A DNA stretch of 64,000 bases from Phallusia mammillata. Its lineage: Eukaryota. The DNA lies in the NCBI GenBank assembly GCA_965637545.1, contig OZ281499.1:1488001-1552000 (forward strand), in the 5' to 3' direction. The notes beneath the pieces are model-generated. The model worked only from the letters and a program-made list of their open reading frames with translations. It ran no database searches and was not told the origin of the DNA. The translations under genes and the position numbers were made by a program. Shown here piece by piece: positions 1-64,000 of the stretch. Position 1 is the stretch's first letter. Each line of letters starts with the position of its first letter.

Positions 1-472
1 AAATACTAGACTCTACAGCAGCGCTGCTAAAAAGAAATTGTTTGACGTCAACTCTTGTTCGGGTTTGTGATGTAACCAGTTCGAGTTTTTTTGACGTCAA
101 AAGTTTGCGGTATTATGACGTCATAGCTCAAGGTAATGTGACGTCACATACTTGAATTAATATGACGTCTGGTAGCACATTATAACAATTTTAGTTGGTC
201 CAAACATAAAAAAACGCGTTTGCATTGATGTTTTTCGTACACCAACCAACTTTGGGAGATCAATTTGAAATGTTTGTGAGAATTCTATTATGGAGGTCCC
301 AACTTATTCACTGTGGTTCGTCCTCTCCACTATATTGCGCTTCCACAATGTGTTTAATAAACGTCCTAAAATAAATGTTTATTACTCGAGATAGGCAATG
401 TATTGTGTTGAACAGCAGTTTCTCGACCAACGTGAACGAAAATACCTTTATCCTTGCTTTGATTGTTTACAG

Positions 473-764
473 CAGTGGTTCCCAACCAGGAGGGAATTCC
501 CCACTAGGGGGAAATTTTGTAATTTGTAGCGGGAAATTGGTGTTAGAATATTAATCTCTTACTGGCTGTCTGTGCATTTTTTTAGTAAAGTTCATGATAT
601 ATAGTTCAAAGAGGAAAAATTTGAGGCTATAGAGCTTATATAATCGAGAGTTTAATTTCTTTTCTAATGTAAACGATATTTTAGCAAACTAAATTTGTAG
701 GGGAAAATTAGATTTGAATATCGATTTAAAGGGTGCACAGGACGAAAAAGGTTGGGAACCACTG
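473..764. mobile_element. hAT-type MITE, 292 bp
   Basis: 15-bp TIR CAGTGGTTCCCAACC/GGTTGGGAACCACTG, perfect 8-bp TSD gtttacag (465-472, 765-772). Empty site in the paralogous region near 50335 (- strand). Confidence 0.9.
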
Positions 765-1085
765 GTTTACAGCATTCACCAAAACAAGTTTGTTTCAACT
801 GTCACGACTATATTGCGTTACTGTGGTGGCGCAATGGTAAACAATACCTTCAAAACCTGTTTGAAACATCCAATATGTAACAGGAGAACGGTATTGTGTT
901 TAGTGACAGCATTGCGACAAATTAGGCTACTTTGAAATAGAGAGTCAAGTCACCGAAAGGGGAATTCACCTTTTAACTCTATTGTGAAATCTCATTCTAA
1001 ACCATGTTTAAAAGGACTGGGACTTATGAAATCAAAGCATCAATTTTGAAAGGGCTTTCTGCGAATAACTCGTGAATTGCCAGTC

Positions 1086-2292
1086 ATGACGTGTAGTATT
1101 GATGACGCTGCAGAGCAGTTTTGTGACGTAATAACGACAAACAATGACGTAATTCCTGAGTTGTGGGATATGGACAAGTTAGGGGGAAGGCTGGAGGACA
1201 AAATTTTGGACAGAATTCGATTTCTGAGGGAAAAGAAAAAGAAACAAATAACATTTTCCAAGCCAACTTACAAAACGTTTGAGGTTTCTGGTTCGAACGG
1301 AAACATGCTTATTCGGCAAATTATTGCTGTTTTTAGCGACAAAGAAATCTACAAACCTGGCATGTGCATCGTGTTGACGGTGGATAACGAGCCAGATGCA
1401 GCGATTGTTGTGTTTAAAGAAGGTCGACCTGAAACCTTCACCGCACCGAAGAAAACTGAGCAAGAAAGGGCATTGTGGGACAAAATGTTCTCAGATAGCA
1501 TGTGTGATGTGTGGAGGGAAAACGATATAGCAGGGTTTGACTCAGTTAACCTTGAAACAAAACGCAAAGATTTCGCAGAAACTTTTTTTAAACTTTGGAA
1601 CTTACCATTCGGGAAAATTGACCCACTTTATCGTCATGTTTTCTATGCATTGGTTTCCGAAATAGCAAAACCCAAAATGCCGTTTCATTTGGATCACGAT
1701 ACATACAAGCACATTCCCACTGCTGCTTGTATCAAAATTGCGATTGAAATCGGGCAAACCGGTCGTTTGGAGAATGTTTTTGGGGCGCGTAAAGGCCCAA
1801 CCAAACAAGCACAGGGCGAAGCTAGTCAAGATGCAGTTGACAACATAAAATCTATTCCAAAACACGAATGGAGACTCAACGAGGCGAAAGCCATGAGTAA
1901 AATGTGAGTGAAGTTGCTCAGTTTAAGGCAAATATCTCTTGTAATGCTGATCAATATTTCGGGTAAATTTTTCAAAAAAGTAACGCGTATTACTGAATTT
2001 AATTGGTTTATGTTCGCAAACTGCCTACAGTTGTGATTTTTTAAATCCTGTCGGTATTGAAAGTTGTGTGGCAAATTGAAACGTCAACCATTTAGAATTA
2101 ATTTACAAACATGTTTGGTGCAAAGAACCAGTAACAAAACAAGACGTATTGAAGCGATAACGATGTCGTTGATAGTGATTAAAATATTTCATGTTCAGGT
2201 ATCTTGGAGACAAAGATGGGGAAAACTTTCCACAGGAGAACGTTACAGCGAAGGTTGAAGAAATGAAGAAGTTTTTCGCCTTAGAAAATTAG
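1086..2292 (+). CDS. Unknown tandem family ('MTCSIDD' family) copy 1, intact, two exons (1086-1903, 2199-2292), 303 aa
   Basis: ORF 1077-1907. Its stop lies inside the GTGAGT donor at 1904. Acceptor ttcag at 2198; exon 2 reads in frame (M)YLGDKDGENFPQENVTAKVEEMKKFFALEN*. The same structure recurs in all paralogs. Confidence 0.85.
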
Positions 2293-3154
2293 TGAAAACA
2301 CGTGTGCATTTCTTCTGTGTTTGTGTTCATCACAGATCGTAAATAAAAATCAAATTTTATAATAAATCTTACGTTGATTTGAAATGTGTTTTGCTCCGAA
2401 CGTGGCATATTTTTTTTATAAACAGAACACAGAATATTCACACCTATTAATAATAGCGTCCAAAGATTTTTTGCGTTACAAGTTGGAGGTATTATGACGT
2501 CACTTTTTTAGGTTATGTGACGTCACAAGTTCGCGTTATTATTGCATCACCTGTTTGGGTTATCGTGGCGTTACATAATTGGATAAATGGAACTTTGCAG
2601 ATAAATTTATAATGTTTGTGAGAGTTCTATTATGGAGGTTCTGACTTCTTCTCTGTGGTTTGTCCGCTCCACTATATATTGTGCTTCCGCAATGTGTTTA
2701 ATAAACGCCCTCAAATAAGTGTTTTTGCTCAAAGTAGGCAATGCAATGGTGAACGAAAGTTTGTCAACAAAACGTGAACATAAATAACTTTATTCTTGCT
2801 TTATATTTTTATATTTTATATAAAAATTGATTGCTCACAACATTCACAAAAACCAGTTTGTTTTCCAACTGTCACGACTATATTGCGTTACTGTGATGGC
2901 GCAACGTCAAACAATACCTTTCAAAACCTGTTTTGGAACATCCAATATGTAACAGGAGAAGAGTAATTTGATGAGTGACAGCATTGTGACAAAGTACTTT
3001 GAAATAGAGAGTCAAGTCACCAGAAGGGGGATTTACCGTTTTAATTGTATTGTGAAATGTTTTTTTCAATCATGTTGAAAAGGACTGCGACTTTTTTAAA
3101 ATCTTCACTTGTATGTTATGAAATTATCTGCGGACAACCTGTGAAGTGCCAGAC

Positions 3155-4630
3155 ATGACGTGTAGTATCGATGACGCTACCGAGCAGTTTTGTGACGTAA
3201 CATGGACAACCGATGACGTTATAACAGAATTGAAGGACATGGAAATGTTAGGTGGAGCGTTGGAAAGAAAAATTATGAGAAGAATTCGAGTTCTGAAAAA
3301 GGAAAAACACGGGCAAATAACGTTTGCAAAACCAACTTACAAATCGTTGGAGGTTTCTGGTTCAAACGGAAACTTGTTTGTTCGGCAAATTATTTCAGTT
3401 TTGAGCAAAAGTGAAATTTACAAGCCTGGCATGTGTGTTGTATTGATGGTGGATCACAAACCTGATGGGGCGATTGTCGTTTTCAGAGCTGGGCGGTCAG
3501 AAGTTATAACAACGCAGGGAAACCCGAAATGTAATACCGTCCGCTGGGACCACATTTTTTCTGACAGGTTGTCTGAAGTTTGGCGGAACAATGGGATACC
3601 AGGTTTTGAGCTGACTGATCTTGAAACTAAACGAAGAGAATTTGTTGAAAATTTTCCCAAAATTTGGAAATTACCATTTGCGAGAATAGATCCAGTTGAA
3701 CGCCATTTTCTTTACGGATTGGCATTCGAGATGGCAAAACCCAAAATGTCATTTCATTTGGATCACGATGGCATTAAACACATTCCTTCTGCTGCTTGTA
3801 TTAAGATCGCAATGGAAACTGGTCAGACAGGTCAGTTAGAGACAGTGTTTGGGGCGCGTAAACCCCCAAACCCACAGGCAAGAATTGCTGCTGGTCAAGA
3901 TGAAGTTGACAACACCGAATGCGTTCCAAAACACGAAAGGCGGCTCAATCAGGCGAAAGCCATGATCAGAATGTGAGTAGCAGCGTTCGTCTAACACAGT
4001 GTTTCTTAACCTTTTTAGTGCTTGTACCCCTTGAGCTTTCATGACATTTTCTCGTACCCCCTGTCTACAATGGCCGATGGAAGTAAACAGTAATGCGAAT
4101 TAAACTCAGTGTATTTATAACTTACATGTTGAATGCATGCATTAAAATAGTCTTGTAAGTTCAACACCAACAATCAGTCAATTCAAATCAACTACACATA
4201 ACAAAGTAATCTGTTACGCATTCTTCACAAATATGCCTAAATAATGTATAATTTCACACCGACTGTCGTACCCCCTGCTTTGGTGCTTTGTGTCCCCAAG
4301 GGGAACCTGTACCCCTGGTTAAGAACCCTTGGTCTAACACAACGTTAAAAAATCGACTTTTTTATTGGATAACTTCAAATATTTGTTGTAAATTTAAATC
4401 ATCGAATAATTTGGGTTAAAACAAGCCATTTTACCTAAAACAGTGGAGTTTACATTTCCGAAAGGTAAACGAAACGTATATAGACGCTATATATAGCTGT
4501 TTAGAAGGATGTAATGAAAAATAAATTTATGTTTAGGTATCTGGGAGACAAAGATGGAGAAAACTTTCCACAGGACAACGTTACAGCAAAAGTTGAAGAA
4601 ATAAAGAAGTTTTTCGCCTTAGAAAACTAG
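3155..4630 (+). CDS. MTCSIDD family copy 2, intact (exons 3155-3972, 4537-4630)
   Basis: ORF 3146-3976, donor GTGAGT at 3973, acceptor tttag at 4536, in-frame exon 2 YLGDKDGENFPQDNVTAKVEEIKKFFALEN*. The intron carries a MITE. Confidence 0.85.
3997..4331. mobile_element. hAT-type MITE in the intron of family copy 2
   Basis: Imperfect TIR CAGTGTTTCTTAACC/GGTTAAGAACCCTTG, perfect 8-bp TSD gtctaaca. Absent from the intron of sister copy 10. Confidence 0.85.
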
Positions 4631-4825
4631 TTTCAACTTGCCAATGGACAACACTGTATATAGTGTGCACTTGTTACATGTTTGTGTTTGTCACATATAT
4701 GATTATGATGTTATAATTCAATTTTATTTTGTAATAAACGATCTATTGATCACAAATGTGTTTTGTCACACAACCCGCAAAGTTTCATTTTAAAACAGCA
4801 CCTTAAGTTATGTTATATGCTTATA

Positions 4826-5240
4826 GGGCTGTACTAAGCAACATAGTACACCACACCTGTTAAAGGCGTTAACGCCTAAAGACCAGGCTGTAGCGGCCTC
4901 TCTCACTACCGTTGTCGTGTGCCTTCATACTACAGCGAACCGGACAGATTGCCTTCTTTCTCTAACTCTCGTCTTATGCGGCGTATTCGCTCATTGTGTT
5001 GTTCTATTACGATGCACCTTGAATAAACACCTCGCTACAAGGCGTACCGTGATTTCGCTATCATTGTGCCATGATCGCTGGTCTGCATTTACGCTTCAGG
5101 GCTGGTCCCAGTTATAACTTTAGGTGTATGTAATCTAATAAGCGTGATACAAGTGTCCTGGATATTAACGACAAGCCGTGTCGCATAAGTTTCTGAAGGA
5201 AATTTCGTTATGTGCTGTATTATTGTAATTGTAAATGTAA
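4826..5240 (+). repeat. ~400-bp repeated block downstream of family copies 2, 3 and 11 (also ~7866-8290, ~53552-53950)
   Basis: High nucleotide identity between copies; the small ORFs in it are not conserved in length. Confidence 0.75.
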
Positions 5241-6243
5241 TTTTTCAAGGAGTAAAAGAATTCAGCAAAACAAAGTTGGACAAGGTGTTATTTAAACATA
5301 GCGTTATTTGCCTGCATATATAAGTTATGGCGTTTCTCAAATTGAACTTCTTTTCTTAAAAATAAGAGAAATTTTTTTCAATGGGTTCGACGCTTCCGGG
5401 GACGAATCCCGATCAAATTTTTTTTTATGTATGTGGGTCAGGCGCGCCGGAACATTCGGCCAAGTTCCTGCCCCGAAAACAAAACAAAAAAACAATTGCC
5501 GGCGTAACACCATGTAGCACTAACTAGCGGCAGCGCACTAATAGATGATGTACGTCGGCCGGGCTTTTCAGGCCGGTTTCGGGAACGGCTTGAATAAAAC
5601 GGGCTTGAATCGGATCTGACTTTATACTTAGCTACACCTGTGTCTTAATTTTGTTAAGTTGCAGCTAGCTCTAGATCTGGCTTAATTTGAAGAAAGCAAT
5701 TGGACCCGGGTCAAGTGCGGCTTTGCTTACAGCTCTGAGCGTACTACAGCAAAACTATGAAAGCCGCCAAGAAAGCCAAATGAAACCGTAAAAAACAACG
5801 AAATATTCCCACGCCTTGTACAGAAATATAATGTTGGATTGTTACCAAGATATCGAACTTTTGAAAAGTTTATGACGCTCAGTTAAGAATTAACTATTTG
5901 GTGGATATTTACTTGATTGTATTGCGCGAAACCACAGTAACGTAAATCGAATCCCTTACATATGACGTAACACATTCCTTTTTATTCATTTACCGAAGCC
6001 GATGTGTAACACCAGAACAAAGGGCATGGGTGAGAATTTGATCAGTGAAATATCGTCTTACATTTATCCATAACATACAACGTTGCTGGACGCGTCAAGG
6101 ACATGTTGGTTGTAAACATTTTTCACACTAGAAGTTGCTGCAATATTAGAGCCGAAAATGGACAACTAACGCAAACCTAACCAGTGATATAAAATTGATA
6201 GTAATGACCTCACTGTGTCAACGTAGAACTCAAAACCCCTTTG

Positions 6244-6329
6244 TGACGTAGCGCGTTTAGGTTTATCACGCGAAGGGGAAACGAAAGTCTGCAAACGGGA
6301 CATGCCCCCTTTCAATGATATGGCGCAAT
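6244..6329 (+). promoter_or_regulatory. Candidate inducible enhancer of copy 3: CRE-like TGACGTAG, IRF/ISRE-like GGGGAAACGAAAGT, kB-like GGGACATGCCCC, C/EBP-like TGGCGCAAT
   Basis: Motifs at 6244, 6275, 6297 and 6321. Same order at 54681-54766, 12131-12219, 58717-58802 and, on the - strand, upstream of 45609 and 47887. Function is inferred from motif similarity only. Confidence 0.45.
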
Positions 6330-6413
6330 CTGCTTGTGTATATGAACTGGAAAATTCAATATGAAGTGGATTTGTTTTCGGCTCGCTTCCCAAGAAGACT
6401 TTAACTGACAGAT

Positions 6414-7700
6414 ATGACGTGTAGTATTGATGACGCCGTTGAACAGTTTTGTGACGTAATAACGACAAATGATGAGGTTGTGTCTAAGTTGCGGGATATG
6501 AACAAGTTAGGGGGAGGGTTGGAGGAAAAAATTAGAAAAAGAATTGAAGAAATTGTGCAGGAGATGAAAATAAAACTAACGTTTTCAAAGCTCACTTACA
6601 AATCGCTGGATGTTTCTGGTACGAACGGAAACTTACTAGTTCGACAAATCATCGCTGTTTTTGCAAATAGGGAAATTTACAAACCTGGCATGTGTATCGT
6701 GTTGACGGTGGATAACGAACCGGATGCAGCGATTGTCGTGGTTAAAGAATGTCGACCTGAAACCTTTACAGTGCCGAAGAAAACTGATCATCAAAGAGCA
6801 TTGTGGGACAAACTATTTTCAGATAGCAGGTGTGAGGTTTGGAAAGAAAAAGGAAGAACAGAATATGAACCAAATGACCTTGAAACAAAACGCAGAGATT
6901 TTGCAGAACATTTTTCCATACTTTGGAACTCACTATTCGGTGAAATTGATCCACTTTATCGCCACATTTTCTTTGGCTTGGCAACAGAAATGGCAAAACC
7001 CAAATTGAAGTCTCATGTGGATCACGATGTCTACAAGCATATTCCTACTGCTGCGTGCATCAAAATCGCAATTGAAACCGGACAGACAGGTCGTTTGGAG
7101 AATGTGTTTGGGGCGCGTACAAAGCGAGTCAGACAGCAGGCACAAAGTGAAGTTGGTCAAGATGTAGTTCACGCATCTGAATTAGTTCCAAAGCACGAAC
7201 GGCGGCTTCGTGAAGCAAAAGCCTTGATCAGAATGTGAGTTTACACGTTCAAACTGAGATAGAGAAGTATATCTCTTTCAGATGTGGAATGTTAATTTTG
7301 GCAAAACCACTCAACGTGTTAGTTTATTACGTTCGTTAACAAATCGTTTGTTTTAGAAATTAGTGTGACTATCTTAATAAGTTATGGCGTTCTCAAAACT
7401 TTTTTTACAAACTAGTCTGGCTAATTTTTGCTCATTTTTTTATATCCGGATGTTATCAAAAGTTAAGTGGCAAAATGTGAACGACATTTAGCGGATATTC
7501 GGTTAATTATATGCAAACATGTTGGGTGCAAACAACCAGTAACAAAACAAAACGTACTCAAGCGATGACGATGTCGTTGGTAGTAATGAAACTATTTTAT
7601 GTTTATGTATCTGGGAGACAAAGACGGAGAAAACTTTCCACATGAAGACGTTTCAGCAAAGGTTGAAGAAATAAAGAAGTTTTTCGCCTTAGAAAACTAG
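6414..7700 (+). CDS. MTCSIDD family copy 3; exon 1 intact (6414-7234), exon 2 (7607-7700) preceded by a mutated acceptor
   Basis: 274-aa ORF. The acceptor reads gtttat|gtat instead of gtttag|gtat; the exon 2 frame is still open. Confidence 0.7.
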
Positions 7701-8793
7701 TTTCAACTTTAGAAAACTAGGACAACACTGTATATAGTGTGCACTTGTTACATGTTTGTGTTTATCACATATATGATTATGATGTTATAATTCAATTTAT
7801 TTTGTCACACAACCCGCAAAGTTTCATTTTAAAACAGCACCATTAAGTTATGTTATATGCTAATAGGGCTGTACTAAGCAACATAGTACACCACACCTGT
7901 TGAAGGCGTTAACGCCAAAAGGCCAGACTGTAGCGGCCTCTCTCACGACCGTTGTCGTGTGCTTCCATACTACAGCGAACTGGACAGATTGCCTTCTTTC
8001 TCTGACTCTCGTTTTATGCGTCGTATTCGCACATTGTGTTGTCCTATTACGATGCACCTCGAATAAACACCTCGCTACAAGGCGTACCGTGATTGCGATA
8101 TGATTGTGCCGTGATCGCTGGTCTGCATTTACGCTTCAGGGCTGGTCCCAGTTATAACTTTAGGTGTATTTAATCCAATAAGCGTGATACAAGTGTCCTG
8201 AATATTAACGAATAGCCGGGTCGCATAAGTTTCTGAAGGAAATTTCGCTATGTGCTGTATGAATGTAATTGTAAATGTAATTTTTCAAGGAGTAAAAGAA
8301 TTCAGCAAAACAAAGTTGGACAAGGTGTTATTTAAATATAGCGTTATTTGCCTGCATATATCAGTTATGGCGTTTCTTAAATTGAACTTCCTTTCTTAAA
8401 AATAAGAGAACTTTTTTTCAATGGGTTCGACGCTTCCGGGGACGAATCCCGATCAAAGTTTTTTTATGTATGTGGGTCAGGCGCGCCAGGACATTCGGCC
8501 AAGTTCCGCCCCGAAAACAAAACAAAAAAACAATTGCCGGCGTAACAACATGTAGCACCAACTAGCGGCTGCGCACTAATAGATGATGTACGTCGGCCGA
8601 GCTTTTCAGGCCAGGTTCGGGAACGGCTTGAATAAAACGGGCTTGAATCGGACCTGACTTTATACTTAGCTACACCTGTGTCGTATTTTTGTTAAGTTGC
8701 AGCTAGCTCTAGATCGGGATTAATTTGAAGAAAAAATTTAGACCCGGGTCAAGTTCGGCTTCGCTTACAGCTCTGAGCGTACTACAGCAAAAA

Positions 8794-9419
8794 CTATGCC
8801 TTGGCTCTCGAAATGGCAAAACCGAAGATGCCGTTTTTTTGGGATCGTCGCTACCAGCATATTCCTGCTGCCGCTTGCATTAAAATTGCGCACGAAACTG
8901 GTCAAACTGGTCGTTTGGAATGGATTTTTGGTTCGCGACGAGTGCAGGATGGACCAGCGAAAAGCGAAACTGGCCTGGATTTAGTTGACAGCAACGATTT
9001 GATTTTGAAATACGAACAGCGACTCAGTGAAGCAAAGTCTATGATCAAAACGTGAGTCAAAACATTCGGTTTGAGACACAAAGACCTGATGCGTTAAGTT
9101 TTCTCAACATTTCAGAAGTATGAAGTTAGCTCAACAAGCTTTGTTTATTGGTTCGAGTTCTGTGAAGATATTATACTCATAAAGAAAATATATATTTGAC
9201 GATAAATTTAAATAATCGGTAAACTTGTTCAGTTCTAATTTCCAAATAGCCTATATAGAACATAACATTTGTAACACAATGCCGAGTTGCTGGGAAGCAA
9301 TTGTAAAGCAATCAAATGATTTGATTTTCAGGTATCTTGGAAACAAAGATGACTTTTCTCGGGCGAACGTCACAGCGAAGTTTAAGGAAATGAAAAACTT
9401 CTTCGCTTTGGAAAACTGA
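8794..9419 (+). pseudogene. MTCSIDD family copy 4, 5'-deleted fragment (last ~85 codons of exon 1 plus exon 2 at 9332-9419)
   Basis: Homology starts abruptly at ctatgccttggctctcgaaatgg and is nearly identical to the 3' end of copy 12. No promoter core or start upstream. Confidence 0.8.
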
Positions 9420-9519
9420 TAGCAACCTTTTACATCGTATGCACTTGTTCTGTATTTGCTTTTACCACTGTTTGATTGTTGTATTTTTAAACGTGATTTT
9501 ATAATACACGATGTATCGA

Positions 9520-9745
9520 TTGTGGCGAGAAGTACTTCCCGACTCCATGCGCTCTTTAGTGTCGACAGCGCATGATCACCACCTGGAAAGCATTTCCCTA
9601 GAAACCTAGACCTACCTGGGTCAAGCTCAATCGTCTTCGCACCGGCATTTGCATTTTCGCTCAACTTTGCACAGGTCGACATTGTGCAGAGGAGCAGGCC
9701 GCATAGTAACAATCTGGCCTATTTACCCCCAACCGTATGAGTCTT
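9520..9745 (+). mobile_element. Degenerate 3' end of the same LINE family (second copy ~56115-56340)
   Basis: Encodes ...PPG...WVKLNRLRTG...CAEEQ with frameshifts. Confidence 0.6.
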
Positions 9746-10190
9746 AAGTAGAGTTGTAAACGGTCCTGAAATTGGAGCCCGAACCCGAAAGTACAAGTTC
9801 GATGGTGCAAGGGTTTCAAAAACTGCAGTTACAGACTTGTGTGAGAAATATTGTCTTTCAATCAGCCGTGACATTGAACTTTGACGCGCCCAGAAACATT
9901 TATAGATGGACTCACCCACAACATCTAAATAGATTCTGCATCTAAAAAAAGCTCAAACGCTGCTTTGTAATGTTTTCGCGGTATTGGTTGGACGTGCTCC
10001 AGAACGAATTCTTAAAAGGCAAATTGCGGAAGTTAGGGTTTTCGCGAGACGGAAAGGGAAAGTCAGCCAAAGGGGGCGTGACCCTGTATGGCACAATATA
10101 CTGTTGGGCCATGTTCATCTTGACTATGACTTCAAATAAAAAGCCGCATTTGCACCAGATTTGCCGCGAACAGGTCATGAACTGACAATC

Positions 10191-11476
10191 ATGACGTGTA
10201 GCATTGATGACGCTGCCGAGAAGTTTTGTGACGTAATATCGATGAACGATATCGTAATTCCTGAGTTGTGGGATATGGATAAGTTGGGGGGAGCTTTGGA
10301 GGACAAAATTATGGACAGAATTCGAATCCTAAGGGAAAACGAAAGAAACAAATAGCATTTTGCAAGCCAACTTACAAATCGTTCGCGGTTTCTGGTATGA
10401 ACGGAAACTTGCTCGTTCGGCAAATCATTGCTATTTTTAGCGACAAAAAATGTACGAACCTGGCATGTGTATCGTATTGATGGTGGATAACGAACCGGAT
10501 GCAGTGATTGTCGTGTTCAATGAAGGCCGACCTGAAACCTTTACCGCACCGAAGAAAACTGAGCATCAAAGAGCAATGTGGGATAAAATATTTGCAGACA
10601 GCATGTGTGATGTGTGGAGGGAAAAAGGAAAAACAGAATATGAGTCAAACGACCTTGAAACAAGACGCAAAGATTTTGCAGAAACTTTTTCCAAAGATTG
10701 GAACTCTCCATTCGGGGAAATTGACCCACTTTATCGCTACATTTTCTTTGGCTTGGCAACAGAAATGGCAAAACCCAAATTGAAGTCTCATGTGGATCAC
10801 GATACATACAAGCACATTCCTACTGCTGCGTGCATCAAAATCGCAATTGAAGCCGGACAGACAAGTCGTTTGGAGAATGTGTTTGGGGCGCGTACAAAGC
10901 GAGTCAGACAGCAGGCACAAAGTAAAGTTGGTCAAGATGTAGTTCACGCATCTGAATTTATTCTGAATATAGCACAAACGGCGGCTTCGTGAAGCAAAAG
11001 CTTTCATCAGAATGTAAGTTTACCCGTTCGAACTGAGACAGAGAAGTATATATCTTTTAGAGGCTAAATGTAAATTTTGGCAAAACACTTAACGTGTTAG
11101 TTCATTACTTTCGTTAACAAATCGTTAGTTTAGAAATTAGTGTGACTATCTTAATAAGTTATGGCGTCCTCAAAACTTTTTTTTACAAACCAGTCTGGCT
11201 AATTTTTGCTCATTTTTTTATATCCGGACATTATCGAAAGTTAGTGCCAAAATATGAACGCGTTTAGCGGATATTCGGTTAATTATTTACAAACATATTC
11301 GGTGCAAATAACCAGTAACAAAACAAAACGGTTTGAAGCGATAACGATGTCGTTGGTAGTAACCAAATTATTTCATGTTTAGGTTTCTCGGAGACAAAGA
11401 TGGGGAAACCTTTTCACATGAGAACGTTACAGCGAAGGTTGAAGAAGTGAAGCAGTTTTTTGCCTTGGAAAACTAG
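10191..11476 (+). pseudogene. MTCSIDD family copy 5, frameshifted pseudogene
   Basis: 1-nt deletion near 10340 gives TAG at 10353, a second 1-nt deletion lies near 10448, and there is a length change near 10960. ORF split into 10161-10355 and 10450-10992. Exon 2 at 11383-11476. Confidence 0.85.
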
Positions 11477-12303
11477 CGGCAACTTGCCAATGGAATAACA
11501 TCGTATATCGTGTGCGCTTACTTTATGTTTGTGTTTAACATAATACAATTATGTTGCTATATTTCAAAACTAATTTGGTAATAAACGATTATGATCTTTA
11601 TGACATTTAGTTTGATTCTGTTTGAATAAGAACGACTGATGATGCCCTTATCGGTGAAATATATATCGTTAAACAACATTTGTTGACTAATTCTGATTAG
11701 AAAGCACTGTCAAATACTTCGTCAATTATTCTTACATGATCTTTATGACGCTAAGTTAATATTAACTCTTGGTCGATATTTATTATAAAGTGTTGCGGGC
11801 CACCTCAGCAACGTAAATCAAATCGCTTACACATGACGCAACACATTCATCTTTACTCTTTATCTATTACTGAAGCCGTGGCGTAACACCAGAACAAAGG
11901 GCATGGGTGGGAATTTGATCAGTGAAATATCGTTTATCCATAACATATCACGTTGCTGGACGCGTCAGGGACATGTTGGTTGTAAACTTTGTTCACACTA
12001 AGTTAGAAGTTGTTGCAATATTTAATCATTATTGAAGCCGAAAATGGACAAGTAACGCAAACCTAACCAGTGATGATAATTAAGTATTGACCCCCACTGT
12101 GTCAACGTAGAATCCACGCGCGTCCTATTGTGACGTATATCGTGATCAGGTTTAACTCGCATAGGGGAAACAAAAGTGAGCTAACGGGGGATTCTCCTTT
12201 TCGACAGTGTGGCTCAATCTGTTTGTACAAGTAAACCGGGACCTTCAATAAAAAGCACAGTTCGTATCTGGATTACTTCCCAACAAGACGTAAACTGACA
12301 GCC

Positions 12304-13390
12304 ATGACGTGTAGTATTGACGACGCCGTTGAGCAGTTTTGTGACGTAATAACGACAAACGATGAAGTTGTGCCTGAGTTGTGGGAAATGCAAAAGTTAG
12401 GTGGACAGTTGGAGAAAAAAATTAAGAAAAGAATTGAAAAAATTGTGCAGAAGAAGAAAATAAAACTAACGTTTTCCAAGCTCACTTACAAATCGCTGGA
12501 TGTTTCTGGTTCAAATGGAAACTTACTTGTTCGGCAAATTATTTCGGTTTTTAGCAGAGAGGAATTTTACAAACCTGGCATGTGTATCGGGTTGACGGTG
12601 GAAGACATCGACAAGCCTGATGCAGCGATTGTTGTGTTTACAAAGGGCCGGGTAGAACTTTTTGACGCACCGCAGGAAAATGAGAATGAAACAATACATT
12701 GGGACGTTATATTTTCGGACAGGATGTGTAAAGTTTGGAGGAATCTTGGGACACCAGGATACGAGCCAGCTGATCTTGAAACAAAACGCAGGGAATTTGC
12801 AGAAACTTTTCCTAAACTATGGTGCACCACATTCAGTAAAATGGATCTAGTTGAACGCCATTTTCTTTATGGCTTGGCATTAGAGATGGCGAAACCCAAA
12901 ATGCCGTTTCATTTGAACCACGAAGACATTAAGCACATTCCTACTGCTGCTTGCATCAAAATTGCGATTGAAATGGGTCAGACAAGTCGTTTGGAGTTGG
13001 TTTTCGGGTCACGTAAAAAAAACGAAGCCAGTCAGGATTCGCTTGGTAACATCGAATTTGTTCCCAAACACAAACTACGACTCAATGAGGCAAAAGCTAT
13101 AATCAAAACGTGAGTATAAAAGTTTAGCTTGCGATAAAAAGGCACGTTTTCATCATTATACATTTTATGTGTCTAAAATTTATGTCAAAAATTACAAAAA
13201 GCAGGTTTATGGTATTGTCGAATTATTTTAATTGAACTTAGCTTACATGATACCGAGCTGATTTGCAAAAACTAAAAATAATCAATTTATTTTGTTGTTT
13301 AGTTATCTCGGAGACAAGGATGACTTACCCCACACAACTGTTACAGGAAAGATTGAAGAAATCAAAATATTTTTTGCCTTAAACCTTTAA
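12304..13390 (+). CDS. MTCSIDD family copy 6, intact (exons 12304-13109, 13303-13390)
   Basis: 269-aa ORF, GTGAGT donor, tttag acceptor, exon 2 YLGDKDDLPHTTVTGKIEEIKIFFALNL*. Confidence 0.85.
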
Positions 13391-14269
13391 TGGCAAAATC
13401 TGTAGTGAATGTTTGTTTTTCTATATTTGTTTCTACCAGCAAATGACTGTAAATTCAAATTGATTTGTGGCAGAATTTCATTTTGTTAACAGTAACATAA
13501 GTTAAAGGTAATTACGTTGTGAGATGAAAATTGAGTTCAAACAAGCGCATGACTTAACTTTTTGTATAATATGATTGACTATATAACATGCTCCAGTAGT
13601 TTTTTTAATTTTAACTCTTGTAGCTTTTTCATGTGTGATGTGAAAAAACAAAAAGAAAATCTAAAGCACATGGTTTGGTTTCACCTTTGATTACACCAAA
13701 CTGACAAGAATCTTCCTGGTGAAGGACGCTACAGTTCACTACAGTTCGTAGCTGTGTAATGTTTCAGCCCAGGCGGAAAATTGTCCCGATTCGTTCATGT
13801 TTGTGTCACGTACGATTTTCTGGTGATAATCATAGTAATATAGGGTTGTTATGTACGGAACGTTTACATCTGATTATGCATAATGCTAAGGTGAAGTTCT
13901 TACATGATTTTCTGAGAATACACTCGCATTATCCGTACATAGCCTATACCTGCGCTTTTCTAATGTTAAACTGTGATAAACCTATCGAGATAGGCCTTGG
14001 ATGAAGTTCGACTGGGATTTCCAGCTCGGAGGAAAGCGACAGGCTGTTTGTCTCAGCGTTTTTTTTTACACTAGGAGAAAATACGAAAGCGTTTCGTCAT
14101 GTTTATAGTAATGACACCTGGAGTTTAACCGATTTTTCGAACCCTGGCGTAACTTGTATTTACATAAAGAAGAAATTGCACCGGACTTGACAATAAAACC
14201 TCACTCAGCTGCGAGATTCGGTAAAACACAGGGGCAGTCTCATCAAGTACGGTGTAGCTGCAGCGCGTT

Positions 14270-14397
14270 TAGCCGTAATACACCAATTGTGACCTTCACT
14301 TTTTTGCGCTCAATACCGTTTTAAACGTTGTGCAGCTATTTCCGGCTTGGTGATTGTTTTAGTGCATTTGTGTCGCTATTTTTTTAACAAGCGAAAA
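14270..14397 (+). repeat. Interspersed repeat cggtgtagctgcagcgcg...ttccggcttggtgattg (also ~26040-26185, partial ~25720-25790, ~61399-61541)
   Basis: Multiple diverged copies in unrelated contexts. Confidence 0.65.
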
Positions 14398-16211
14398 AGT
14401 GTAACACATCATAATGCAAGGAAGCCTTAAGTTGTATTCTGCTATCAAGGTCGTTGTTTGACGTCACTTTGCTGATGGCAACAGTGGTTACTGATTGTAC
14501 GATGCCCGTCCATTTAAGTTAAATCAAACGTTGGTGGTAGCAGTTTCTCGATCGGCAGGAACAACACAAAACGAAAAAACGCCATCGTAGCACGAGCACC
14601 ACTTAGCGGCCAAAGTTAAAACATTGCGATCAAAAATAAACGAAATAAATGTTTTAATATTGATATTTACGGCATATGGGCCAAGAGTTTGCCACAATCA
14701 TATTTACCGGAAGTGGTCGCCGGGGCAATGAAAGTAAATACTGTAAAAAAATCAAATTGAACTAATTTGGTCTTGAACTTGGTTATTTGTTAACAATGAA
14801 AACATTACAATTTGCGGCATATATTTCTATGTGAAAAAACTGACAACACTTGCTGGTTTGTTTCCTCACAAAGCATCTTTAACAAACAGTGATTGTCTGT
14901 TTCCAGTTGAGACGGAAACAAGTCGTTGTGTGGTTTAGCATTCGTTAGTATATGTGCATACATTTCAGTAGAAGTGGATTTTTATTTTATTGTCCAGACT
15001 TTAGATCAACGACCTTGACCTGACCTTGTCACAACAGTGATTGTATTGCAGACATCGAAACTATGCCAGTTTGAATCCGAACTTGGAAATAATAAACAAA
15101 GGCTATAACTTTTCTCTGTTTTAGGGGAATCTAGCTTTACAAAACGTAAACGAGAGATCAGTTACAGATTGTCGCAAACTGTTGTATACAAGTGTTAGGC
15201 ACAGGGAATACGTTGAGATCCACAAAGCATCATAAGGCAAAGAGATGGAGCGGTGTGCCACCTTGCGGATATGGATTGAAATGTAATAACTGATTGAAGA
15301 ATGGAAACCTTCAAGAAAATGTTTTGCTATTGAATTAAGCCGTGTGTGGCTAAAATAGTTTTACATTGAAATCTGGGTTTCATTTAAACCAGCATTAGTA
15401 TACCTGCTTATCATTTAGGTTAAACGCATTTTTCCTTTGCCTTTACAAAATTCCACGATATCCTCCAAGTTGGGTTACTTCAAAGTGTTTAATATACTTT
15501 TTACACAATGGTTGCTTTTTCAACTGACCGATTGTTATAATCGTTAAATCATTGTGTTTTAAACGATTTTTTAATTCAACCAGACAAGAAGAATCAGCGA
15601 ACTAAGATTTTTAGACAAGTTTTGTAAACAGGAAGCCAGTCTCCATTTCACTCTTGTTTAAAGCTTTAAAGCAAGAAAAGCAAGAGCATTGGAGCTCCTC
15701 CTTATTTCTCTTGACTCCACACTCTCTTAATTAACTTTCAACAAACCTCGATGTGACGCAAAAACATTTGGCAGTCGGCCAGGAGCAGTTCAAACTGACC
15801 TTCATTTGTTATTGAACGTATTTTGCCTTGTCAGCAGCTTTTGCTGTCATCTTAGCGTGTGGAAAAAATTAACGTTAGATTGTGTTCTTGAAAATCAAAG
15901 TGGTGCATTAGACGTTTTTGGATTTGGAAAGATTTCAAAGACAAAATGTCAATGTTATCACATCTGGTGAGTCCATATTTTGCTTTTTGTACTTGATTTG
16001 TAACAAACTGTGTAGCAATGTGTTTGTTGTATTTCGTGTAAGTTAAAAAATTTATCAAACTTCTTGGTGACGTTTTCTAAATACTGGTAATTATTTCCCC
16101 TTTTCCGTCTTAAACTATAAGAAGTCAATTAAAATCATGTCTAAACTTGTACTTTAATTAAAAAAAGGTTTGGAAACACTGTGCAATATTATTAGGATTG
16201 TTTTGTTGCAG

Positions 16212-17632
16212 AGAGACTTAGAAAACGAAGAGGACTTAATAAATTACGTTCTGGCTGTGGAACAAGAATCCAGGGAACAAAACCAACAAATGTAAGAAGT
16301 AAATTTACGAATAACTAATAATACGCCATATCCAGTGGTAGAATTCAAATTTTTTGTCAACCACTTCTATCACAAAAGTCATATTTTTCAGCCGGTTCTG
16401 TTACAAAAAGCCCATTGACAGTACCCAGTAATGCTAATGGTTCGCTGATCTCATAAAATTTCGTAAGACGGTTCTTTAGAACGGGTGAGAACCGGCTGAA
16501 TTGGCTTGTGACAAACAATTACTTATCGCTTGTTTCGTCACTATCGAACTCCACAACGCAATGCGAAATATAACAAAGTCAAAAAAGAAAAGGCGCAAAG
16601 ATTTTAACGCGATAAGCGATTGTGCAATACTTGTTGCACGACGTTAACTTCGTTAATGTTGAGCAGTTTGAACTTTTTTAACTTTCCCTGAATTGCACGT
16701 GACTGTTTGCGCCGTTCGAAAGTTGTGACGTCATGTTTTCGTGGTACTGTTCGTTGACCTAGTTTTTTGCTGATAGATCAACGCTCTGGGTTTTACGTTT
16801 TCCTTGTGAAATATGTTGGCCTGTTATAAAAGGGCAATGTTTTGTTTGCTAGCAAAAGTGTGCAATATTTGATTCTATAATCACCCTGACTTACCAAACT
16901 TACTCATAATAACAAAACGACGCATTTCATAAAGTATCTACCTGGTGTTGTTATTATTTAAGGTAATTTATTTGCTTACTTGTATTGCCAAGGACAATGC
17001 CTTGTTACAAGGAAATTTGTGTAACACTATTATTCAACTACAATGACTATGATTAACCAACCTACTCACAAAAACAACCGACAAGTTTCGTGAAATATCC
17101 GCTCAGTGTTGTTGAACACTTATTCAAAGTGTTTTCACATATTCAAAGTGTTATCACATTCTTTCGAAAAATCTCGAAACTCTGAAATACGATTATTTCA
17201 CAATCGGTTACAAAAACAGTTAAACTTTTCAAAAAAACTCCTCATTTTCGACCACTTTTATAAAACTAGTAATTATTCCAAACATAAATCATAGTGCGCC
17301 AAGCCCATTAAAGACATAATACCGAATCAGCCGGTATCCTTAGCATTCCCACACGGCAAGACGTAGACTAGAAAATGTATCCAGCGATGGGATTCAAACT
17401 TATGACACGAGCCTTTCTGGACTTTAAACATTGTATAATTTGACAAGCAAAACTACATTGTGTGTTTAGGTCGGAAAACGCATCCAATGTTCAATGGCAA
17501 GCAACAACAACCTCACAAACAAATCCATTCGATGCCGCATTCGGTCAAGTTCAAATGCAAAGTTTAGGGGACGATGAAGGGATTCATCTTGACACAAGGG
17601 AACACAAGGGAAGTTGTGGTAATGATCGTTAG
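16212..17632 (+). CDS. Last two exons (16212-16291, 17470-17632) of an unidentified gene
   Basis: GT/AG ends, phase-2 join, RDLENEEDLINYVLAVEQES...TNPFDAAF. The paralog at 63.4-64.0 kb differs in this frame largely by synonymous or conservative changes. Confidence 0.55.
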
Positions 17633-19114
17633 GGCCGGAGTTGTAAGCGCAAAGTGTTTATAACTATTTTGAAAGATCTGCTAAATTTTATTGCTGCGTC
17701 ATCACATTCGCTTGATCCGACTTTACTTGAACACACGTGACCGATGGCGCAATAGCCATAACGTCATTCTCGATGTGGTGTTGTCATAAATTAGACTTCA
17801 TAAGTTGAATCTTATTGCTTCATATACTTGTGATGCAGACATACAAGTGATGAATTCAATCACAAGTAATGTATTTGATCAATCCTTGGAGCCGTTTGCT
17901 TTGGACAGCCAGTTCTTTAACCATGTGTTCGGTTCCCAAACTGAAACCTGCTGTGTTAATCTCAACTTTGAGGCGGCTTTTCAGGAATTTAAAAGTTTGG
18001 ACGAACAAAACCACGACTACAGGTCAAACTTGTTTCAACTTTTTTATGAAAAGGTCTATGCTAGGAGCTTAATATTTTTACCTGATGGTTAACATCCACA
18101 TTTTGTAGTTCATTTCGAAATTCCGACACCGAACACGAGGTGTCGCCAAGCTTAGTGGAGCTACAACGATCAAACTCTGCAATACAACCACAATACAGCC
18201 ACAACCAAGTACTTGAACTCAACCAGGATCAGCACAATGTTAGTCAACAACAGTTTGACGCAGTGGTTTGTCATCAACAACCACAATTCCAGCAGAATTG
18301 TCAATTACTGATTCCCTTGAACGTTTGCAACAAAACTTTAAACTTTCAACAAGTGACAGGTACAGCAAACTATTTTGCCACCAAACTACTAATATGTATT
18401 CACTATTGGATCAGCCCTGGAGCGTTTATGTCGACCAGCGAAGGCATAATTACACATAAATCATATGACACCAGGTCTATTGAAGGCGTTATACCGAATC
18501 AAGTCGGAAAATAAGGGTTGCAGTGGGACTCGAACCCACTATTGGAGATCATCAGGGACTGAAAATAACGACTTCACTAGGCCTGACGTACTATGATATA
18601 AAACGACTTCTGATGAAAAGGGTTTTATTCAACAGCATCTGTTGACCCGAGTTGCCAGTTCATAAGTCACGTGATCACATCGGAACAAATTGTACTCGGC
18701 TCTGTTCGAACTTCCGTTCTACCAACCGGGAACATCGCCCCTATTGCGAGGTAGATCACCTACAAACAACGACAAAATAACACAAGGTTAAAGTCGACCG
18801 AAAAAACCAGAGAAAATACCATCGCATTTACTGTGAACTGTTCAACGCTAAAAATCATTGCAATTATGAAGTTAATTGTAAAATTTACGAACAGATTTTT
18901 TCCGGATGTGAACAAATCACACCGCGCCAAATGTGCAGCTGAGATACAAAGACGAAAGAAACCTGTAAAAGTGAAAAACAAACCCAGTCGTACTTCTAAG
19001 CGTTCCAACAAACTACAATTACGTCAATACTCCAAGGTTTTCTGTGTATTATTCCACAATAATGTTATCTAGTTACACACTGGTTGATATGTTAAATTTA
19101 AACATGTTTCAGTA

Positions 19115-19364
19115 CAGTGGTTCTCAAGTCGATTTACTCGACTATTTCACATACTATTTGTCTCTATTGAGGTTTTTCACGATTACGGATTCTTGTTTAC
19201 TCAATTCGACCTTTTCAAAGCCGAAATTAGTACCGAATTTAAACACGAGTGGGCCATTAACACTTTTTAGGGGGCCACATGACTTACAGAGTTACTTGAA
19301 GGGGCCACGAGGCCCAAATGTTACTTTTAGGGGCCCACGATCCACGAAAGGTTAAGAACCACTG
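19115..19364. mobile_element. Older hAT-type MITE
   Basis: Ends CAGTGGTTCTCAA / TTAAGAACCACTG; TSD degenerate (tttcagta vs ttttagca). Confidence 0.65.
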
Positions 19365-19918
19365 TTTTAGCACAACAGTTCTTTACTATTTGCAGGGATT
19401 GTTAATTATAATAGCGCAACAAAGTTTTTTAGCAACGTTTGACTTTATCGTACCTTATTTTGATCCAATGGTGCTGTAATATTAGGACAAAATATTTTCA
19501 AAAAACTGCACCTCAATTCAGACTTTCGTTAAGTCGCATGCGATACCCTTTTTCACAAGATATCTGATGATTTTTGTTGTTTCTTTTTCTTCACAAGAAA
19601 GGTCCAACATTTTTTGTGAATAAATTAAACGTTTTAACAATAGCGTTTTTCGTGAAACAACTTTCTCTGTACGCAGTGGTGGGATTCAGCCGATTCGCAT
19701 CGGTCCTATAGAACCGTCTCACAAAATTTTAAAAGACCAGCGAACCGGTTAGCATTACTGGTTACTGTCAATGGAATTTTTGTAACAGAACCGACTGAAA
19801 AATATGATTTTTGTGGTAGACCCGGCTGACACAAAATTTGAATCCCACCACTGTGTGTAGGTAATACAAAACTTTATTCGTTCATTTTAATTATTGCCCT
19901 GACATATTTAGACCACAG

Positions 19919-20768
19919 ATTCTATGGAAACTTCTGCAATCATTTTCTCTCAAAGTCAGCCTTCTTCAAGCAAAATTCCTCTTTCGACTGCCGAAAATAC
20001 AATCGCATTTCCCGAGGTTGGCAATTCACCTCGTGTGAGAAAGAAAATAAAAGCCAAAATCGCAAAGTTGGACTCTAAAGAAAAACCAAAATACATCGAT
20101 CACAGTAATATCTGGTGGGTAATTTTTACAAGGACTTAATGGCTTAGGAACACTATACACGGAATTGAAACGTAATTTAATCATGAACATTACTGCGTGG
20201 TGTATAAAGACCTGCACTGATGTTAACAGAGATTGTTGAAACGTCTGCTTGATGTATTCTTCAAAAACCAGTTCTTTGGCAGTAATGTTCATGATTAAAT
20301 CAATGGCTTGGTTTTTATTTTTGTTCTCGGTGGACGGGCAACGCCTGAATCTGTTAAGCTCGCAACAAAAGGTTAAACGCACTCGAGTTACTTGCTTTAA
20401 ATCAAGTCTGTTGAATCATTCTTTCGACTTAGACGTTGGTGATTTCAATTTAGTTCGTCTTCCTTCAATTTTTCTTGACTGGGCGATGCCATTTAAAGTT
20501 TTGCTCAGAAAAACATGAGTGGATGAGGCCGGGTTCGAACCCCCAACCTTGTGAACAGAAATCAGTCGCGATATTGCAACCAGATTAAGACACGGATATG
20601 TTAAACTTTAATCATACTTTTAAGTAAATAAGTGTTTCATAAATCTCTTCCTTACCTGTTTCTTTTCGTTACAGTTTAGAGTCGCTTTTAGTTTCATCGG
20701 GTGAGCCGAAGGAACATGTCCGTATCACAATTTTCAACGGAGAAATAACGCCGTCTTGCTCGCTTTAA
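19919..20768 (+). CDS. Putative exons (19919-20114, 20675-20768; possibly also 18895-19032) of an unidentified Lys/Ser-rich protein
   Basis: AG/GT-bounded open frames joining in phase 2 and ending in TAA. No recognisable domain. Confidence 0.3.
20519..20600 (-). repeat. tRNA-derived SINE-like head (similar degenerate heads near 17385, 18520, 63730)
   Basis: B-box/T-loop-like GGTTCGAACCC and acceptor-stem-like end; no complete cloverleaf. Confidence 0.3.
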
Positions 20769-21996
20769 GTTTCATTAAATTAAAGGGTAAATGACGTCAT
20801 TACCGACCTACAGTGGGCGACGTTATTCGGTTAACTCAACTTTTAACGTCTGACAATTATGCGTCAAGAATTTTGAAAGTTAGTGAATGATGTAATACCA
20901 GCTCATTAATTGGTAAATGAAGACAATATTAAACTTTATGTCAGTAGGTTAAAGTTCATCAAAAAAACATTCAGTGTTTCGTTTGTACGATTTTGTGATG
21001 TATGTATTTTGTCTTATTAGCATCATCAGTATCTTGTTTAAAGATGACCTTAATGACTTTTTTTGCAGAATATGTTTGACATTTTACATTCTTCGATTTT
21101 TCGATTCCATAAGTTGAAAATTTGACCAAAAGATGATTCGCAAACTTTCGTCTTCAAAAACTGATCCTTCCCTTAAATTCTTTTCATGTTATTCATTTCA
21201 AGATGTCTCTAGTGTTTACTGATAAATAAATAAATACTTTGGAATAATTGTTCTGGTAAAATCCGTTTCTTGATATTATTACGAAATATGTGTTAGTTTG
21301 TTAAATTGTTTCATTATTATCCTCTGTGCTCGGTGTGCGGGCCAATCCAGTATGCGTAATGCTCCCAAAGAGTCCGCCGTCGAGCTGACTGGTTTATTGC
21401 AAATCCGTTAAATTCCTTTTTATTCAATTATTTCGACTTTGGCAGTTGGTGACTTCAATTTAGTTCATACTCTTCAGATTTTACTGAACTGGGGCAATGC
21501 CATTTTTTGCTAAGTCCATTGGATTATTTTTTTATTTGTTATGTTCGCTTGGAGCTGGTGACCAGTTTAGTTCAAACTATGAAGCTTCACTAGATTAGAC
21601 CAATGCCACGTTAATTTTCTTGTTCATAGAGATAGACGTGGTCGAGATGGTACAACTGTGTTTTACTTGTAAAGTGGATTTCAAACTTCACACAATGACA
21701 ATATTTGTGTCATAAGAAACTTAACGGTGAATATTTACTTTCTACACTTATTAGATAGCTAACCCACACATAGGAGGGAAAAATTCAACAAGGCATATAT
21801 ACATGGTGAAGGTGGTTACTTTATGCGAGCAATAATGACTTTTAACATAATAATGAATTCTTGATGATGTTGCTTGAAAGGTAAATGTGTCTTGTTTTTA
21901 CAATGAAACAATTCGACCAATTGGATTTACATGTAAACAAAACTTCCTTAAAGCTTGGATACATTTTAACCCATTTTAACCAACAAACACTTTTCC

Positions 21997-24261
21997 CTAT
22001 CCTAGCGAACATACAACACAAGTGACCTCTCTATGCTGCACGTACGGTTCACAAGGAACATTATAGCCACAAGCGATTTCGGCAACAAACAGATAAGCAC
22101 CATGTTGGCTTCCCTTTGTTCCCGGAATCACTTGTGGCGTTCTGTCAACACAAAGATGACTGGATGAGTGCTTTGTGTTGTGGGAGCCGGTCATTATATA
22201 TCCGGTGTATTCTAACGTCCAACCTTCCGGACAAGTTTCTCGACTTGGAATCATAAGCTGAAAATTATAAATAAAACAAAACAAAGTCATAACGTTTAAA
22301 CGTATGTCATTAAAACTTAAGGCGAACTTTTTATGCTCGTATCAGTTTTTGAAAAACAAACAAATTTAATTTAGAATTGTAAGAGGGCCTACAATTGGGG
22401 CCTAAACCCGGTTTGTTTTTGAAAGTACAAGAACAAAATCCGTTTATTGCAACTCGAGCTCGAACCCGACTTACAACTCTGCTTAAATTTATAACATGGC
22501 CGACCACCTTCGCTGGGCTTTGCACCAAGCAAACAGCACAAGGAACTCCTTGATATTGAAGAGCTTCTTCCTCAATGAAAGATAAATCGAAAAGCGAATA
22601 TCTACTCGATCCGTCTCTGTACTCTGCTCCGTAAATGTGAGCAGGTCCTGTCGAGTCAGAGTGGAAGATTTAACGAAGCCGCTACTGGTTAAGAGTGTGT
22701 TATTGTAACGAACGCGAAACACAATAATTTTACACTTCTTGTAATACTCATACTCTTGCAACGAACCTTGCGTTCCTTCTACGTAATGTCCTTGGGTGTA
22801 CGTCACATTATGATGTAAGCACAAGAAATCAGATCCACCTCCGACGTGGCTGTAGTAAGATCCACCAGTATAACCTGCACAAAATTACTTTGTCATCCTG
22901 TAGTTCGGACTTTACAGTGCAGAAGTATTTTACCATGGTAAACCAAACTTGTTCCAGTCTTGATCGGGCAATCATATCTTCCCCAACGAACGTAAGTTGT
23001 ACCTGATTGAAATGGAAATGTTTCGGTTAATTTCTATGAAAATCCAAGATATCAGCCTTCGGGGTCATATACGGCTCTTTAATTCTTCTGATGCGACTCA
23101 ATTTGGGAAGTAATTATTGAGTCATTAATTGATATCACTGATGAGGGCATGAGCTTTTGCCGAAATTTTGATTATTGTTAAAGCATGTCGTTTTTTTTTC
23201 AAGAGTATTGGGGCCGTTGTTTTCCTCAGTTATTAATGAGCATTTTACTAAAATAGGTTTTTCAATTATTTTTAAAATAAAACTCTGAACCTTAAACTTT
23301 AAAAGGGACTTTTTAAAGCTCCCAGTAATCTGTTTCGTGTGTAAAACAAGTTCTGATGGCTCTTTGAGTGGTAAATACTGGATCAGCTACACGAAGGAAT
23401 ACATGTTACGTTTCGTTTATTTCATAGTGTTTGCCCGCCCGCAAAGTTTGCTCGATCATATGACAAAGTTTTAATTAACTTTTCACGACGAGATTTTCGT
23501 TAAAGGGAAAGCCAGCATGTGGGAAAACATATTTTATCTTAAACGAATTGATTTTGATGGTATACCAAGCCTGATTTCGTAACTTGGACCAAGTTTAAGA
23601 AAAGTTAAAAAGTTAAAGGATGGATCAGTTACACAGGGGACTGCACAATACTGTTTGTTTATTTCATGGTGTTTTACAGCAAATATAGCGACAGCAAAAC
23701 AAAATTGGGTAGTCACTTAAATCTTTACCTGTTCCGAATGTTGCTAACACTGGCAAGTCTTCCTCCTGCTAGAAAAGCGATCAGCATAAACCAACAATGA
23801 CTTTCAGTTTCACATTTCTTACTTACCGATGATCTTTTATGACGAACTTGTTGCAATTGTTGACGGTTTCCACCCAAATCTGCTCCAGCAGTTCCAGACT
23901 TCTGTTCCTCTAGTAACTGCTCGAAGCTAAACAACAAAACATACAAGCATAAACATTAGGGCAACATTTTAAATGCTACAGTTAAAATAATAATATTTTA
24001 AAGTATACAGCATCGCCACGTCAATAAAAAAATTAGGGTAAATGTTATCTTAATATTTTCCAAGGGGAAAACAAGAAGAAAAATTTCAGAAACTTACAAA
24101 AAATATAAAACATTAACGCCAACTTACTGTCTGAGTTGAACGATTGCTCTGTGCACAAAACTACCAACGCATAATGCCACAACTAGGAGTGAAATTGTCC
24201 CCAACAACAGAGGTTTGCTTGAAATCTTACGAACCGAACTTCTGTAGTTTTGCAGACGCAT
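21997..24261 (-). CDS. Type II membrane/secreted protein with a C-terminal short-chain-collagen-C4-like Cys-rich domain (about 6 exons)
   Basis: Exon 1 24261-24128: MRLQ...LLLGTISLLVVALCVGSF hydrophobic segment. Exon 2 from 23926 with RHKR. Exon 23002-22934 TTYVRWGRYDCP; exon from ~22875 GGSYYSHVGGGSDFLCL; exon ~22530 VPCAVC; last exon 22257-21997 MIPSRETCPEGWTLEYTGY...CVVCS. Some internal donors are uncertain. Confidence 0.8.
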
Positions 24262-26895
24262 GTTTCTTGCCAAGACACACAAGGAAATGATTGCAACTTC
24301 AAGAAGTTTGCAGCTTCAAGACATGTTCAACTTTTTGGGTTTGTGATTGATGATGATGATGTAATATCACGATGTCATTAACTTAATCGATCATATGACA
24401 AAGTTTCAATTAACTTTTCACGATGAGATTTTCTTAAAGGAAAACCCAGCAAGTGGGAAATGATATTTTTTGTCAAACAAATTGATTTCGGTGGTATACC
24501 AAGTCCTATGGTGTAACTTGAAACAAGTTTTGATATAAGTAAGAATGTGGTGTGTCAATATTTTTTTCAGGTTAATAATAATGTTATTGTATTAAAGAGT
24601 GCATAAAGATGTCATTCTTCCATTTATCTTAAAAAATGCTATTCTGGGAAGATTTTGGAATCGCCACTTTGCGGGAATATTTTTTTTTTCTTTTTCAATA
24701 GTTTTACTGATTCATGAATTTTTTCACTGTTTTTGCGGTCTCACTTTAATAATGACCGAAGGATTTAACGTTTTCGACGACTTCATTTGCATCAGCAATG
24801 GATTCTTAAGAAGAGGAAACGACCGCTGGCAACACACTGCGACATTTCATTAGTGCTCTGATTCTGCTGCTGGCAAATAGTTTGACTTTTTCTTTTATTT
24901 CACTTCCTTTCTTAACTTGTGCAGCAAAATTAAACAGCCGACAGTTTCTTCCTCAAAATCAAGTTGAAAACTAAACTGTACTCAATCTTTTAAAGCATTT
25001 TTGTGCGTTTTTCGACAATTTTGACTCTTTTATGATACCTTACACCGATTTCCTCAAGAAAAACGGCTTTGAATATATTTACAAATTATGATTTGGAACT
25101 GGTTTTACAAACATGATTATATATTGCCCCGAATCAACTCTGATTTTGAACAAAATATATCGGGTCAAGCAATTCCTGAAACATTTACCCACGAGATGGC
25201 GCTATAGCAACGTCAGTTTACGTTAGTAGCTTTGGCCGAAGAGTCCAGGGCGCCTGACCGGTGTACAGACATTAAAAACCTGATAGATATTTGTTTCTGA
25301 CTATAAAAGGCCTAAGTAAAATACCCTACAGAAAGGTTAGGTGGATTGAACACTATTTCGTGGCATATCTCCATTCTTATTTTCCAGTTATCTTGACCTC
25401 AGATACCATCCACATGTACCGTAAATGTTCCCGACAAGCCGCCGGTAATGATCGAGGCATCAAAGTCAGTTCTGTTGTATTCTGATGGTAACAACGAACC
25501 AGGTCCAGAACTACGTTGTTGTTGTTCTAAGCACGTTCTTTATTTAACAAATTTTCAACTGGTGTAATGCTCAACAAAATACTAGTTGTTTTGCAAGGAC
25601 TTTCGCCCACCAGAACGGCTTCTTCACCGTTGACAAATAACAAGTTTGTTAATATGCAACCTGGTGGACCAAACACTTGTTCGGTAATTTTTATGGGTAG
25701 ATTCTGTCCTATTCTAATTTTTTCCGGCTTGGTGATTGCTTTAGTGGAATTGTGTTGCTATGTGTTTTTTCACCAAGCGAAACATACTAAACTAAACTCG
25801 CAAAAAGTAAAAGAAAGCACAATGCTCTCATATTGAAGTTGTATAATTTTAACTTGGTTTATTAACTATTGTAAGTCCTTTTTAACAGGGAATCAAAGAA
25901 ATACTGTCTATCTTATTTGTGACGTCAAACACTGCATGCCGAAATTGGGCGTTACCCTAATCACCCGCCACACCCATTTTCACCTATCTGGACTCACCCA
26001 CACACACCTCATGTAATCAATTTGCTTATACCGCAATGCCGGTGTAGCTGCAGCGCGTTCAGCCATTTATCTACCGAGTGTGCCATCCACTGTTTGGCGC
26101 TCCATAACACTTCAACGTTGCGCAGTTATTTCCGACTTGGTGATTTTAGTACAATTGTGTCGCTATGTTTTTTGTTTAACAAGCGATTTTTTTTATAAAA
26201 CTAAATTTCGAATCCACAAATAAAAAAATTTCATTATCATGAAGTTCACCGATGGTTGCAAGAACAGTTCCAAGTCTGTAATAGGTAAAACCCAGTGGTG
26301 GGATTCAATTTTTAGTCAGCCGGTTCTATCACAAAAGTTATATTTTTCAGCCGGTTCTGTTACAAAAAGTCCATTGACAGTAACCAGTAATGCTAACCGG
26401 TTCGCTGATCTCATCAAATTTCGTGAGACGGTTCTATAACACCGGTGCAAACCGGCTGAATCCCACTAATGATAAAACCCAATGTTGTACGGCATTTGCA
26501 TCACAGTATATTGTCTTCAACCGAATTGTTACGTCACGCCCAAAAAAGACGTTTTCTCCGACAGTCACGTGACCTCGCTCTGCGGTTCTCGCCGTCACGC
26601 CTCAGTGCGCATCTGGACGTGGCGCCAAGTTATTAACTGGCGCTAAAAGGCCAGATTCGATGTCAATTGGCGAAAGGTAAATTGCGGCGCTTTCACCGAT
26701 TGTGCCGCGATGTTTTGATTAACACGGGACACGCCATGGCACATGAAAGACGCCACGACGGGGGTGAATGGCGCCTGTTTTGTCTGCTGTATAAACTCAG
26801 GCCCTAACGTCGCCCGCATCAGATCGAGTTGTCAAATAATCGCGGTGATGTTTGGTTTTCGTGTGGATTTTCAACTGGTAGATTGAAAACAATCA

Positions 26896-27027
26896 CTGCA
26901 AATCGTCTTTTTTCACTGTAAATCGTCCTTTTTTACTGAAAGTCAATTTATTTTACTCTAAATCTCCTTTTTTTAATGTAAATCGTATTTTTCACTGTAA
27001 ATGTTTTTTTCACTGTAATCGTCCTGC
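26896..27027 (+). repeat. Degenerate ~20-bp tandem repeat (ttcactgtaaatcgtcttt), about 6 units
   Basis: Recurrent actgtaaatcgt-like units. Confidence 0.6.
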
Positions 27028-29677
27028 ACTAAAGTATTTAAATGTAAAATATTTGTAACCATAAGGAGCTTCATGCAAATAGCCAATAATGGCAACCCCA
27101 TAACTTAGGAATTATTTTTTCCCATAGTTTTACTTTAATTTTTGGGTCCAAAACATTCTAATTAGGCGGATAATCACCGATAAGGCGTTGTAATAATATG
27201 TTTCACTTTGAATGAAAAAAACGTGAAACATTTTGGTTCGTTTTGCATTTCTCTTTTCGTAAAGTACATTTCTCAATACTTGTCACACATAGCAATTGCC
27301 AAAATTTTAACTATAAATAAAAATGTTCTTTGTTACAGTAACGTACAAAATTGCTTCGTCACATGAACATGTGTTCACGAGTCCATTGCGCTAAAATTGG
27401 TCCACGGATCACTGGGTCATTTAATATGTCAATCAATCAAACGTGACATATTTAATCTACATGTACTAACAAAAACTTTACCCCTGTACTTAAAAATGTA
27501 GCAGTTTTAACTAACGATTCCATCCGTTCGTAACAAACATTCAATCTTAAGGACAAAAAGGCTTAAATCAGTGTACTTAACATTCATTACGTACTTTTTC
27601 CACCAAGCAACAAGCTGGGAGATTCTATTATTAAGTTTAAAGTACATAAATTATTTTGAATTAAAACTATTAAGGTTTTATCAACGGTTTGGGTGCCGTT
27701 GATAAAATTTTGTTTGTTATGGTAACGTAAAAAATTGCTTTATCATGTGTACATATCCGCGGCTTTATTGCGCTAAAATTGGTCCACATTTTTAACACCG
27801 GGTCATTCAATACGTCAATCAATCAAAAAGATATTTTAAGAAGCTTATTTCTACAGTGCCTGAAAATATCATAGTTGTAACAAATGGTTCAATTCGTGTT
27901 TGACATAAAGGTTCGTTTGATCAACATGTGTCCGTTTTTGTTTCTCGGCTTTGGTAACGGTAGATTAGCTATATGAAGATTGAACGAAAGACAGGTGATT
28001 TATCATTTGGCACAATACGATGTTTTAAACCTGTTTGAAAGTGTGGCACTGACTCGTGACATGGCAGAGGCATCACGACTTTATGAGGTCAGATTTAATC
28101 TAAAGCACAACCGCCAGGTCTTGGTAAATACATGTTATAAGGACGTTGGCTTCGAAGAAGCCCTACCGTTCTGGTGGGCGAAACGTGAGCAAAAATACAA
28201 GTTCTTGATCAAAACAACGAGTATTTTGTTTAGCATTACATCAGTTGAACGACAAATTTGTAAATATGCAACCAAACGCTTGTTAGGTATTTTTTACAAC
28301 AGCTATTGTCATCATCAGTGCAAATGAATATACAAGCTCACTGAATGTTTTGTTTTAACTGAAGTAAAAATCAACACTCAGAAAATGTTTTGTTGTGGTG
28401 TTTCGGCCTAATGTATTGAAATGCCGAGTTGTAATGTAACTAGTATCGTCTGTTTAGCTGTTTAGCATTTGTGGGTCGGAATGGTTTTTACTTCACAGGT
28501 GATGTTCTCAGAGTTTAAGTGTTTGTCTACAAATCACATGAAAATTCCTCCCCTCAATTATTTGAAATTTCTCCCTTGGAAGAATTCCTCCCCGGTTGGG
28601 AACCACTGGCTTAGTTCAGTGGTCGGCAACCACCGGTCCGCGAGAAGTTTAGTATCGGGCCGTATAATTTTCAGGCCAAATGCTTTAAAACATTTTGCAC
28701 ATGTATCCCGGGGATGGTAAACTAATTTAGTCGTTTTTTTATTGCTGAATATTTTTAGTTTTTAGTAGGCAGGTCCGCGATAGACTTTCAGTTTCAAAAA
28801 CTGTCTGCAGTACAAAAAAAGGCTGTCGACCCCTTAGTAGTTCAGGACGGTTACTGTAGAAGTTCCTTGGAAACCCATATATTAGATCACAATATTTGTA
28901 TCCGCGCCTTTTCCTTAACCTTTATCAGAGACTCAATCGCATTGCGTTTGATGCGCGCAACATTTTAATCGTAGATTAACAAGAAAAACGATTAAGTAAA
29001 TATTGACTGAAGAGACACGCGCCTTGCTGGTTCGCGGGCCTTGTTATCGACGAACAAATAGTCTCGACGCAATTTATGGCAGACTCTCGCCTTCACGTTC
29101 ACTGTTCCGTGACGTGGCGCACCCCCGCACCCCCCCAAACCCACAATCGCGACGGCAATCAGGAAAAAGAACGATGATTTTTTTCTTGGCCCGATTTTTC
29201 AGGAAATGAGCGCAGATACTTCGCTATTTGAGTTGGATGGCTTCTCGGGGTGAAATTGCTTCGTTGGGTTCATTTTCGAGGTTTGACCAAACCTTACGTA
29301 GGTTATTATTGTAAACCAGGGTCCGGCAACCTTTGAAGCGACGCGAGCCAATTTACTTGTTATTTCCATGTGGTAATGACTTCGCGTGGCAGCATTTTTT
29401 CTGAGTAATAGTGGTTGGTGCCAACTTATATCAATTTTAAGGAGAGAGAGCAGAGCGTTTAGTGCATGTATACTGGATTTTAAGAGAATGGAATGATCAG
29501 TAACTAAAAACAAGCAGTGTAACATGTTAAATTAGTTCTTCACTATGAACACGCAAATCGGTTGGCGTGCCAACAAAATCTTAAGATCACCTCGCGTGCC
29601 AACCTTGACCCCTGTTGCAAACGCTTTCCAGAGGCACCAGGGTCATGCACGTTCTTTTAGCTGATTGGAGTGTTATT

Positions 29678-29719
29678 GCCCTGATGAAGGCGAGCTGACT
29701 AGGACGTTGAAACGTCGGT
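29678..29719 (+). ncRNA. Minimal type I hammerhead-ribozyme-like motif (duplicate at 36037-36078)
   Basis: gcc-CTGATGA-a-ggcg...cgtt-GAAA-CGTC-ggt: intact core, GUC triplet, 3-bp stem I, weak stem II with two GU pairs. Confidence 0.35.
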
Positions 29720-30882
29720 TAAAACGGTACATTTGTTAGAAGAGTATCATTTAGTTTATACCTATTACCTAATGCCTGGCAGCCGAACTTTACTTTGGTT
29801 TATGCTGTGAAACGCAACGCATTCTCAATACATCAGAATCTTTTATATCGGTCTGTACGTACTGGTAAGGTCGTAAGTAGTTAGACATAAAGTAAAAGGC
29901 TTTTTGGAAAAGCAGTTCATCCTTTTGTTTAAATACTAAAAAGTGTTACACTTTTTTGTTTTACAAGTCAACAAGTGGAAGGAAAGTAAAACATGTAGTG
30001 GCATTAAAAGATGTCGATTTAAATTTGTTCAAAAAGTCAGGACATTGAAATCAGTGCACAATAAGTTATATTGTTTGTGTAGTTTAGAGCGCACTGATTG
30101 GAAAAGAAAGGGATTGATATAATGTACTTATGTCTCGATAAAGTAAAACGTTTATATCGTACATTTACGTTTGTGCTATTTAAGATATTATTGGCTGCTT
30201 TTGCCGTTTAAAAGAAACTCATGTTTTTTAACCTTAACACTAGACGGGCAAACCGTGCTTCCAAAACAACCGTCTTCTGATTGGTCTGTGCACATTTTTT
30301 ACACTTATTAGTTTTTTTGCATTTCTTTGTGTAATTTGATATTGAAATAACGAGATTTCAACATTGCATCGCTATATTACGATAAGTGACTGTTGACATC
30401 GGAGTGATTGATTAAAATGTATCTTTACAAGCATTCCAATGCGACCTGAACAAATTATAATTTCGAAATAAAACCATTTCAATTATCACAAATAGGTTTT
30501 TGCATGTAAATACTTTGCCCAATCATCAAGTCATTATCATACCCATGTGTAATAATAAAGACGGTAAACATGTGCAACGAGTGTGGACCTATTTGCCAAG
30601 CTATTTTCAATGCGATAATTTAATGCTACTCAGTTTTACATTAACTTTTATGTTTTATGCTAATCATAAATGAAACTCATCAGACTAAGGTTTGAAAAGT
30701 TTATTTCCTGAAAAGCAGATTATACTGTTTGCTTAAACTTAATTTTCCAAAAAACAAATACCGGAATTGAACAGACTTCTTTTTATGTTCATCCTTTCTT
30801 TGTGTTTTCTTTAATAAAACTGCAAAATTTTTGTGCAAAGTACATGATATTTTTGGAATTCAACTGTGACTGTGTTAAACAG

Positions 30883-33556
30883 AAATATGCAGCGAGTTTT
30901 TGAAAAGGCAGCTTGACCCATCGAACTGTCTCGGCATCCGAGCATTTGCTGACACTCATGCCTGCAGAGAGTTACTACGAGTAGCCGACAAGTTCACACA
31001 AGCAAACTTTCAAGAGGTAAGTTCGTTGTTGTTTGAAATACATGGACAAGAAACTTTACTGGTGCTATTAAAATGCATTGTAAGTCATATGCTTATAGCA
31101 AAATTCTAATTCAATATCACATTTAGGTACACATTGGATAGTTTAAATACTCTAAGCAAAAAGCAAGATAGCCCTCAGAAGATCAAATATATACTGACTT
31201 CTCTTTTTGCTCAGTGTTTTATATGGTATTGATGGTAATGTTTCATGTTTCTGACTTGAATGTGCAAATAAGTTTAGCTTTTGCATTATGTAGATTTGGG
31301 AAAACATTTCTTTTTACCGCTCTATCTGTTTGTGGTTGCATTTTCACAAAATCATAATAAAAACGATTTTTGTGTGTGTGAAGGTGAAAGAGAATGAAGA
31401 GTTTCGTCTTTTGCCTGTGGAGCAGTTAATAGAAATCATAAGCTCAGATGACCTGAACGTCAGGTCCGAGGAACACGTTTACAAAGCACTTATGACATGG
31501 ACACAACATGATATTGCTGAGAGGAGACCATTGCTACCTAAAGTATGTATTCTGGTTTGTTATGCATTGAACATTCACGGTCACAGTGAGATGTGTCCCT
31601 CAATGAGTCAGTTGTTTAGTATTAACTAGAGATGTACCGCATATTCGGTTTGCCGAATTTATTCGCTTTGTTGTGATTCGGCCGAAACCGAATCTTTTAC
31701 GAACTCAAATTTGAAACATGATACATGTCTTTTCTGCTAAAAAAGGCCCTATACACAATCTTTCATGTTTCAGTGACATAACTACAATCACATCAATTCT
31801 TATTACTATTTTTTAAAACATTTTTCCCACTCAGACAAAAAGTCTGTAATTCATTGGCAGGCTGTCATCCATGGCCGAGGCGACCTAAAACCCCAGAGAA
31901 CTGAAATGATAATAAAACACAACTATTCTGTTGTGTAGCACCACTGTTTCCATGGTCAAAAAACTCCTGTTTTTATGTCAAACGCGTACTGTAAGACTTT
32001 GCATGACATCATCAAACATTCGGTTGAACCCAGTTTTGTAACTTGCGTCAAACTCCAATGTACTGGTCATTCACATACATATCATGTCAAACTAAACAAA
32101 CAACTCCCCTTAGCATTTTGGTGCAAACTAACTTGCTTGTGGTGTCACAGCACATCACACCTAGGTTATATGTTTAAAATGGCCAAACACACTGTTTTTT
32201 ACACCTATGGAGTGTTACTGTGACTTTTAGTACCTTATTAACAAACTGGTGGCTCCCTTTAAGTCCATGCGAATTGTCAGACTTGTAAAAAATATGACTA
32301 ACATGTTGTTACATTATACATTTGTTTTAATAACCCCTTTCAAGCGAGAATATTGGTGTAAAATATAACATTTCATTGTGTATTCAAGATTCTTACTGTA
32401 TGGTAACTTGTTTTTTACACTGCAGAGTGCAGACTATTAAACAATTGTGTACAGTAAAAAAAAACATCTTCAAATAAGGCATGTCACATCTTGCGTATAT
32501 TTGGGCCGTTATTTTCACCATTAAACTTATGAACAGATCCGTATATAGTGTCCAAAGTTCTAATTTTATAATCAAAATATATGACCACATACTTGCTTTA
32601 CAGTTCAGATTATCATGTACAATGCAAATCATATTCTTTCAGGTTTTACAACATGTTCGTCTCCCGTTGCTCACCCCAAAATTTCTGGTCGGGGTTGTAA
32701 GTGTCGATCCTCTCATCCACAATGATGAGCAGTGCAGGGATTTAGTGGATGAGGCGAAGAACTATATGTTGTTGCCACAGGAACGACCTCTAATGCAGGG
32801 TCCAAGGACAAGACCAAGACGACCAATTACAAGAGAAGTCCTTTTTGCAGTTGGTGGTAAGTAAAGTACATTGTATTCAGTGATGGGATTCAGCCGGTTC
32901 GCACAGGTTCTATAGAACCGTCTCACAAAATTTTATGAGATCAGCGAACCGGTTAACATTAATGGTTACTGTCAATGGACTTTTTGTAACAGAGCCAGCT
33001 GAAAAATAAGACTTTTGTGATAGAACAGGCTGACAAAAAATTTGAATCCCACCACTGATTGTGTTGCTTGTTTTCAAGCATGAAACATAGCAAGTTTCTA
33101 AACTTTTTTACTTTCTCCTTTTTGTGTTATAGATGAAATCTTGTTTTTCCTTTTTTGTGTGCCACCAAATTACAAAGAAAACGATTAAAAATTTTAGTTT
33201 GAAGCTTTAATATTGAAAATAAGGCTTAGAAAGCATGTGATCTCTTGAGCTTTCTAAATTAAGAGCCCTTGTTCTTAATACAAGACTAGTATTGTGACAA
33301 ACTACTAGGTTATAGTAAGGTAAACAAGCTCTGTTAAACAAAACGATGAATCATAATTGAATCGTTTGTTTCACACAGGTTGGTGCAGCGGTGACGCGAT
33401 CAGCTCGGTGGAGCGCTACTGCCCAGAGACACGTGACTGGCGCTTGGTGGCGCCGATGAGCAAGCGGAGGTGTGGCGTAGGCGTAGCTGTACTGGACGAC
33501 CTGTTGTATGCAGTGGGTGGACACGATGGAACGTCCTACTTGAACAGTGTGGAAAG
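30883..33556 (+). CDS. KLHL20: Duplicate set of four KLHL20 exons (30883-31016, 31384-31542, 32643-32856, 33379-33556)
   Basis: Same sequence as the first four exons of the 37242-42648 model, offset 6359 bp. Confidence 0.85.
32878..33057. mobile_element. ~180-bp MITE family with CAGTGGTGGGATTCA TIRs (other copies ~16333-16510, 19674-19853, 26293-26471, 39237-39416)
   Basis: Shared internal sequence, terminal inverted repeats and near-matching 8-bp TSDs (attgtatt/attgtgtt; gtaaaacc/ataaaacc). Confidence 0.8.
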
Positions 33557-36500
33557 GTGTGTTACGTATTGTTGCTATACACTTCTTCTTTTGTGACGAC
33601 ACAAAAGCGGTGATTTGATTTCGTTGCAAACATCGGCATTTGGTGCTTTGTCGTTATAACGTTTGGGTCTCAAAACAAGTCAATTAAAACAGCAAATTCA
33701 GTCCTTTAATTCAGAAAAAAAAAATTCGGCCCATAATATTCACCATCCTTAATGTGGCCCTTCATGCTCTTAATTTTTGACCACCCTGTTGTAGACAACC
33801 CATTCGTAACCTTATCATGAGACGCATTCCCCAAAATGTCGAATTTGCATAGTATATTAAAGGGTCAATTTGGAAACACTTGCTGGACATTCTTGCACAA
33901 TATTGTCAGCAATGTCGTGTCCCATATTGTGTGTTAATATCTGGCTACAGCTCAAAAGTTTTGAACTTTTCCAGACCCCAAGTGTTTTGTGAGATTTCAA
34001 CAAGAGAAATTTAGAAGCCTAAACGGACGTAAAAGAGACCTGCATAAACGTTTTAGCAAAATGCTTGTGCCATGATCAGTCATTTATTGTATTTGTCAAA
34101 ATACATTGCATTGACTTTTGTCGGAACGTGTGGAAATTATAGTGTCTCATTATACGTCCATACTGACATGCTTTACGTCTAGCAATAGTAACAGGATATA
34201 TTAAAACGTATGCATGCGAAATTAGAATGTTAAATTTTGGGGTTAAATTTTATCCTCGATATCTGCAAATGGGTAAAAAAGAGAAAAGGGGCGTTTTTGT
34301 TTCTCGGCTTTGGTAACGGTAGATTAGCTATATGAAGATTGAACGAAAGACAGGTGATTTATCATTTGGCACAATACGATGTTTTAAACCTGTTTGAAAG
34401 TGTGGCACTGACTCGTGACATGGCAGAGGCATCACGACTTTATGAGGTCAGATTTAATCTAAAGCACAACCGCCAGGTCTTGGTAAATACATGTTATAAG
34501 GACGTTGGCTTCGAAGAAGCCCTACCGTTCTGGTGGGCGAAACGTGAGCAAAAATACAAGTTCTTGATCAAAACAACGAGTATTTTGTTTAGCATTACAT
34601 CAGTTGAACGACAAATTTGTAAATATGCAACCAAACGCTTGTTAGGTATTTTTTACAACAGCTATTGTCATCATCAGTGCAAATGAATATACAAGCTCAC
34701 TGAATGTTTTGTTTTAACTGAAGTAAAAATCAACACTCAGAAAATGTTTTGTTGTGGTGTTTCGGCCTAATGTATTGAAATGCCGAGTTGTAATGTAACT
34801 AGTATCGTCTGTTTAGCTGTTTAGCATTTGTGGGTCGGAATGGTTTTTACTTCACAGGTGATGTTCTCAGAGTTTAAGTGTTTGTCTACAAATCACATGA
34901 AAATTCCTCCCCTCAATTATTTGAAATTTCTCCCTTGGAAGAATTCCTCCCCGGTTGGGAACCACTGGCTTAGTTCAGTGGTCGGCAACCACCGGTCCGC
35001 GAGAAGTTTAGTATCGGGCCGTATAATTTTCAGGCCAAATGCTTTAAAACATTTTGCACATGTATCCCGGGGATGGTAAACTAATTTAGTCGTTTTTTTA
35101 TTGCTGAATATTTTTAGTTTTTAGTAGGCAGGTCCGCGATAGACTTTCAGTTTCAAAAACTGTCTGCAGTACAAAAAAAGGCTGTCGACCCCTTAGTAGT
35201 TCAGGACGGTTACTGTAGAAGTTCCTTGGAAACCCATATATTAGATCACAATATTTGTATCCGCGCCTTTTCCTTAACCTTTATCAGAGACTCAATCGCA
35301 TTGCGTTTGATGCGCGCAACATTTTAATCGTAGATTAACAAGAAAAACGATTAAGTAAATATTGACTGAAGAGACACGCGCCTTGCTGGTTCGCGGGCCT
35401 TGTTATCGACGAACAAATAGTCTCGACGCAATTTATGGCAGACTCTCGCCTTCACGTTCACTGTTCCGTGACGTGGCGCACCCCCGCACCCCCCCAAACC
35501 CACAATCGCGACGGCAATCAGGAAAAAGAACGATGATTTTTTTCTTGGCCCGATTTTTCAGGAAATGAGCGCAGATACTTCGCTATTTGAGTTGGATGGC
35601 TTCTCGGGGTGAAATTGCTTCGTTGGGTTCATTTTCGAGGTTTGACCAAACCTTACGTAGGTTATTATTGTAAACCAGGGTCCGGCAACCTTTGAAGCGA
35701 CGCGAGCCAATTTACTTGTTATTTCCATGTGGTAATGACTTCGCGTGGCAGCATTTTTTCTGAGTAATAGTGGTTGGTGCCAACTTATATCAATTTTAAG
35801 GAGAGAGAGCAGAGCGTTTAGTGCATGTATACTGGATTTTAAGAGAATGGAATGATCAGTAACTAAAAACAAGCAGTGTAACATGTTAAATTAGTTCTTC
35901 ACTATGAACACGCAAATCGGTTGGCGTGCCAACAAAATCTTAAGATCACCTCGCGTGCCAACCTTGACCCCTGTTGCAAACGCTTTCCAGAGGCACCAGG
36001 GTCATGCACGTTCTTTTAGCTGATTGGAGTGTTATTGCCCTGATGAAGGCGAGCTGACTAGGACGTTGAAACGTCGGTTAAAACGGTACATTTGTTAGAA
36101 GAGTATCATTTAGTTTATACCTATTACCTAATGCCTGGCAGCCGAACTTTACTTTGGTTTATGCTGTGAAACGCAACGCATTCTCAATACATCAGAATCT
36201 TTTATATCGGTCTGTACGTACTGGTAAGGTCGTAAGTAGTTAGACATAAAGTAAAAGGCTTTTTGGAAAAGCAGTTCATCCTTTTGTTTAAATACTAAAA
36301 AGTGTTACACTTTTTTGTTTTACAAGTCAACAAGTGGAAGGAAAGTAAAACATGTAGTGGCATTAAAAGATGTCGATTTAAATTTGTTCAAAAAGTCAGG
36401 ACATTGAAATCAGTGCACAATAAGTTATATTGTTTGTGTAGTTTAGAGCGCACTGATTGGAAAAGAAAGGGATTGATATAATGTACTTATGTCTCGATAA

Positions 36501-37241
36501 AGTAAAACGTTTATATCGTACATTTACGTTTGTGCTATTTAAGATATTATTGGCTGCTTTTGCCGTTTAAAAGAAACTCATGTTTTTTAACCTTAACACT
36601 AGACGGGCAAACCGTGCTTCCAAAACAACCGTCTTCTGATTGGTCTGTGCACATTTTTTACACTTATTAGTTTTTTTGCATTTCTTTGTGTAATTTGATA
36701 TTGAAATAACGAGATTTCAACATTGCATCGCTATATTACGATAAGTGACTGTTGACATCGGAGTGATTGATTAAAATGTATCTTTACAAGCATTCCAATG
36801 CGACCTGAACAAATTATAATTTCGAAATAAAACCATTTCAATTATCACAAATAGGTTTTTGCATGTAAATACTTTGCCCAATCATCAAGTCATTATCATA
36901 CCCATGTGTAATAATAAAGACGGTAAACATGTGCAACGAGTGTGGACCTATTTGCCAAGCTATTTTCAATGCGATAATTTAATGCTACTCAGTTTTACAT
37001 TAACTTTTATGTTTTATGCTAATCATAAATGAAACTCATCAGACTAAGGTTTGAAAAGTTTATTTCCTGAAAAGCAGATTATACTGTTTGCTTAAACTTA
37101 ATTTTCCAAAAAACAAATACCGGAATTGAACAGACTTCTTTTTATGTTCATCCTTTCTTTGTGTTTTCTTTAATAAAACTGCAAAATTTTTGTGCAAAGT
37201 ACATGATATTTTTGGAATTCAACTGTGACTGTGTTAAACAG

Positions 37242-40200
37242 AAATATGCAGCGAGTTTTTGAAAAGGCAGCTTGACCCATCGAACTGTCTCGGCATCCGA
37301 GCATTTGCTGACACTCATGCCTGCAGAGAGTTACTACGAGTAGCCGACAAGTTCACACAAGCAAACTTTCAAGAGGTAAGTTCGTTGTTGTTTGAAATAC
37401 ATGGACAAGAAACTTTACTGGTGCTATTAAAATGCATTGTAAGTCATATGCTTATAGCAAAATTCTAATTCAATATCACATTTAGGTACACATTGGATAG
37501 TTTAAATACTCTAAGCAAAAAGCAAGATAGCCCTCAGAAGATCAAATATATACTGACTTCTCTTTTTGCTCAGTGTTTTATATGGTATTGATGGTAATGT
37601 TTCATGTTTCTGACTTGAATGTGCAAATAAGTTTAGCTTTTGCATTATGTAGATTTGGGAAAACATTTCTTTTTACCGCTCTATCTGTTTGTGGTTGCAT
37701 TTTCACAAAATCATAATAAAAACGATTTTTGTGTGTGTGAAGGTGAAAGAGAATGAAGAGTTTCGTCTTTTGCCTGTGGAGCAGTTAATAGAAATCATAA
37801 GCTCAGATGACCTGAACGTCAGGTCCGAGGAACACGTTTACAAAGCACTTATGACATGGACACAACATGATATTGCTGAGAGGAGACCATTGCTACCTAA
37901 AGTATGTATTCTGGTTTGTTATGCATTGAACATTCACGGTCACAGTGAGATGTGTCCCTCAATGAGTCAGTTGTTTAGTATTAACTAGAGATGTACCGCA
38001 TATTCGGTTTGCCGAATTTATTCGCTTTGTTGTGATTCGGCCGAAACCGAATCTTTTACGAACTCAAATTTGAAACATGATACATGTCTTTTCTGCTAAA
38101 AAAGGCCCTATACACAATCTTTCATGTTTCAGTGACATAACTACAATCACATCAATTCTTATTACTATTTTTTAAAACATTTTTCCCACTCAGACAAAAA
38201 GTCTGTAATTCATTGGCAGGCTGTCATCCATGGCCGAGGCGACCTAAAACCCCAGAGAACTGAAATGATAATAAAACACAACTATTCTGTTGTGTAGCAC
38301 CACTGTTTCCATGGTCAAAAAACTCCTGTTTTTATGTCAAACGCGTACTGTAAGACTTTGCATGACATCATCAAACATTCGGTTGAACCCAGTTTTGTAA
38401 CTTGCGTCAAACTCCAATGTACTGGTCATTCACATACATATCATGTCAAACTAAACAAACAACTCCCCTTAGCATTTTGGTGCAAACTAACTTGCTTGTG
38501 GTGTCACAGCACATCACACCTAGGTTATATGTTTAAAATGGCCAAACACACTGTTTTTTACACCTATGGAGTGTTACTGTGACTTTTAGTACCTTATTAA
38601 CAAACTGGTGGCTCCCTTTAAGTCCATGCGAATTGTCAGACTTGTAAAAAATATGACTAACATGTTGTTACATTATACATTTGTTTTAATAACCCCTTTC
38701 AAGCGAGAATATTGGTGTAAAATATAACATTTCATTGTGTATTCAAGATTCTTACTGTATGGTAACTTGTTTTTTACACTGCAGAGTGCAGACTATTAAA
38801 CAATTGTGTACAGTAAAAAAAAACATCTTCAAATAAGGCATGTCACATCTTGCGTATATTTGGGCCGTTATTTTCACCATTAAACTTATGAACAGATCCG
38901 TATATAGTGTCCAAAGTTCTAATTTTATAATCAAAATATATGACCACATACTTGCTTTACAGTTCAGATTATCATGTACAATGCAAATCATATTCTTTCA
39001 GGTTTTACAACATGTTCGTCTCCCGTTGCTCACCCCAAAATTTCTGGTCGGGGTTGTAAGTGTCGATCCTCTCATCCACAATGATGAGCAGTGCAGGGAT
39101 TTAGTGGATGAGGCGAAGAACTATATGTTGTTGCCACAGGAACGACCTCTAATGCAGGGTCCAAGGACAAGACCAAGACGACCAATTACAAGAGAAGTCC
39201 TTTTTGCAGTTGGTGGTAAGTAAAGTACATTGTATTCAGTGATGGGATTCAGCCGGTTCGCACAGGTTCTATAGAACCGTCTCACAAAATTTTATGAGAT
39301 CAGCGAACCGGTTAACATTAATGGTTACTGTCAATGGACTTTTTGTAACAGAGCCAGCTGAAAAATAAGACTTTTGTGATAGAACAGGCTGACAAAAAAT
39401 TTGAATCCCACCACTGATTGTGTTGCTTGTTTTCAAGCATGAAACATAGCAAGTTTCTAAACTTTTTTACTTTCTCCTTTTTGTGTTATAGATGAAATCT
39501 TGTTTTTCCTTTTTTGTGTGCCACCAAATTACAAAGAAAACGATTAAAAATTTTAGTTTGAAGCTTTAATATTGAAAATAAGGCTTAGAAAGCATGTGAT
39601 CTCTTGAGCTTTCTAAATTAAGAGCCCTTGTTCTTAATACAAGACTAGTATTGTGACAAACTACTAGGTTATAGTAAGGTAAACAAGCTCTGTTAAACAA
39701 AACGATGAATCATAATTGAATCGTTTGTTTCACACAGGTTGGTGCAGCGGTGACGCGATCAGCTCGGTGGAGCGCTACTGCCCAGAGACACGTGACTGGC
39801 GCTTGGTGGCGCCGATGAGCAAGCGGAGGTGTGGCGTAGGCGTAGCTGTACTGGACGACCTGTTGTATGCAGTGGGTGGACACGATGGAACGTCCTACTT
39901 GAACAGTGTGGAAAGGTGTGTTACGTATTGTTGCTATACACTTCTTCTTTTGTGACGACACAAAAGCGGTGATTTGATTTCGTTGCAAACATCGGCATTT
40001 GGTGCTTTGTCGTTATAACGTTTGGGTCTCAAAACAAGTCAATTAAAACAGCAAATTCAGTCCTTTAATTCAGAAAAAAAAATTCGGCCCATAATATTCA
40101 CCATCCTTAATGTGGCCCTTCATGCTCTTAATTTTTGACCACCCTGTTGTAGACAACCCATTCGTAACCTTATCATGAGACGCATTCCCCAAAATGTCGA

Positions 40201-42648
40201 ATTTGCATAGTATATTAAAGGGTCAATTTGGAAACACTTGCTGGACATTCTTGCACAATATTGTCAGCAATGTCGTGTCCCATATTGTGTGTTAATATCT
40301 GGCTACAGCTCAAAAGTTTTGAACTTTTCCAGACCCCAAGTGTTTTGTGAGATTTCAACAAGAGAAATTTAGAAGCCTAAACGGACGTAAAAGAGACCTG
40401 CATAAACGTTTTAGCAAAATGCTTGTGCCATGATCAGTCATTTATTGTATTTGTCAAAATACATTGCATTGACTTTTGTCGGAACGTGTGGAAATTATAG
40501 TGTCTCATTATACGTCCATACTGACATGCTTTACGTCTAGCAATAGTAACAGGATATATTAAAACGTATGCATGCGAAATTAGAATGTTAAATTTTGGGG
40601 TTAAATTTTATCCTCGATATCTGCAAATGGGTAAAAAAGAGAAAAGGGGCTGAGAACGTATGATGGAAAGTGTGGATTCATCTTGTGCTGTTGTTTGATT
40701 TCGAAGGTTCGATCCCCAGACGAACCAATGGTCAAGCGACGTAGCACCTACAAGTACATGTAGAACCAGTGTTGGTGTAGCAGTATTGGATGGATATCTG
40801 TATGCTGTTGGAGGGCAAGACGGGATGTCGTGTCTTAACATCGTTGAGCGGTAAGTTTTGGTCCTGGTTCTAAATGTATGTACCTACAGGCTGTACGCAC
40901 TTACACGATAATTTAAAAGTCAATAGTTAAATCGTGGTACAGCAATTTTAATTAACCAACTGGTCTTCGTTTATGTTTTGAAATTTGGTGATCGCTGTTT
41001 AAATCAGACGTGGGCGGCCTTTTAATCACCGTGTACCAATTTATAGCAATGACTTCGAGTGCCAACGTTTGTGTGTGTAAAAGCGATGTGCGTAAGCTGA
41101 ATAAAACTGTTATTAGAATGTATATTCGTACGTGTAGCCCTTTTTTACGATTTTTAAATCATAACAAGCGCAAAACAAGTATTGTAATGGTTCAAATTAC
41201 ATCAAAAAGTACTAGAATTCGAAGTTCTGAATCACTCGTTAAAAAAATGCTTTGCTGATTTTCCAATTTTATCGCCCGTTACTGAAACACATAACTGTTA
41301 ACCTAAACAACAGCACTAATATTCCAGGTACAGTTCAAAGGCAAACCGCTGGATTAAAGTTTGCTCGATGCGAACCAAACGTCTCGGGGTCTCTGTGGCG
41401 GTTTTGGGAGGATACTTGTACGCAGTTGGGGGTTCGGACGGACAGACGCCCTGGAATCTCGTGGAACGATATGACCCTAAGGAAAACCGCTGGTCTGACG
41501 TGGCACCCATGAGCACAAGACGAAAACATCTCGGTTGTGCGGTCTACAGGGTAAGTAGAAGGGGATAGGCATAAACTGGAAGTGTTCAGATTGGTTGTGG
41601 GCCGGAAAAATGTGTTCTGATTGGTTGAGTGCCAGTTAAAAGTGTTCTGATTGGTTGAGTCCGGTCAAAAATGTTCTGATTGGCTGAGTGCCGGGTAAAA
41701 GTGTTCTGATTTGCTGAGTGCCGGGTAAAAGTGTTCTGATTGGCTGAGTGCCGGTTAAAAGTTTTCTGATTGGCTGGGTGCCGGGTAAAAGTGTTCTGAT
41801 TGGCTGAGTGCCGGTAAAAGTGTTCTGATTTATTAAGTGCCGGTTAAAAGTTTTCTGATTGGCTGAGTGCCGAGTAAAAGTGAATATAGTTTAGCCCTTA
41901 CACACAGGACATGCTGTACGCTGTTGGTGGAAGAGACGACACCACTGAGCTGAACACAGTGGAAAAATACAACCCCAACACCAATACGTGGAGCACAGTT
42001 GTCGCTATGAACTCACGAAGAAGCGGGGTAAATTGCAAGAAAGGAGCATTTATTGCGGATGTGTTATTCCGTGGTCAAAATGTTTCGTTAAAATTGGTTT
42101 GTGGGAGAGTTGTAAGCGGGCCTGAAAGTACAAGTCCGAAGCCTGGTCCGTTTGATTGACAGGTCCCTCTTCAAAAGCTCACAAGACGTACTACTGTACA
42201 GAATATAATTAAAAACCGCGTTTTGATGCTGTTGGGCATTAGGTGAAGTCCAGCAACTAGCTACTGAATTGCATAATTAATCTGAAAAAAAATTAAAGTC
42301 CGACCTGAATTAGGCCCGTTTGTTCGACTAAACCTAAGCCCGAAACAGAACCCGGCCCGACTTACAACTTTGGTTTGTGGCTCATCAGACCCAGCTAAGT
42401 TATAAAAATGTTAACATCTGTGCAGTCACAAGAGGTTCGAGCAGGTTCTAACCCATTTTTTTCGCTTTTAGGTTGGCTTAGCTGTAGTGAACGGACAACT
42501 TATGGCTGTCGGAGGCTTTGACGGAACCAGCTACCTCAAAACGATTGAGATTTTCACTCCTGAAGCTAACACGTGGAGAATGTATGACGGAATGCACTAC
42601 AGACGACTTGGAGGGGGTGTGGGGGTGATAAGGCTCCCCCAAACCTGA
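37242..42648 (+). CDS. KLHL20: Kelch-like protein 20 / diablo orthologue, BACK plus six Kelch repeats; exons 37242-37375, 37743-37901, 39002-39215, 39738-39915, 40707-40850, 41328-41550, 41908-42027, 42472-42648; 5' (BTB) exons not found
   Basis: All exons have GT/AG ends and compatible phases. The translation ([42 protein letters not shown]-type, [56 protein letters not shown]) matches my recollection of vertebrate KLHL20. Confidence 0.92.
41581..41880 (+). repeat. Intronic minisatellite, 10 units of ~30 bp (gtgttctgattggctgagtgccgggtaaaa)
   Basis: Directly visible periodicity; 8 of 10 units retain GATTGG. Confidence 0.95.
42106..42370. mobile_element. MITE-like repeat with AGAGTTGTAAG/CTTACAACT ends (relatives ~22373-22480, ~45840-46067)
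   Basis: Inverted termini and shared aaagtacaag/cccga motifs. TSD not resolved. Confidence 0.55.
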
Positions 42649-44047
42649 CCACCCCCCGGGTACCAATCCCTGGGAATGTTGATGATGATGCAACAAAACA
42701 AGGAGTCATAGAAATCAGAGGAATTTTCGCCACGCTTGACTGAAGCTGGGTTGTCTAGTTTTGGAGTTCATTTAATCAGTTTTTGATTTTAGGGCAATTT
42801 GGAGACAATACAACCTCTTTGCGATTGTCCTGGAAATCAAGTCATATGAAATCTGAGTTCATTGTTCAAGTTCACTGGCGAAGAATGATTCACACCGTTT
42901 CATGTCGCAAAAAAACGAAGTTATTATGTTTTTGGTTTTCTGCAACCAAATATTTGTTTTATTTTTCAAATCATTATATTTTTGCTTCGCGTTTATTATT
43001 CTGGAATTATAGACCTATAAAAAATTAAGTGCTGTCCAAACAGTTAACGACTCGCATCGTTCTTTGAAGTTTCCAATTATCGGTTGGTTTAAATTGGACT
43101 TGTGAATTTTATGAATATAGCCTACGTCTTCCCAACCTTAATTTGTCCGCAAACTTAACGCAACGGAACTGGTTGAGTTCTAAACAATAAATTAACTTTT
43201 TCTGTGGGCGTTATTGCCCATCGTTTAACAAAGTTGGACCGGTTCATGACCTGCAGAGGACATTTGGTGCGGCCTGCCATCGCAAAATTGTTGCATTTAC
43301 ATTTTTGCCTTGAAACGTGGAAGACGTTTATGATGACGCCTAACCACTCCTAGGTCTGTAAATCCTCAAAGTGAAATGGATTTTCTTGGACACAATGAGT
43401 TTTCGTAAATTTGCTGGTGTCACTTTGTGTTGCTAGGCCTGGAATTAAACAGCTCTGCTCGTTCATTGTTTGACGTCAACACTTGCTTAGTGTTAAACGT
43501 GAACTTGGGTGAAAAAAAAACGTGCTTTGTTTTGTCTGACGTCAATAAGAGCCTCAGTGACGACATAAAGGAACTTGTTCGGCTTTGTGAAATCACAAGT
43601 TCGAGTTACTGTGTGAGATATTATGACGTTACAAGTTTGACTTATTGTGACGTCATTGCTCGAGGTAATGTGACGTTACATACTTGAATTAAAATGACGT
43701 CCGGTAAGCACATTATTTAGTCAATTTTAGTTGGTTCAATCAAAAAAACGCGCTTGCATCTTTGTTTCTCGTATTCGAAACAACTTTGGGAGATAAGTTT
43801 GAAATGTTTGTGAGGATTTTGTTACGGAGGTCCTAACTTATTCACTGTGGTTCGTCCACTCCGCTATGTTGTGCTTCCACAATGTGTTTAATAAACGCCC
43901 TAAAATAAGTGTTATTACTGGTGTAGACAATGCAATGGTGAACTACAGTTTGTAAACAGTTGCTCGAGTTTTAATGTTAACTTGACTAGCTTCCGATGTT
44001 TCTTAGCGTTTACAAAAATAAGTTTGGTTTTCAAACCGGTTATGTGA

Positions 44048-44127
44048 CGTAATAACGACAAACGATGACGTTGTGGAATATGGACAAGTTATGGGGAGAG
44101 TTGGAAGACAAAATTGTGGCCAGAACA
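44048..44127 (+). pseudogene. MTCSIDD family copy 7, short degenerate 5' fragment
   Basis: gtgacgtaataacgacaaacgatgacgttgtgg...ttggaagacaaaattgtggccagaaca matches the DVITTNDDVV...LEDKIVART coding sequence with indels. Confidence 0.75.
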
Positions 44128-44443
44128 AACGGCCGGTGTTCATCATAATCTGCCAGGTATAAGTATTCCAGAAAGCTGATAATGTGAACCAAAGTAAACT
44201 TTGATTAGTCGCTTATAAACAACTGTTGAATTCATCGCTCATACAGAGTCCCGGCAACGCGATTAATCCTCTGTTTTTTCTCTTTTCCGCTGCTTTAATC
44301 GTGATGAAAATATTCTGCAGGTGTGTCACAAGGGACATTTGTAATAGATACATCGTGTATTATAAAATCACGTTTTGAAAGATATGCAAATCACTCAGTA
44401 GAAAGCACTACAGAACAAGTGCACTCGATATAAGAGATTACTA

Positions 44444-45609
44444 TCAGTTTTCCAAAGCGAAGAAATTTTTCATTTCTTTAAACTTCGCAGTGACGTTCGC
44501 CCGAGGAAAGTCATCTTTGTTTCCAAGATACCTGAACATAAAATCATTTGATTACTTTACAGTTGCTTCCCAGCAACTCGATTGTGTGACAAATGTTATG
44601 TTCTATTTTTGAAAATTAGAACTGAACAAGTTTACGAATAATTTTAATTTATCGTCATGTATATCTTCCTTCATGATTATAATATCTTTATTATGCTTAA
44701 ACCATCCAAACATATTGTTGAGCTAACTAGATCTTTTTGAAATGTTGACTGAACTTAACGCATCAGGTCTTTATGTCTCGAACCGAATGTTTTGACTCAC
44801 GTTTTGATCATAGACTTTGCTTCACTGAGTCTCTGTTCGTATTTCAAAATGAAATCGTTGTTGTCAGCTAATTCCTGATTGGCTTCGCTTTTCGTTGTTA
44901 AACCCTGGACCACTCGGCGCGAGCCAAAAATCCATTCCAAACGACCAGTTTGACCGGTTTCGAGCGCAATTTTAATGCAAGCGGCAGCAGGAATATGCTG
45001 GTAGCGACGGTCCTGATAATACGGCATCTTCGGTTTTGCCATTTCGAGAGCCAAAGCATAGAAGATATGGCGATAAACTGGTTCAATTTTCTCCAGTGAT
45101 AAGTTCCAGATTTTTGGAAAAACTTCTGCAAATTCTTTGCGTTTTGTTTCAAGGTCAAGTGGTTCATGACTCGATAGCCCTTGATTTCTCCATCTGCTGT
45201 CTGAAAATATTTTATCCCAGTACATTCTATCTTTATCGGTCTTTTTTGGCAAGGTTATAGCCTCTACCCGACCTTTACTAAACACAACAATCACTGCGTC
45301 TGGCTCGTTATCCATCATCAACACGATACACATGCCAGGTTTGTAGAATTTTTTGTCGCTAAAAAACGAAATGATTTGTCGAACTAATAAGTTTCCGTTT
45401 GAACCAGAAACCTCAAACGATTTGTAAGTTGGCGTGGAAAACTTTATTTGCTTCTTTCTCTTTTCCCTTAGGATTCGAACTCTGTCCATAATTTTGTCCT
45501 CCAGCCTTCCCCCTAACTTGTCCATATCCCACAAATCAGGCATAACGTCATCGTTTGTCGTTATTACGTCACAAAACTGTTCAACGGCGTCATCAATACT
45601 ACACGTCAT
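44444..45609 (-). CDS. MTCSIDD family copy 8, intact (exons 45609-44801, 44531-44444)
   Basis: 270-aa ORF, canonical GT/AG on the minus strand, exon 2 YLGNKDDFPRANVTAKFKEMKNFFALEN*. Confidence 0.85.
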
Positions 45610-46757
45610 AGCTGTTGGATTTGTCTTGTTTGGAAAAGATCCAGATACGAATGAGATTTCTAAAAACGTTTCCAGTCCACAGACATATATGTAGAAGTAG
45701 ATTGCGCCACATCATTGAAAAGGGGCATCCCCAGTTTGCTGATTTCTGTTTCCCCTAAACCTGGCAAACGTGATCCGGCTACGTCGCGATGAAACGAGCG
45801 TCGCAGTGTCTGCGTTGCAGAGTTTTAAACGAGAATGAGATTGGAGACTGAACCTGAAAGTACAAGCCTGAACCCGGCTCGTTCCCGAATCGTTTTTGAG
45901 AAGCCCGTTAGGCCTGAAAGTTTGATTGACAGGCCTATATACACGGTCGGTCGGGTCTAGCAACGGCTACTTTGCTTGTTAAATTTATTTAAAAAACTGA
46001 CACCGAGTGTAAAACAGGCCCTTTTTTGAAAAAAACTTCAACCCAAACCCGACCGAGTAACAACTCTGTTGCATTGACACAATTCATTTTTTTCGGTCTA
46101 CATTACTGGTAAAGTTCGCGTTATTTGTCTGTTTGTCGGCTTCAAAAGTATAGTTACATGTTGCAACAGGTTCCAGTCTGGGCAAGTTTACAACCAAGAT
46201 GTCTCTGACGCGTCCAGCAATATTTCACACATTAAATCCCCCTCCATGCCTTTTGTTCTAATGTTACACATCGCATTTGATCAATGATTAAATAATGTAT
46301 TGCGCCACGTGAAAGCTTTTAATTTACGTTGTTAAGCTTTCACGTAATACTTCAAAGTAAAACCCACCAAATTGTTAATACTTAACCCAGTGATATTTAA
46401 ACTGTATTTCGCGGCACGCTGATGCGCCCGCAAAGATGTCAAAGCATACAGCGGAATATTCTTTTACCAACTTTTGTGTTGTTGGCCTGCGCATTGAGAA
46501 ATTTTAAACAGAAGTACCAGGTAAATCCAGGTCTTTTGTTTGCGTCTCCTTTGACGTCCAAGCACCATCGAACAAAAAGGGACTTGTAGTAAAAACGTCA
46601 ATCAAAAATGATTGAAAAATTTAAAACCACAAAAGCATTTTTAGCTTGTTGCCAAGTGTGAAAGTCGCAAAGCAATGTAAATAATTTACAAACATTTAGC
46701 GGCGAAAACAAACATTCAATAAGTACACTTAATACATTGTCCACTGACAAGTTGTCG

Positions 46758-47887
46758 TTAGTTTTCCAAGGCGAAAAACTTCTTCATTTCTTCAACCTTT
46801 GCTGTAACGTTCGCCTGGGGAAAGTTTTCCCCATCTTTGTCTCCAAGATACCTAAACATAAAATATGTTTTCTACTTCCTCTCAAGCAGATAAATATATT
46901 GCGTCTATAAGCTGCGTTCAATTTAAAAAAACAAACATGTAAAACGGCTTGTTTTTACCTGAATTATTCGACGAAAAACCAGAAGATGTCTGAATCAATA
47001 CATTTGTGAAGTTATCATTTCAAAAAAATTGACTTTTCAATGTTGGGTTAGACCAATGCTTATACTCACATTTTAATCATTACTTTCGCCTGGTTGAGTC
47101 TCCATTCGCCTTTTTGAATAAATTCAGTGTTGTCAACTACATCTTGACCAAATTCATTCTGTGCCTGTTTGGTTCGGCCTTTACGCGCCCCAAACACATT
47201 CTCAAAACGACCTGTTTGGCCTGTTTTAATCGCAATTTTAATGCAAGCAGCAATGGGAATGTGCTTGTATGTATCGTGATGCAAATGAAGCTGCATTTTG
47301 GGCTTGGCCATTTCTGATGCCAATGCATAGAAAATATAGCGATAAAGTGGATCAATTTTCCCGAATGGTAAGTTCCAATCTTTGGAAAAAGTTTCTGCAA
47401 AATTTCTGCGTTTTGTTTCAAGGTCATTTGGGTCATATTCTGTTCTTCCTATTTCCCTCTGTAACTCACACATGCTATCAGCAAATATTTTATCCCATAA
47501 TGCTCTTTGATGCTCAGTTTTCTTCGGCGCAGTAAAGGTTTCAGGTCGGCCTTCTTTAAATACGACAATCACTGCGTCTGGCTCGTTATCCACCGTCAAC
47601 ACGATACACATGCCAGGTTTGCAAATTTCTTTTTCGCTGAAAACTGAAATAATTTGACGAACGAGCAAGTTTCCGTTGGAATCAGAAACCTCCAACGATT
47701 TGTAAGTTGGCTTGGAAAATGTGATTTGCTTTCTTAAGTTCACTTTGATTATTCGAGTTCTGGCAACAATTTTTTCCTCCAACTCTCCACCTAACTTGTC
47801 CATATCCCACAATTCAGGCAGAACGTCATGGTTTGTCGTTATTACGTCACAAAACTGTTCAACGGCGTCATCAATACTACACGTCAT
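46758..47887 (-). CDS. MTCSIDD family copy 9, intact (exons 47887-47070, 46851-46758)
   Basis: 273-aa ORF, canonical splice sites, exon 2 YLGDKDGENFPQANVTAKVEEMKKFFALEN*. Confidence 0.85.
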
Positions 47888-48910
47888 GTTCTTCAGTTTA
47901 CGTCTTGTTGGGAAGCGATCCAGATGGAACTTCGCTTTTTATTGAAGTTCCCAGGTTAACTTATACAAGCAGATTGAGCCACACTTTCAAAAAGGTGCAT
48001 TCCCCGTTAGGTGACTTTTGTTTCCCCCTCGCGTAATAAACCTGATCGCGATATACGTACGTCACAATGTAACATGCGTAGGTTCTACGTTGACACAGTG
48101 AGATTAATAGTTTTTCATCACTGGTAAAGTTTGCCTTATTTGTCTTTTATCGACTTCAAAGGATACTTACATGTTGCGACAGCTTCCGAGTCTGGACAAG
48201 TTCACAATCAAAATATCCTTGACGCGTCCAGCAACATTTCAACCATCAAATTCCCCATCATGCCCTTTGTTCTCGTGTTACACTTTGGCTTCGATCAATG
48301 ATTAAAGGAATGTATCGCGCCACTTGTAAGCTTTTTGGTTTACGTTGTTGAGCTTTCGCGCAATACTCTAAAGTAAATACCCACCAAATTGTTAATACTT
48401 AACCCAGTGATTCTTCAACTGTATTCTGCGGCACGCTGATGATCCCGCAGAGATGTCAAAGCGTGCAGCGGAATATTCGTTATTTTGTACTGGAAACATT
48501 CTCTTATGTTTTCGGGTTTGATGAACAAATGTGACTTGTATGATAACGTTTTAAAGTTATTTCATACTTATTTGTCATAAAAGCAATTCCATCACACTAA
48601 CGTTGCAAACTAATTTCTTTTGATAACTTTTGTGTCGTTGCCCTGCTCATTGAGAAGTTTTAGACACAAGCACAGAGTAAATACAGGTTTGCATCTCGTT
48701 TGCCGGTCAATCATTATCAAATAAAATGCGACTTGTAGTAAAAACGTCAATCAAAAATAATTGGAAAATGTAAACCACAAAACCATTAGTTTTAAGCTTG
48801 TTGCCAAAACATAAAAGGCGCAAAGCAATGTAAATAATTTACAAACATTTAGCGGCGAAAACAAACATACAATAAGTACACTTAATACATTGTCCACTGA
48901 CAAGTTGTCG

Positions 48911-50015
48911 TTAGTTTTCCTAGGCGAAAAACTTCTTTATTTCTTCAACCTTGGCTCTAACGTTCTGCTGTGGAAAGTTTTCGCCATCTTTGTCTCCCAG
49001 ATACCTTAAAGTTAAAAAAAATTATAAATTTTACAGCAAGCTGCGTTCTATTAAAGAAATCAAAGTAAATTGACTTGTTTTAACCCAAAGTTTTAACCCA
49101 AATTATTCGACGAAAATCACAGGATATTCAAACAAAATTTGAAGTTATTATTTGAAAAAGTGGACCAATATTTGGTTAGAGTTAGACCAATGCTTCTACT
49201 CACATTCTGATTAAGGCTTTCGCCTGATTAAGCCGCCGTTCATGATTTGGGATATGTTCAGTGTTGTCAACTACATCTTGACCAACTTCGCTTCTTGCCT
49301 GTGGGTTTGGAGGTTTGCGCGCCCCAAATACCATCTCCAGCTGACCTGTCTGACCAGTTTCCATTGCGATCTTAATACAAGCAGCAGTGGGAATGCGTTT
49401 GATGCCATGGTGATCCAAATGAAACGGCATTTTTGGTTTCGCCATTTCGAATGCCAAGCCGTAAAGAAAATGGCGATCAACTAGATCGGTTCTCGCAAAT
49501 GGTAATTTCCAAATTTTGGGAAAATTTTCAACAAATTCTCTTCGTTTTGTTTCAAGATCAGTCAGCTCGAAACCTGACGTCCCATTGTTTCTCCAAACCT
49601 CAGACAACCTGTCAGAAAAAATGTGGTCCCAGCGTACGGTATTACATCTCGGGTTTCCCTGGGTTGTTATAACTTCTGACCGCCCCGCTTTAAAGACAAC
49701 AATCGCCCCATCAGGCTTGTGATCTACCATCAATACAATACCTATGCCAGGTTTGTAAATTTCATTTTTGCTAAGTACTGAAATAATTTGCCGAACAAAC
49801 AAGTTTCCGTTTGAACCAGAAACCTCCAAGGATTTGTAAGTGGGTTTTGCAAACGTTATTTGCCGGTCCTTTTTCAAAACTCGAATTCTCCTCATAATTT
49901 TTCTTTCCAACGCTCCGCCTAACATGTCCATGTCCCTCAATTCTGTTACAACGTCATCGTTCGTCGTTATTACGTCACAAAACTGCTCGGCAGCGTCATC
50001 AATACTACACGTCAT
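48911..50015 (-). CDS. MTCSIDD family copy 10, intact (exons 50015-49204, 49004-48911); closest to copy 2
   Basis: ORF 49200-50024, canonical splice sites, in-frame exon 2. Shares the QGNP(R/K)CNTVRWDHIFSDRL segment with copy 2. Confidence 0.85.
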
Positions 50016-50659
50016 GACTGGCACTTTACGGGTTGTCTGCAGATAATCTTATAACTCGCAAGTGAAGCTTTCGTTTCACAAGTCCCAGTCCTTTTAAACA
50101 TGGTTAAGAATGAGATTTCACAATAGAGTTAAAAAGGTGAATCCCTTTTCTGGCGACTTGACTCTCTCTACTTCAAAGTACTTTGTCACAATGCTGTCAC
50201 TCAATAAATTATTATTCTCCTGTTACATATTGGATATTTCGAACATGTTTTGAAGGCATTGTTTACCATTGCGCCACCAAAGTAACGCAATATAGTCCTG
50301 ACAGTTGGAAAAATAAACTTGTTTTTGTGAATGCTGTGAACAATCAAAGCAAGGATAAAGGGTTTTGCTTTCATCTTTCGTCGAGAAACTTTCGTTCACC
50401 ATTGCATTGTCTATCTTAAACAAAACAAAAAAACAAAAATAAAATTTATTTTAGGGCGTTTATTAAACACATTGTGGAAGCACAATATATTGGAGTGGGC
50501 GAACCACAGTGAATAAGTTGGGACCTCCGTTACAGAACTCTCACGAAAATTTCAAATTTAGTGGAAATCATATACCTAAAAAATATAAACACGGGCTATT
50601 AGGATGGTGTTAATAAGATAGATCTTGACAGGCCCAAAAAATAAAGAGACTAATGGTAC

Positions 50660-51110
50660 GCTCTTCTACCGACTACTGTGCCAAAGTCTGGTTTCGCGGC
50701 GCCATATTGTTTTTCGTGTCTAGACTCTAGATGCCTGCGCTGGCCACATCAACGACAAATCTGTAGTTTTAGCAGGAATTCTGCCAACCGAGCTTCGTAC
50801 AAAAAGCTGTACTATTTCTGCCTTGTTTACTACAAAAAACCTGAACACATGCTCCCTTACAGCCTCCTGGCTTCTCACAACATAGGACACTGGCAACACA
50901 AATCACAACATTCATTTCACTGGAGCTGCTAAACGAATCTAATGAGCTGCATGGCACCGGTGTGTCTCGATGGGCAGGTCACAAATGGAAGCTTGTGTGG
51001 CGAGGAAGCAGTTTCCGATTCCAAGCGCTCATTAGTGTCGTCTTCAGCTCGACACTAGCTGGAATGCAATTTTCTGGACTTTCCTGTGTCAAGCTTAATC
51101 TCTTTTTTCG
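50660..51110 (+). mobile_element. Degenerate 3' fragment of a non-LTR retrotransposon (RTE/RTEX-like region downstream of the RT domain)
   Basis: Frameshifted translation gives DYCAKVWFRG, CLR, VLAGILPTELR, WAGHKW, CVKLN, which resembles the recalled EYCAPVW...LAGIQPAELRR...WVRLNRLRTG LINE tail. Confidence 0.6.
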
Positions 51111-52099
51111 CCCGTCAATGCACATATATCTTGACACAGAAGATCAGAACACATCATAACATCCTGCAACATTTACCGTCATCCGAATGGGTTTTAAAGT
51201 CGGACAGCTGTCGACGAATCTATCAATTTAAATAGATGATCTTCTGAACTATCCTGCTCATACGAAGAAGAATCCCAGTTTACAGAACTGAAAGTACAAA
51301 ACGTGTAATATCAATTTTCCTTAGCGACTCAACGCACCCAGGAAGATTCTATACTATATGCTGCTATGCTTGCAGTATAAAAGTCATTAGGATAATTTTG
51401 AAGCAGAAAGTATGAAGTAATCCGTCCTGTGATTTCTATATGAGTGTGCCGTGTTCACTTGTCTGCATGGACGCTTCAGGACTGATCCCAGTTATGAAAT
51501 TATGTTTATCTTAATCAAACTGGTGTTGATTATACTTCATGCAACGTAATGAGCATACATATGTTTGTTGACTCGGTGTTGCTAATGTCGTGACATGCCA
51601 CAACGATGTTGGTTGTTGAAATAACCTAGTCGTCTCACGTACTTACAAAAACTTTTGATAACTATTAGCTGGTGATGTTATTACATCATTCCGATGGTAC
51701 AAGGGTTTCCAAAAAAATTCAGTTACAGACCTGTGTGTGAAATATTGTCTTTCAATCAGCCATGACATTGAACTTTGACGCGCCCAGAAACATTTATAGA
51801 TGGACTTCTGTCGTCACACACACAACATCTAAATATATTCTGCATCTAAAAAAAGCTCAAACGCTGCTTTGTGATGTTTTCGCGGTATTGGTTGGACGTG
51901 AACCTAAACGAATGCTTTTAAAGGCAAAATGCGGAAGTTGGGGCTTTTGCGAGACTCAAAGGGAAATTCAGCCAAAGGGGGCGTGACCCTGTAAGACGCA
52001 GTTTACTGCTGGGCTATGTTTATCTGCTGAACTATGACTTTAAATAAGAACCCCGCATTTGCACCAGATTTGCTGCGTAGAAGTTGTGAACTGACAGAA

Positions 52100-53386
52100 A
52101 TGATGTGTGGCAGTGATGACGTTGTCGAGCAGCTCTGTGACGTAATAACGACAAACGATGACGCTGTGCCTGAGTTGTGGGACATGGACAAGTTAGGGGG
52201 AGGGTTGGAGAAAAAAATTAGAAAAAGAATTGAAGAAATTGTGCAGGAGAAGAAAATAAAACTAACGTTTTCCAAGCTCACTTACAAATCGCTGGATGTT
52301 TCTGGTACGAACGGAAACTTACTAGTTCGGCAAATCATCGCTGTTTTTAGCGACAAAAAAAATTACAAACCTGGCATGTGTATCGTGTTGACGGTGGATA
52401 ACGAACCGGATGCAGCGATTGTCGTGGTTAAAGAAGGTCGACTTGAAACCTTTACAGTGCCGAAGAAAACTGATCATCAAAGAGCATTGTGGGACAAACT
52501 ATTTTCAGATAGCAGGTGTGAGGTTTGGAAAGAAAAAGGAAGAACAGAATATGAACCAAACGACCTTGAAACAAAACGCAGAGATTTTGCAGAAAATTTT
52601 TCCATACTTTGGAACTCACTATTCGGGAAGATTGATCCACTTTATCGCCATGTTTTCTATGGTTTGGCATCAGAAATGGCAAAACCCAAGTTGAAGTCTC
52701 ATGTGGATCACGATGTCTACAAGCATAATCCTACTGCTGCGTGCATCAAAATCGCAATTGAAACCGGACAGACAGGTCGTTTGGAGAATGTGTTTGGGGC
52801 GCGTACAAAGCGAGTCAGACAGCAGGCACAAAGTGAAGTTGGTCAAGATGTAGTTCACGCATCTGAATTAGTTCCAAAGCACGAACGGCGGCTTCGTGAA
52901 GCAAAAGCCTTGATCAGAATGTGAGTTTACACGTTCAAACTGAGATAGAGAAGTATATCTCTTTCAGATGTGGAATGTTAATTTTGGCAAAACCACTCAA
53001 CGTGTTAGTTTATTACGTTCGTTAACAAATCGTTTGTTTTAGAAATTAGTGTGACTATCTTAATAAGTCATGGCGTTCTCAAAACTTTTTTTACAAACTA
53101 GTCTGGCTAATTTTTGCTCATTTTTTTATATCCGGATGTTATCAAAAGTTAAGTGGCAAAATGTGAACGACATTTAGCGGATATTCGGTTAATTATATGC
53201 AAACATGTTGGGTGCAAACAACCAGTAACAAAACAAAACGTACTCAAGCGATGACGATGTCGTTGGTAGTAATGAAACTATTTTATGTTTATGTATCTGG
53301 AAGACAAAGACGGAGAAAACTTTCCACATGAAGACGTTTCAGCAAAGGTTGAAGAAATAAAGAAGTTTTTCGCCTTAGAAAACTAG
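52100..53386 (+). CDS. MTCSIDD family copy 11; exon 1 intact (52100-52920), exon 2 (53293-53386) acceptor mutated as in copy 3
   Basis: The start variant MMCGSDD aligns to the family start. The acceptor reads gtttat|gtat. Nearly identical to copy 3 from mid-exon 1 through ~1 kb downstream. Confidence 0.7.
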
Positions 53387-54850
53387 TTTCAACTTTAGAA
53401 AACTAGGACAACACTGTATATAGTGTGCACTTGTTACATGTTTGTGTTTATCACATATATGATTATGATGTTATAATTCAATTTATTTTGTCACACAACC
53501 CGCAAAGTTTCATTTTAAAACAGCACCATTAAGTTATGTTATATGCTAATAGGGCTGTACTAAGCAACATAGTACACCACACCTGTTGAAGGCGTTAACG
53601 CCAAAAGGCCAGACTGTAGCGGCCTCTCTCACTACCGTTGTCGTGTGCTTCCATACTACAGCGAACTGGACAGATTGCCTTCTTTCTCTGACGTCTTATG
53701 CAGCGTATTCTCACATTGTGTTGTCCTATTACGATGCACCTCGAATAAACACCTCGCTACAAGGCGTACCGTGATTGCGATATGATTGTGCCGTGATCGC
53801 TGGTCTGCATTTACGCTTCAGGGTTGGTCCCAGTTATAACTTTAGGTGTATTTAATCCAATAAGCGTGATACAAGTGTCCTGAATATTAACGAATAGCCG
53901 TGTCGCATAAGTTTCTGAAGGAAATTTCGCTGTGTGCTGTATTATTGTAATTGTGATTCAAAGTGTAAACAAATTCGTCCTGGTAATCTCAGATCGGGTT
54001 CTGGGTAAGGCTTTAATAAAACGGGCTGAAATAGACCTGACTCCACACTTAGCTACACCTGTGTCGCAATTTTGTTGAGTTGCGGCTCTAGAACGGGCTT
54101 AATTTGAAGAAAGCAATTGGACCGGGTCAAGTTCGGCTTCGCTTACAGCTCTGTGCGTACTATACATTAAAAACTACGAAGGTCGCCAAAGATGCCAAAT
54201 GAAACTGTAAAAAACAACGAAAAATTCCCACGCTTTGTACAGAAATATAATGTTGGATTCTTACCAAGATTTCGCTCTTGTGAAAAAGTTCATGACGCTC
54301 AGCTAAGTATTAACTATTTGGTCGATATATTTACCATAAAGTATTGTGGGCCACCTCAGCAACGTAAATCGAATCCCTTACATGTGACGTAACACATTCC
54401 TTTTTATTCATTTACCGAAGCCGTGGCGTAACACCAGAACAAAGAGCATCGGTGAGAATTTGATCAGTGAAATCTCGTCTTACGTTCATCCATAACATAC
54501 AACGTTGCTGGACGCGTCAGGGACATGTTGGTTGTAAACATTTTTCACACTAGAATTTGCTGCAATATTTAATCATTATTAAAGCCGATAATGGACAAAT
54601 AACGCAAATCTAACCAGTGATATGAAATTGATAGTAATGACCTTACTGTGTCAACGTAGAACTCAAAACCCCTTGCATTGTGACGTAGCGCGTTTAGGTT
54701 TACCACCCGAAGGGGAAACGAAAGTCTGCAAACGGGGAATGCCCCCTTTCAATGATATGGCGCAATCTGCTTGTATATATGAACTGGAAAATTCAATATG
54801 AAGCGGATTTGTTTTCGAATCGCTTCCCAACAAGACTTCAACTGACAGAT

Positions 54851-56014
54851 ATGACGTGTAGTATTGATGACGCCGTTGAGCAGTTTTGTGACGTAATAAC
54901 GACCAGCGATGACGTTATGCCTGACTTGTGGGATATGGAAAGGTTAGGGGGAGAGTTGGAAGAAAAAATTGTCGCCAGAACTCGAATAATCAAAGTGAAT
55001 TTAAGAAAGCAAATAACATTTTCCAAGCCAACTTACAAATCGCTTGAAGTTTCTGGTTCGAACGGAAACTTACTTATTCGACAAATCATTTCGTTTTTTG
55101 GCGACAAAGAAATCTACAAACCTGGCATGTGTATCGTGTTGACCTTAGATAACAAGCCAGATGCAGTGATTGTTGTGTTCACTGAAGGTCGGGTGGAACC
55201 TATAACTTTGCCAAAAAAGACTGAGGAAGATAGAATGTACTGGGATAAAATATTTTCAGACAGCAGATGGAGAAATCAAGGGCTATCGAGTCATGAACCA
55301 CTTGACCTTGAAACAAAGCGCAAAGATTTTGCAGAAGTTTTTCCAAAGCTCTGGAACTTATCACTGGAGAAAATTGACCCAGTTTATCGCCATATCTTCT
55401 ATGCTTTGGCTCTCGAAATGGCAAAACCGAAGATGCCGTTTTTTGGGGACTGTCGCTACCAGCATATTCCTGCTGCCGCTTGCATTAAAATTGCGCTCGA
55501 AACTGGTCAAACTGGTCGTTTGGAATGGATTTTTGGTTCGCGACGAGTGCATGATGGACCAGCAAAAAGCGAAGCCGATCAGGATTTAGTTGACAACAAC
55601 GATTTGATTTTGAAATACGAACAGCGACTCAGTGAAGCAAAGTCTATGATCAAAACGTGAGTCAAAACATTCGGTTTGAGACATAAAGCCCTGACCCAAA
55701 TTTTGTCAACATTTTAGAAGTTTGGAGTTAGCTCAACAAGCTTTGTTGATTGGTTTGAGTTCTGTGAAGATTGTATACTCGTAAATAAAATATATACCTA
55801 ACGTTAAAATAAAATAGTCCGTAAACTTGTTCAGTTCTAATTTCCAAATATAGAACATAACATTTGTCACACAATGCCGAGTTGGTGGGAAGAAACTGTA
55901 AAGTAATCAAATGATTTTATGTCCAGGTATCTTGGAAACAAAGATGACTTTCCTCGGGCGAACGTCACAGCGAAGTTTAAGGAAATGAAAAACTTCTTCG
56001 CTTTGGAAAACTGA
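54851..56014 (+). CDS. MTCSIDD family copy 12, intact (exons 54851-55656, 55927-56014)
   Basis: ORF 54752-55660; the family-aligned ATG is at 54851. Acceptor tccag, in-frame exon 2. Confidence 0.85.
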
Positions 56015-56785
56015 TAGCAACCTTATATATCGTATGCACTTGTTCTGTATTTGCTTTTACCACTGTATGATTGTTGTATTTTTAAACGTGATTTTATAAT
56101 ACACGATGTATCGATTGTGACGAGATGTACTTCCCGACTCCATGCGCTCTTTAGTGTCATCAGCTCATGATCACCACCTGGAAAGCATTTCCCTAGAAAC
56201 CTAGACCTACCTGGGTCAAGCTCAATCGTCTTCGCACCGGCATTTGCATTTTCGCTCAACTTTGCACAGGTCGACATTGTGCAGAGGAGCAGGCCGCATA
56301 GTAACAATCTGGCCTATTTACCCCCAACCGTATAAGTCTTAAGTAGAGTTGTAAACGGTCCTGAAATTGGAGCCCGAACCCGAAAGTAGAAGTTCGATGG
56401 TGCAGGGATTTCAAAAACTGCAGTTACAGACTTGTGTGAGAAATATTGTCTTTCAATCAGCCGTGACATTGAACTTTGACGCGCCCAGAAACATTTATAG
56501 ATGGACTCACCCACAACATCTAAATAGATTCTGCATCTAAAAAAAGCTCAAACGCTGCTTTGTAATGTTTTCGCGGTATTGGTTGGACGTGCTCCAGAAC
56601 GAATTCTTAAAAGGCAAATTGCGGAAGTTAGGGTTTTCGCGAGACGGAAAGGGAAAGTCAGCCAAAGGGGGCGTGACCCTGTATGGCACAATTTACTGTT
56701 GGGCCGTGTTCATCTTGACTATGACTTCAAATAAAAAGCCGCATTTGCACCAGATTTGCCGCGAACAGGTCATGAACTGACAATC

Positions 56786-58067
56786 ATGACGTGTAGCATT
56801 GATGACGCTGCCGAGAAGTTTTGTGACGTAATATCGATGAACGATATCGTAATTCCTGAGTTGTGGGATATGGATAAGTTGGGGGGAGCTTTGGAGGACA
56901 AAATTATGGACAGAATTCGAATCCTAAGGGAAAACGAAAGAAACAAATAGCATTTTGCAAGCCAACTTACAAATCGTTCGCGGTTTCTGGTATGAACGGA
57001 AACTTGCTCGTTCGGCAAATCATTGCTATTTTTAGCGACAAAAAATGTACGAACCTGGCATGTGTATCGTATTGATGGTGGATAACGAACCGGATGCAGT
57101 GATTGTCGTGTTCAATGAAGGCCGACCTGAAACCTTTACCGCACCGAAGAAAACTGAGCATCAAAGAGCAATGTGGAATAAAATATTTGCAGACAGCATG
57201 TGTGATGTGTGGAGGGAAAAAGGAAGAACAGAATATGAGTCAAACGACCTTGAAACAAGACGCAAAGATTTTGCAGAAACGTTTTCCAAAGATTGGAACT
57301 CTCCATTCGGGGAAATTGACCCACTTTATCGCTACATTTTCTTTGGCTTGGCAACAGAAATGGCAAAACCCAAATTGAAGTCTCATGTGGATCACGATGT
57401 CTACAAGCATATTCCTACTGCTGCGTGCATCAAAATCGCAATTGAAACCGGACAGACAGGTCGTTTGGAGAATGTGTTTGGGGCTCGTACAAAGCGAGTC
57501 AGACAGCAGGCACAAAGTGAAGTTGGTCAAGATGTAGTTCACGCATCTGAATTAGTTCCAAAGCACGAACGGCGGCTTCGTGAAGCAAAAGCCTTGATCA
57601 GAATGTGAGTTTACACGTTCAAACTGAGACAGAGAAGTATATCTCTTTTAGAGGCTAAATGTAAATTTTGGCAAAACACTCAACGTGTTAGTTTATTACT
57701 TTCGTTAACAAATCGTTAGTTTAGAAATTAGTGTGACTATCTTAATAAGTTATGGCGTCCTCAAAACTTTTTTTTACAAACCAGTCTGGCTAATTTTTGC
57801 TCATTTTTTTATATCCGGACATTATCGAAAGTTAGTGCCAAAATATGAACGCGTTTAGCGGATATTCGGTTAATTATTTACAAACATATTCGGTGCAAAT
57901 AACCAGTAACAAAACAAAACGTTTTGAAGCGATAACGATGTCGTTGGTAGCAACCAAATTATTTCATGTTTAGGTTTCTCGGAGACAAAGATGGGGAAAC
58001 CTTTTCACATGAGAACGTTTCAGCGAAGGTTCAAGAAGTGAAGCAGTTTTTTGCCTTGGAAAACTAG
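56786..58067 (+). pseudogene. MTCSIDD family copy 13, frameshifted pseudogene sharing two lesions with copy 5
   Basis: Same two 1-nt deletions as copy 5 (ORFs 56756-56950, 57045-57608). Exon 2 at 57974-58067. Confidence 0.85.
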
Positions 58068-58889
58068 CGGCAACTTGCCAATGGAATAACATCGTATATC
58101 GTGTGCGCTTACTTTATGTTTGTGTTTAACATAATACAATTATGTTGCTATATTTCAAAACTAATTTGGTAATAAACGATTATGATCTTTATGACATTTA
58201 GTTTGATTCTGTTTGAATAAGAACGACTGATGATGCCGTTATCGGTGAAATATATATCGTTAAACAACATTTGTTGACTAATTCTGATTAGAAAGCACTG
58301 TCAAATACTTCGTCAATTATTCTTACATGATCTTTATGACGCTAAGTTAATATTAACTCTTGGTCGATATTTATTATAAAGTGTTGCGGGCCACCTCAGC
58401 AACGTAAATCAAATCGCTTACACATGACGCAACACATTCATCTTTACTCTTTATCTATTACTGAAGCCGTGGCGTAACACGAGAACAAAGGGCATGGGTG
58501 GGAATTTGATCAGTGAAATATCGTTTATCCATAACATATCACGTTGCTGGACGCGTCAGGGACATGTTGGTTGTAAACTTTCTTCACACTAGAAGTTGTT
58601 GCAATATTTAATCATTATTAAAGCCGAAAATGGACAACTAACGCAAACCTAACCAGTGATGATAATTAAGTATTGACCCCCACTGTGTCAACGTAGAATC
58701 CACGCGCGTCCTGTTGTGACGTATATCGTGATCAGGTTTAACGCGCACAGGGGAAACAAAAGTCAGCTAATGGGGGATTCCTCTTTGCGACAGTGTGACT
58801 CAATCTGCTTGTACAAGTAAACCGGGACCTTCAATAAAAAGCGCAGTTCGTATCTGGATTACTTCACAACAAGACCAAAACTGACAGCC

Positions 58890-59967
58890 ATGACGTGTAG
58901 TATTGACGACGCTGTTGAGAAGTTTTGTGACGTAATAACGACAAACGATGACGTTGTGCCTGAGTTGTGGGGTATGGACAAGTTAGGTGGAGAGTTGGAG
59001 GACAAAATTATGGACAGAATACGAATCCTAAGGGAAAAGAGAAAGAAGCAAATAATGTTTTCCAAGCCAACTTACAAAACGTTCGAGGTTTCTAGTTCAA
59101 ATGGAAACTTACTTATTCGGCAAATCATTGCTGTTTTTAGCGACAAAGAAATCTACACACCTGGCATGTGTATCGTGTTGACTTTAGATAACAAGCCAGA
59201 TGCAGCGATTGTCGTGTTCAGTAAAGGTCGGGTAGAGCCTATAACTTTGCCGAAGAAAACTGAGCAAGATAGAGCAATGTGGGATAAAATGTTCTCAGAT
59301 AGCATGTGTGAGGTGTGGAGGGAAAACGAAATAGCTGGGTTTGACTCAGTTAATCTCGAAGCCAAACGCAGAGATTTCGCAGAAACTTTTTCCGAACTTT
59401 GGAGGTTACCATTCGGGAAAATTGATCCACTTTATCGCCATGTCTTCTATGGCTTGGCATCAGAAATGGCAAAACCCAAATTAAAGTCTCATTTGGATCA
59501 CGATGACATTAAGCACATTCCTACTGCTGCTTGCATCAAAATTGCGATTGAAATCGGTCAGACAGGTCGTTTGGAGTTGGTTTTCGGGTCACGTAAAAAA
59601 ACCGAAGCCAGTCAGGATTCGCTTGGTAACATCGAATTTGTTCCCAAACACAAACTACGACTCAATGAGGCAAAAGCTATAATCAAAACGTGAGTATAAA
59701 AGTTCAGTTTGCGATAAAAAGGCACTTTTTCATCATTATACATTTTATGTGAATAAAATTTATGTCAAAAATTAAAAAAAAACAATTTTAGGGTATTGTC
59801 GAATTATTCTTTTAGAACTTATATTATACCAAGCTGATTTGCAGAGACTAAAAATAATCAATTTGTTTTGTTGGTTTAGTTATCTCGGAGACAAGGATGA
59901 CTTACCCCTGACAACAGTTACAGAAAAGATTGAAGAAATCAAAATATTTTTTGCCTTAAACATCTAA
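58890..59967 (+). CDS. MTCSIDD family copy 14, intact (exons 58890-59689, 59880-59967)
   Basis: 267-aa ORF, canonical splice sites, exon 2 YLGDKDDLPLTTVTEKIEEIKIFFALNI*. Confidence 0.85.
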
Positions 59968-60647
59968 TGGCAACATCTATAGTGAATGTTTTTTATATTT
60001 TTGTTTCTACCAGCAAATGATTGTAAATTCAAATTTATTTGTGGCAGAATTTCAGTTTGTCAACAGTAACGCAAGTTAAAGGTATCGTTGCGAAATGGTT
60101 TATGCGAAAAGTTAAACTTGCGTATGACACAATTTGGTAATGATTGACTATATAACATGATCCAGTAGTTTTTTTTAAACTTTTTGTGTGTGATGTGTAA
60201 AAAAACAAATGCAAAAACTAAAGCAACTGTGGTTTGGTTTTATCTTTGATTACACCAAGCTGACAAGCATCTCCCTGGTAAAAGATGTTATACCTCACTG
60301 CAATACGTAGCTGTGTAATGTTTCATCCCAGGCGGAAAATTATCCCCGAATCATACACGTAATATACAAGTTCATGGTTGTATCAACTACGATTTTCTGG
60401 TGACAATCATAGATATATAGGGTTGTTATACACGGAAAGTTTACATCGGATCATACAAGATGACAAGATAAGTTCTTACGTGATTTTCTGAGAATATACT
60501 CGCACAAACCGTACCAATACCTGCGCTTTTCTAATGTTAAACTATGAAAAACCTATCGAGACAGGCCTTGGATAAAGTTCGACTGGGATTTCCAGCTCGG
60601 AGGAAAGCGACAGCCTGTTTGTCTCAGCGTTTTTTTTTACACTAGGA

Positions 60648-61217
60648 CAGGGGTCGCCAACCTTTACCACTCAAAGAGCCATTCGAACCAGTTTCATATA
60701 GCAAATAAAACACTAGGAGCCACAAATCGTAACGAAATATGAAATGCAACTTAATCAGCGTTTTTTACGACATTAAACTTTTTGTTGTTAGCTAGTTTAT
60801 AATTGCATATTATTGGGCACGTTGGTAAACCAGCCTTATCACAGTAAATGCAAATTAATCTCCGCACGTGGCGTTAAATGTTCCGTTTTCTTCAGACGCT
60901 AATTTTTATTTCTTTGTTTAGTACGTTTGTTTCATAACAATTTTAAACAGGTATTGTTGCGTGGGCACACACACTGCAAACCAAAACAGTATTTAACAAC
61001 TTGCGCGCTGTCAGTTTGCTTCTTTTAGTTTCATGATAAGCGCGGCTGTGGCTAATTACTAGAAGCGGTTACGCTATATTTTCGATTTTATTCCGGCATA
61101 ATCGTCACAGATTTTGAAATGAAATGTTTTAAACATTTGGTAATTTTAAAACCTGAGCCGCATTAGAGGTATCAAAGAGCCGCATGCGGCTCCGGAGCCG
61201 CGGGTTGGCGACCCCTG
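60648..61217. mobile_element. hAT-type non-autonomous element, 570 bp
   Basis: 15-bp TIR CAGGGGTCGCCAACC/GGTTGGCGACCCCTG, perfect 8-bp TSD cactagga. Empty site with a single cactagga at 14069-14076. Confidence 0.92.
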
Positions 61218-63367
61218 CACTAGGAGAAAGTACGAAAGCGTTTCGTCATGTTTATAGTAATGACACATGGAGTTTAACCGATTTTTCGAACCCTGGCGTA
61301 ACTTGTATTTACATAAAGAAGAAATTGCACCGGACTTGACAATAAAACCTCACTCAGCTGCGAGATTCGGTAAAACACAGGGGCAGTCTCATCAAGTACG
61401 GTGTAGCTGCAGCGCGTTTAGCCGTAATCCACCAATTGTGACCTTCACTTTTTTGCGCTCAATACCGTTTTAAACGTTGTGCAGCTATTTCCGGCTTGGT
61501 GATTGTTTTAGTGCATTTGTGTCGCTATTTTTTTAACAAGCGAAAAAGTGTAACACATCATAATGCAAGGAAGCCTTAAGTTGTATTCTGCTAACTAGGT
61601 CGTTGTTTGACGTCACTTTGCTGATGGCAACAGTGGTTACTGATTGTACGATGCCCGTCCATTTAAGTTAAATCAAACGTTGGTGGTTGCAGTTTCTCGA
61701 TCGGCAGGAACAACACAAAACGAAAAAACGCCATCGTAGCACGAGCACCACTTAGCGGCCAAAGTTAAAACATTGCGATCAAAAATAAACGAAATAAATG
61801 TTTTAATATTGATATTTACGGCATATGGGCCAAAAATTGCCACAATTACATTTACCGGAAGTGGTCGCCGGGGCAATGAAAGTAGATACTGAAAAAAATC
61901 AAATTGAACTAATTTGGACTTGAAACTCGATTTTTTGACCTTCATGTTAACAATGAAAACATTACAATTTGCGGCATATATTTCTATGTGAAAAAACTGA
62001 CAACACTTGCTGGTTTGTTTCCTCACAAAGCATCTTTAACAAACAGTGATTGTCTGTTTCCAGTTGAGACGGAAACAAGTCGTTGTGTGGTTTAGCATTC
62101 GTTAGTATATGTGCATACATTTCAGTAGAAGTGGATTTTTATTTTATTGTCCAGACTTTAGATCAACGACCTTGACCTGACCTTGTCACAACAGTGATTG
62201 TATTGCAGACATCGAAACTATGCCAGTTTGAATCCGAACTTGGAAATAATAAACAAAGGCTATAACTTTTCTCTGTTTTGGGGGAATCTAGCTTTACAAA
62301 ACGTAAACGAGAGATCAGTTACAGATTGTCGCAAACTGTTGTATACAAGTGTTAGGCACAGGGAATACGTTGAGATCCACAAAGCATCATAAGGCAAAGA
62401 GATGGAGCGGTGTGCCACCTTGCGGATATGGATTGAAATGTAATAACTGATTGAAGAATGGAAACCTTCAAGAAAATGTTTTGCTATTGAATTAAGCCGT
62501 GTGTGGCTAAAATAGTTTTACATTGAAATCTGGGTTTCATTTAAACCAGCATTAGTATACCTGCTTATCATTTAGGTTAAACGCTTTTTTCCTTTGCCTT
62601 TACAAAATTCCACGATATCCTCCAAGTTGGGTTACTTCAAAGTGTTTAATATACTTTTTACACAATGGTTGCTTTTTCAACTGACCGATTGTTATAATCG
62701 TTAAATCATTGTGTTTTAAACGATTATTTAATTCAACCAGACAAGAAGAATCAGCGAACTGAGATTTTTAGACAACAAGTTTTGTAAACAGGAAGGCACT
62801 CTCTATTTCACTCTGGTTTGAAGGATTGAAAAAAGAAGAGCAAGAGCATCAGAGCTCCTCCTCATTCTCCTGACTCCACACTCTCTCTTAATTAACTTTC
62901 AACAAACCTCGATGTGACGCAAAATCATTTGGCAGTCGTCCAGGAGCAGTTCAAACTGACCTTCATTTGTAACTGAACGTATTTTGCCTTGCCAGCAGCT
63001 TTTGGTGTCATCTTAGCGTGTGGAAAATTTTAACATTAGATTGTGTTCTTGAAAATCAAAGTGGTGCATTAGACGTTTTTGGATTTGGAAAGATTTCAAA
63101 GACAAAATGTCAATGTTATCACATCTGGTGAGTCTATATTTTGCTTTTTGTACTTGATTTGCAACAAACTGTGCAGCAATGTGTTTGTTATATTTCGTGT
63201 ATGATAAAAATGCATCTTACTTCTTAGCGACGTTTTCTAAATACTTGTAATTATTTCCCCTTTTCCACGATGAGAAGTCTATGAAAATCATATCTAAATT
63301 TGTACATTATTAAAAAGAAGGTTTGAAAACTTAGTGCGATACCAAAAGAAGGATTGTTTTGTTACAG

Positions 63368-63963
63368 AAAGACTTGGAAAACGAAGAAGACTTGATAAAT
63401 TACATTTTGGCTGTGGAACAAGAATCCATGAAACAAATACCACAAAAGTAAGAAGTAAATTCACGATACAAACTACTTGTAATACCCCATGTCATTTAGT
63501 TTGAATCCAACTTGGTAAGTACGAATCAATTCGAATCCTTTAAGAAAGACCAAATATTGCAATTTCGTTCAAACAATATATAGGTTGCACAAGTTTTTGA
63601 GCAATTCCAATTATTTGCTAAGTGTGCTGTTGTTAACGTGCGACTTTGGGTTTGTGCCAGGAGTGAACACAATTTTGGATTTGTAATAAATCTTTTACAG
63701 TGCAAAATATTCAAAGTCTAATCTAGCCTGCGATGGAATTCGAACCCACGACAGGAGTCTTTCAGGGACATCAAACATTGCATAATTTGACAAGAACAGC
63801 TACATTATGTGTATTCAGGTCGGAAAACGCATCCAAATGGCAAGCTACAACGACCTCGCTAACAAATCCATTCGATGCCGCATTCGATCAAGTTCAAATG
63901 CAATGTGCAGCGGATGAGGGGATTGAACTTGACCTTCAACCTGACAATGGTGCGAGAATTTAA
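63368..63963 (+). CDS. Paralogous last two exons (63368-63447, 63819-63963) of the same unidentified gene
   Basis: KDLENEEDLINYILAVEQES...TNPFDAAFDQVQMQ, canonical splice sites, phase-compatible. Confidence 0.55.
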
Positions 63964-64000
63964 ATGGATCAAAAAATACCAGGGAAGTTGTGGCAATGAA

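Follow-up and report, generated by a model that had tools for sequence, protein, structure and literature searches.

A locally multiplied two-exon gene family of the ascidian Phallusia mammillata, with a probable new protein fold and a conserved promoter block

The DNA analysed here, a stretch of 64,000 nucleotides of Phallusia mammillata (the window) whose sequence contains no N, carries a family of genes in which a large exon 1 (about 270 codons) is followed by a small 3' exon 2 (about 30 codons). Thirteen substantial copies of exon 1 were found by tblastn with one copy as query, and a conserved exon 2 was found in the same way 190-560 nt 3' of each of them; a 14th copy, an N-terminal fragment, emerged from a profile scan of the six-frame translation of the window. 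The copies form three sub-clusters on both strands, c1-c6 on the plus strand (1086-13390), c7-c9 on the minus strand (44444-50015) and c10-c13 on the plus strand (52100-59967), the fragment lying on the plus strand (44022-44159). The features are as follows.

1086-2292, plus: c1, intact; exon 1 1086-1903, intron 295 nt, exon 2 2199-2292; 303 aa
3155-4630, plus: c2, intact; exon 1 3155-3972, intron 564 nt with a high-copy repeat at about 3956-4430, exon 2 4537-4630; 303 aa
6244-6329, plus: promoter block, example of c3; IRF-core-like AAACGAAAGT, kappaB-like, C/EBP-like TGGCGCAAT
6403-16310, plus: segmental duplication, copy A (c3-c6 and 2.2 kb of flank); copy B is 52089-63466
6414-7700, plus: c3, acceptor lost (AG to TG), donor intact; exon 1 6414-7234 unbroken, exon-2 homologue about 7607-7700; a message left unspliced would encode 274 aa and lack the tail
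8795-9419, plus: c4, pseudogene; exon 1 reduced to its last ~88 codons (8795-9049), the 5' part being deleted compared with c11; exon-2 homologue 9315-9419
10191-11476, plus: c5, pseudogene; exon 1 10191-11014, exon-2 homologue 11366-11476; two 1-nt deletions in common with c12 and a private 4-nt insertion
12304-13390, plus: c6, intact, mosaic; exon 1 12304-13109, intron 193 nt, exon 2 13303-13390; 297 aa
44022-44159, plus: 14th copy, N-terminal remnant in two frames (profile positions 10-45), at the inversion boundary and adjoining c7
44444-45609, minus: c7, intact; exon 1 45609-44801, intron 269 nt, exon 2 44531-44444; 298 aa
46758-47887, minus: c8, intact, mosaic (front like c7/c11, back like c1); exon 1 47887-47070, intron 218 nt, exon 2 46851-46758; 303 aa
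48920-50015, minus: c9; exon 1 50015-49204, intron 199 nt, exon 2 49004-48920; 298 aa; stop 3 codons ahead of the usual end (after KKFFA)
52100-53386, plus: c10, acceptor lost (AG to TG) as in c3; exon 1 52100-52920 unbroken, exon-2 homologue about 53293-53386
54851-56014, plus: c11, intact; exon 1 54851-55656, intron 270 nt, exon 2 55927-56014; 297 aa
56786-58067, plus: c12, pseudogene; exon 1 56786-57605, exon-2 homologue 57957-58067; the two c5-type 1-nt deletions
58890-59967, plus: c13, intact, mosaic (ends like c6, middle like c1/c7/c11); exon 1 58890-59689, intron 190 nt, exon 2 59880-59967; 295 aa

Clean GT..AG splicing in phase 2 joins the two exons in eight copies, giving ORFs of 295-303 aa; exon 1 ends in AT or AC immediately before GTGAGT, and exon 2 begins after TTYAG. 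A TGA overlaps the splice donor, and an unspliced mRNA would encode a tail-less protein. Despite its early stop, c9 is probably functional. When the 10 unbroken exon-1 ORFs are aligned, the invariant columns are CDV, LGG.LE.KI, NGN.(L/F).RQII, PG(M/I)(C/G), PD..IVV, WD..F.D, RH.(F/L)Y.LA.EMAKPK, H.P.AACIKIA, GQT..(L/F)E..FG.R, FLG/YLG.KD and FFAL. An earlier note on this DNA had described 14 copies in three sub-clusters on both strands, a two-exon splice model, these same motifs, and intact, splice-damaged, frameshifted and deleted copies side by side; all of this was borne out, and its span of 1086-59967 proved exact.

One ancestral gene has given rise to a clade private to P. mammillata by tandem, inverted and ~10-kb segmental duplication, and the variety of the family reflects old duplication, gene-conversion mosaics and that segmental event, which carried pseudogenes along with it. 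Gene conversion moves segments between copies and accounts for much of the apparent patchwork among them; copies have died by frameshift, deletion and splice-site loss. The birth-and-death pattern proposed earlier agrees with this picture, its births being the three kinds of duplication and its deaths six damaged copies.

The copies evolve under moderate purifying selection (omega about 0.2-0.5). Pairwise dN/dS is 0.19-0.50 across all 45 pairs and omega is significantly below 1 for every intact pair (P 9e-4 to 1e-11), with pN/pS of 0.42 for c3 against c10 (P=0.004) and 0.23 for c9 against c2. In 20-codon windows pooled over five independent pairs, dN/dS ranges from 0.20 to 0.81 and is nowhere higher. 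Diversifying selection, as dN/dS above 1, was seen neither overall in the 45 pairs nor in any such window, and the earlier description of the family as rapidly diversifying finds no support.

Relatives were found in other ascidians. An exhaustive profile search returned about 27 distant ones (E down to 1e-19), and hmmsearch with the window profile against 1.84 billion representatives gave 11 matches at E<=1e-10, spanning profile positions about 30-270. Every named relative is an uncharacterised protein of Ciona intestinalis (LOC104266160, XP_009860047.1; LOC100175694, XP_002129972.3) or Clavelina lepadiformis (CAK8672537.1, CAK8672149.1, CAK8695974.1, LOC143452275 and paralogues), and the family appears, as far as HMMER can see, restricted to ascidians. 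A word-seeded search with one copy as query gave no match, and one with a 30-sequence profile gave a single match, already a member of the query alignment; 11 short matches to a 1032-aa TPR repeat protein (P0020) in the profile search were judged spurious.

The Ciona and Clavelina proteins are equal in length to the window products and match the family profile over its full length (E 1e-14 to 1e-4), although identity to the window copies is only 16-23%. The signature common to both groups is E-I-G-x-x-T-G-N..R, K-L-F-D-D, R160, Y-R-x-A-F-x-G-L-L, P-x-A-A-C-I-K-L-A and V-F-G. Furthermore, the C-terminal tail of these proteins matches exon 2 of the window, the tail exon was located downstream in one relative locus (L002), and both the GT..AG intron and the tail exon have been kept across ascidian orders. 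The window copies group with one another on a long stem, as a clade separate from the relatives, and lineage-specific clades occur in each species; in Clavelina several near-identical paralogues with consecutive accessions suggest a parallel multiplication. Within +-10 kb in the relatives' contigs the gene is single-copy, and neither the Kelch neighbour nor the Cys-rich ORFs were present near the relatives' genes. These relatives are without described function, name or Pfam family: the two Ciona genes are named in no paper found, general literature searches gave nothing on the family, and PMC12373286 covers neither Ciona nor tandem orphan families. The earlier note's word "undescribed" stands for domain and family, but the Ciona and Clavelina homologues are already public as "uncharacterized protein".

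The product, of ~300 residues, has an acidic N-terminus and neither signal peptide nor transmembrane segment (highest 19-residue Kyte-Doolittle mean 1.39), as had been noticed earlier; it is probably intracellular and soluble, and the earlier term "cytosolic" is kept in this weaker form. Domain searches, too, agree with the earlier reading in giving no described family. A structure predicted with high confidence, from a model built on 30 sequences only, consists of an N-terminal alpha/beta part (strands 27-29, 61-66, 93-99, 102-111 and 114-119) followed by a helical part (125-273); AlphaFold with 10 paralogues alone reached a pLDDT of 36 and was unusable. Among solved structures, Foldseek with the whole of the confident full-length model found no structural relative, and this route of AlphaFold and Foldseek, which the earlier note had suggested, brought no confident match to a housekeeping or transposon protein. 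The predicted model is provisionally assigned to no known fold and probably represents a new one. A PDB profile match (E 0.0025) between 56 residues of a helical stretch and alpha-glucan phosphorylase was taken as chance.

About 90-170 nt upstream of every full-length copy lies a conserved promoter block. Its IRF-, kappaB- and C/EBP-like motif matches, the kappaB-like site being of GGGRNNYYCC type at -115 to -128, stand at fixed positions in all three promoter classes, the motifs being short and the promoters paralogous, so that counts of the motifs are not independent of one another. Only c5 and c12, both pseudogenes, have the strict ISRE pattern; the degenerate C/EBP pattern is no more frequent in the window than chance would give; and upstream of three relatives from other species (L001, L002, L005) the block was looked for and not seen. 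In c10 a promoter of c5/c12 type is joined at the ATG to a body of c3 type. The block hints at inducible expression. As to transcripts, one exact 190-nt contig at 1663-1852 (c1), with a depth of 3.6, comes from a run whose RNA origin is a guess; the public-run contigs, which cannot show splicing here, contained no spliced junction, and no public run on record as RNA contains the stretch.

Taken together, we hold with somewhat better than even confidence that this is a genuine ascidian family of protein-coding genes, soluble, of ~300 residues, without known relatives and expanded locally, a putative inducible role included. More tentatively, and with clearly less than even confidence, the proteins may serve within the cell as a stress or defence family, amplified for dosage and inducible, that is switched on by the shared IRF/kappaB/C/EBP-like promoter block. 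They would probably be enzymes or ligand binders, and the charged residues conserved throughout the family, E66, K133-L-F-D136-[DE]137, R160 and [DE]192, may form one functional site, with E66 at the end of a strand, before the Gly-rich G-x-x-T-G-N loop and a helix N-terminus. The exon-2 peptide (..[DE]G.[YF]...[VI]...K.F[FY]..) would be a C-terminal amphipathic helix, which could be omitted because the TGA overlapping the donor lets an unspliced mRNA give the tail-less protein. The boldest form of this reading, in which the family is the founding example of an unseen fold and an IRF/NF-kB-driven, tandemly amplified intracellular defence enzyme of ascidians, is doubtful.

In vertebrates, IFIT genes are an interferon/NF-kB-inducible tandem family, and the comparison with them is one of analogy only: both are intron-poor two-exon paralogue clusters with pseudogenes and soluble products, cytoplasmic in IFIT, and IRF-type sites, in the window as motif matches, lie within about 200 nt of the coding start. 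The window family has no sequence or fold relation to IFIT and no TPR, and unlike IFIT it has the large exon first and the small one last; no interferon is known from tunicates. No segment with dN/dS above 1 occurs, unlike in many recognition-type immune families, and this counts against the defence reading.

Tunicates are the sister group of vertebrates, and their intracellular innate immunity is poorly mapped. A family confined to ascidians, multiplied independently in different species, confidently folded in prediction and resembling no described protein is a concrete target. Should the promoter block answer to IRF and Rel factors, the family would be a readout, and perhaps also an effector, of an ancestral induced response of chordates; should it not, the family would still offer a probable new fold worth solving. 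If true, the defence-enzyme reading would give invertebrate chordates a counterpart to the interferon-stimulated gene clusters of vertebrates, alike in logic but unrelated by descent. Tunicate genomes commonly contain orphan families, and the novelty, suggested by a single predicted model and by searches without a match, is that of the protein family rather than of a demonstrated system.

An alternative that shares the dosage argument is that of burst expression, unconnected with defence, in the germ line or the early embryo, since intron-poor tandem multicopy genes can yield much transcript fast in oogenesis or zygotic genome activation. The intron-poor structure, the multicopy cluster, the lineage-specific clades, the purifying selection without diversifying patches and the parallel multiplication suggested in Clavelina all fit a dosage-driven family; nothing, however, connects these genes with embryos, and the promoter block is more like sites for stress or immune factors, itself a weak reading. 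We regard this alternative as unlikely.

Slightly less likely still is that the protein has a very divergent known fold missed by the searches, for which three candidates were considered. Pol-beta-type nucleotidyltransferases (CD-NTases CdnD/CdnG, JHP933, AAD(9)), which recur among the weak Foldseek rows, likewise have an alpha/beta and then a helical part, with a strand-Gly-rich-loop-helix element; they were rejected on re-alignment and motifs, the hG[GS] loop followed by [DE]h[DE]h, with a third carboxylate and the NTase core fold, not being found in the family. Ribosome-inactivating proteins of the ricin A chain type gave the longest structural alignments listed (136-149 residues, pairing model 56-273 with almost the entire chain) and likewise have a long central helix with an acidic residue near its end. 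They and the CE-clan cysteine proteases (Ulp/adenain type) were rejected on Z, rmsd and residue conservation: the family shows neither the catalytic Tyr, Tyr, Glu-x-x-Arg and Trp of PF00161 with the RIP fold, nor a His-Asp/Asn-Cys triad with the Cys at a helix N-terminus.

Copy number could also have been inflated by assembly error, haplotypes of a highly heterozygous ascidian being placed side by side, and two observations lean that way: blocks 6403-16310 and 52089-63466 are 91-97% identical, and the neighbouring Kelch gene holds a 6.36-kb tandem duplication of 99.98% identity (27.9-40.7 kb), which has the look of either an artefact or a very recent duplication. However, the blocks differ in structure (c4 truncated and c11 whole, c5 with its private insertion) and in the promoter class of c10 and c3, and their divergence is uneven, with a dS of 0.11 for c3/c10 and 0.38 for c6/c13. 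Moreover, there are no gaps in the window, contigs of two DNA runs, which may stem from the very sample that was assembled, tile c1-c2 exactly and with even depth, and 10 copies are left even without block B, which makes this explanation very improbable.

Least probable of all is that the gene is cargo of a mobile element or virus, or descends from one, and owes its copy number to selfish spread, as the high copy number, the one long ORF and the repeat inside the c2 intron might suggest, because the units are bounded by neither terminal inverted nor long terminal repeats (the sole inverted repeats being the genes themselves), transposase, integrase, reverse-transcriptase and viral domains and BFVD matches are absent, the intron is of host type and conserved together with the tail exon between orders, the relatives' contigs hold a single local copy, and the copies in the window are local rather than dispersed.

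The earlier note had described a two-exon gene family of fourteen copies spanning positions 1086-59967, and its span, copy count, strands and motif list are all correct. In the window, which comprises 64 kb of about 38% G+C with no N, an ORF of about 270 codons is present in 13 readily detected copies (c1-c13), all with a conserved segment of about 30 codons lying 190-560 nt downstream; scanning the six-frame translation with a profile located the fourteenth copy as an N-terminal remnant.

Copies of the two-exon family in the window
1086-13390, + strand: copies c1-c6
44022-44159: N-terminal remnant, the fourteenth copy
44444-50015, - strand: copies c7-c9
52100-59967, + strand: copies c10-c13

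Exon 1 ends in every copy with AT or AC directly before a GTGAGT donor, in phase 2, and exon 2 starts with (G/T) TAT CTN GGA directly after a TTYAG acceptor. Eight copies (c1, c2, c6, c7, c8, c9, c11 and c13) splice into unbroken ORFs of 295-303 aa, the stop of c9 lying three codons before the usual end. The others are damaged: c3 and c10 have in common an acceptor change from AG to TG, c5 and c12 two 1-nt deletions, with an extra 4-nt insertion in c5, and c4 has lost all of exon 1 but its final ~88 codons. In all copies the exon-1 frame is closed by a TGA overlapping the GTGAGT donor (window 7232-7237 and equivalent sites), so that without splicing the message specifies all of the protein except its 30-residue tail; intron retention would thus be a built-in route to two isoforms, one lacking the tail. 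Most copies also conserve ACAG or CCAG 2-4 nt 5' of the ATG (e.g., 6408-6411 and 12298-12301), which could be a leader acceptor if this genome trans-splices a leader, in which case the promoter block would sit in the outron.

On self-comparison the window shows a segmental duplication, in which 6403-16310 (c3-c6) and 52089-63466 (c10-c13), each with a 2.2-kb flank, are 91-97% identical and c4 is truncated relative to c11. Since the lesions are common to both blocks, the pseudogenes were dead, and the acceptor lost, before the block was copied. Copy c10 is chimeric, a c5/c12-type promoter being fused at the ATG to a c3-type body (97% identical to c3), with the junction at most about 11 nt from the ATG (51692-52100 compared with 9800-10190 and 6403). 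Sliding best-match analysis resolves c13 into two c6-like ends and a c1/c7/c11-like middle, c8 into a c7/c11-like front and a c1-like rear, and shows c1 and c6 to be composite too. These mosaics are products of gene conversion or unequal exchange. The family has expanded in this genome through duplication, conversion and decay, and tandem birth-and-death with gene conversion is, as a genomic phenomenon, ordinary. The 2.2-kb flanks themselves (14069-16310 and 61218-63466) are 94.8% identical, and each carries short open frames that match those of the other, e.g., 15124-15360 with 62263-62517 on the minus strand.

The description of the family as rapidly diversifying is not borne out. Nei-Gojobori dN/dS was 0.19-0.50 in every one of the 45 pairings of unbroken exon-1 ORFs, at dS from 0.11 to 1.4, pN/pS pooled over five phylogenetically independent pairs was 0.20-0.81 in every 20-codon window, and omega was significantly below 1 in each intact pair; the family is thus constrained. 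The segments previously called highly variable are loops and helices under weaker constraint in a protein that is conserved elsewhere, and conversion has reshuffled them. Even the c3/c10 pair is still constrained (pN/pS 0.42, P=0.004), perhaps because the unspliced message still encodes the tail-less protein, and the frameshifted c5/c12 pair is indistinguishable from neutral (pN/pS 0.52, P=0.15, 18 substitutions).

Searches with the window copies and any of 30 family members of Pfam, NCBIfam, PADLOC, PHROGs and PDB sequences gave nothing credible, and word-seeded searching found no match among 5.8 billion proteins. Relatives were recovered by an exhaustive hmmsearch of 1.84 billion representatives with a profile built from 10 copies. 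It returned 28 proteins at E<=1e-3, 11 of them at E<=1e-10, and all are 127-319 aa long except for a spurious 1032-aa TPR protein. All named matches belong to Ciona intestinalis or Clavelina lepadiformis and are labelled "uncharacterized protein"; the unnamed ones lie on contigs of 32-39% G+C with one long ORF amid sparse tiny gene calls, which look like eukaryotic host DNA in metagenomes. The C-terminal tail of the annotated ascidian proteins aligns with exon 2 of the window, and at one anonymous locus an ORF with a donor-like end is followed 1.1 kb further on by a tail exon of this kind. A maximum-likelihood tree groups the window copies in a single long-stemmed clade (100/100), the two Ciona proteins in another (99/98) and three of the four Clavelina proteins in a third (100/98), so the expansion is lineage-specific. 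Several near-identical Clavelina paralogues with consecutive accession numbers in one record suggest a local array there too. The two-exon family is real and constrained; within reach of these searches it is ascidian-restricted, has no detectable sequence or fold relatives, and stands outside every described protein family.

The family signature was counted over one window copy and 24 distant relatives.

Conserved residues of the family (c1 numbering)
E66-I-G68-x-x-T-G72-N-x-L-L-R77: strand end, then Gly-rich loop and helix N-terminus
G92, A106
[KR]128-x-x-[YFW]131-x-K133-L-F135-D136-[DE]137
R160, F170
Y182-x-x-A-F186-x-G188-L-L-x-[DE]192
P211-x-A-A-C215-I-K-L-A219
F232-G233

The conserved charged residues E66, K133, D136, D/E137, R160 and D/E192, around the glycine-rich loop, make the pattern expected of a catalytic or ligand-binding site, as far as sequence can indicate.

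Three classes of upstream region can be distinguished, with an overall identity of about 60% and a common block 90-170 nt before the ATG. The block holds an IRF-core-like element (AAACGAAAGT or GAAAGGGAAAGT), a C/EBP-like element (TGGCGCAAT or TTGTGAAAT) and, at -115 to -128, a kappaB-like site. The 3 kb of family promoters contain 5 strict kappaB matches, and about 28 kb of sequence elsewhere in the window contain none; of the 10 relaxed kappaB-type matches in a scan of the whole window, 5 lie in family promoters, the chance expectation being 3.5 matches. The strict ISRE pattern is confined to the c5/c12 promoters, the C/EBP pattern is a very degenerate one, and the block is absent upstream of the three relatives examined. 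The public runs yielded no proof of transcription: a run guessed to be RNA has a single contig of 190 nt (depth 3.6) that matches c1 exon 1 exactly, and no splice joint was observed.

The observation in the earlier note is confirmed and its interpretation supported in part. The proteins may be inducible and serve inside the cell in stress or defence, probably as enzymes or ligand binders, a tentative view to which we give clearly less than even weight. One rival is a germ-line or early-embryo dosage family; another is that the proteins belong to a known enzyme fold but have diverged too far to be recognised. Against a mobile-element gene, the window has no terminal repeats around the units, its only inverted repeats being oppositely oriented genes. 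Against copy number inflated through assembly error, two DNA-type runs tile c1-c2 exactly at even depth, although they may come from the sample that was assembled.

A very high-copy dispersed repeat lies in the intron of c2 (window 3956-4430); its summed contig depth in two DNA runs is several hundred times that of its flanks, and no other part has wide coverage in the runs guessed to be RNA. The sub-clusters are separated by a BTB-BACK-Kelch gene containing a 6.36-kb tandem duplication (27933-40650; 99.98% identity, one mismatch) that repeats the BACK and first Kelch exons, either a very recent gene-disrupting event or an assembly artefact. Two adjacent Cys-rich open frames of 114 and 131 codons at 22000-22884 (-) have no Pfam match and look like exons of a secreted protein; a collagen NC1-like domain, suspected at first, was not confirmed. 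Finally, an imperfect tandem repeat between Kelch exons (41589-41890, -), whose translation reiterates two units, one containing GTQPIRTLL, is probably an intronic minisatellite.

What the first reader, a model, noticed from the sequence alone, without database searches (positions are those of the whole stretch)
6244..6329. IRF + NF-kB (+ CRE, C/EBP) like cassette upstream of the family genes
About 85-170 bp upstream of the ATG, copies 3, 6, 8, 9, 12 and 14 carry, in order, TGACGTA, GGGGAAAC(G/A)AAAGT or a variant, a GGGG..CC element (GGGATTCTCC at 12188 fits GGGRNNYYCC exactly; GGGGAATGCCCC at 54734; GGGGGATTCC at 58772) and TGGCGCAAT/TGGCTCAAT/TGACTCA. Otherwise divergent promoter types keep the core: GGGGAATTCACC (959), GGGATTTACC (3028), GGGATTCACC plus GAAACGAAAGC (copy 10), and GGAAAGGGAAAGT (10051). 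Established: ATF/CRE-IRF-kB is the site order of the mammalian IFN-beta enhanceosome, and GAAACGAAA resembles the OAS-type ISRE. Inference: the family is immune-inducible.
Basis: partly seen in the sequence, partly recalled or inferred. Interest (0 to 1): 0.7.

Follow-up and report, generated by a model that had tools for sequence, protein, structure and literature searches.

The report
Shared promoter cassette of sea-squirt gene cluster
A cluster of about 16 copies of an unknown sea-squirt gene shares one short upstream control region whose best-kept boxes resemble binding sites for immune-type gene switches (NF-kB, IRF, C/EBP), but nothing yet shows that these switches bind it or that infection turns the genes on.

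Summary
All quoted coordinates check out, 85-170 bp before each ATG.

They are not independent recurrences. A profile of the 73-nt core finds only the 16 promoters of this one cluster in the 240-Mb genome, so there was one ancestral promoter, copied by tandem and segmental duplication.

Within type A (4 independent lineages) the 57-bp core is better kept than its flanks:
- It has no indels.
- The distance from GGGGAAAC to TGRCKCAAT is always 46 bp.
- Invariant columns number 31/50 in the boxes against 48/138 elsewhere.

Fit to textbook consensus is uneven. The kB-like box is the best: 4 strict matches with 4 different sequences. The ISRE reading holds in a minority of copies. The CRE is only a half-site, and that word is common across the locus.

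Support for the reading:
- The genome encodes a p50-type Rel protein and about 9 IRF loci.
- A distant paralogue array (25-30% identity) carries perfect kB 11-mers plus full CREs in its spacers.

The genes are transcribed and have two exons. No data bear on induction.

Verdict: a real family-private promoter module. NF-kB-type control is plausible. IRF control and immune inducibility are unproven.

The parts
6244..6250 (+). TGACGTA, a CRE-like half-site (type A promoters only; c8 has CGACGTA)
   Evidence: Its distance to the next box varies from 30 to 35 bp. TGACGT is common in the window, 96 against 32 expected.
6275..6288 (+). GGGGAAACGAAAGT, the IRF-like (GAAA-repeat) box. AGGGGAAAC is invariant in all 8 type-A promoters.
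   Evidence: 11 of 14 columns are invariant. It fits the IRF monomer core AANNGAAA in c3 and c12 only.
6297..6308 (+). GGGACATGCCCC, the kB-like box (GGGG..CC). It has one mismatch to GGGRNNYYCC in this copy and matches strictly in c6, c8, c12 and c14.
   Evidence: It is the only block with significant cross-type similarity (c9 against c1, z=8.3).
6321..6329 (+). TGGCGCAAT, the C/EBP-like box. It always lies 46 bp after the start of GGGGAAAC.
   Evidence: 7 of 9 columns are invariant.
6339..6367 (+). Stretch with TATA-like elements (TATATG; CAATATGAAG, which corresponds to AATAAAAAG of c6, c9 and c14). This is the inferred core promoter.
   Evidence: Inference only; no transcription start was mapped.
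6409..6411 (+). CAG 2 nt before the ATG, a probable spliced-leader trans-splice acceptor (inferred)
   Evidence: An AG lies 2-3 nt before the ATG in every intact cluster copy, while the broken copies c5 and c13 read CAA. In most of the distant paralogues examined the ATG follows TTTGCAG or a close variant. Earlier notes call this a trans-splicing sea squirt.
6414..7234 (+). Exon 1 of copy c3 (274 codons), ending at the donor AT|GTGAGT
7618..7645 (+). Coding part of exon 2 as used in cDNA contigs of the c3/c11 type. The normal acceptor reads AT, and an AG 10 nt further on is used.
   Evidence: The loose letters (runs X1, X3) equal 7618 onward.
12154..12226 (+). Homologous core, copy c6 (type A)
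45694..45766 (-). Homologous core, copy c8 (type A). Upstream of the CRE-like box this copy is unrelated to the other type-A copies.
47965..48037 (-). Homologous core, copy c9 (type A)
54701..54773 (+). Homologous core, copy c12 (type A)
58740..58812 (+). Homologous core, copy c14 (type A)
10041..10113 (+). Type C core, copy c5 (broken gene). GGAAAGGGAAAGT is the best ISRE match. The kB-like box has changed to GGGGGCGTGACCC.
51946..52018 (+). Type C core, copy c11
56636..56708 (+). Type C core, copy c13 (broken gene, yet transcribed and spliced)
924..996 (+). Type B core, copy c1
2993..3065 (+). Type B core, copy c2
50108..50180 (-). Type B core, copy c10

Best explanation
This is the proximal promoter of one tandem cluster of a tunicate-only, fast-evolving, probably intracellular protein family of about 305 residues encoded in two exons. 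All 16 promoters descend from one ancestral promoter.

A 57-bp core is held under constraint on both sequence and spacing. It runs: GAAA-repeat box, 8 bp, GGGG..CC box, 12 bp, TGRCKCAAT box. It lies about 30-60 bp upstream of TATA-like elements. The core most likely works as a docking platform for a Rel/NF-kB p50-type dimer, flanked by a GAAA-reading factor (an IRF is the obvious candidate) and a bZIP factor (C/EBP/ATF type). That would make the genes respond to a signal (immune or stress) rather than being constitutively on.

Shown here: the boxes exist; they are kept better than their flanks; their spacing is fixed; the candidate factors are encoded in the genome; some copies are transcribed and spliced; and a distant paralogue array has perfect kB plus CRE modules.

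Inferred: that any of these factors binds, where transcription starts, and any induction.
For: - Coordinates and order are confirmed.
- Invariant columns number 31/50 in the boxes against 48/138 in the flanks (Fisher p=8e-4).
- Within type A, identity is 0.89 (IRF-like box) and 0.93 (C/EBP-like box) against 0.64 in the flanks. Identity at four-fold sites among the same genes is 0.60-0.76.
- The core has 0 gap columns in 57, against 7/39 and 11/92 in the flanks. The GGGGAAAC-to-TGRCKCAAT distance is always 46 bp, even in c8, where +1 and -1 shifts cancel out.
- The kB-like box matches GGGRNNYYCC strictly in four window copies, with four different sequences.
- The ordered triple of ISRE (up to 1 mismatch), kB (up to 1 mismatch) and C/EBP has a chance rate of about 5e-4 per 150 bp.
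- The only significant similarity between promoter types A and B is the 29-bp block that holds the kB-like box (z=8.3).
- The Rel gene on C3 has the p50-type recognition loop RFRYTCEGPSHGG. There are about 9 IRF loci.
- The distant paralogue array has 9 modules of GGGAATTCCCC(C) followed 54-60 bp later by TGACGTCA in most of them (two read GGCGTCA, one TGACATCA and one has none), in 8 of the 13 loci examined.
- The genes are under purifying selection (median dN/dS 0.33) and are transcribed and spliced.
Against: - All copies are paralogues, so there is only one origin. The boxes were chosen because they were conserved, so the enrichment test is partly circular. A run of 9 invariant columns has p of about 0.07 under a uniform model (my estimate).
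- Only c3, c12, c8/x1 and c1 meet the ordered triple when the consensus motifs are fixed in advance.
- The second GAAA is AAAA in c6, c9, c14 and x2. In c3 and c12 the GAAA units are 1 nt apart, not 2.
- The best ISRE matches sit on the two broken genes.
- Type C has lost the kB-like pattern.
- Between promoter types, box identity is no higher than neutral four-fold-site identity.
- Genome-wide, strict ISRE+kB pairs are barely above the control (20 against 11).
- A Clavelina homologue has kB sites only 2.2-4.5 kb upstream, and contigs from an unnamed source (presumably a tunicate) have none.
- There is no expression data from challenged animals. The cDNA contigs seen come from small SMART-type libraries whose sample type is coded.
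Confidence: 0.4

Rival explanations
1. It is a real, selectively kept promoter module, but it is read by other factors and used for developmental, germline or constitutive expression, not for immune induction. The resemblance to IRF, NF-kB and C/EBP sites is then superficial. Alternatively Rel acts here in a developmental role.
For: - The evidence for constraint is the same as above.
- Each consensus fits only some of the copies.
- The most widely conserved string across all types is AAGTCA(S)C..AA.GGG, which also reads as a Maf or nuclear-receptor-like half-site (the motif assignment is from my own knowledge).
- Type C turns the kB-like box into a GGGGCGTG (Sp/KLF-like) string.
- Transcripts were found in small SMART-type cDNA libraries of 2020. 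One published 2020 data set of the species that earlier notes name consists of early-embryo Smart-seq2 cells (PMC7237864). The runs are coded, and the oligo tail seen (..GTACGGG) is generic SMART, so this link is not shown.
Against: The perfect p50-type kB 11-mers and full CREs in the distant paralogue array are hard to read as anything but Rel and bZIP sites. The Rel protein keeps every base-contacting residue of the recognition loop.
Confidence: 0.33
2. There is no selection on the boxes. The cassette is simply sequence inherited through recent duplication and gene conversion, and the immune-factor names are pattern-matching on a G-rich and A-rich stretch.
For: - The module is private to one cluster.
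- The coding-sequence tree and the promoter types disagree: c3 and c11 are 91% identical in protein but have type A and type C promoters. This shows recombination or conversion.
- Cross-type local alignments are mostly not above shuffled controls.
- Between types, box identity is about equal to four-fold-site identity.
- The broken copies c5 and c13 keep the boxes.
- Windows with at least 8 of 10 invariant columns are expected once or more by chance (my estimate).
Against: - The 57-bp core has no indels, while both flanks do, and c8 shows compensating +1/-1 shifts.
- c8/x1 lost all similarity upstream of the CRE-like box but kept the core.
- The kB-like box stays within consensus through four different sequences. 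My rough estimate is p of about 0.02 for 3 of 4 lineages under neutral drift.
- The c9-c1 block stands out while the rest of those two promoters cannot be aligned, despite dS of 0.43.
Confidence: 0.2

Closest known systems
Mammalian IFN-beta enhanceosome (PRDIV ATF-2/c-Jun, PRDIII-I IRF, PRDII NF-kB)
   Same: The 5'-to-3' order is the same: a bZIP-type site, then a GAAA-repeat site, then a kB-type site, just upstream of a TATA-type core promoter (order known from the literature; motifs).
   Different: - Here the elements spread over about 85 bp with gaps, instead of about 55 bp of abutting sites.
- There are only one or two GAAA units, not four IRF sites.
- The CRE is a half-site at variable distance (30-35 bp) and is absent from types B and C.
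- A fourth, C/EBP-like box follows the kB-like box.
- The downstream gene is a probably intracellular orphan protein without an evident signal peptide, not a cytokine.
- Cooperative assembly and virus induction are untested.
kB + AP-1 + CRE spacer module of the distant paralogue array at C6:4.40-4.57 Mb (earlier scan notes s1-369015, s1-364012)
   Same: Same protein family (25-30% identity, same two-exon structure with the stop codon inside the donor site). A kB-type site sits upstream together with a CRE-type site. In 7 of 9 modules a GAAA-containing stretch ending in GCAA or GAAA lies just 5' of the GGG.
   Different: In that array the kB site is a perfect 11/12-mer palindrome, the CRE is mostly the full TGACGTCA, the order is kB then CRE, and the module lies 655-995 bp before the ATG. 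Here the kB-like box is degenerate, the CRE is a half-site placed 5' of it, and everything lies within 170 bp of the ATG. The profile of this cluster's core matches those modules only through the kB box (E 0.4-2), so common descent of the two modules is not shown.
Vertebrate ISRE of interferon-stimulated genes (GGGAAANNGAAACT)
   Same: GGGGAAAC.. begins like an ISRE. c8 (GGGGAAACAGAAAT) and type C (GGAAAGGGAAAGT) have the 2-nt spacing.
   Different: Most copies have 1-nt spacing or lack the second GAAA. No interferon system is known in tunicates (my own knowledge).

Membership tests
kB site (Rel/NF-kB binding site) | 10-bp GGGRNNYYCC, or the 11-bp p50-type GGGGATTCCCC | tested here: inconclusive
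   Strict matches in c6, c8/x1, c12 and c14. One mismatch in c3, c9/x2 and all type B copies. No match in type C. The box is 12 bp long in most copies and 11 bp in c8.
kB site (Rel/NF-kB binding site) | A cognate Rel protein with conserved DNA-contact residues is encoded in the genome | tested here: met
   Two RHD loci. The C3 gene reads RFRYTCEGPSHGG, a p50-type loop with His.
kB site (Rel/NF-kB binding site) | Bound by Rel dimers, with transcription depending on the site | not testable with these tools
   Needs EMSA, DAP-seq or ChIP, and reporter mutagenesis.
ISRE / IRF-E | Two GAAA units 2 nt apart (GAAANNGAAA), or at least the monomer core AANNGAAA | tested here: not met
   GAAANNGAAA occurs only in c8/x1 and in type C copies c5 and c13. 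AANNGAAA also occurs in c3, c12, c11 and x5. It is absent in c6, c14, c9, x2 and at this position in type B.
ISRE / IRF-E | IRF genes present in the genome | tested here: met
   19 exon-level hits to PF00605, amounting to about 9 loci.
CRE (ATF/CREB site) | Palindrome TGACGTCA, or a conserved half-site TGACG/CGTCA at a fixed position | tested here: inconclusive
   Only TGACGTA is present, in type A; c8 reads CGACGTA. Spacing to the core varies from 30 to 35 bp. TGACGT is three times over-represented across the window.
C/EBP site | TKNNGNAAK (TTGCGCAAT-like) | tested here: inconclusive
   Met in c3, c12, c8/x1 and type B (TTGTGAAAT). Not met in c6, c9, c14, x2 (TGGCTCAAT / TGACTCAAT) or in type C.
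IFN-beta-type enhanceosome | Abutting ATF, multiple IRF and NF-kB sites with helical phasing, cooperative assembly and virus inducibility | tested here: not met
   The order is met in type A. Abutment, the number of IRF sites and fixed CRE spacing are not met. Assembly and induction cannot be tested here.
Immune-inducible gene family | mRNA rises after immune challenge | not testable with these tools
   The only RNA evidence is contigs from coded, small SMART-type libraries covering 57264-57604 and exon 2. No paper mentions the Ciona homologues.

The most novel reading that the evidence does not exclude
An ATF-IRF-NF-kB-C/EBP composite element, laid out like the interferon-beta enhanceosome, operates in an invertebrate chordate that has no known interferon. 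Together with the kB-CRE modules of the sister array, it places an orphan tunicate family with at least 87 matching places in this genome (intracellular, with a fold that matches no solved structure) under Rel/IRF control as an inducible effector arsenal. The enhanceosome-type logic would then predate interferon itself.
Probability: 0.1. Interest if true: 0.75.

Novelty: new member of a known kind. Interest (0 to 1): 0.42.

Why it matters
If the boxes are real Rel, IRF and bZIP sites, this cluster and its roughly 60-copy sister array would mark a large, undescribed tunicate-specific family as a target of NF-kB-type signalling. That would give a compact, 57-bp natural test bed for studying how such signalling is wired in the closest invertebrate relatives of vertebrates. 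The test bed has three promoter variants, one natural deletion (x3) and several natural point variants of each box. If the boxes are not such sites, the finding is an ordinary case of promoter sequence inherited among young paralogues.

Tried and rejected
- Protein identity. Pfam, PDB sequence search, the word-based protein search and the ESM Atlas features gave nothing. An AlphaFold model (pLDDT 65) matched no fold in PDB by Foldseek, in PDB by VIA-align wide (best Z 4.0) or in the Atlas (best TM 0.37). I considered a nucleotidyltransferase-like reading of the N-terminal alpha/beta part but dropped it, because it rested only on noise-level rows.\n- Relatives. The profile search found 49 relatives, all at most 31% identical. 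The ones with names are from Ciona and Clavelina. No close orthologue exists, so the promoters could not be compared across species.\n- Cross-species kB check. Clavelina has kB sites only 2.2-4.5 kb upstream, and the JGI contigs have none.\n- Genome-wide composite patterns. The strict type-A pattern occurs only in this cluster plus one chance hit. GAAANNGAAA followed by a strict kB site gives 20 hits against 11 in the control. GGGGAAAC followed by a strict kB site gives 8 against 14. Neither loose pattern shows genome-wide enrichment. Some hits looked suggestive (near an IRF gene and a BTB gene) but proved nothing.\n- Descent of the two modules. The profile of the core against the distant array matches only through the kB box and is not individually significant. 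I therefore do not claim that the two modules share descent.\n- Proximal region of the distant paralogues (-260 to the ATG): no cassette.\n- Literature. No paper names the Ciona homologues or describes such a cassette in tunicates.\n- RNA. No contig covered any promoter, any 5' end, or copies c12 and c14.

Full report
**What is there.** The window is G000:C6:1488001-1552000 of a 240-Mb animal genome. It holds 13 copies of one gene family:
- Ten intact copies, with ATGs at 1086, 3155, 6414, 12304, 45609(-), 47887(-), 50015(-), 52100, 54851 and 58890.
- Two broken copies, at 10191 and 56786.
- One fragment, at 8795.

Five more copies lie just left of the window (x1-x5). These are a recent segmental duplicate of window 44.8-52.1 kb.

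The nearest named relatives of the protein are uncharacterised proteins of Ciona intestinalis and Clavelina lepadiformis. This agrees with earlier scan notes that call the genome a sea squirt; one note names Phallusia mammillata, which I did not verify. The window contains no N.

**The observation.** By eye and by alignment there are three promoter types:
- Type A: c3, c6, c8, c9, c12, c14, x1, x2.
- Type B: c1, c2, c10, x4.
- Type C: c5, c11, c13, x5.

Type A reads, 5' to 3': (T/C)GACGTA; 30-35 bp; AGGGGAAAC(N)RAART; 8 bp; GGGG..CC (11-12 bp); 12 bp; TGRCKCAAT; TATA-like elements; ATG.

Types B and C keep a recognisable version of the stretch from the 3' end of the GAAA box to the CAAT box. 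They lack the CRE-like site.

**Is it more than chance?** As a string, yes. GGGGAAACNNAART occurs 6 times against 0.02 expected. Four of the six strict GGGRNNYYCC matches in the 64 kb fall at the homologous promoter spot, where 0.05 is expected.

These are not independent events, however. A sequence profile of the 73-nt core (A2, R1) finds exactly the 16 promoters of this cluster in the genome, and the next hit has E=0.58. The strict composite pattern likewise occurs only here, plus one chance hit. The recurrence is therefore descent from one ancestral promoter. The independent type-A lineages number four.

**Is the core kept better than its surroundings?** Within type A, yes, moderately.
- Invariant columns number 31/50 in the four boxes against 48/138 elsewhere between the CRE-like box and the ATG (Fisher p=8e-4).
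- Pairwise identity is 0.89 for the GAAA box and 0.93 for the CAAT box, against 0.64 in the flanks. Four-fold synonymous sites of the same genes are 0.60-0.76 identical.
- The 57 columns from GGGGAAAC to CAATCT contain no gap, while the flanks have 7/39 and 11/92 gap columns.
- The distance from GGGGAAAC to TGRCKCAAT is 46 bp in all eight copies. In c8 a +1 shift and a -1 shift cancel out.
- c8/x1 has lost all similarity upstream of the CRE-like box but keeps the core.

Two cautions apply. The boxes were chosen because they looked conserved. And under a uniform model a run of nine invariant columns has p of only about 0.07 (my estimate).

Between promoter types the evidence is weaker. Box identity (0.42-0.75) is no higher than four-fold-site identity. 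Only one cross-type local alignment beats shuffled controls: c9 (type A) against c1 (type B), z=8.3. That alignment is the 29-bp block containing the kB-like box.

The coding and promoter trees disagree. c3 and c11 are 91% identical in protein but carry type A and type C promoters. Recombination or gene conversion has therefore shuffled these modules.

**Do the boxes fit the named factors?** The fit is uneven.
- *kB.* Strict matches occur in c6 (GGGATTCTCC), c14 (GGGGGATTCC), c12 (reverse strand, GGGGCATTCC) and c8/x1 (GGGATGCCCC). There is one mismatch in c3, c9/x2 and all type B copies, and no match in type C. Four different sequences stay within consensus. By my rough estimate this is unlikely under neutral drift (p about 0.02 for 3 of 4 lineages).
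- *IRF/ISRE.* GAAANNGAAA is met only by c8/x1 and by type C copies c5 and c13, which are the two broken genes. c3 and c12 meet only the monomer core AANNGAAA, with the two GAAA units 1 nt apart. c6, c9, c14 and x2 have AAAA in place of the second GAAA. What is actually invariant is AGGGGAAAC.
- *CRE.* Only a half-site is present, only in type A, and at variable distance. TGACGT is common in this locus (96 against 32 expected), partly because every gene begins ATGACGTGT.
- *C/EBP.* TKNNGNAAK is met in c3, c12, c8/x1 and type B, and not elsewhere.

With the consensus motifs fixed in advance, the ordered triple of ISRE (up to 1 mismatch), kB (up to 1 mismatch) and C/EBP is met by c3, c12, c8/x1 and c1 only. 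Its chance rate is about 5e-4 per 150 bp (0 in 183 kb of real background; 9 in 3 Mb of Markov sequence). That is suggestive for a single ancestral promoter. It is not compelling, given how many motif combinations a reader could have found noteworthy.

**Supporting context.**
- The genome has two Rel-homology loci. The one on C3 encodes RFRYTCEGPSHGG, the p50-type recognition loop with every base-contacting residue. Such a protein would be expected to prefer GGGGA-type half-sites, as in GGGGAATGCCCC or GGGGATGCCCC (established knowledge of p50).
- There are about nine IRF loci.
- Earlier scan notes (s1-369015, s1-364012) reported NF-kB-type palindromes with AP-1 and CRE in the spacers of an orphan gene array about 2.85 Mb further along this contig. 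That array turns out to be the distant branch of the same family: 25-30% identity, and the same structure with the stop codon inside the donor site.
- I tested that claim on the 13 loci I held. Nine modules in eight loci carry GGGAATTCCCC(C), GGGGATTCCCCC or GGGAATCCCCC. In most of them TGACGTCA follows 54-60 bp later (two read GGCGTCA, one TGACATCA and one has none), and the module lies 655-995 bp before the next ATG. The surrounding sequence has largely diverged.
- Two old branches of one family thus each keep a kB-type and a CRE-type site upstream. This is what raised my estimate for the Rel reading.
- I do not claim that the two modules share descent. The core profile matches the distant modules only through the kB box (E 0.4-2).
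- Outside this genome the pattern is not seen in the few homologues I could fetch.

**Gene structure and transcription.**
- cDNA-like contigs cover 57264-57604 and splice 57604 to 57974 (GT..AG). One of them carries a SMART template-switch oligo tail.
- The 'intronless' ORFs are therefore first exons. The donor overlaps the stop codon, and a conserved second exon adds about 30 residues (..LGDKDGENF...KKFFALEN) in most copies.
- In c3 and c11 the normal acceptor reads AT. The contigs of runs X1 and X3 use an AG 10 nt further on, which changes the frame and gives a short tail.
- An AG lies 2-3 nt before every intact ATG. It is lost (CAA) in the two broken copies. In most of the distant paralogues examined it sits in TTTGCAG or a close variant. 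In a trans-splicing sea squirt (not tested here) this is most simply the spliced-leader acceptor. The transcription start is therefore not mapped.
- The TATA-like elements 55-77 bp before the ATG are the only clue that the cassette is proximal.
- No contig covered any promoter or 5' end, and the sample types of the runs are coded. Nothing can be said about induction.
- dN/dS among the copies is 0.19-0.50 (median 0.33). The proteins are functional and evolve fast.
- The protein has no Pfam family and no match to any solved or Atlas structure.

**Verdict.** The thing is a real, family-private proximal promoter module.
- *Best reading (0.40):* a signal-responsive platform centred on a Rel/NF-kB-type site, with flanking GAAA-reading and bZIP-type partners.
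- *Rival 1 (0.33):* the same module read by other factors, or used in development.
- *Rival 2 (0.20):* mere inheritance with chance resemblance.

The order of sites matches the IFN-beta enhanceosome in type A. The defining features of that element (abutting sites, multiple IRF sites, fixed phasing of the ATF site) are not met. 'Immune-inducible' remains an untested inference.

The joined two-exon protein was not assembled or searched. Exon 1 was searched by reference only.

Noticed in passing
G000:C6:1483007 (minus strand; locus L031, copy x3), just left of the window: A copy with an intact 298-codon open frame has lost the whole cassette and the TATA-like elements through a deletion running from just after TTGTGA to ..TTACTTCCC. 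It is a ready-made natural control for promoter function.
   Followed up: partly
window 7600-7645 and 53285-53330 (copies c3 and c11): The exon-2 acceptor AG has become AT. cDNA contigs of runs X1 and X3 join exon 1 to an AG 10 nt further on. This shifts the frame and replaces the conserved 30-residue tail with a 9-residue one.
   Followed up: yes
window 56786-57608 (c13) and 10191-10992 (c5): These two copies are broken by frameshifts and a small internal duplication, and they lack the AG before the ATG. Even so, cDNA contigs from c13, or from c5 which shares its exon 2, are spliced to the exon-2 form of these two copies (57604 to 57974).
   Followed up: partly
window 27980-39223: Three ORF pairs are identical at an offset of exactly 6359 bp (27980/34339, 29199/35558, 32481/38840). 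This points to a perfect tandem duplication, or an assembly artefact, that includes an exon of a kelch-like (BACK domain) gene.
   Followed up: no
G000:C6:4400000-4575000, C1:9442000-9478000, C6:4100224, C6:26411178: These are further arrays and single copies of the same family at 23-31% identity. The protein query gave 87 matches in the genome. The two-exon structure, with the stop codon inside the donor site, is shared.
   Followed up: partly
G000:C1:26200822-26200859 (minus strand; L038): GAAAAGGAAA followed by GGGGGTTCCCC lies about 730 bp upstream of the first DNA-binding exon of an IRF gene. This may be an ISRE + kB pair on an IRF promoter.
   Followed up: no
G000:C7:17667667, 17713052, 17759356; C4:1679131; C4:1748539: Other tight pairs of a strict ISRE core and a perfect kB site (for example GAAACCGAAAC..GGGAATTCCC). 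One lies about 800 bp upstream of a BTB/BACK gene. Three are identical copies spaced 46 kb apart. Genome-wide, the pairs are not clearly enriched over the control.
   Followed up: partly
whole window: TGACGT occurs 96 times against 32 expected. Part of the excess comes from the conserved start ATGACGTGT and from repeated spacer blocks such as CATATGACGTAACAC.
   Followed up: no
window, coding sequences against promoters: Promoter type and coding-sequence relatedness disagree. c3 and c11 are 91% identical in protein but carry type A and type C promoters. c8 and c12 are 84% identical, yet c12's promoter matches c3's. The cluster evolves as a mosaic, through recombination or gene conversion.
   Followed up: partly

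What the first reader, a model, noticed from the sequence alone, without database searches (positions are those of the whole stretch)
12304..59967. Paralogs are patchwork mosaics of shared modules (gene conversion or unequal crossover)
Segment relationships conflict. N-terminal KIRKRIEEIVQ..KIKLTFSKLTY is shared by copies 3, 6 and 11; KIVARTRIIKVNLRKQ by 9 and 12; (M/L)DR(I/V)R.LRE by 1, 5, 8, 13 and 14. The middle of copy 12 groups with copy 8 (DRMYWDKIFSDSRWRNQGLSSHEPLDL). Copy 14 switches from 12-like KGRVEPITLPKKT to 1-like DKMFSDSMC.VWREN.IAGFDSVNL and ends with the copy-6 tail GSRKK.EASQDSLGNIEFVPKHKLR. The middle of copy 6 resembles copies 2 and 10. Exon 2 length (88 vs 94 nt) tracks only the C-terminal type. 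This is combinatorial diversification without any recombinase signal that I can see.
Basis: seen in the sequence. Interest (0 to 1): 0.72.

Follow-up and report, generated by a model that had tools for sequence, protein, structure and literature searches.

The report
Mosaic paralogs from gene conversion
A sea-squirt cluster of about 16 copies of an uncharacterised gene really is a patchwork in which copies have swapped stretches of sequence, by ordinary copy-and-paste repair and unequal crossing-over between neighbouring duplicates, a well-known way for tandem gene families to evolve.

Summary
The window holds 12 full-length copies (10 intact, 2 frameshifted) and 2 fragments of a two-exon gene. 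Four more copies and a fragment lie just to the left.

**Tests for recombination**
- No single tree fits the gene: four segments give different trees, and each segment's data reject the other segments' trees (AU test).
- PHI z = -21. It is still significant at third codon positions (z = -8.8) and at purely silent sites (p = 0.0035).
- 20 of 120 pairs carry over-long identical tracts.
- A copying model needs 37 donor switches, against 14 ± 4 in simulations without recombination.

**Clear events**
- Twin copies identical over 2.3 kb differ only in a 90-bp patch that matches a third, inverted copy.
- The last 280 bp of one pseudogene were overwritten by another type.
- Hybrid genes sit at the edges of duplication blocks.

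**Reading.** This is germline interlocus gene conversion plus unequal crossover, a known kind of process that needs no special recombinase signal. dN/dS is about 0.3, and independent DNA runs hold the same mosaics, so nothing points to programmed or somatic diversification.

**The protein.** It belongs to an ascidian-wide uncharacterised family with no Pfam domain and no recognisable fold.

**Open points.** Long-read confirmation was not possible. An earlier report of this scan (s1-399146) described the same kind of mosaicism in another gene family of this genome.

The parts
1086..2292 (+). Copy 1: exon 1 1086-1903, intron, exon 2 coding part 2199-2292 (94 nt). Likely donor type of the patch in copy A.
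   Evidence: A cols 169-258 are 99% identical to copy 1
3155..4630 (+). Copy 2: exon 1 3155-3972, exon 2 4537-4630 (94 nt). With copy 10 and D it forms the only lineage painted without donor switches.
6414..7700 (+). Copy 3, a hybrid. Its upstream region is like that of copy 12 (83-94%). Its coding 3' part and downstream are like copy 11 (97-100%). The exon 2 acceptor has changed from AG to AT.
8794..9081 (+). Copy 4, a fragment: the 3' third of a copy-12-type gene, left by a deletion relative to the right-hand block.
10191..11476 (+). Copy 5, a frameshifted pseudogene and twin of copy 13. The two are identical over alignment columns 1-396 (99% to column 556).
12304..13390 (+). Copy 6. Its upstream is 92-100% identical to copy 14 and its 3' end (12909-13113) 97%. 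Its core 12586-12908 matches nothing in the cluster above about 79%, except 91% to copy 10/D near its 3' end. Exon 2 is 13303-13390 (88 nt).
44038..44126 (+). Copy 7: an 89-bp fragment matching alignment columns 32-131 of the family.
44444..45609 (-). Copy 8, twin of A (outside the window). The two are 100% identical over 2.3 kb except at 45352-45441, where A carries a copy-1-type patch. Exon 2 is 44444-44531 (88 nt).
46758..47887 (-). Copy 9, twin of B. Their differences are densest at 47630-47695, the same place as the A/8 patch. Exon 2 is 46758-46851 (94 nt).
48920..50015 (-). Copy 10, twin of D, with 1 difference in exon 1. Exon 2 has an early stop (85 nt).
52100..52924 (+). Copy 11, exon 1. 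Its upstream and first ~370 nt are 96-100% identical to the truncated copy E left of the window. From about 52465 on it is 96-100% identical to copy 3. Its exon 2 lies downstream and has the same AG-to-AT acceptor change as copy 3.
54851..56014 (+). Copy 12, a mosaic: 54851-55055 copy-9-like (92%), 55056-55207 copy-14-like (91%), 55208-55660 copy-8/A-like (93%, with a 100-bp stretch at 100%). Exon 2 is 55927-56014 (88 nt).
   Evidence: Exact contigs 54874-55130 in X2 and X3 bridge the first junction.
56786..58067 (+). Copy 13, a transcribed and spliced pseudogene. 56786-57333 matches copy 5 (99%) and 57334-57608 matches copy 3 (100%). The intron is 57605-57973 and exon 2 is 57974-58067 (94 nt).
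   Evidence: RNA contigs 57262-57432 and the joint 57604>57974 are.
58890..59967 (+). Copy 14, a seven-segment mosaic. 58890-58964 is copy-6-like; 58965-58995 B/9-like; 58996-59139 A/8-like; 59140-59249 12-like; 59250-59420 1-like; 59421-59504 11/3-like; 59505-59693 copy-6-like (99%). Exon 2 is 59880-59967 (88 nt).
   Evidence: The exact contig 59128-59435 in X2 and X3 bridges the 12-like/1-like junction.

Best explanation
The cluster is a tandem and inverted array of a lineage-specific ascidian gene. The gene has an exon 1 of about 810 nt, an intron of about 190-560 nt, and an exon 2 with 88 or 94 coding nt. The array grew by repeated segmental duplication.

Because the copies stay 70-90% identical and lie 2-50 kb apart, germline homologous repair sometimes uses a neighbouring copy as template. 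Two outcomes are visible.
1. Short non-reciprocal gene-conversion patches of about 90-300 bp, which paste one copy's sequence into another. This also happens between inverted copies.
2. Unequal crossovers (non-allelic homologous recombination), which create hybrid genes, truncated copies and changes in copy number at block edges.

The exchanged modules are old lineages (dS 0.4-1.3 between types), so the shuffling yields new combinations of pre-existing variants rather than new mutations. Events of several ages are superimposed, with tract identity to the donor running from 100% down to about 90%.

Shown here: the mosaic itself, its statistical significance, its presence at silent sites, the patch and hybrid anatomy, and the gene model. 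Inferred: the repair mechanism, the direction of each transfer, and that the events happened in the germ line.
For: - **Trees.** Segment trees differ, and each segment's data reject the trees of the other segments (AU p < 0.01, delta lnL 24-614).
- **PHI test.** z = -21, against about 0 in 25 no-recombination simulations. At third positions z = -8.8, and at silent sites in invariant codons z = -2.8, p = 0.0035.
- **Tract test.** In a GENECONV-like run test, 20 of 120 pairs are significant after Bonferroni correction.
- **Copying model.** It needs 37 switches, against 14.2 +/- 4.0 (maximum 26) in 100 simulations.
- **A and copy 8.** They are 100% identical over 2.3 kb. 16 of their 17 differences fall in columns 176-264, and 14 of the 17 A states equal copy 1, which is on the opposite strand.
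- **Copies 5 and 13.** They are identical over columns 1-396 (99% to column 556). Beyond column 556, copy 13 is 100% identical to copy 3.
- **Copies 6 and 14.** Their upstream flanks are 92-100% identical and their 3' ends 92-99%, but their cores only 64-82%.
- **Hybrids.** Copy 11 is copy E (5') joined to copy 3 (3'). Copy 3 has the upstream region of copy 12.
- **Independent sequence.** Exact contigs from other studies bridge three junctions.
- **Fit to known process.** Tract sizes and identities match what is known of interlocus gene conversion: 50 to several hundred bp, mostly above 80% identity (PMC3924818).
Against: - No single long read spanning a gene could be examined. The public runs were available only as short contigs of 170-780 bp.
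- The two large blocks (about 98% identical) could in principle be uncollapsed haplotypes rather than paralogous duplicates. Some 'paralog' comparisons (A/8, B/9, D/10) would then be allelic. This was not testable here.
- For the older modules (about 90% identity) no near-identical donor exists in the assembly, and the core of copy 6 has no donor at all. Those events are therefore inferred less directly.
- The segment boundaries for the AU tests were chosen after looking at the data.
Confidence: 0.9

Rival explanations
1. The mosaics are assembly chimeras: similar paralogs were mis-joined by the assembler, so the patchwork is not in the animal.
For: The region is repeat-rich. The window also contains a 6.36-kb tandem duplicate at 99.98% identity (27933-34292 = 34292-40650), which could itself be an assembly artefact. 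No long read was checked.
Against: - Contigs from other studies (X3 of study P2; RNA run X9 of study P6) match exactly across the junctions at 55055/6, 59249/50 and 57333/4.
- DNA runs X2 and X3 cover 30 and 28 of the 30 bins of 54700-60000. The listed differences that were traced are explained by cross-laid paralogs.
- Module identities of 90-97% to their nearest copy are not what mis-joining of existing copies would give; that would give 100%.
Confidence: 0.03
2. There was no exchange. The shared motifs arose by parallel or convergent selection on protein modules, or by uneven rates along the gene.
For: Some shared runs lie in conserved parts (for example columns 5-57), where constraint alone lengthens identical runs.
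Against: - The signal persists at third positions and at silent sites in invariant codons.
- Simulations with gamma rate variation on the best single tree give PHI z of about 0 and far fewer switches.
- Flanking non-coding DNA changes partners at the same places.
Confidence: 0.02
3. The shuffling is programmed or somatic diversification, in the manner of chicken immunoglobulin gene conversion or trypanosome mosaic VSG genes, with pseudogenes and fragments serving as donor cassettes.
For: Pseudogenes (copies 5, 13) and fragments (4, 7, E) sit among the intact genes.
Against: - The same mosaic sequences are found in DNA contigs of different studies, so they are inherited.
- dN/dS is about 0.3 with no diversifying window.
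- A pseudogene is itself a recipient of conversion (copy 13).
- No read-level heterogeneity was seen beyond cross-laid paralogs.
Confidence: 0.02
4. The left block (A-D, E, copies 1-6) and the right block (copies 8-14) are two haplotypes of one locus that the assembler laid side by side. The twin comparisons would then show allelic variants created by conversion, not differences between paralogs.
For: The blocks are colinear, in the same orientation, and 91-98% identical with large indels. That is within the range of allelic divergence reported for ascidians (own knowledge, not tested here).
Against: The blocks are joined without gaps, through about 20 kb of other sequence, in a 27-Mb contig. 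No depth test was possible. Even if this were true, the mosaics within each block (copies 12, 14, 6, C) would still need exchange between paralogs.
Confidence: 0.12

Closest known systems
Interlocus (ectopic) gene conversion and unequal crossover in tandem gene families, for example Arabidopsis RPP8 NLR genes (bioRxiv 10.1101/694240), copepod GOT1 paralogs (PMC3728101) and Caenorhabditis paralogs (PMC3966223); reviewed in PMC3924818
   Same: Nearby paralogs above about 70-80% identity; tracts of tens to hundreds of bp; phylogenetic incongruence along the gene; hybrid genes at duplication junctions; new combinations of old variants.
   Different: The gene family is an uncharacterised ascidian one. 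Rates, polymorphism and any selective value are unknown here.
Sea-urchin Sp185/333 (SpTransformer) genes, a clustered two-exon immune family described as mosaics of sequence elements
   Same: Small two-exon genes in tight clusters whose members look like patchworks; recombination among members is the proposed source.
   Different: No sequence similarity was found to any named family. Here the large exon comes first. The N-terminus shows no obvious signal peptide. The modules are homologous alternatives of equal length rather than presence/absence elements. No immune induction is known.
Uncharacterised ascidian proteins: Ciona intestinalis LOC100175694 (XP_002129972.3) and LOC104266160 (XP_009860047.1); Clavelina lepadiformis CAK8672537.1 / XP_076819564.1 and others
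   Same: They have the same length (about 270-320 aa) and match the family profile over nearly its whole length, with E-values from 1e-36 to 1e-22 for the named members. None has a Pfam domain.
   Different: They are only about 16-26% identical to the window copies. Nothing is published on them.
Mosaic receptor gene cluster on another piece of the same genome
   Same: The same genome and the same kind of conclusion: hybrid genes plus short copy-and-paste patches among tandem paralogs.
   Different: A different gene family and locus. I did not re-examine it.

Membership tests
Interlocus gene conversion / non-allelic homologous recombination among tandem paralogs | Paralogs physically close and similar enough to pair (about 70-80% identity or more) | tested here: met
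   16 full-length copies lie within about 70 kb; pairwise nucleotide identity is 68-100%
Interlocus gene conversion / non-allelic homologous recombination among tandem paralogs | Different parts of the gene support different trees | tested here: met
   AU tests reject each segment's tree on the other segments' data
Interlocus gene conversion / non-allelic homologous recombination among tandem paralogs | Unusually long identical tracts between otherwise divergent copies (the GENECONV criterion) | tested here: met
   20 of 120 pairs are significant after Bonferroni correction
Interlocus gene conversion / non-allelic homologous recombination among tandem paralogs | Signal present at silent sites and in flanking DNA, not only in protein motifs | tested here: met
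   Third positions z = -8.8; silent sites p = 0.0035; flank profiles
Interlocus gene conversion / non-allelic homologous recombination among tandem paralogs | Non-reciprocal patch: converted tract flanked on both sides by recipient-type sequence, with the donor unchanged | tested here: met
   A equals copy 8 on both sides of a 90-bp copy-1-type patch, and copy 1 keeps that sequence. That the donor did not change at the time of the event is inferred.
Interlocus gene conversion / non-allelic homologous recombination among tandem paralogs | Hybrid genes and copy-number change at crossover points (unequal crossover) | tested here: met
   Copy 11 = E 5' + copy 3 3'; copy 3 has copy 12's upstream; extra copy C; truncated copies 4 and E
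Programmed somatic diversification by gene conversion (avian Ig type, VSG type) | Sequence combinations differ between cells or individuals' somatic DNA, and arise from silent donors into one expressed site | tested here: not met
   The same mosaics occur in DNA contigs of separate studies, and a pseudogene is a recipient. Single-tissue deep sequencing was not available.
Sp185/333-like mosaic immune genes | Sequence homology, a leader exon with signal peptide, and element presence/absence patterns | tested here: not met
   No hit to any named family. The modules are equal-length alternatives with few indels. The signal peptide was judged by eye only.
Ascidian uncharacterised protein family (Ciona LOC100175694 and relatives) | Full-length profile match and shared conserved residues | tested here: met
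   50 representatives at E <= 0.001. The named ones come from Ciona intestinalis and Clavelina lepadiformis. G72, F135, R160, P211 and A219 are nearly invariant.

The most novel reading that the evidence does not exclude
The family could be a rapidly evolving intracellular defence or recognition family of ascidians with a fold not yet seen in solved structures. Germline segmental gene conversion among roughly 80 genomic copies would then be maintained by selection as a way to generate and keep many module combinations, as in plant NLR clusters or sea-urchin Sp185/333. The conversion tracts would still segregate as polymorphisms in the population.
Probability: 0.1. Interest if true: 0.6.

Novelty: new member of a known kind. 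Interest (0 to 1): 0.3.

Why it matters
It documents, with clean examples, how an orphan tandem family in a tunicate evolves. The examples are a 90-bp patch between inverted copies, an overwritten pseudogene tail, and hybrid genes at block edges.

For annotation and phylogeny, this means trees of these genes cannot be read as duplication histories, and orthology calls within the cluster are unsafe.

The mechanism itself is textbook. The more open question is what this ascidian-wide protein does: it has about 80 copies in this genome, no Pfam domain and no recognisable fold.

Tried and rejected
**Identifying the protein.** These searches gave nothing:
- Pfam
- PDB by sequence and by profile
- the word-based protein search
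- the ESM Atlas by features
- Foldseek against PDB: nothing significant; a weak, non-significant excess of nucleotidyltransferase and CD-NTase chains, which the VIA-align search did not support
- VIA-align wide (best Z 4.0)
- Atlas by fold (TM < 0.5)

A first structure model from an 18-sequence alignment was unusable (pLDDT 45). The second, from 57 sequences, was confident (pLDDT 88.7).

**Dead ends.**
- The genomic context of one metagenomic relative was uninformative.
- A literature search for the Ciona locus names found nothing.
- Diversifying selection was looked for and not found: median dN/dS is 0.32 and the highest window is 0.61.

**Artefacts set aside.**
- Clustered 'other letters' on copy 12 (55318-55348, 55440-55451) looked at first like a polymorphic conversion tract. 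They match copy 8/A letter for letter, so they are best read as cross-laid paralog contigs.
- The 'goes back 3961' joint (58660 > 54700) is an edge artefact of the paralogous upstream regions of copies 12 and 14.

**Steps not taken.** The spliced (joined) protein was not built or searched. Exon 1 products were used by reference, and exon 2 (29-31 codons) was only compared within the family.


Full report
**What is there.** GC content is about 38% and the window has no N.

A tblastn search and a nucleotide profile search find 12 full-length copies of one gene.
- Copies 1, 2, 3, 5 and 6 are on the + strand at 1086-13390.
- Copies 8, 9 and 10 are on the - strand at 44444-50015.
- Copies 11-14 are on the + strand at 52100-59967.
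- There are two fragments: copy 4 at 8794-9081 and copy 7 at 44038-44126.
- Copies 5 and 13 are frameshifted.

The cluster continues to the left of the window with four more intact copies, which I call A, B, C and D (all on the - strand), and a truncated copy E.

**Gene model.** The apparent stop codon of the 267-274-codon reading frame lies inside a conserved donor, AT|GTGAGT. A conserved second exon follows after 190-564 nt. An RNA-derived contig carries a SMART template-switch oligo as a loose end, and it joins 57604 to 57974 with GT..AG ends. This confirms the intron in copy 13.

Exon 2 has 88 coding nt in A and copies 8, 12, 6 and 14, and 94 nt in the others. In D and copy 10 it has 85 nt because of an early stop.

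I did not build or search the joined protein. All searches used exon 1 by reference.

I then tested the pattern formally on a 16-sequence, 838-column nucleotide alignment.

1. Nearest neighbours change along the gene for most copies.
2. The PHI statistic lies 21 standard deviations below its permutation mean, and 0 of 2000 permutations reach it. I simulated 25 alignments on the best single tree with the fitted GTR+G model and no recombination. They give z of about 0, with a minimum of -1.7.
3. Maximum-likelihood trees of four segments (columns 1-150, 151-290, 291-560, 561-838) differ. Each segment's data reject all the other segments' trees in AU tests (p < 0.01, delta lnL 24-614). The boundaries were chosen, but the likelihood differences are very large.
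4. A GENECONV-like permutation test of the longest identical run finds 20 of 120 pairs significant after Bonferroni correction.
5. A copying-model painting needs 37 donor switches, against 14.2 +/- 4.0 (maximum 26) in 100 no-recombination simulations.
6. The signal is not confined to protein motifs. At third positions PHI z = -8.8. The 47 informative silent sites in codons whose amino acid never varies give z = -2.8, p = 0.0035.

**Anatomy of the events.** The whole region is two colinear blocks.
- -13391..-6019 matches 41640..49017 at 97.7%.
- -4940..-531 matches 48062..52463 at 98.4%.
- 6403-8272 matches 52089-53954 at 96.8%.
- 8794-14076 matches 55399-60647 at 91.6%.
- Two further stretches to the right also match.

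This provides recent twins whose differences can be read directly.

- *A and copy 8* are 100% identical over 2.3 kb. Of their 17 differences, 16 fall in columns 176-264. There A is 99% identical to copy 1, which lies about 10 kb away on the opposite strand. Copy 8 resembles its relative, copy 12. A patch between inverted copies, flanked on both sides by recipient sequence, is gene conversion and not crossover.
- *B and copy 9* have their differences densest at the same place.
- *Copies 5 and 13* are identical over columns 1-396 and 99% identical to column 556. Beyond that column, copy 13 is 100% identical to copy 3.
- *C* has the flanks and 3' part of the B/9 type (96-100%), but a copy 3/11-type stretch at columns 113-237.
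- *Copies 6 and 14* share upstream DNA at 92-100% and their last ~230 nt at 97-99%, yet their cores are only 64-82% identical. Copy 14 is painted as 6 | B | A | 12 | 1 | 11 | 6.
- *Hybrid genes mark block edges.* Copy 11 shares its promoter region and first ~370 nt with the truncated copy E (96-100%), and everything after about 52465 with copy 3 (96-100%). Copy 3 has the upstream region of copy 12 (83-94%). Together with the extra copy C and the truncated copies 4 and E, this is the footprint of unequal crossover, or of duplication with breakpoints inside genes.

Tract lengths (about 90-300 bp) and partner identities fit what is known of interlocus gene conversion: means of 50 to several hundred bp, mostly above 80% identity (PMC3924818).

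**Age and selection.** Synonymous divergence between module types is 0.4-1.3. Median dN/dS is 0.32, and no 20-codon window exceeds 0.61. The modules are therefore old lineages under purifying selection that are being reshuffled. They are not products of hypermutation or of obvious diversifying selection.

Tract-to-donor identities range from 100% to about 90%, so events of several ages are superimposed. The core of copy 6 (12586-12908) has no donor in the assembly.

**Assembly artefact?** Only short contigs of public runs were available. Even so, three junctions are bridged by exact contigs.
- 54874-55130 and 59128-55435 region: exact contigs at 54874-55130 and 59128-59435 occur in run X2 and in run X3, which comes from an independent study. 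They bridge the junctions at 55055/6 (copy 12) and 59249/50 (copy 14).
- An RNA contig at 57262-57432 from a third study bridges 57333/4 in copy 13.

The listed differences that I traced match other copies of the family letter for letter, so they are cross-laid paralogs. The mosaics are therefore inherited sequence found in several samples. This also argues against somatic diversification.

I also could not test whether the two ~98% blocks are true duplicates or two haplotypes laid side by side. If they are haplotypes, the twin differences would be allelic products of the same process.

**What the gene is.** Exon 1 has no Pfam domain, no PDB relative by sequence, and no hit in the word-based search. 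The genome holds about 55 more copies at about 25% identity at C6:4.40-4.57 Mb, and a few on C1. These have the same donor position.

A profile of both groups finds 50 representatives in the large library. The named ones are uncharacterised proteins of Ciona intestinalis and Clavelina lepadiformis.

With 57 sequences AlphaFold gives a confident model (pLDDT 88.7, pTM 0.87). It has an N-terminal alpha/beta part and a C-terminal helical part. Foldseek, VIA-align and the Atlas give no convincing match: best Z 4.0, TM < 0.5. Function is unknown.

Seven sampled genes of the distant array also show a recombination signal (PHI z = -5.3), so mosaicism seems general in this family.

**Verdict.** The absence of a recombinase signal is expected for homologous repair. 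This is a new, well-resolved example of a known process, so its interest is modest.

An earlier report of this scan (s1-399146) reached the same kind of conclusion for another family on another piece of this genome. I did not re-test it.

Noticed in passing
window 27933-40650: There is a perfect tandem duplication of 6.36 kb: 27933-34292 equals 34292-40650 at 99.98% identity. It lies inside a BTB/BACK/Kelch-like gene; a BACK domain sits at 31330-31629 and again at 37689-37988. It is either a very recent duplication or an assembly artefact.
   Followed up: partly
window 56786-58145: Copy 13 is a frameshifted pseudogene, yet it is transcribed and correctly spliced in a SMART-type cDNA run. One cDNA 5' end (the template-switch oligo) lies at 57262.
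   Followed up: partly
window 56345-56385: A short stretch between copies 12 and 13 has contig depth about 100 times that of its surroundings in all three DNA runs, with many different loose ends. It is probably a high-copy dispersed repeat.
   Followed up: no
window 7605-7606 (copy 3) and the matching place in copy 11: The exon 2 acceptor AG has changed to AT in both copies. They may end at the TGA inside the retained intron, or use another acceptor.
   Followed up: no
G000:C6:4.40-4.57 Mb and C1:9.44-9.48 Mb (loci L004-L019): There is a second, larger array of about 55 genes of the same superfamily (about 25% identity), with the same intron position. Seven sampled members also show a recombination signal (PHI z = -5.3).
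   Followed up: partly
model m468ed300fefe (copy 9, window 47069-47887 -): The structure prediction is confident (pLDDT 88.7), but it has no convincing match in PDB or the ESM Atlas (best Z 4.0, TM < 0.5). It may be a fold not yet solved.
   Followed up: yes
window 21997-22290 (-): This cysteine-rich open frame (CPEGW...PCEPY...CVVC) reminded me of collagen-IV-type C4 domains. Pfam gave no hit.
   Followed up: partly
window 52034-52099 and 54752-54850: Copies 11 and 12 have in-frame upstream ATGs that lengthen the open frame to 296 and 302 codons. The other copies lack them, so these are probably not used.
   Followed up: no
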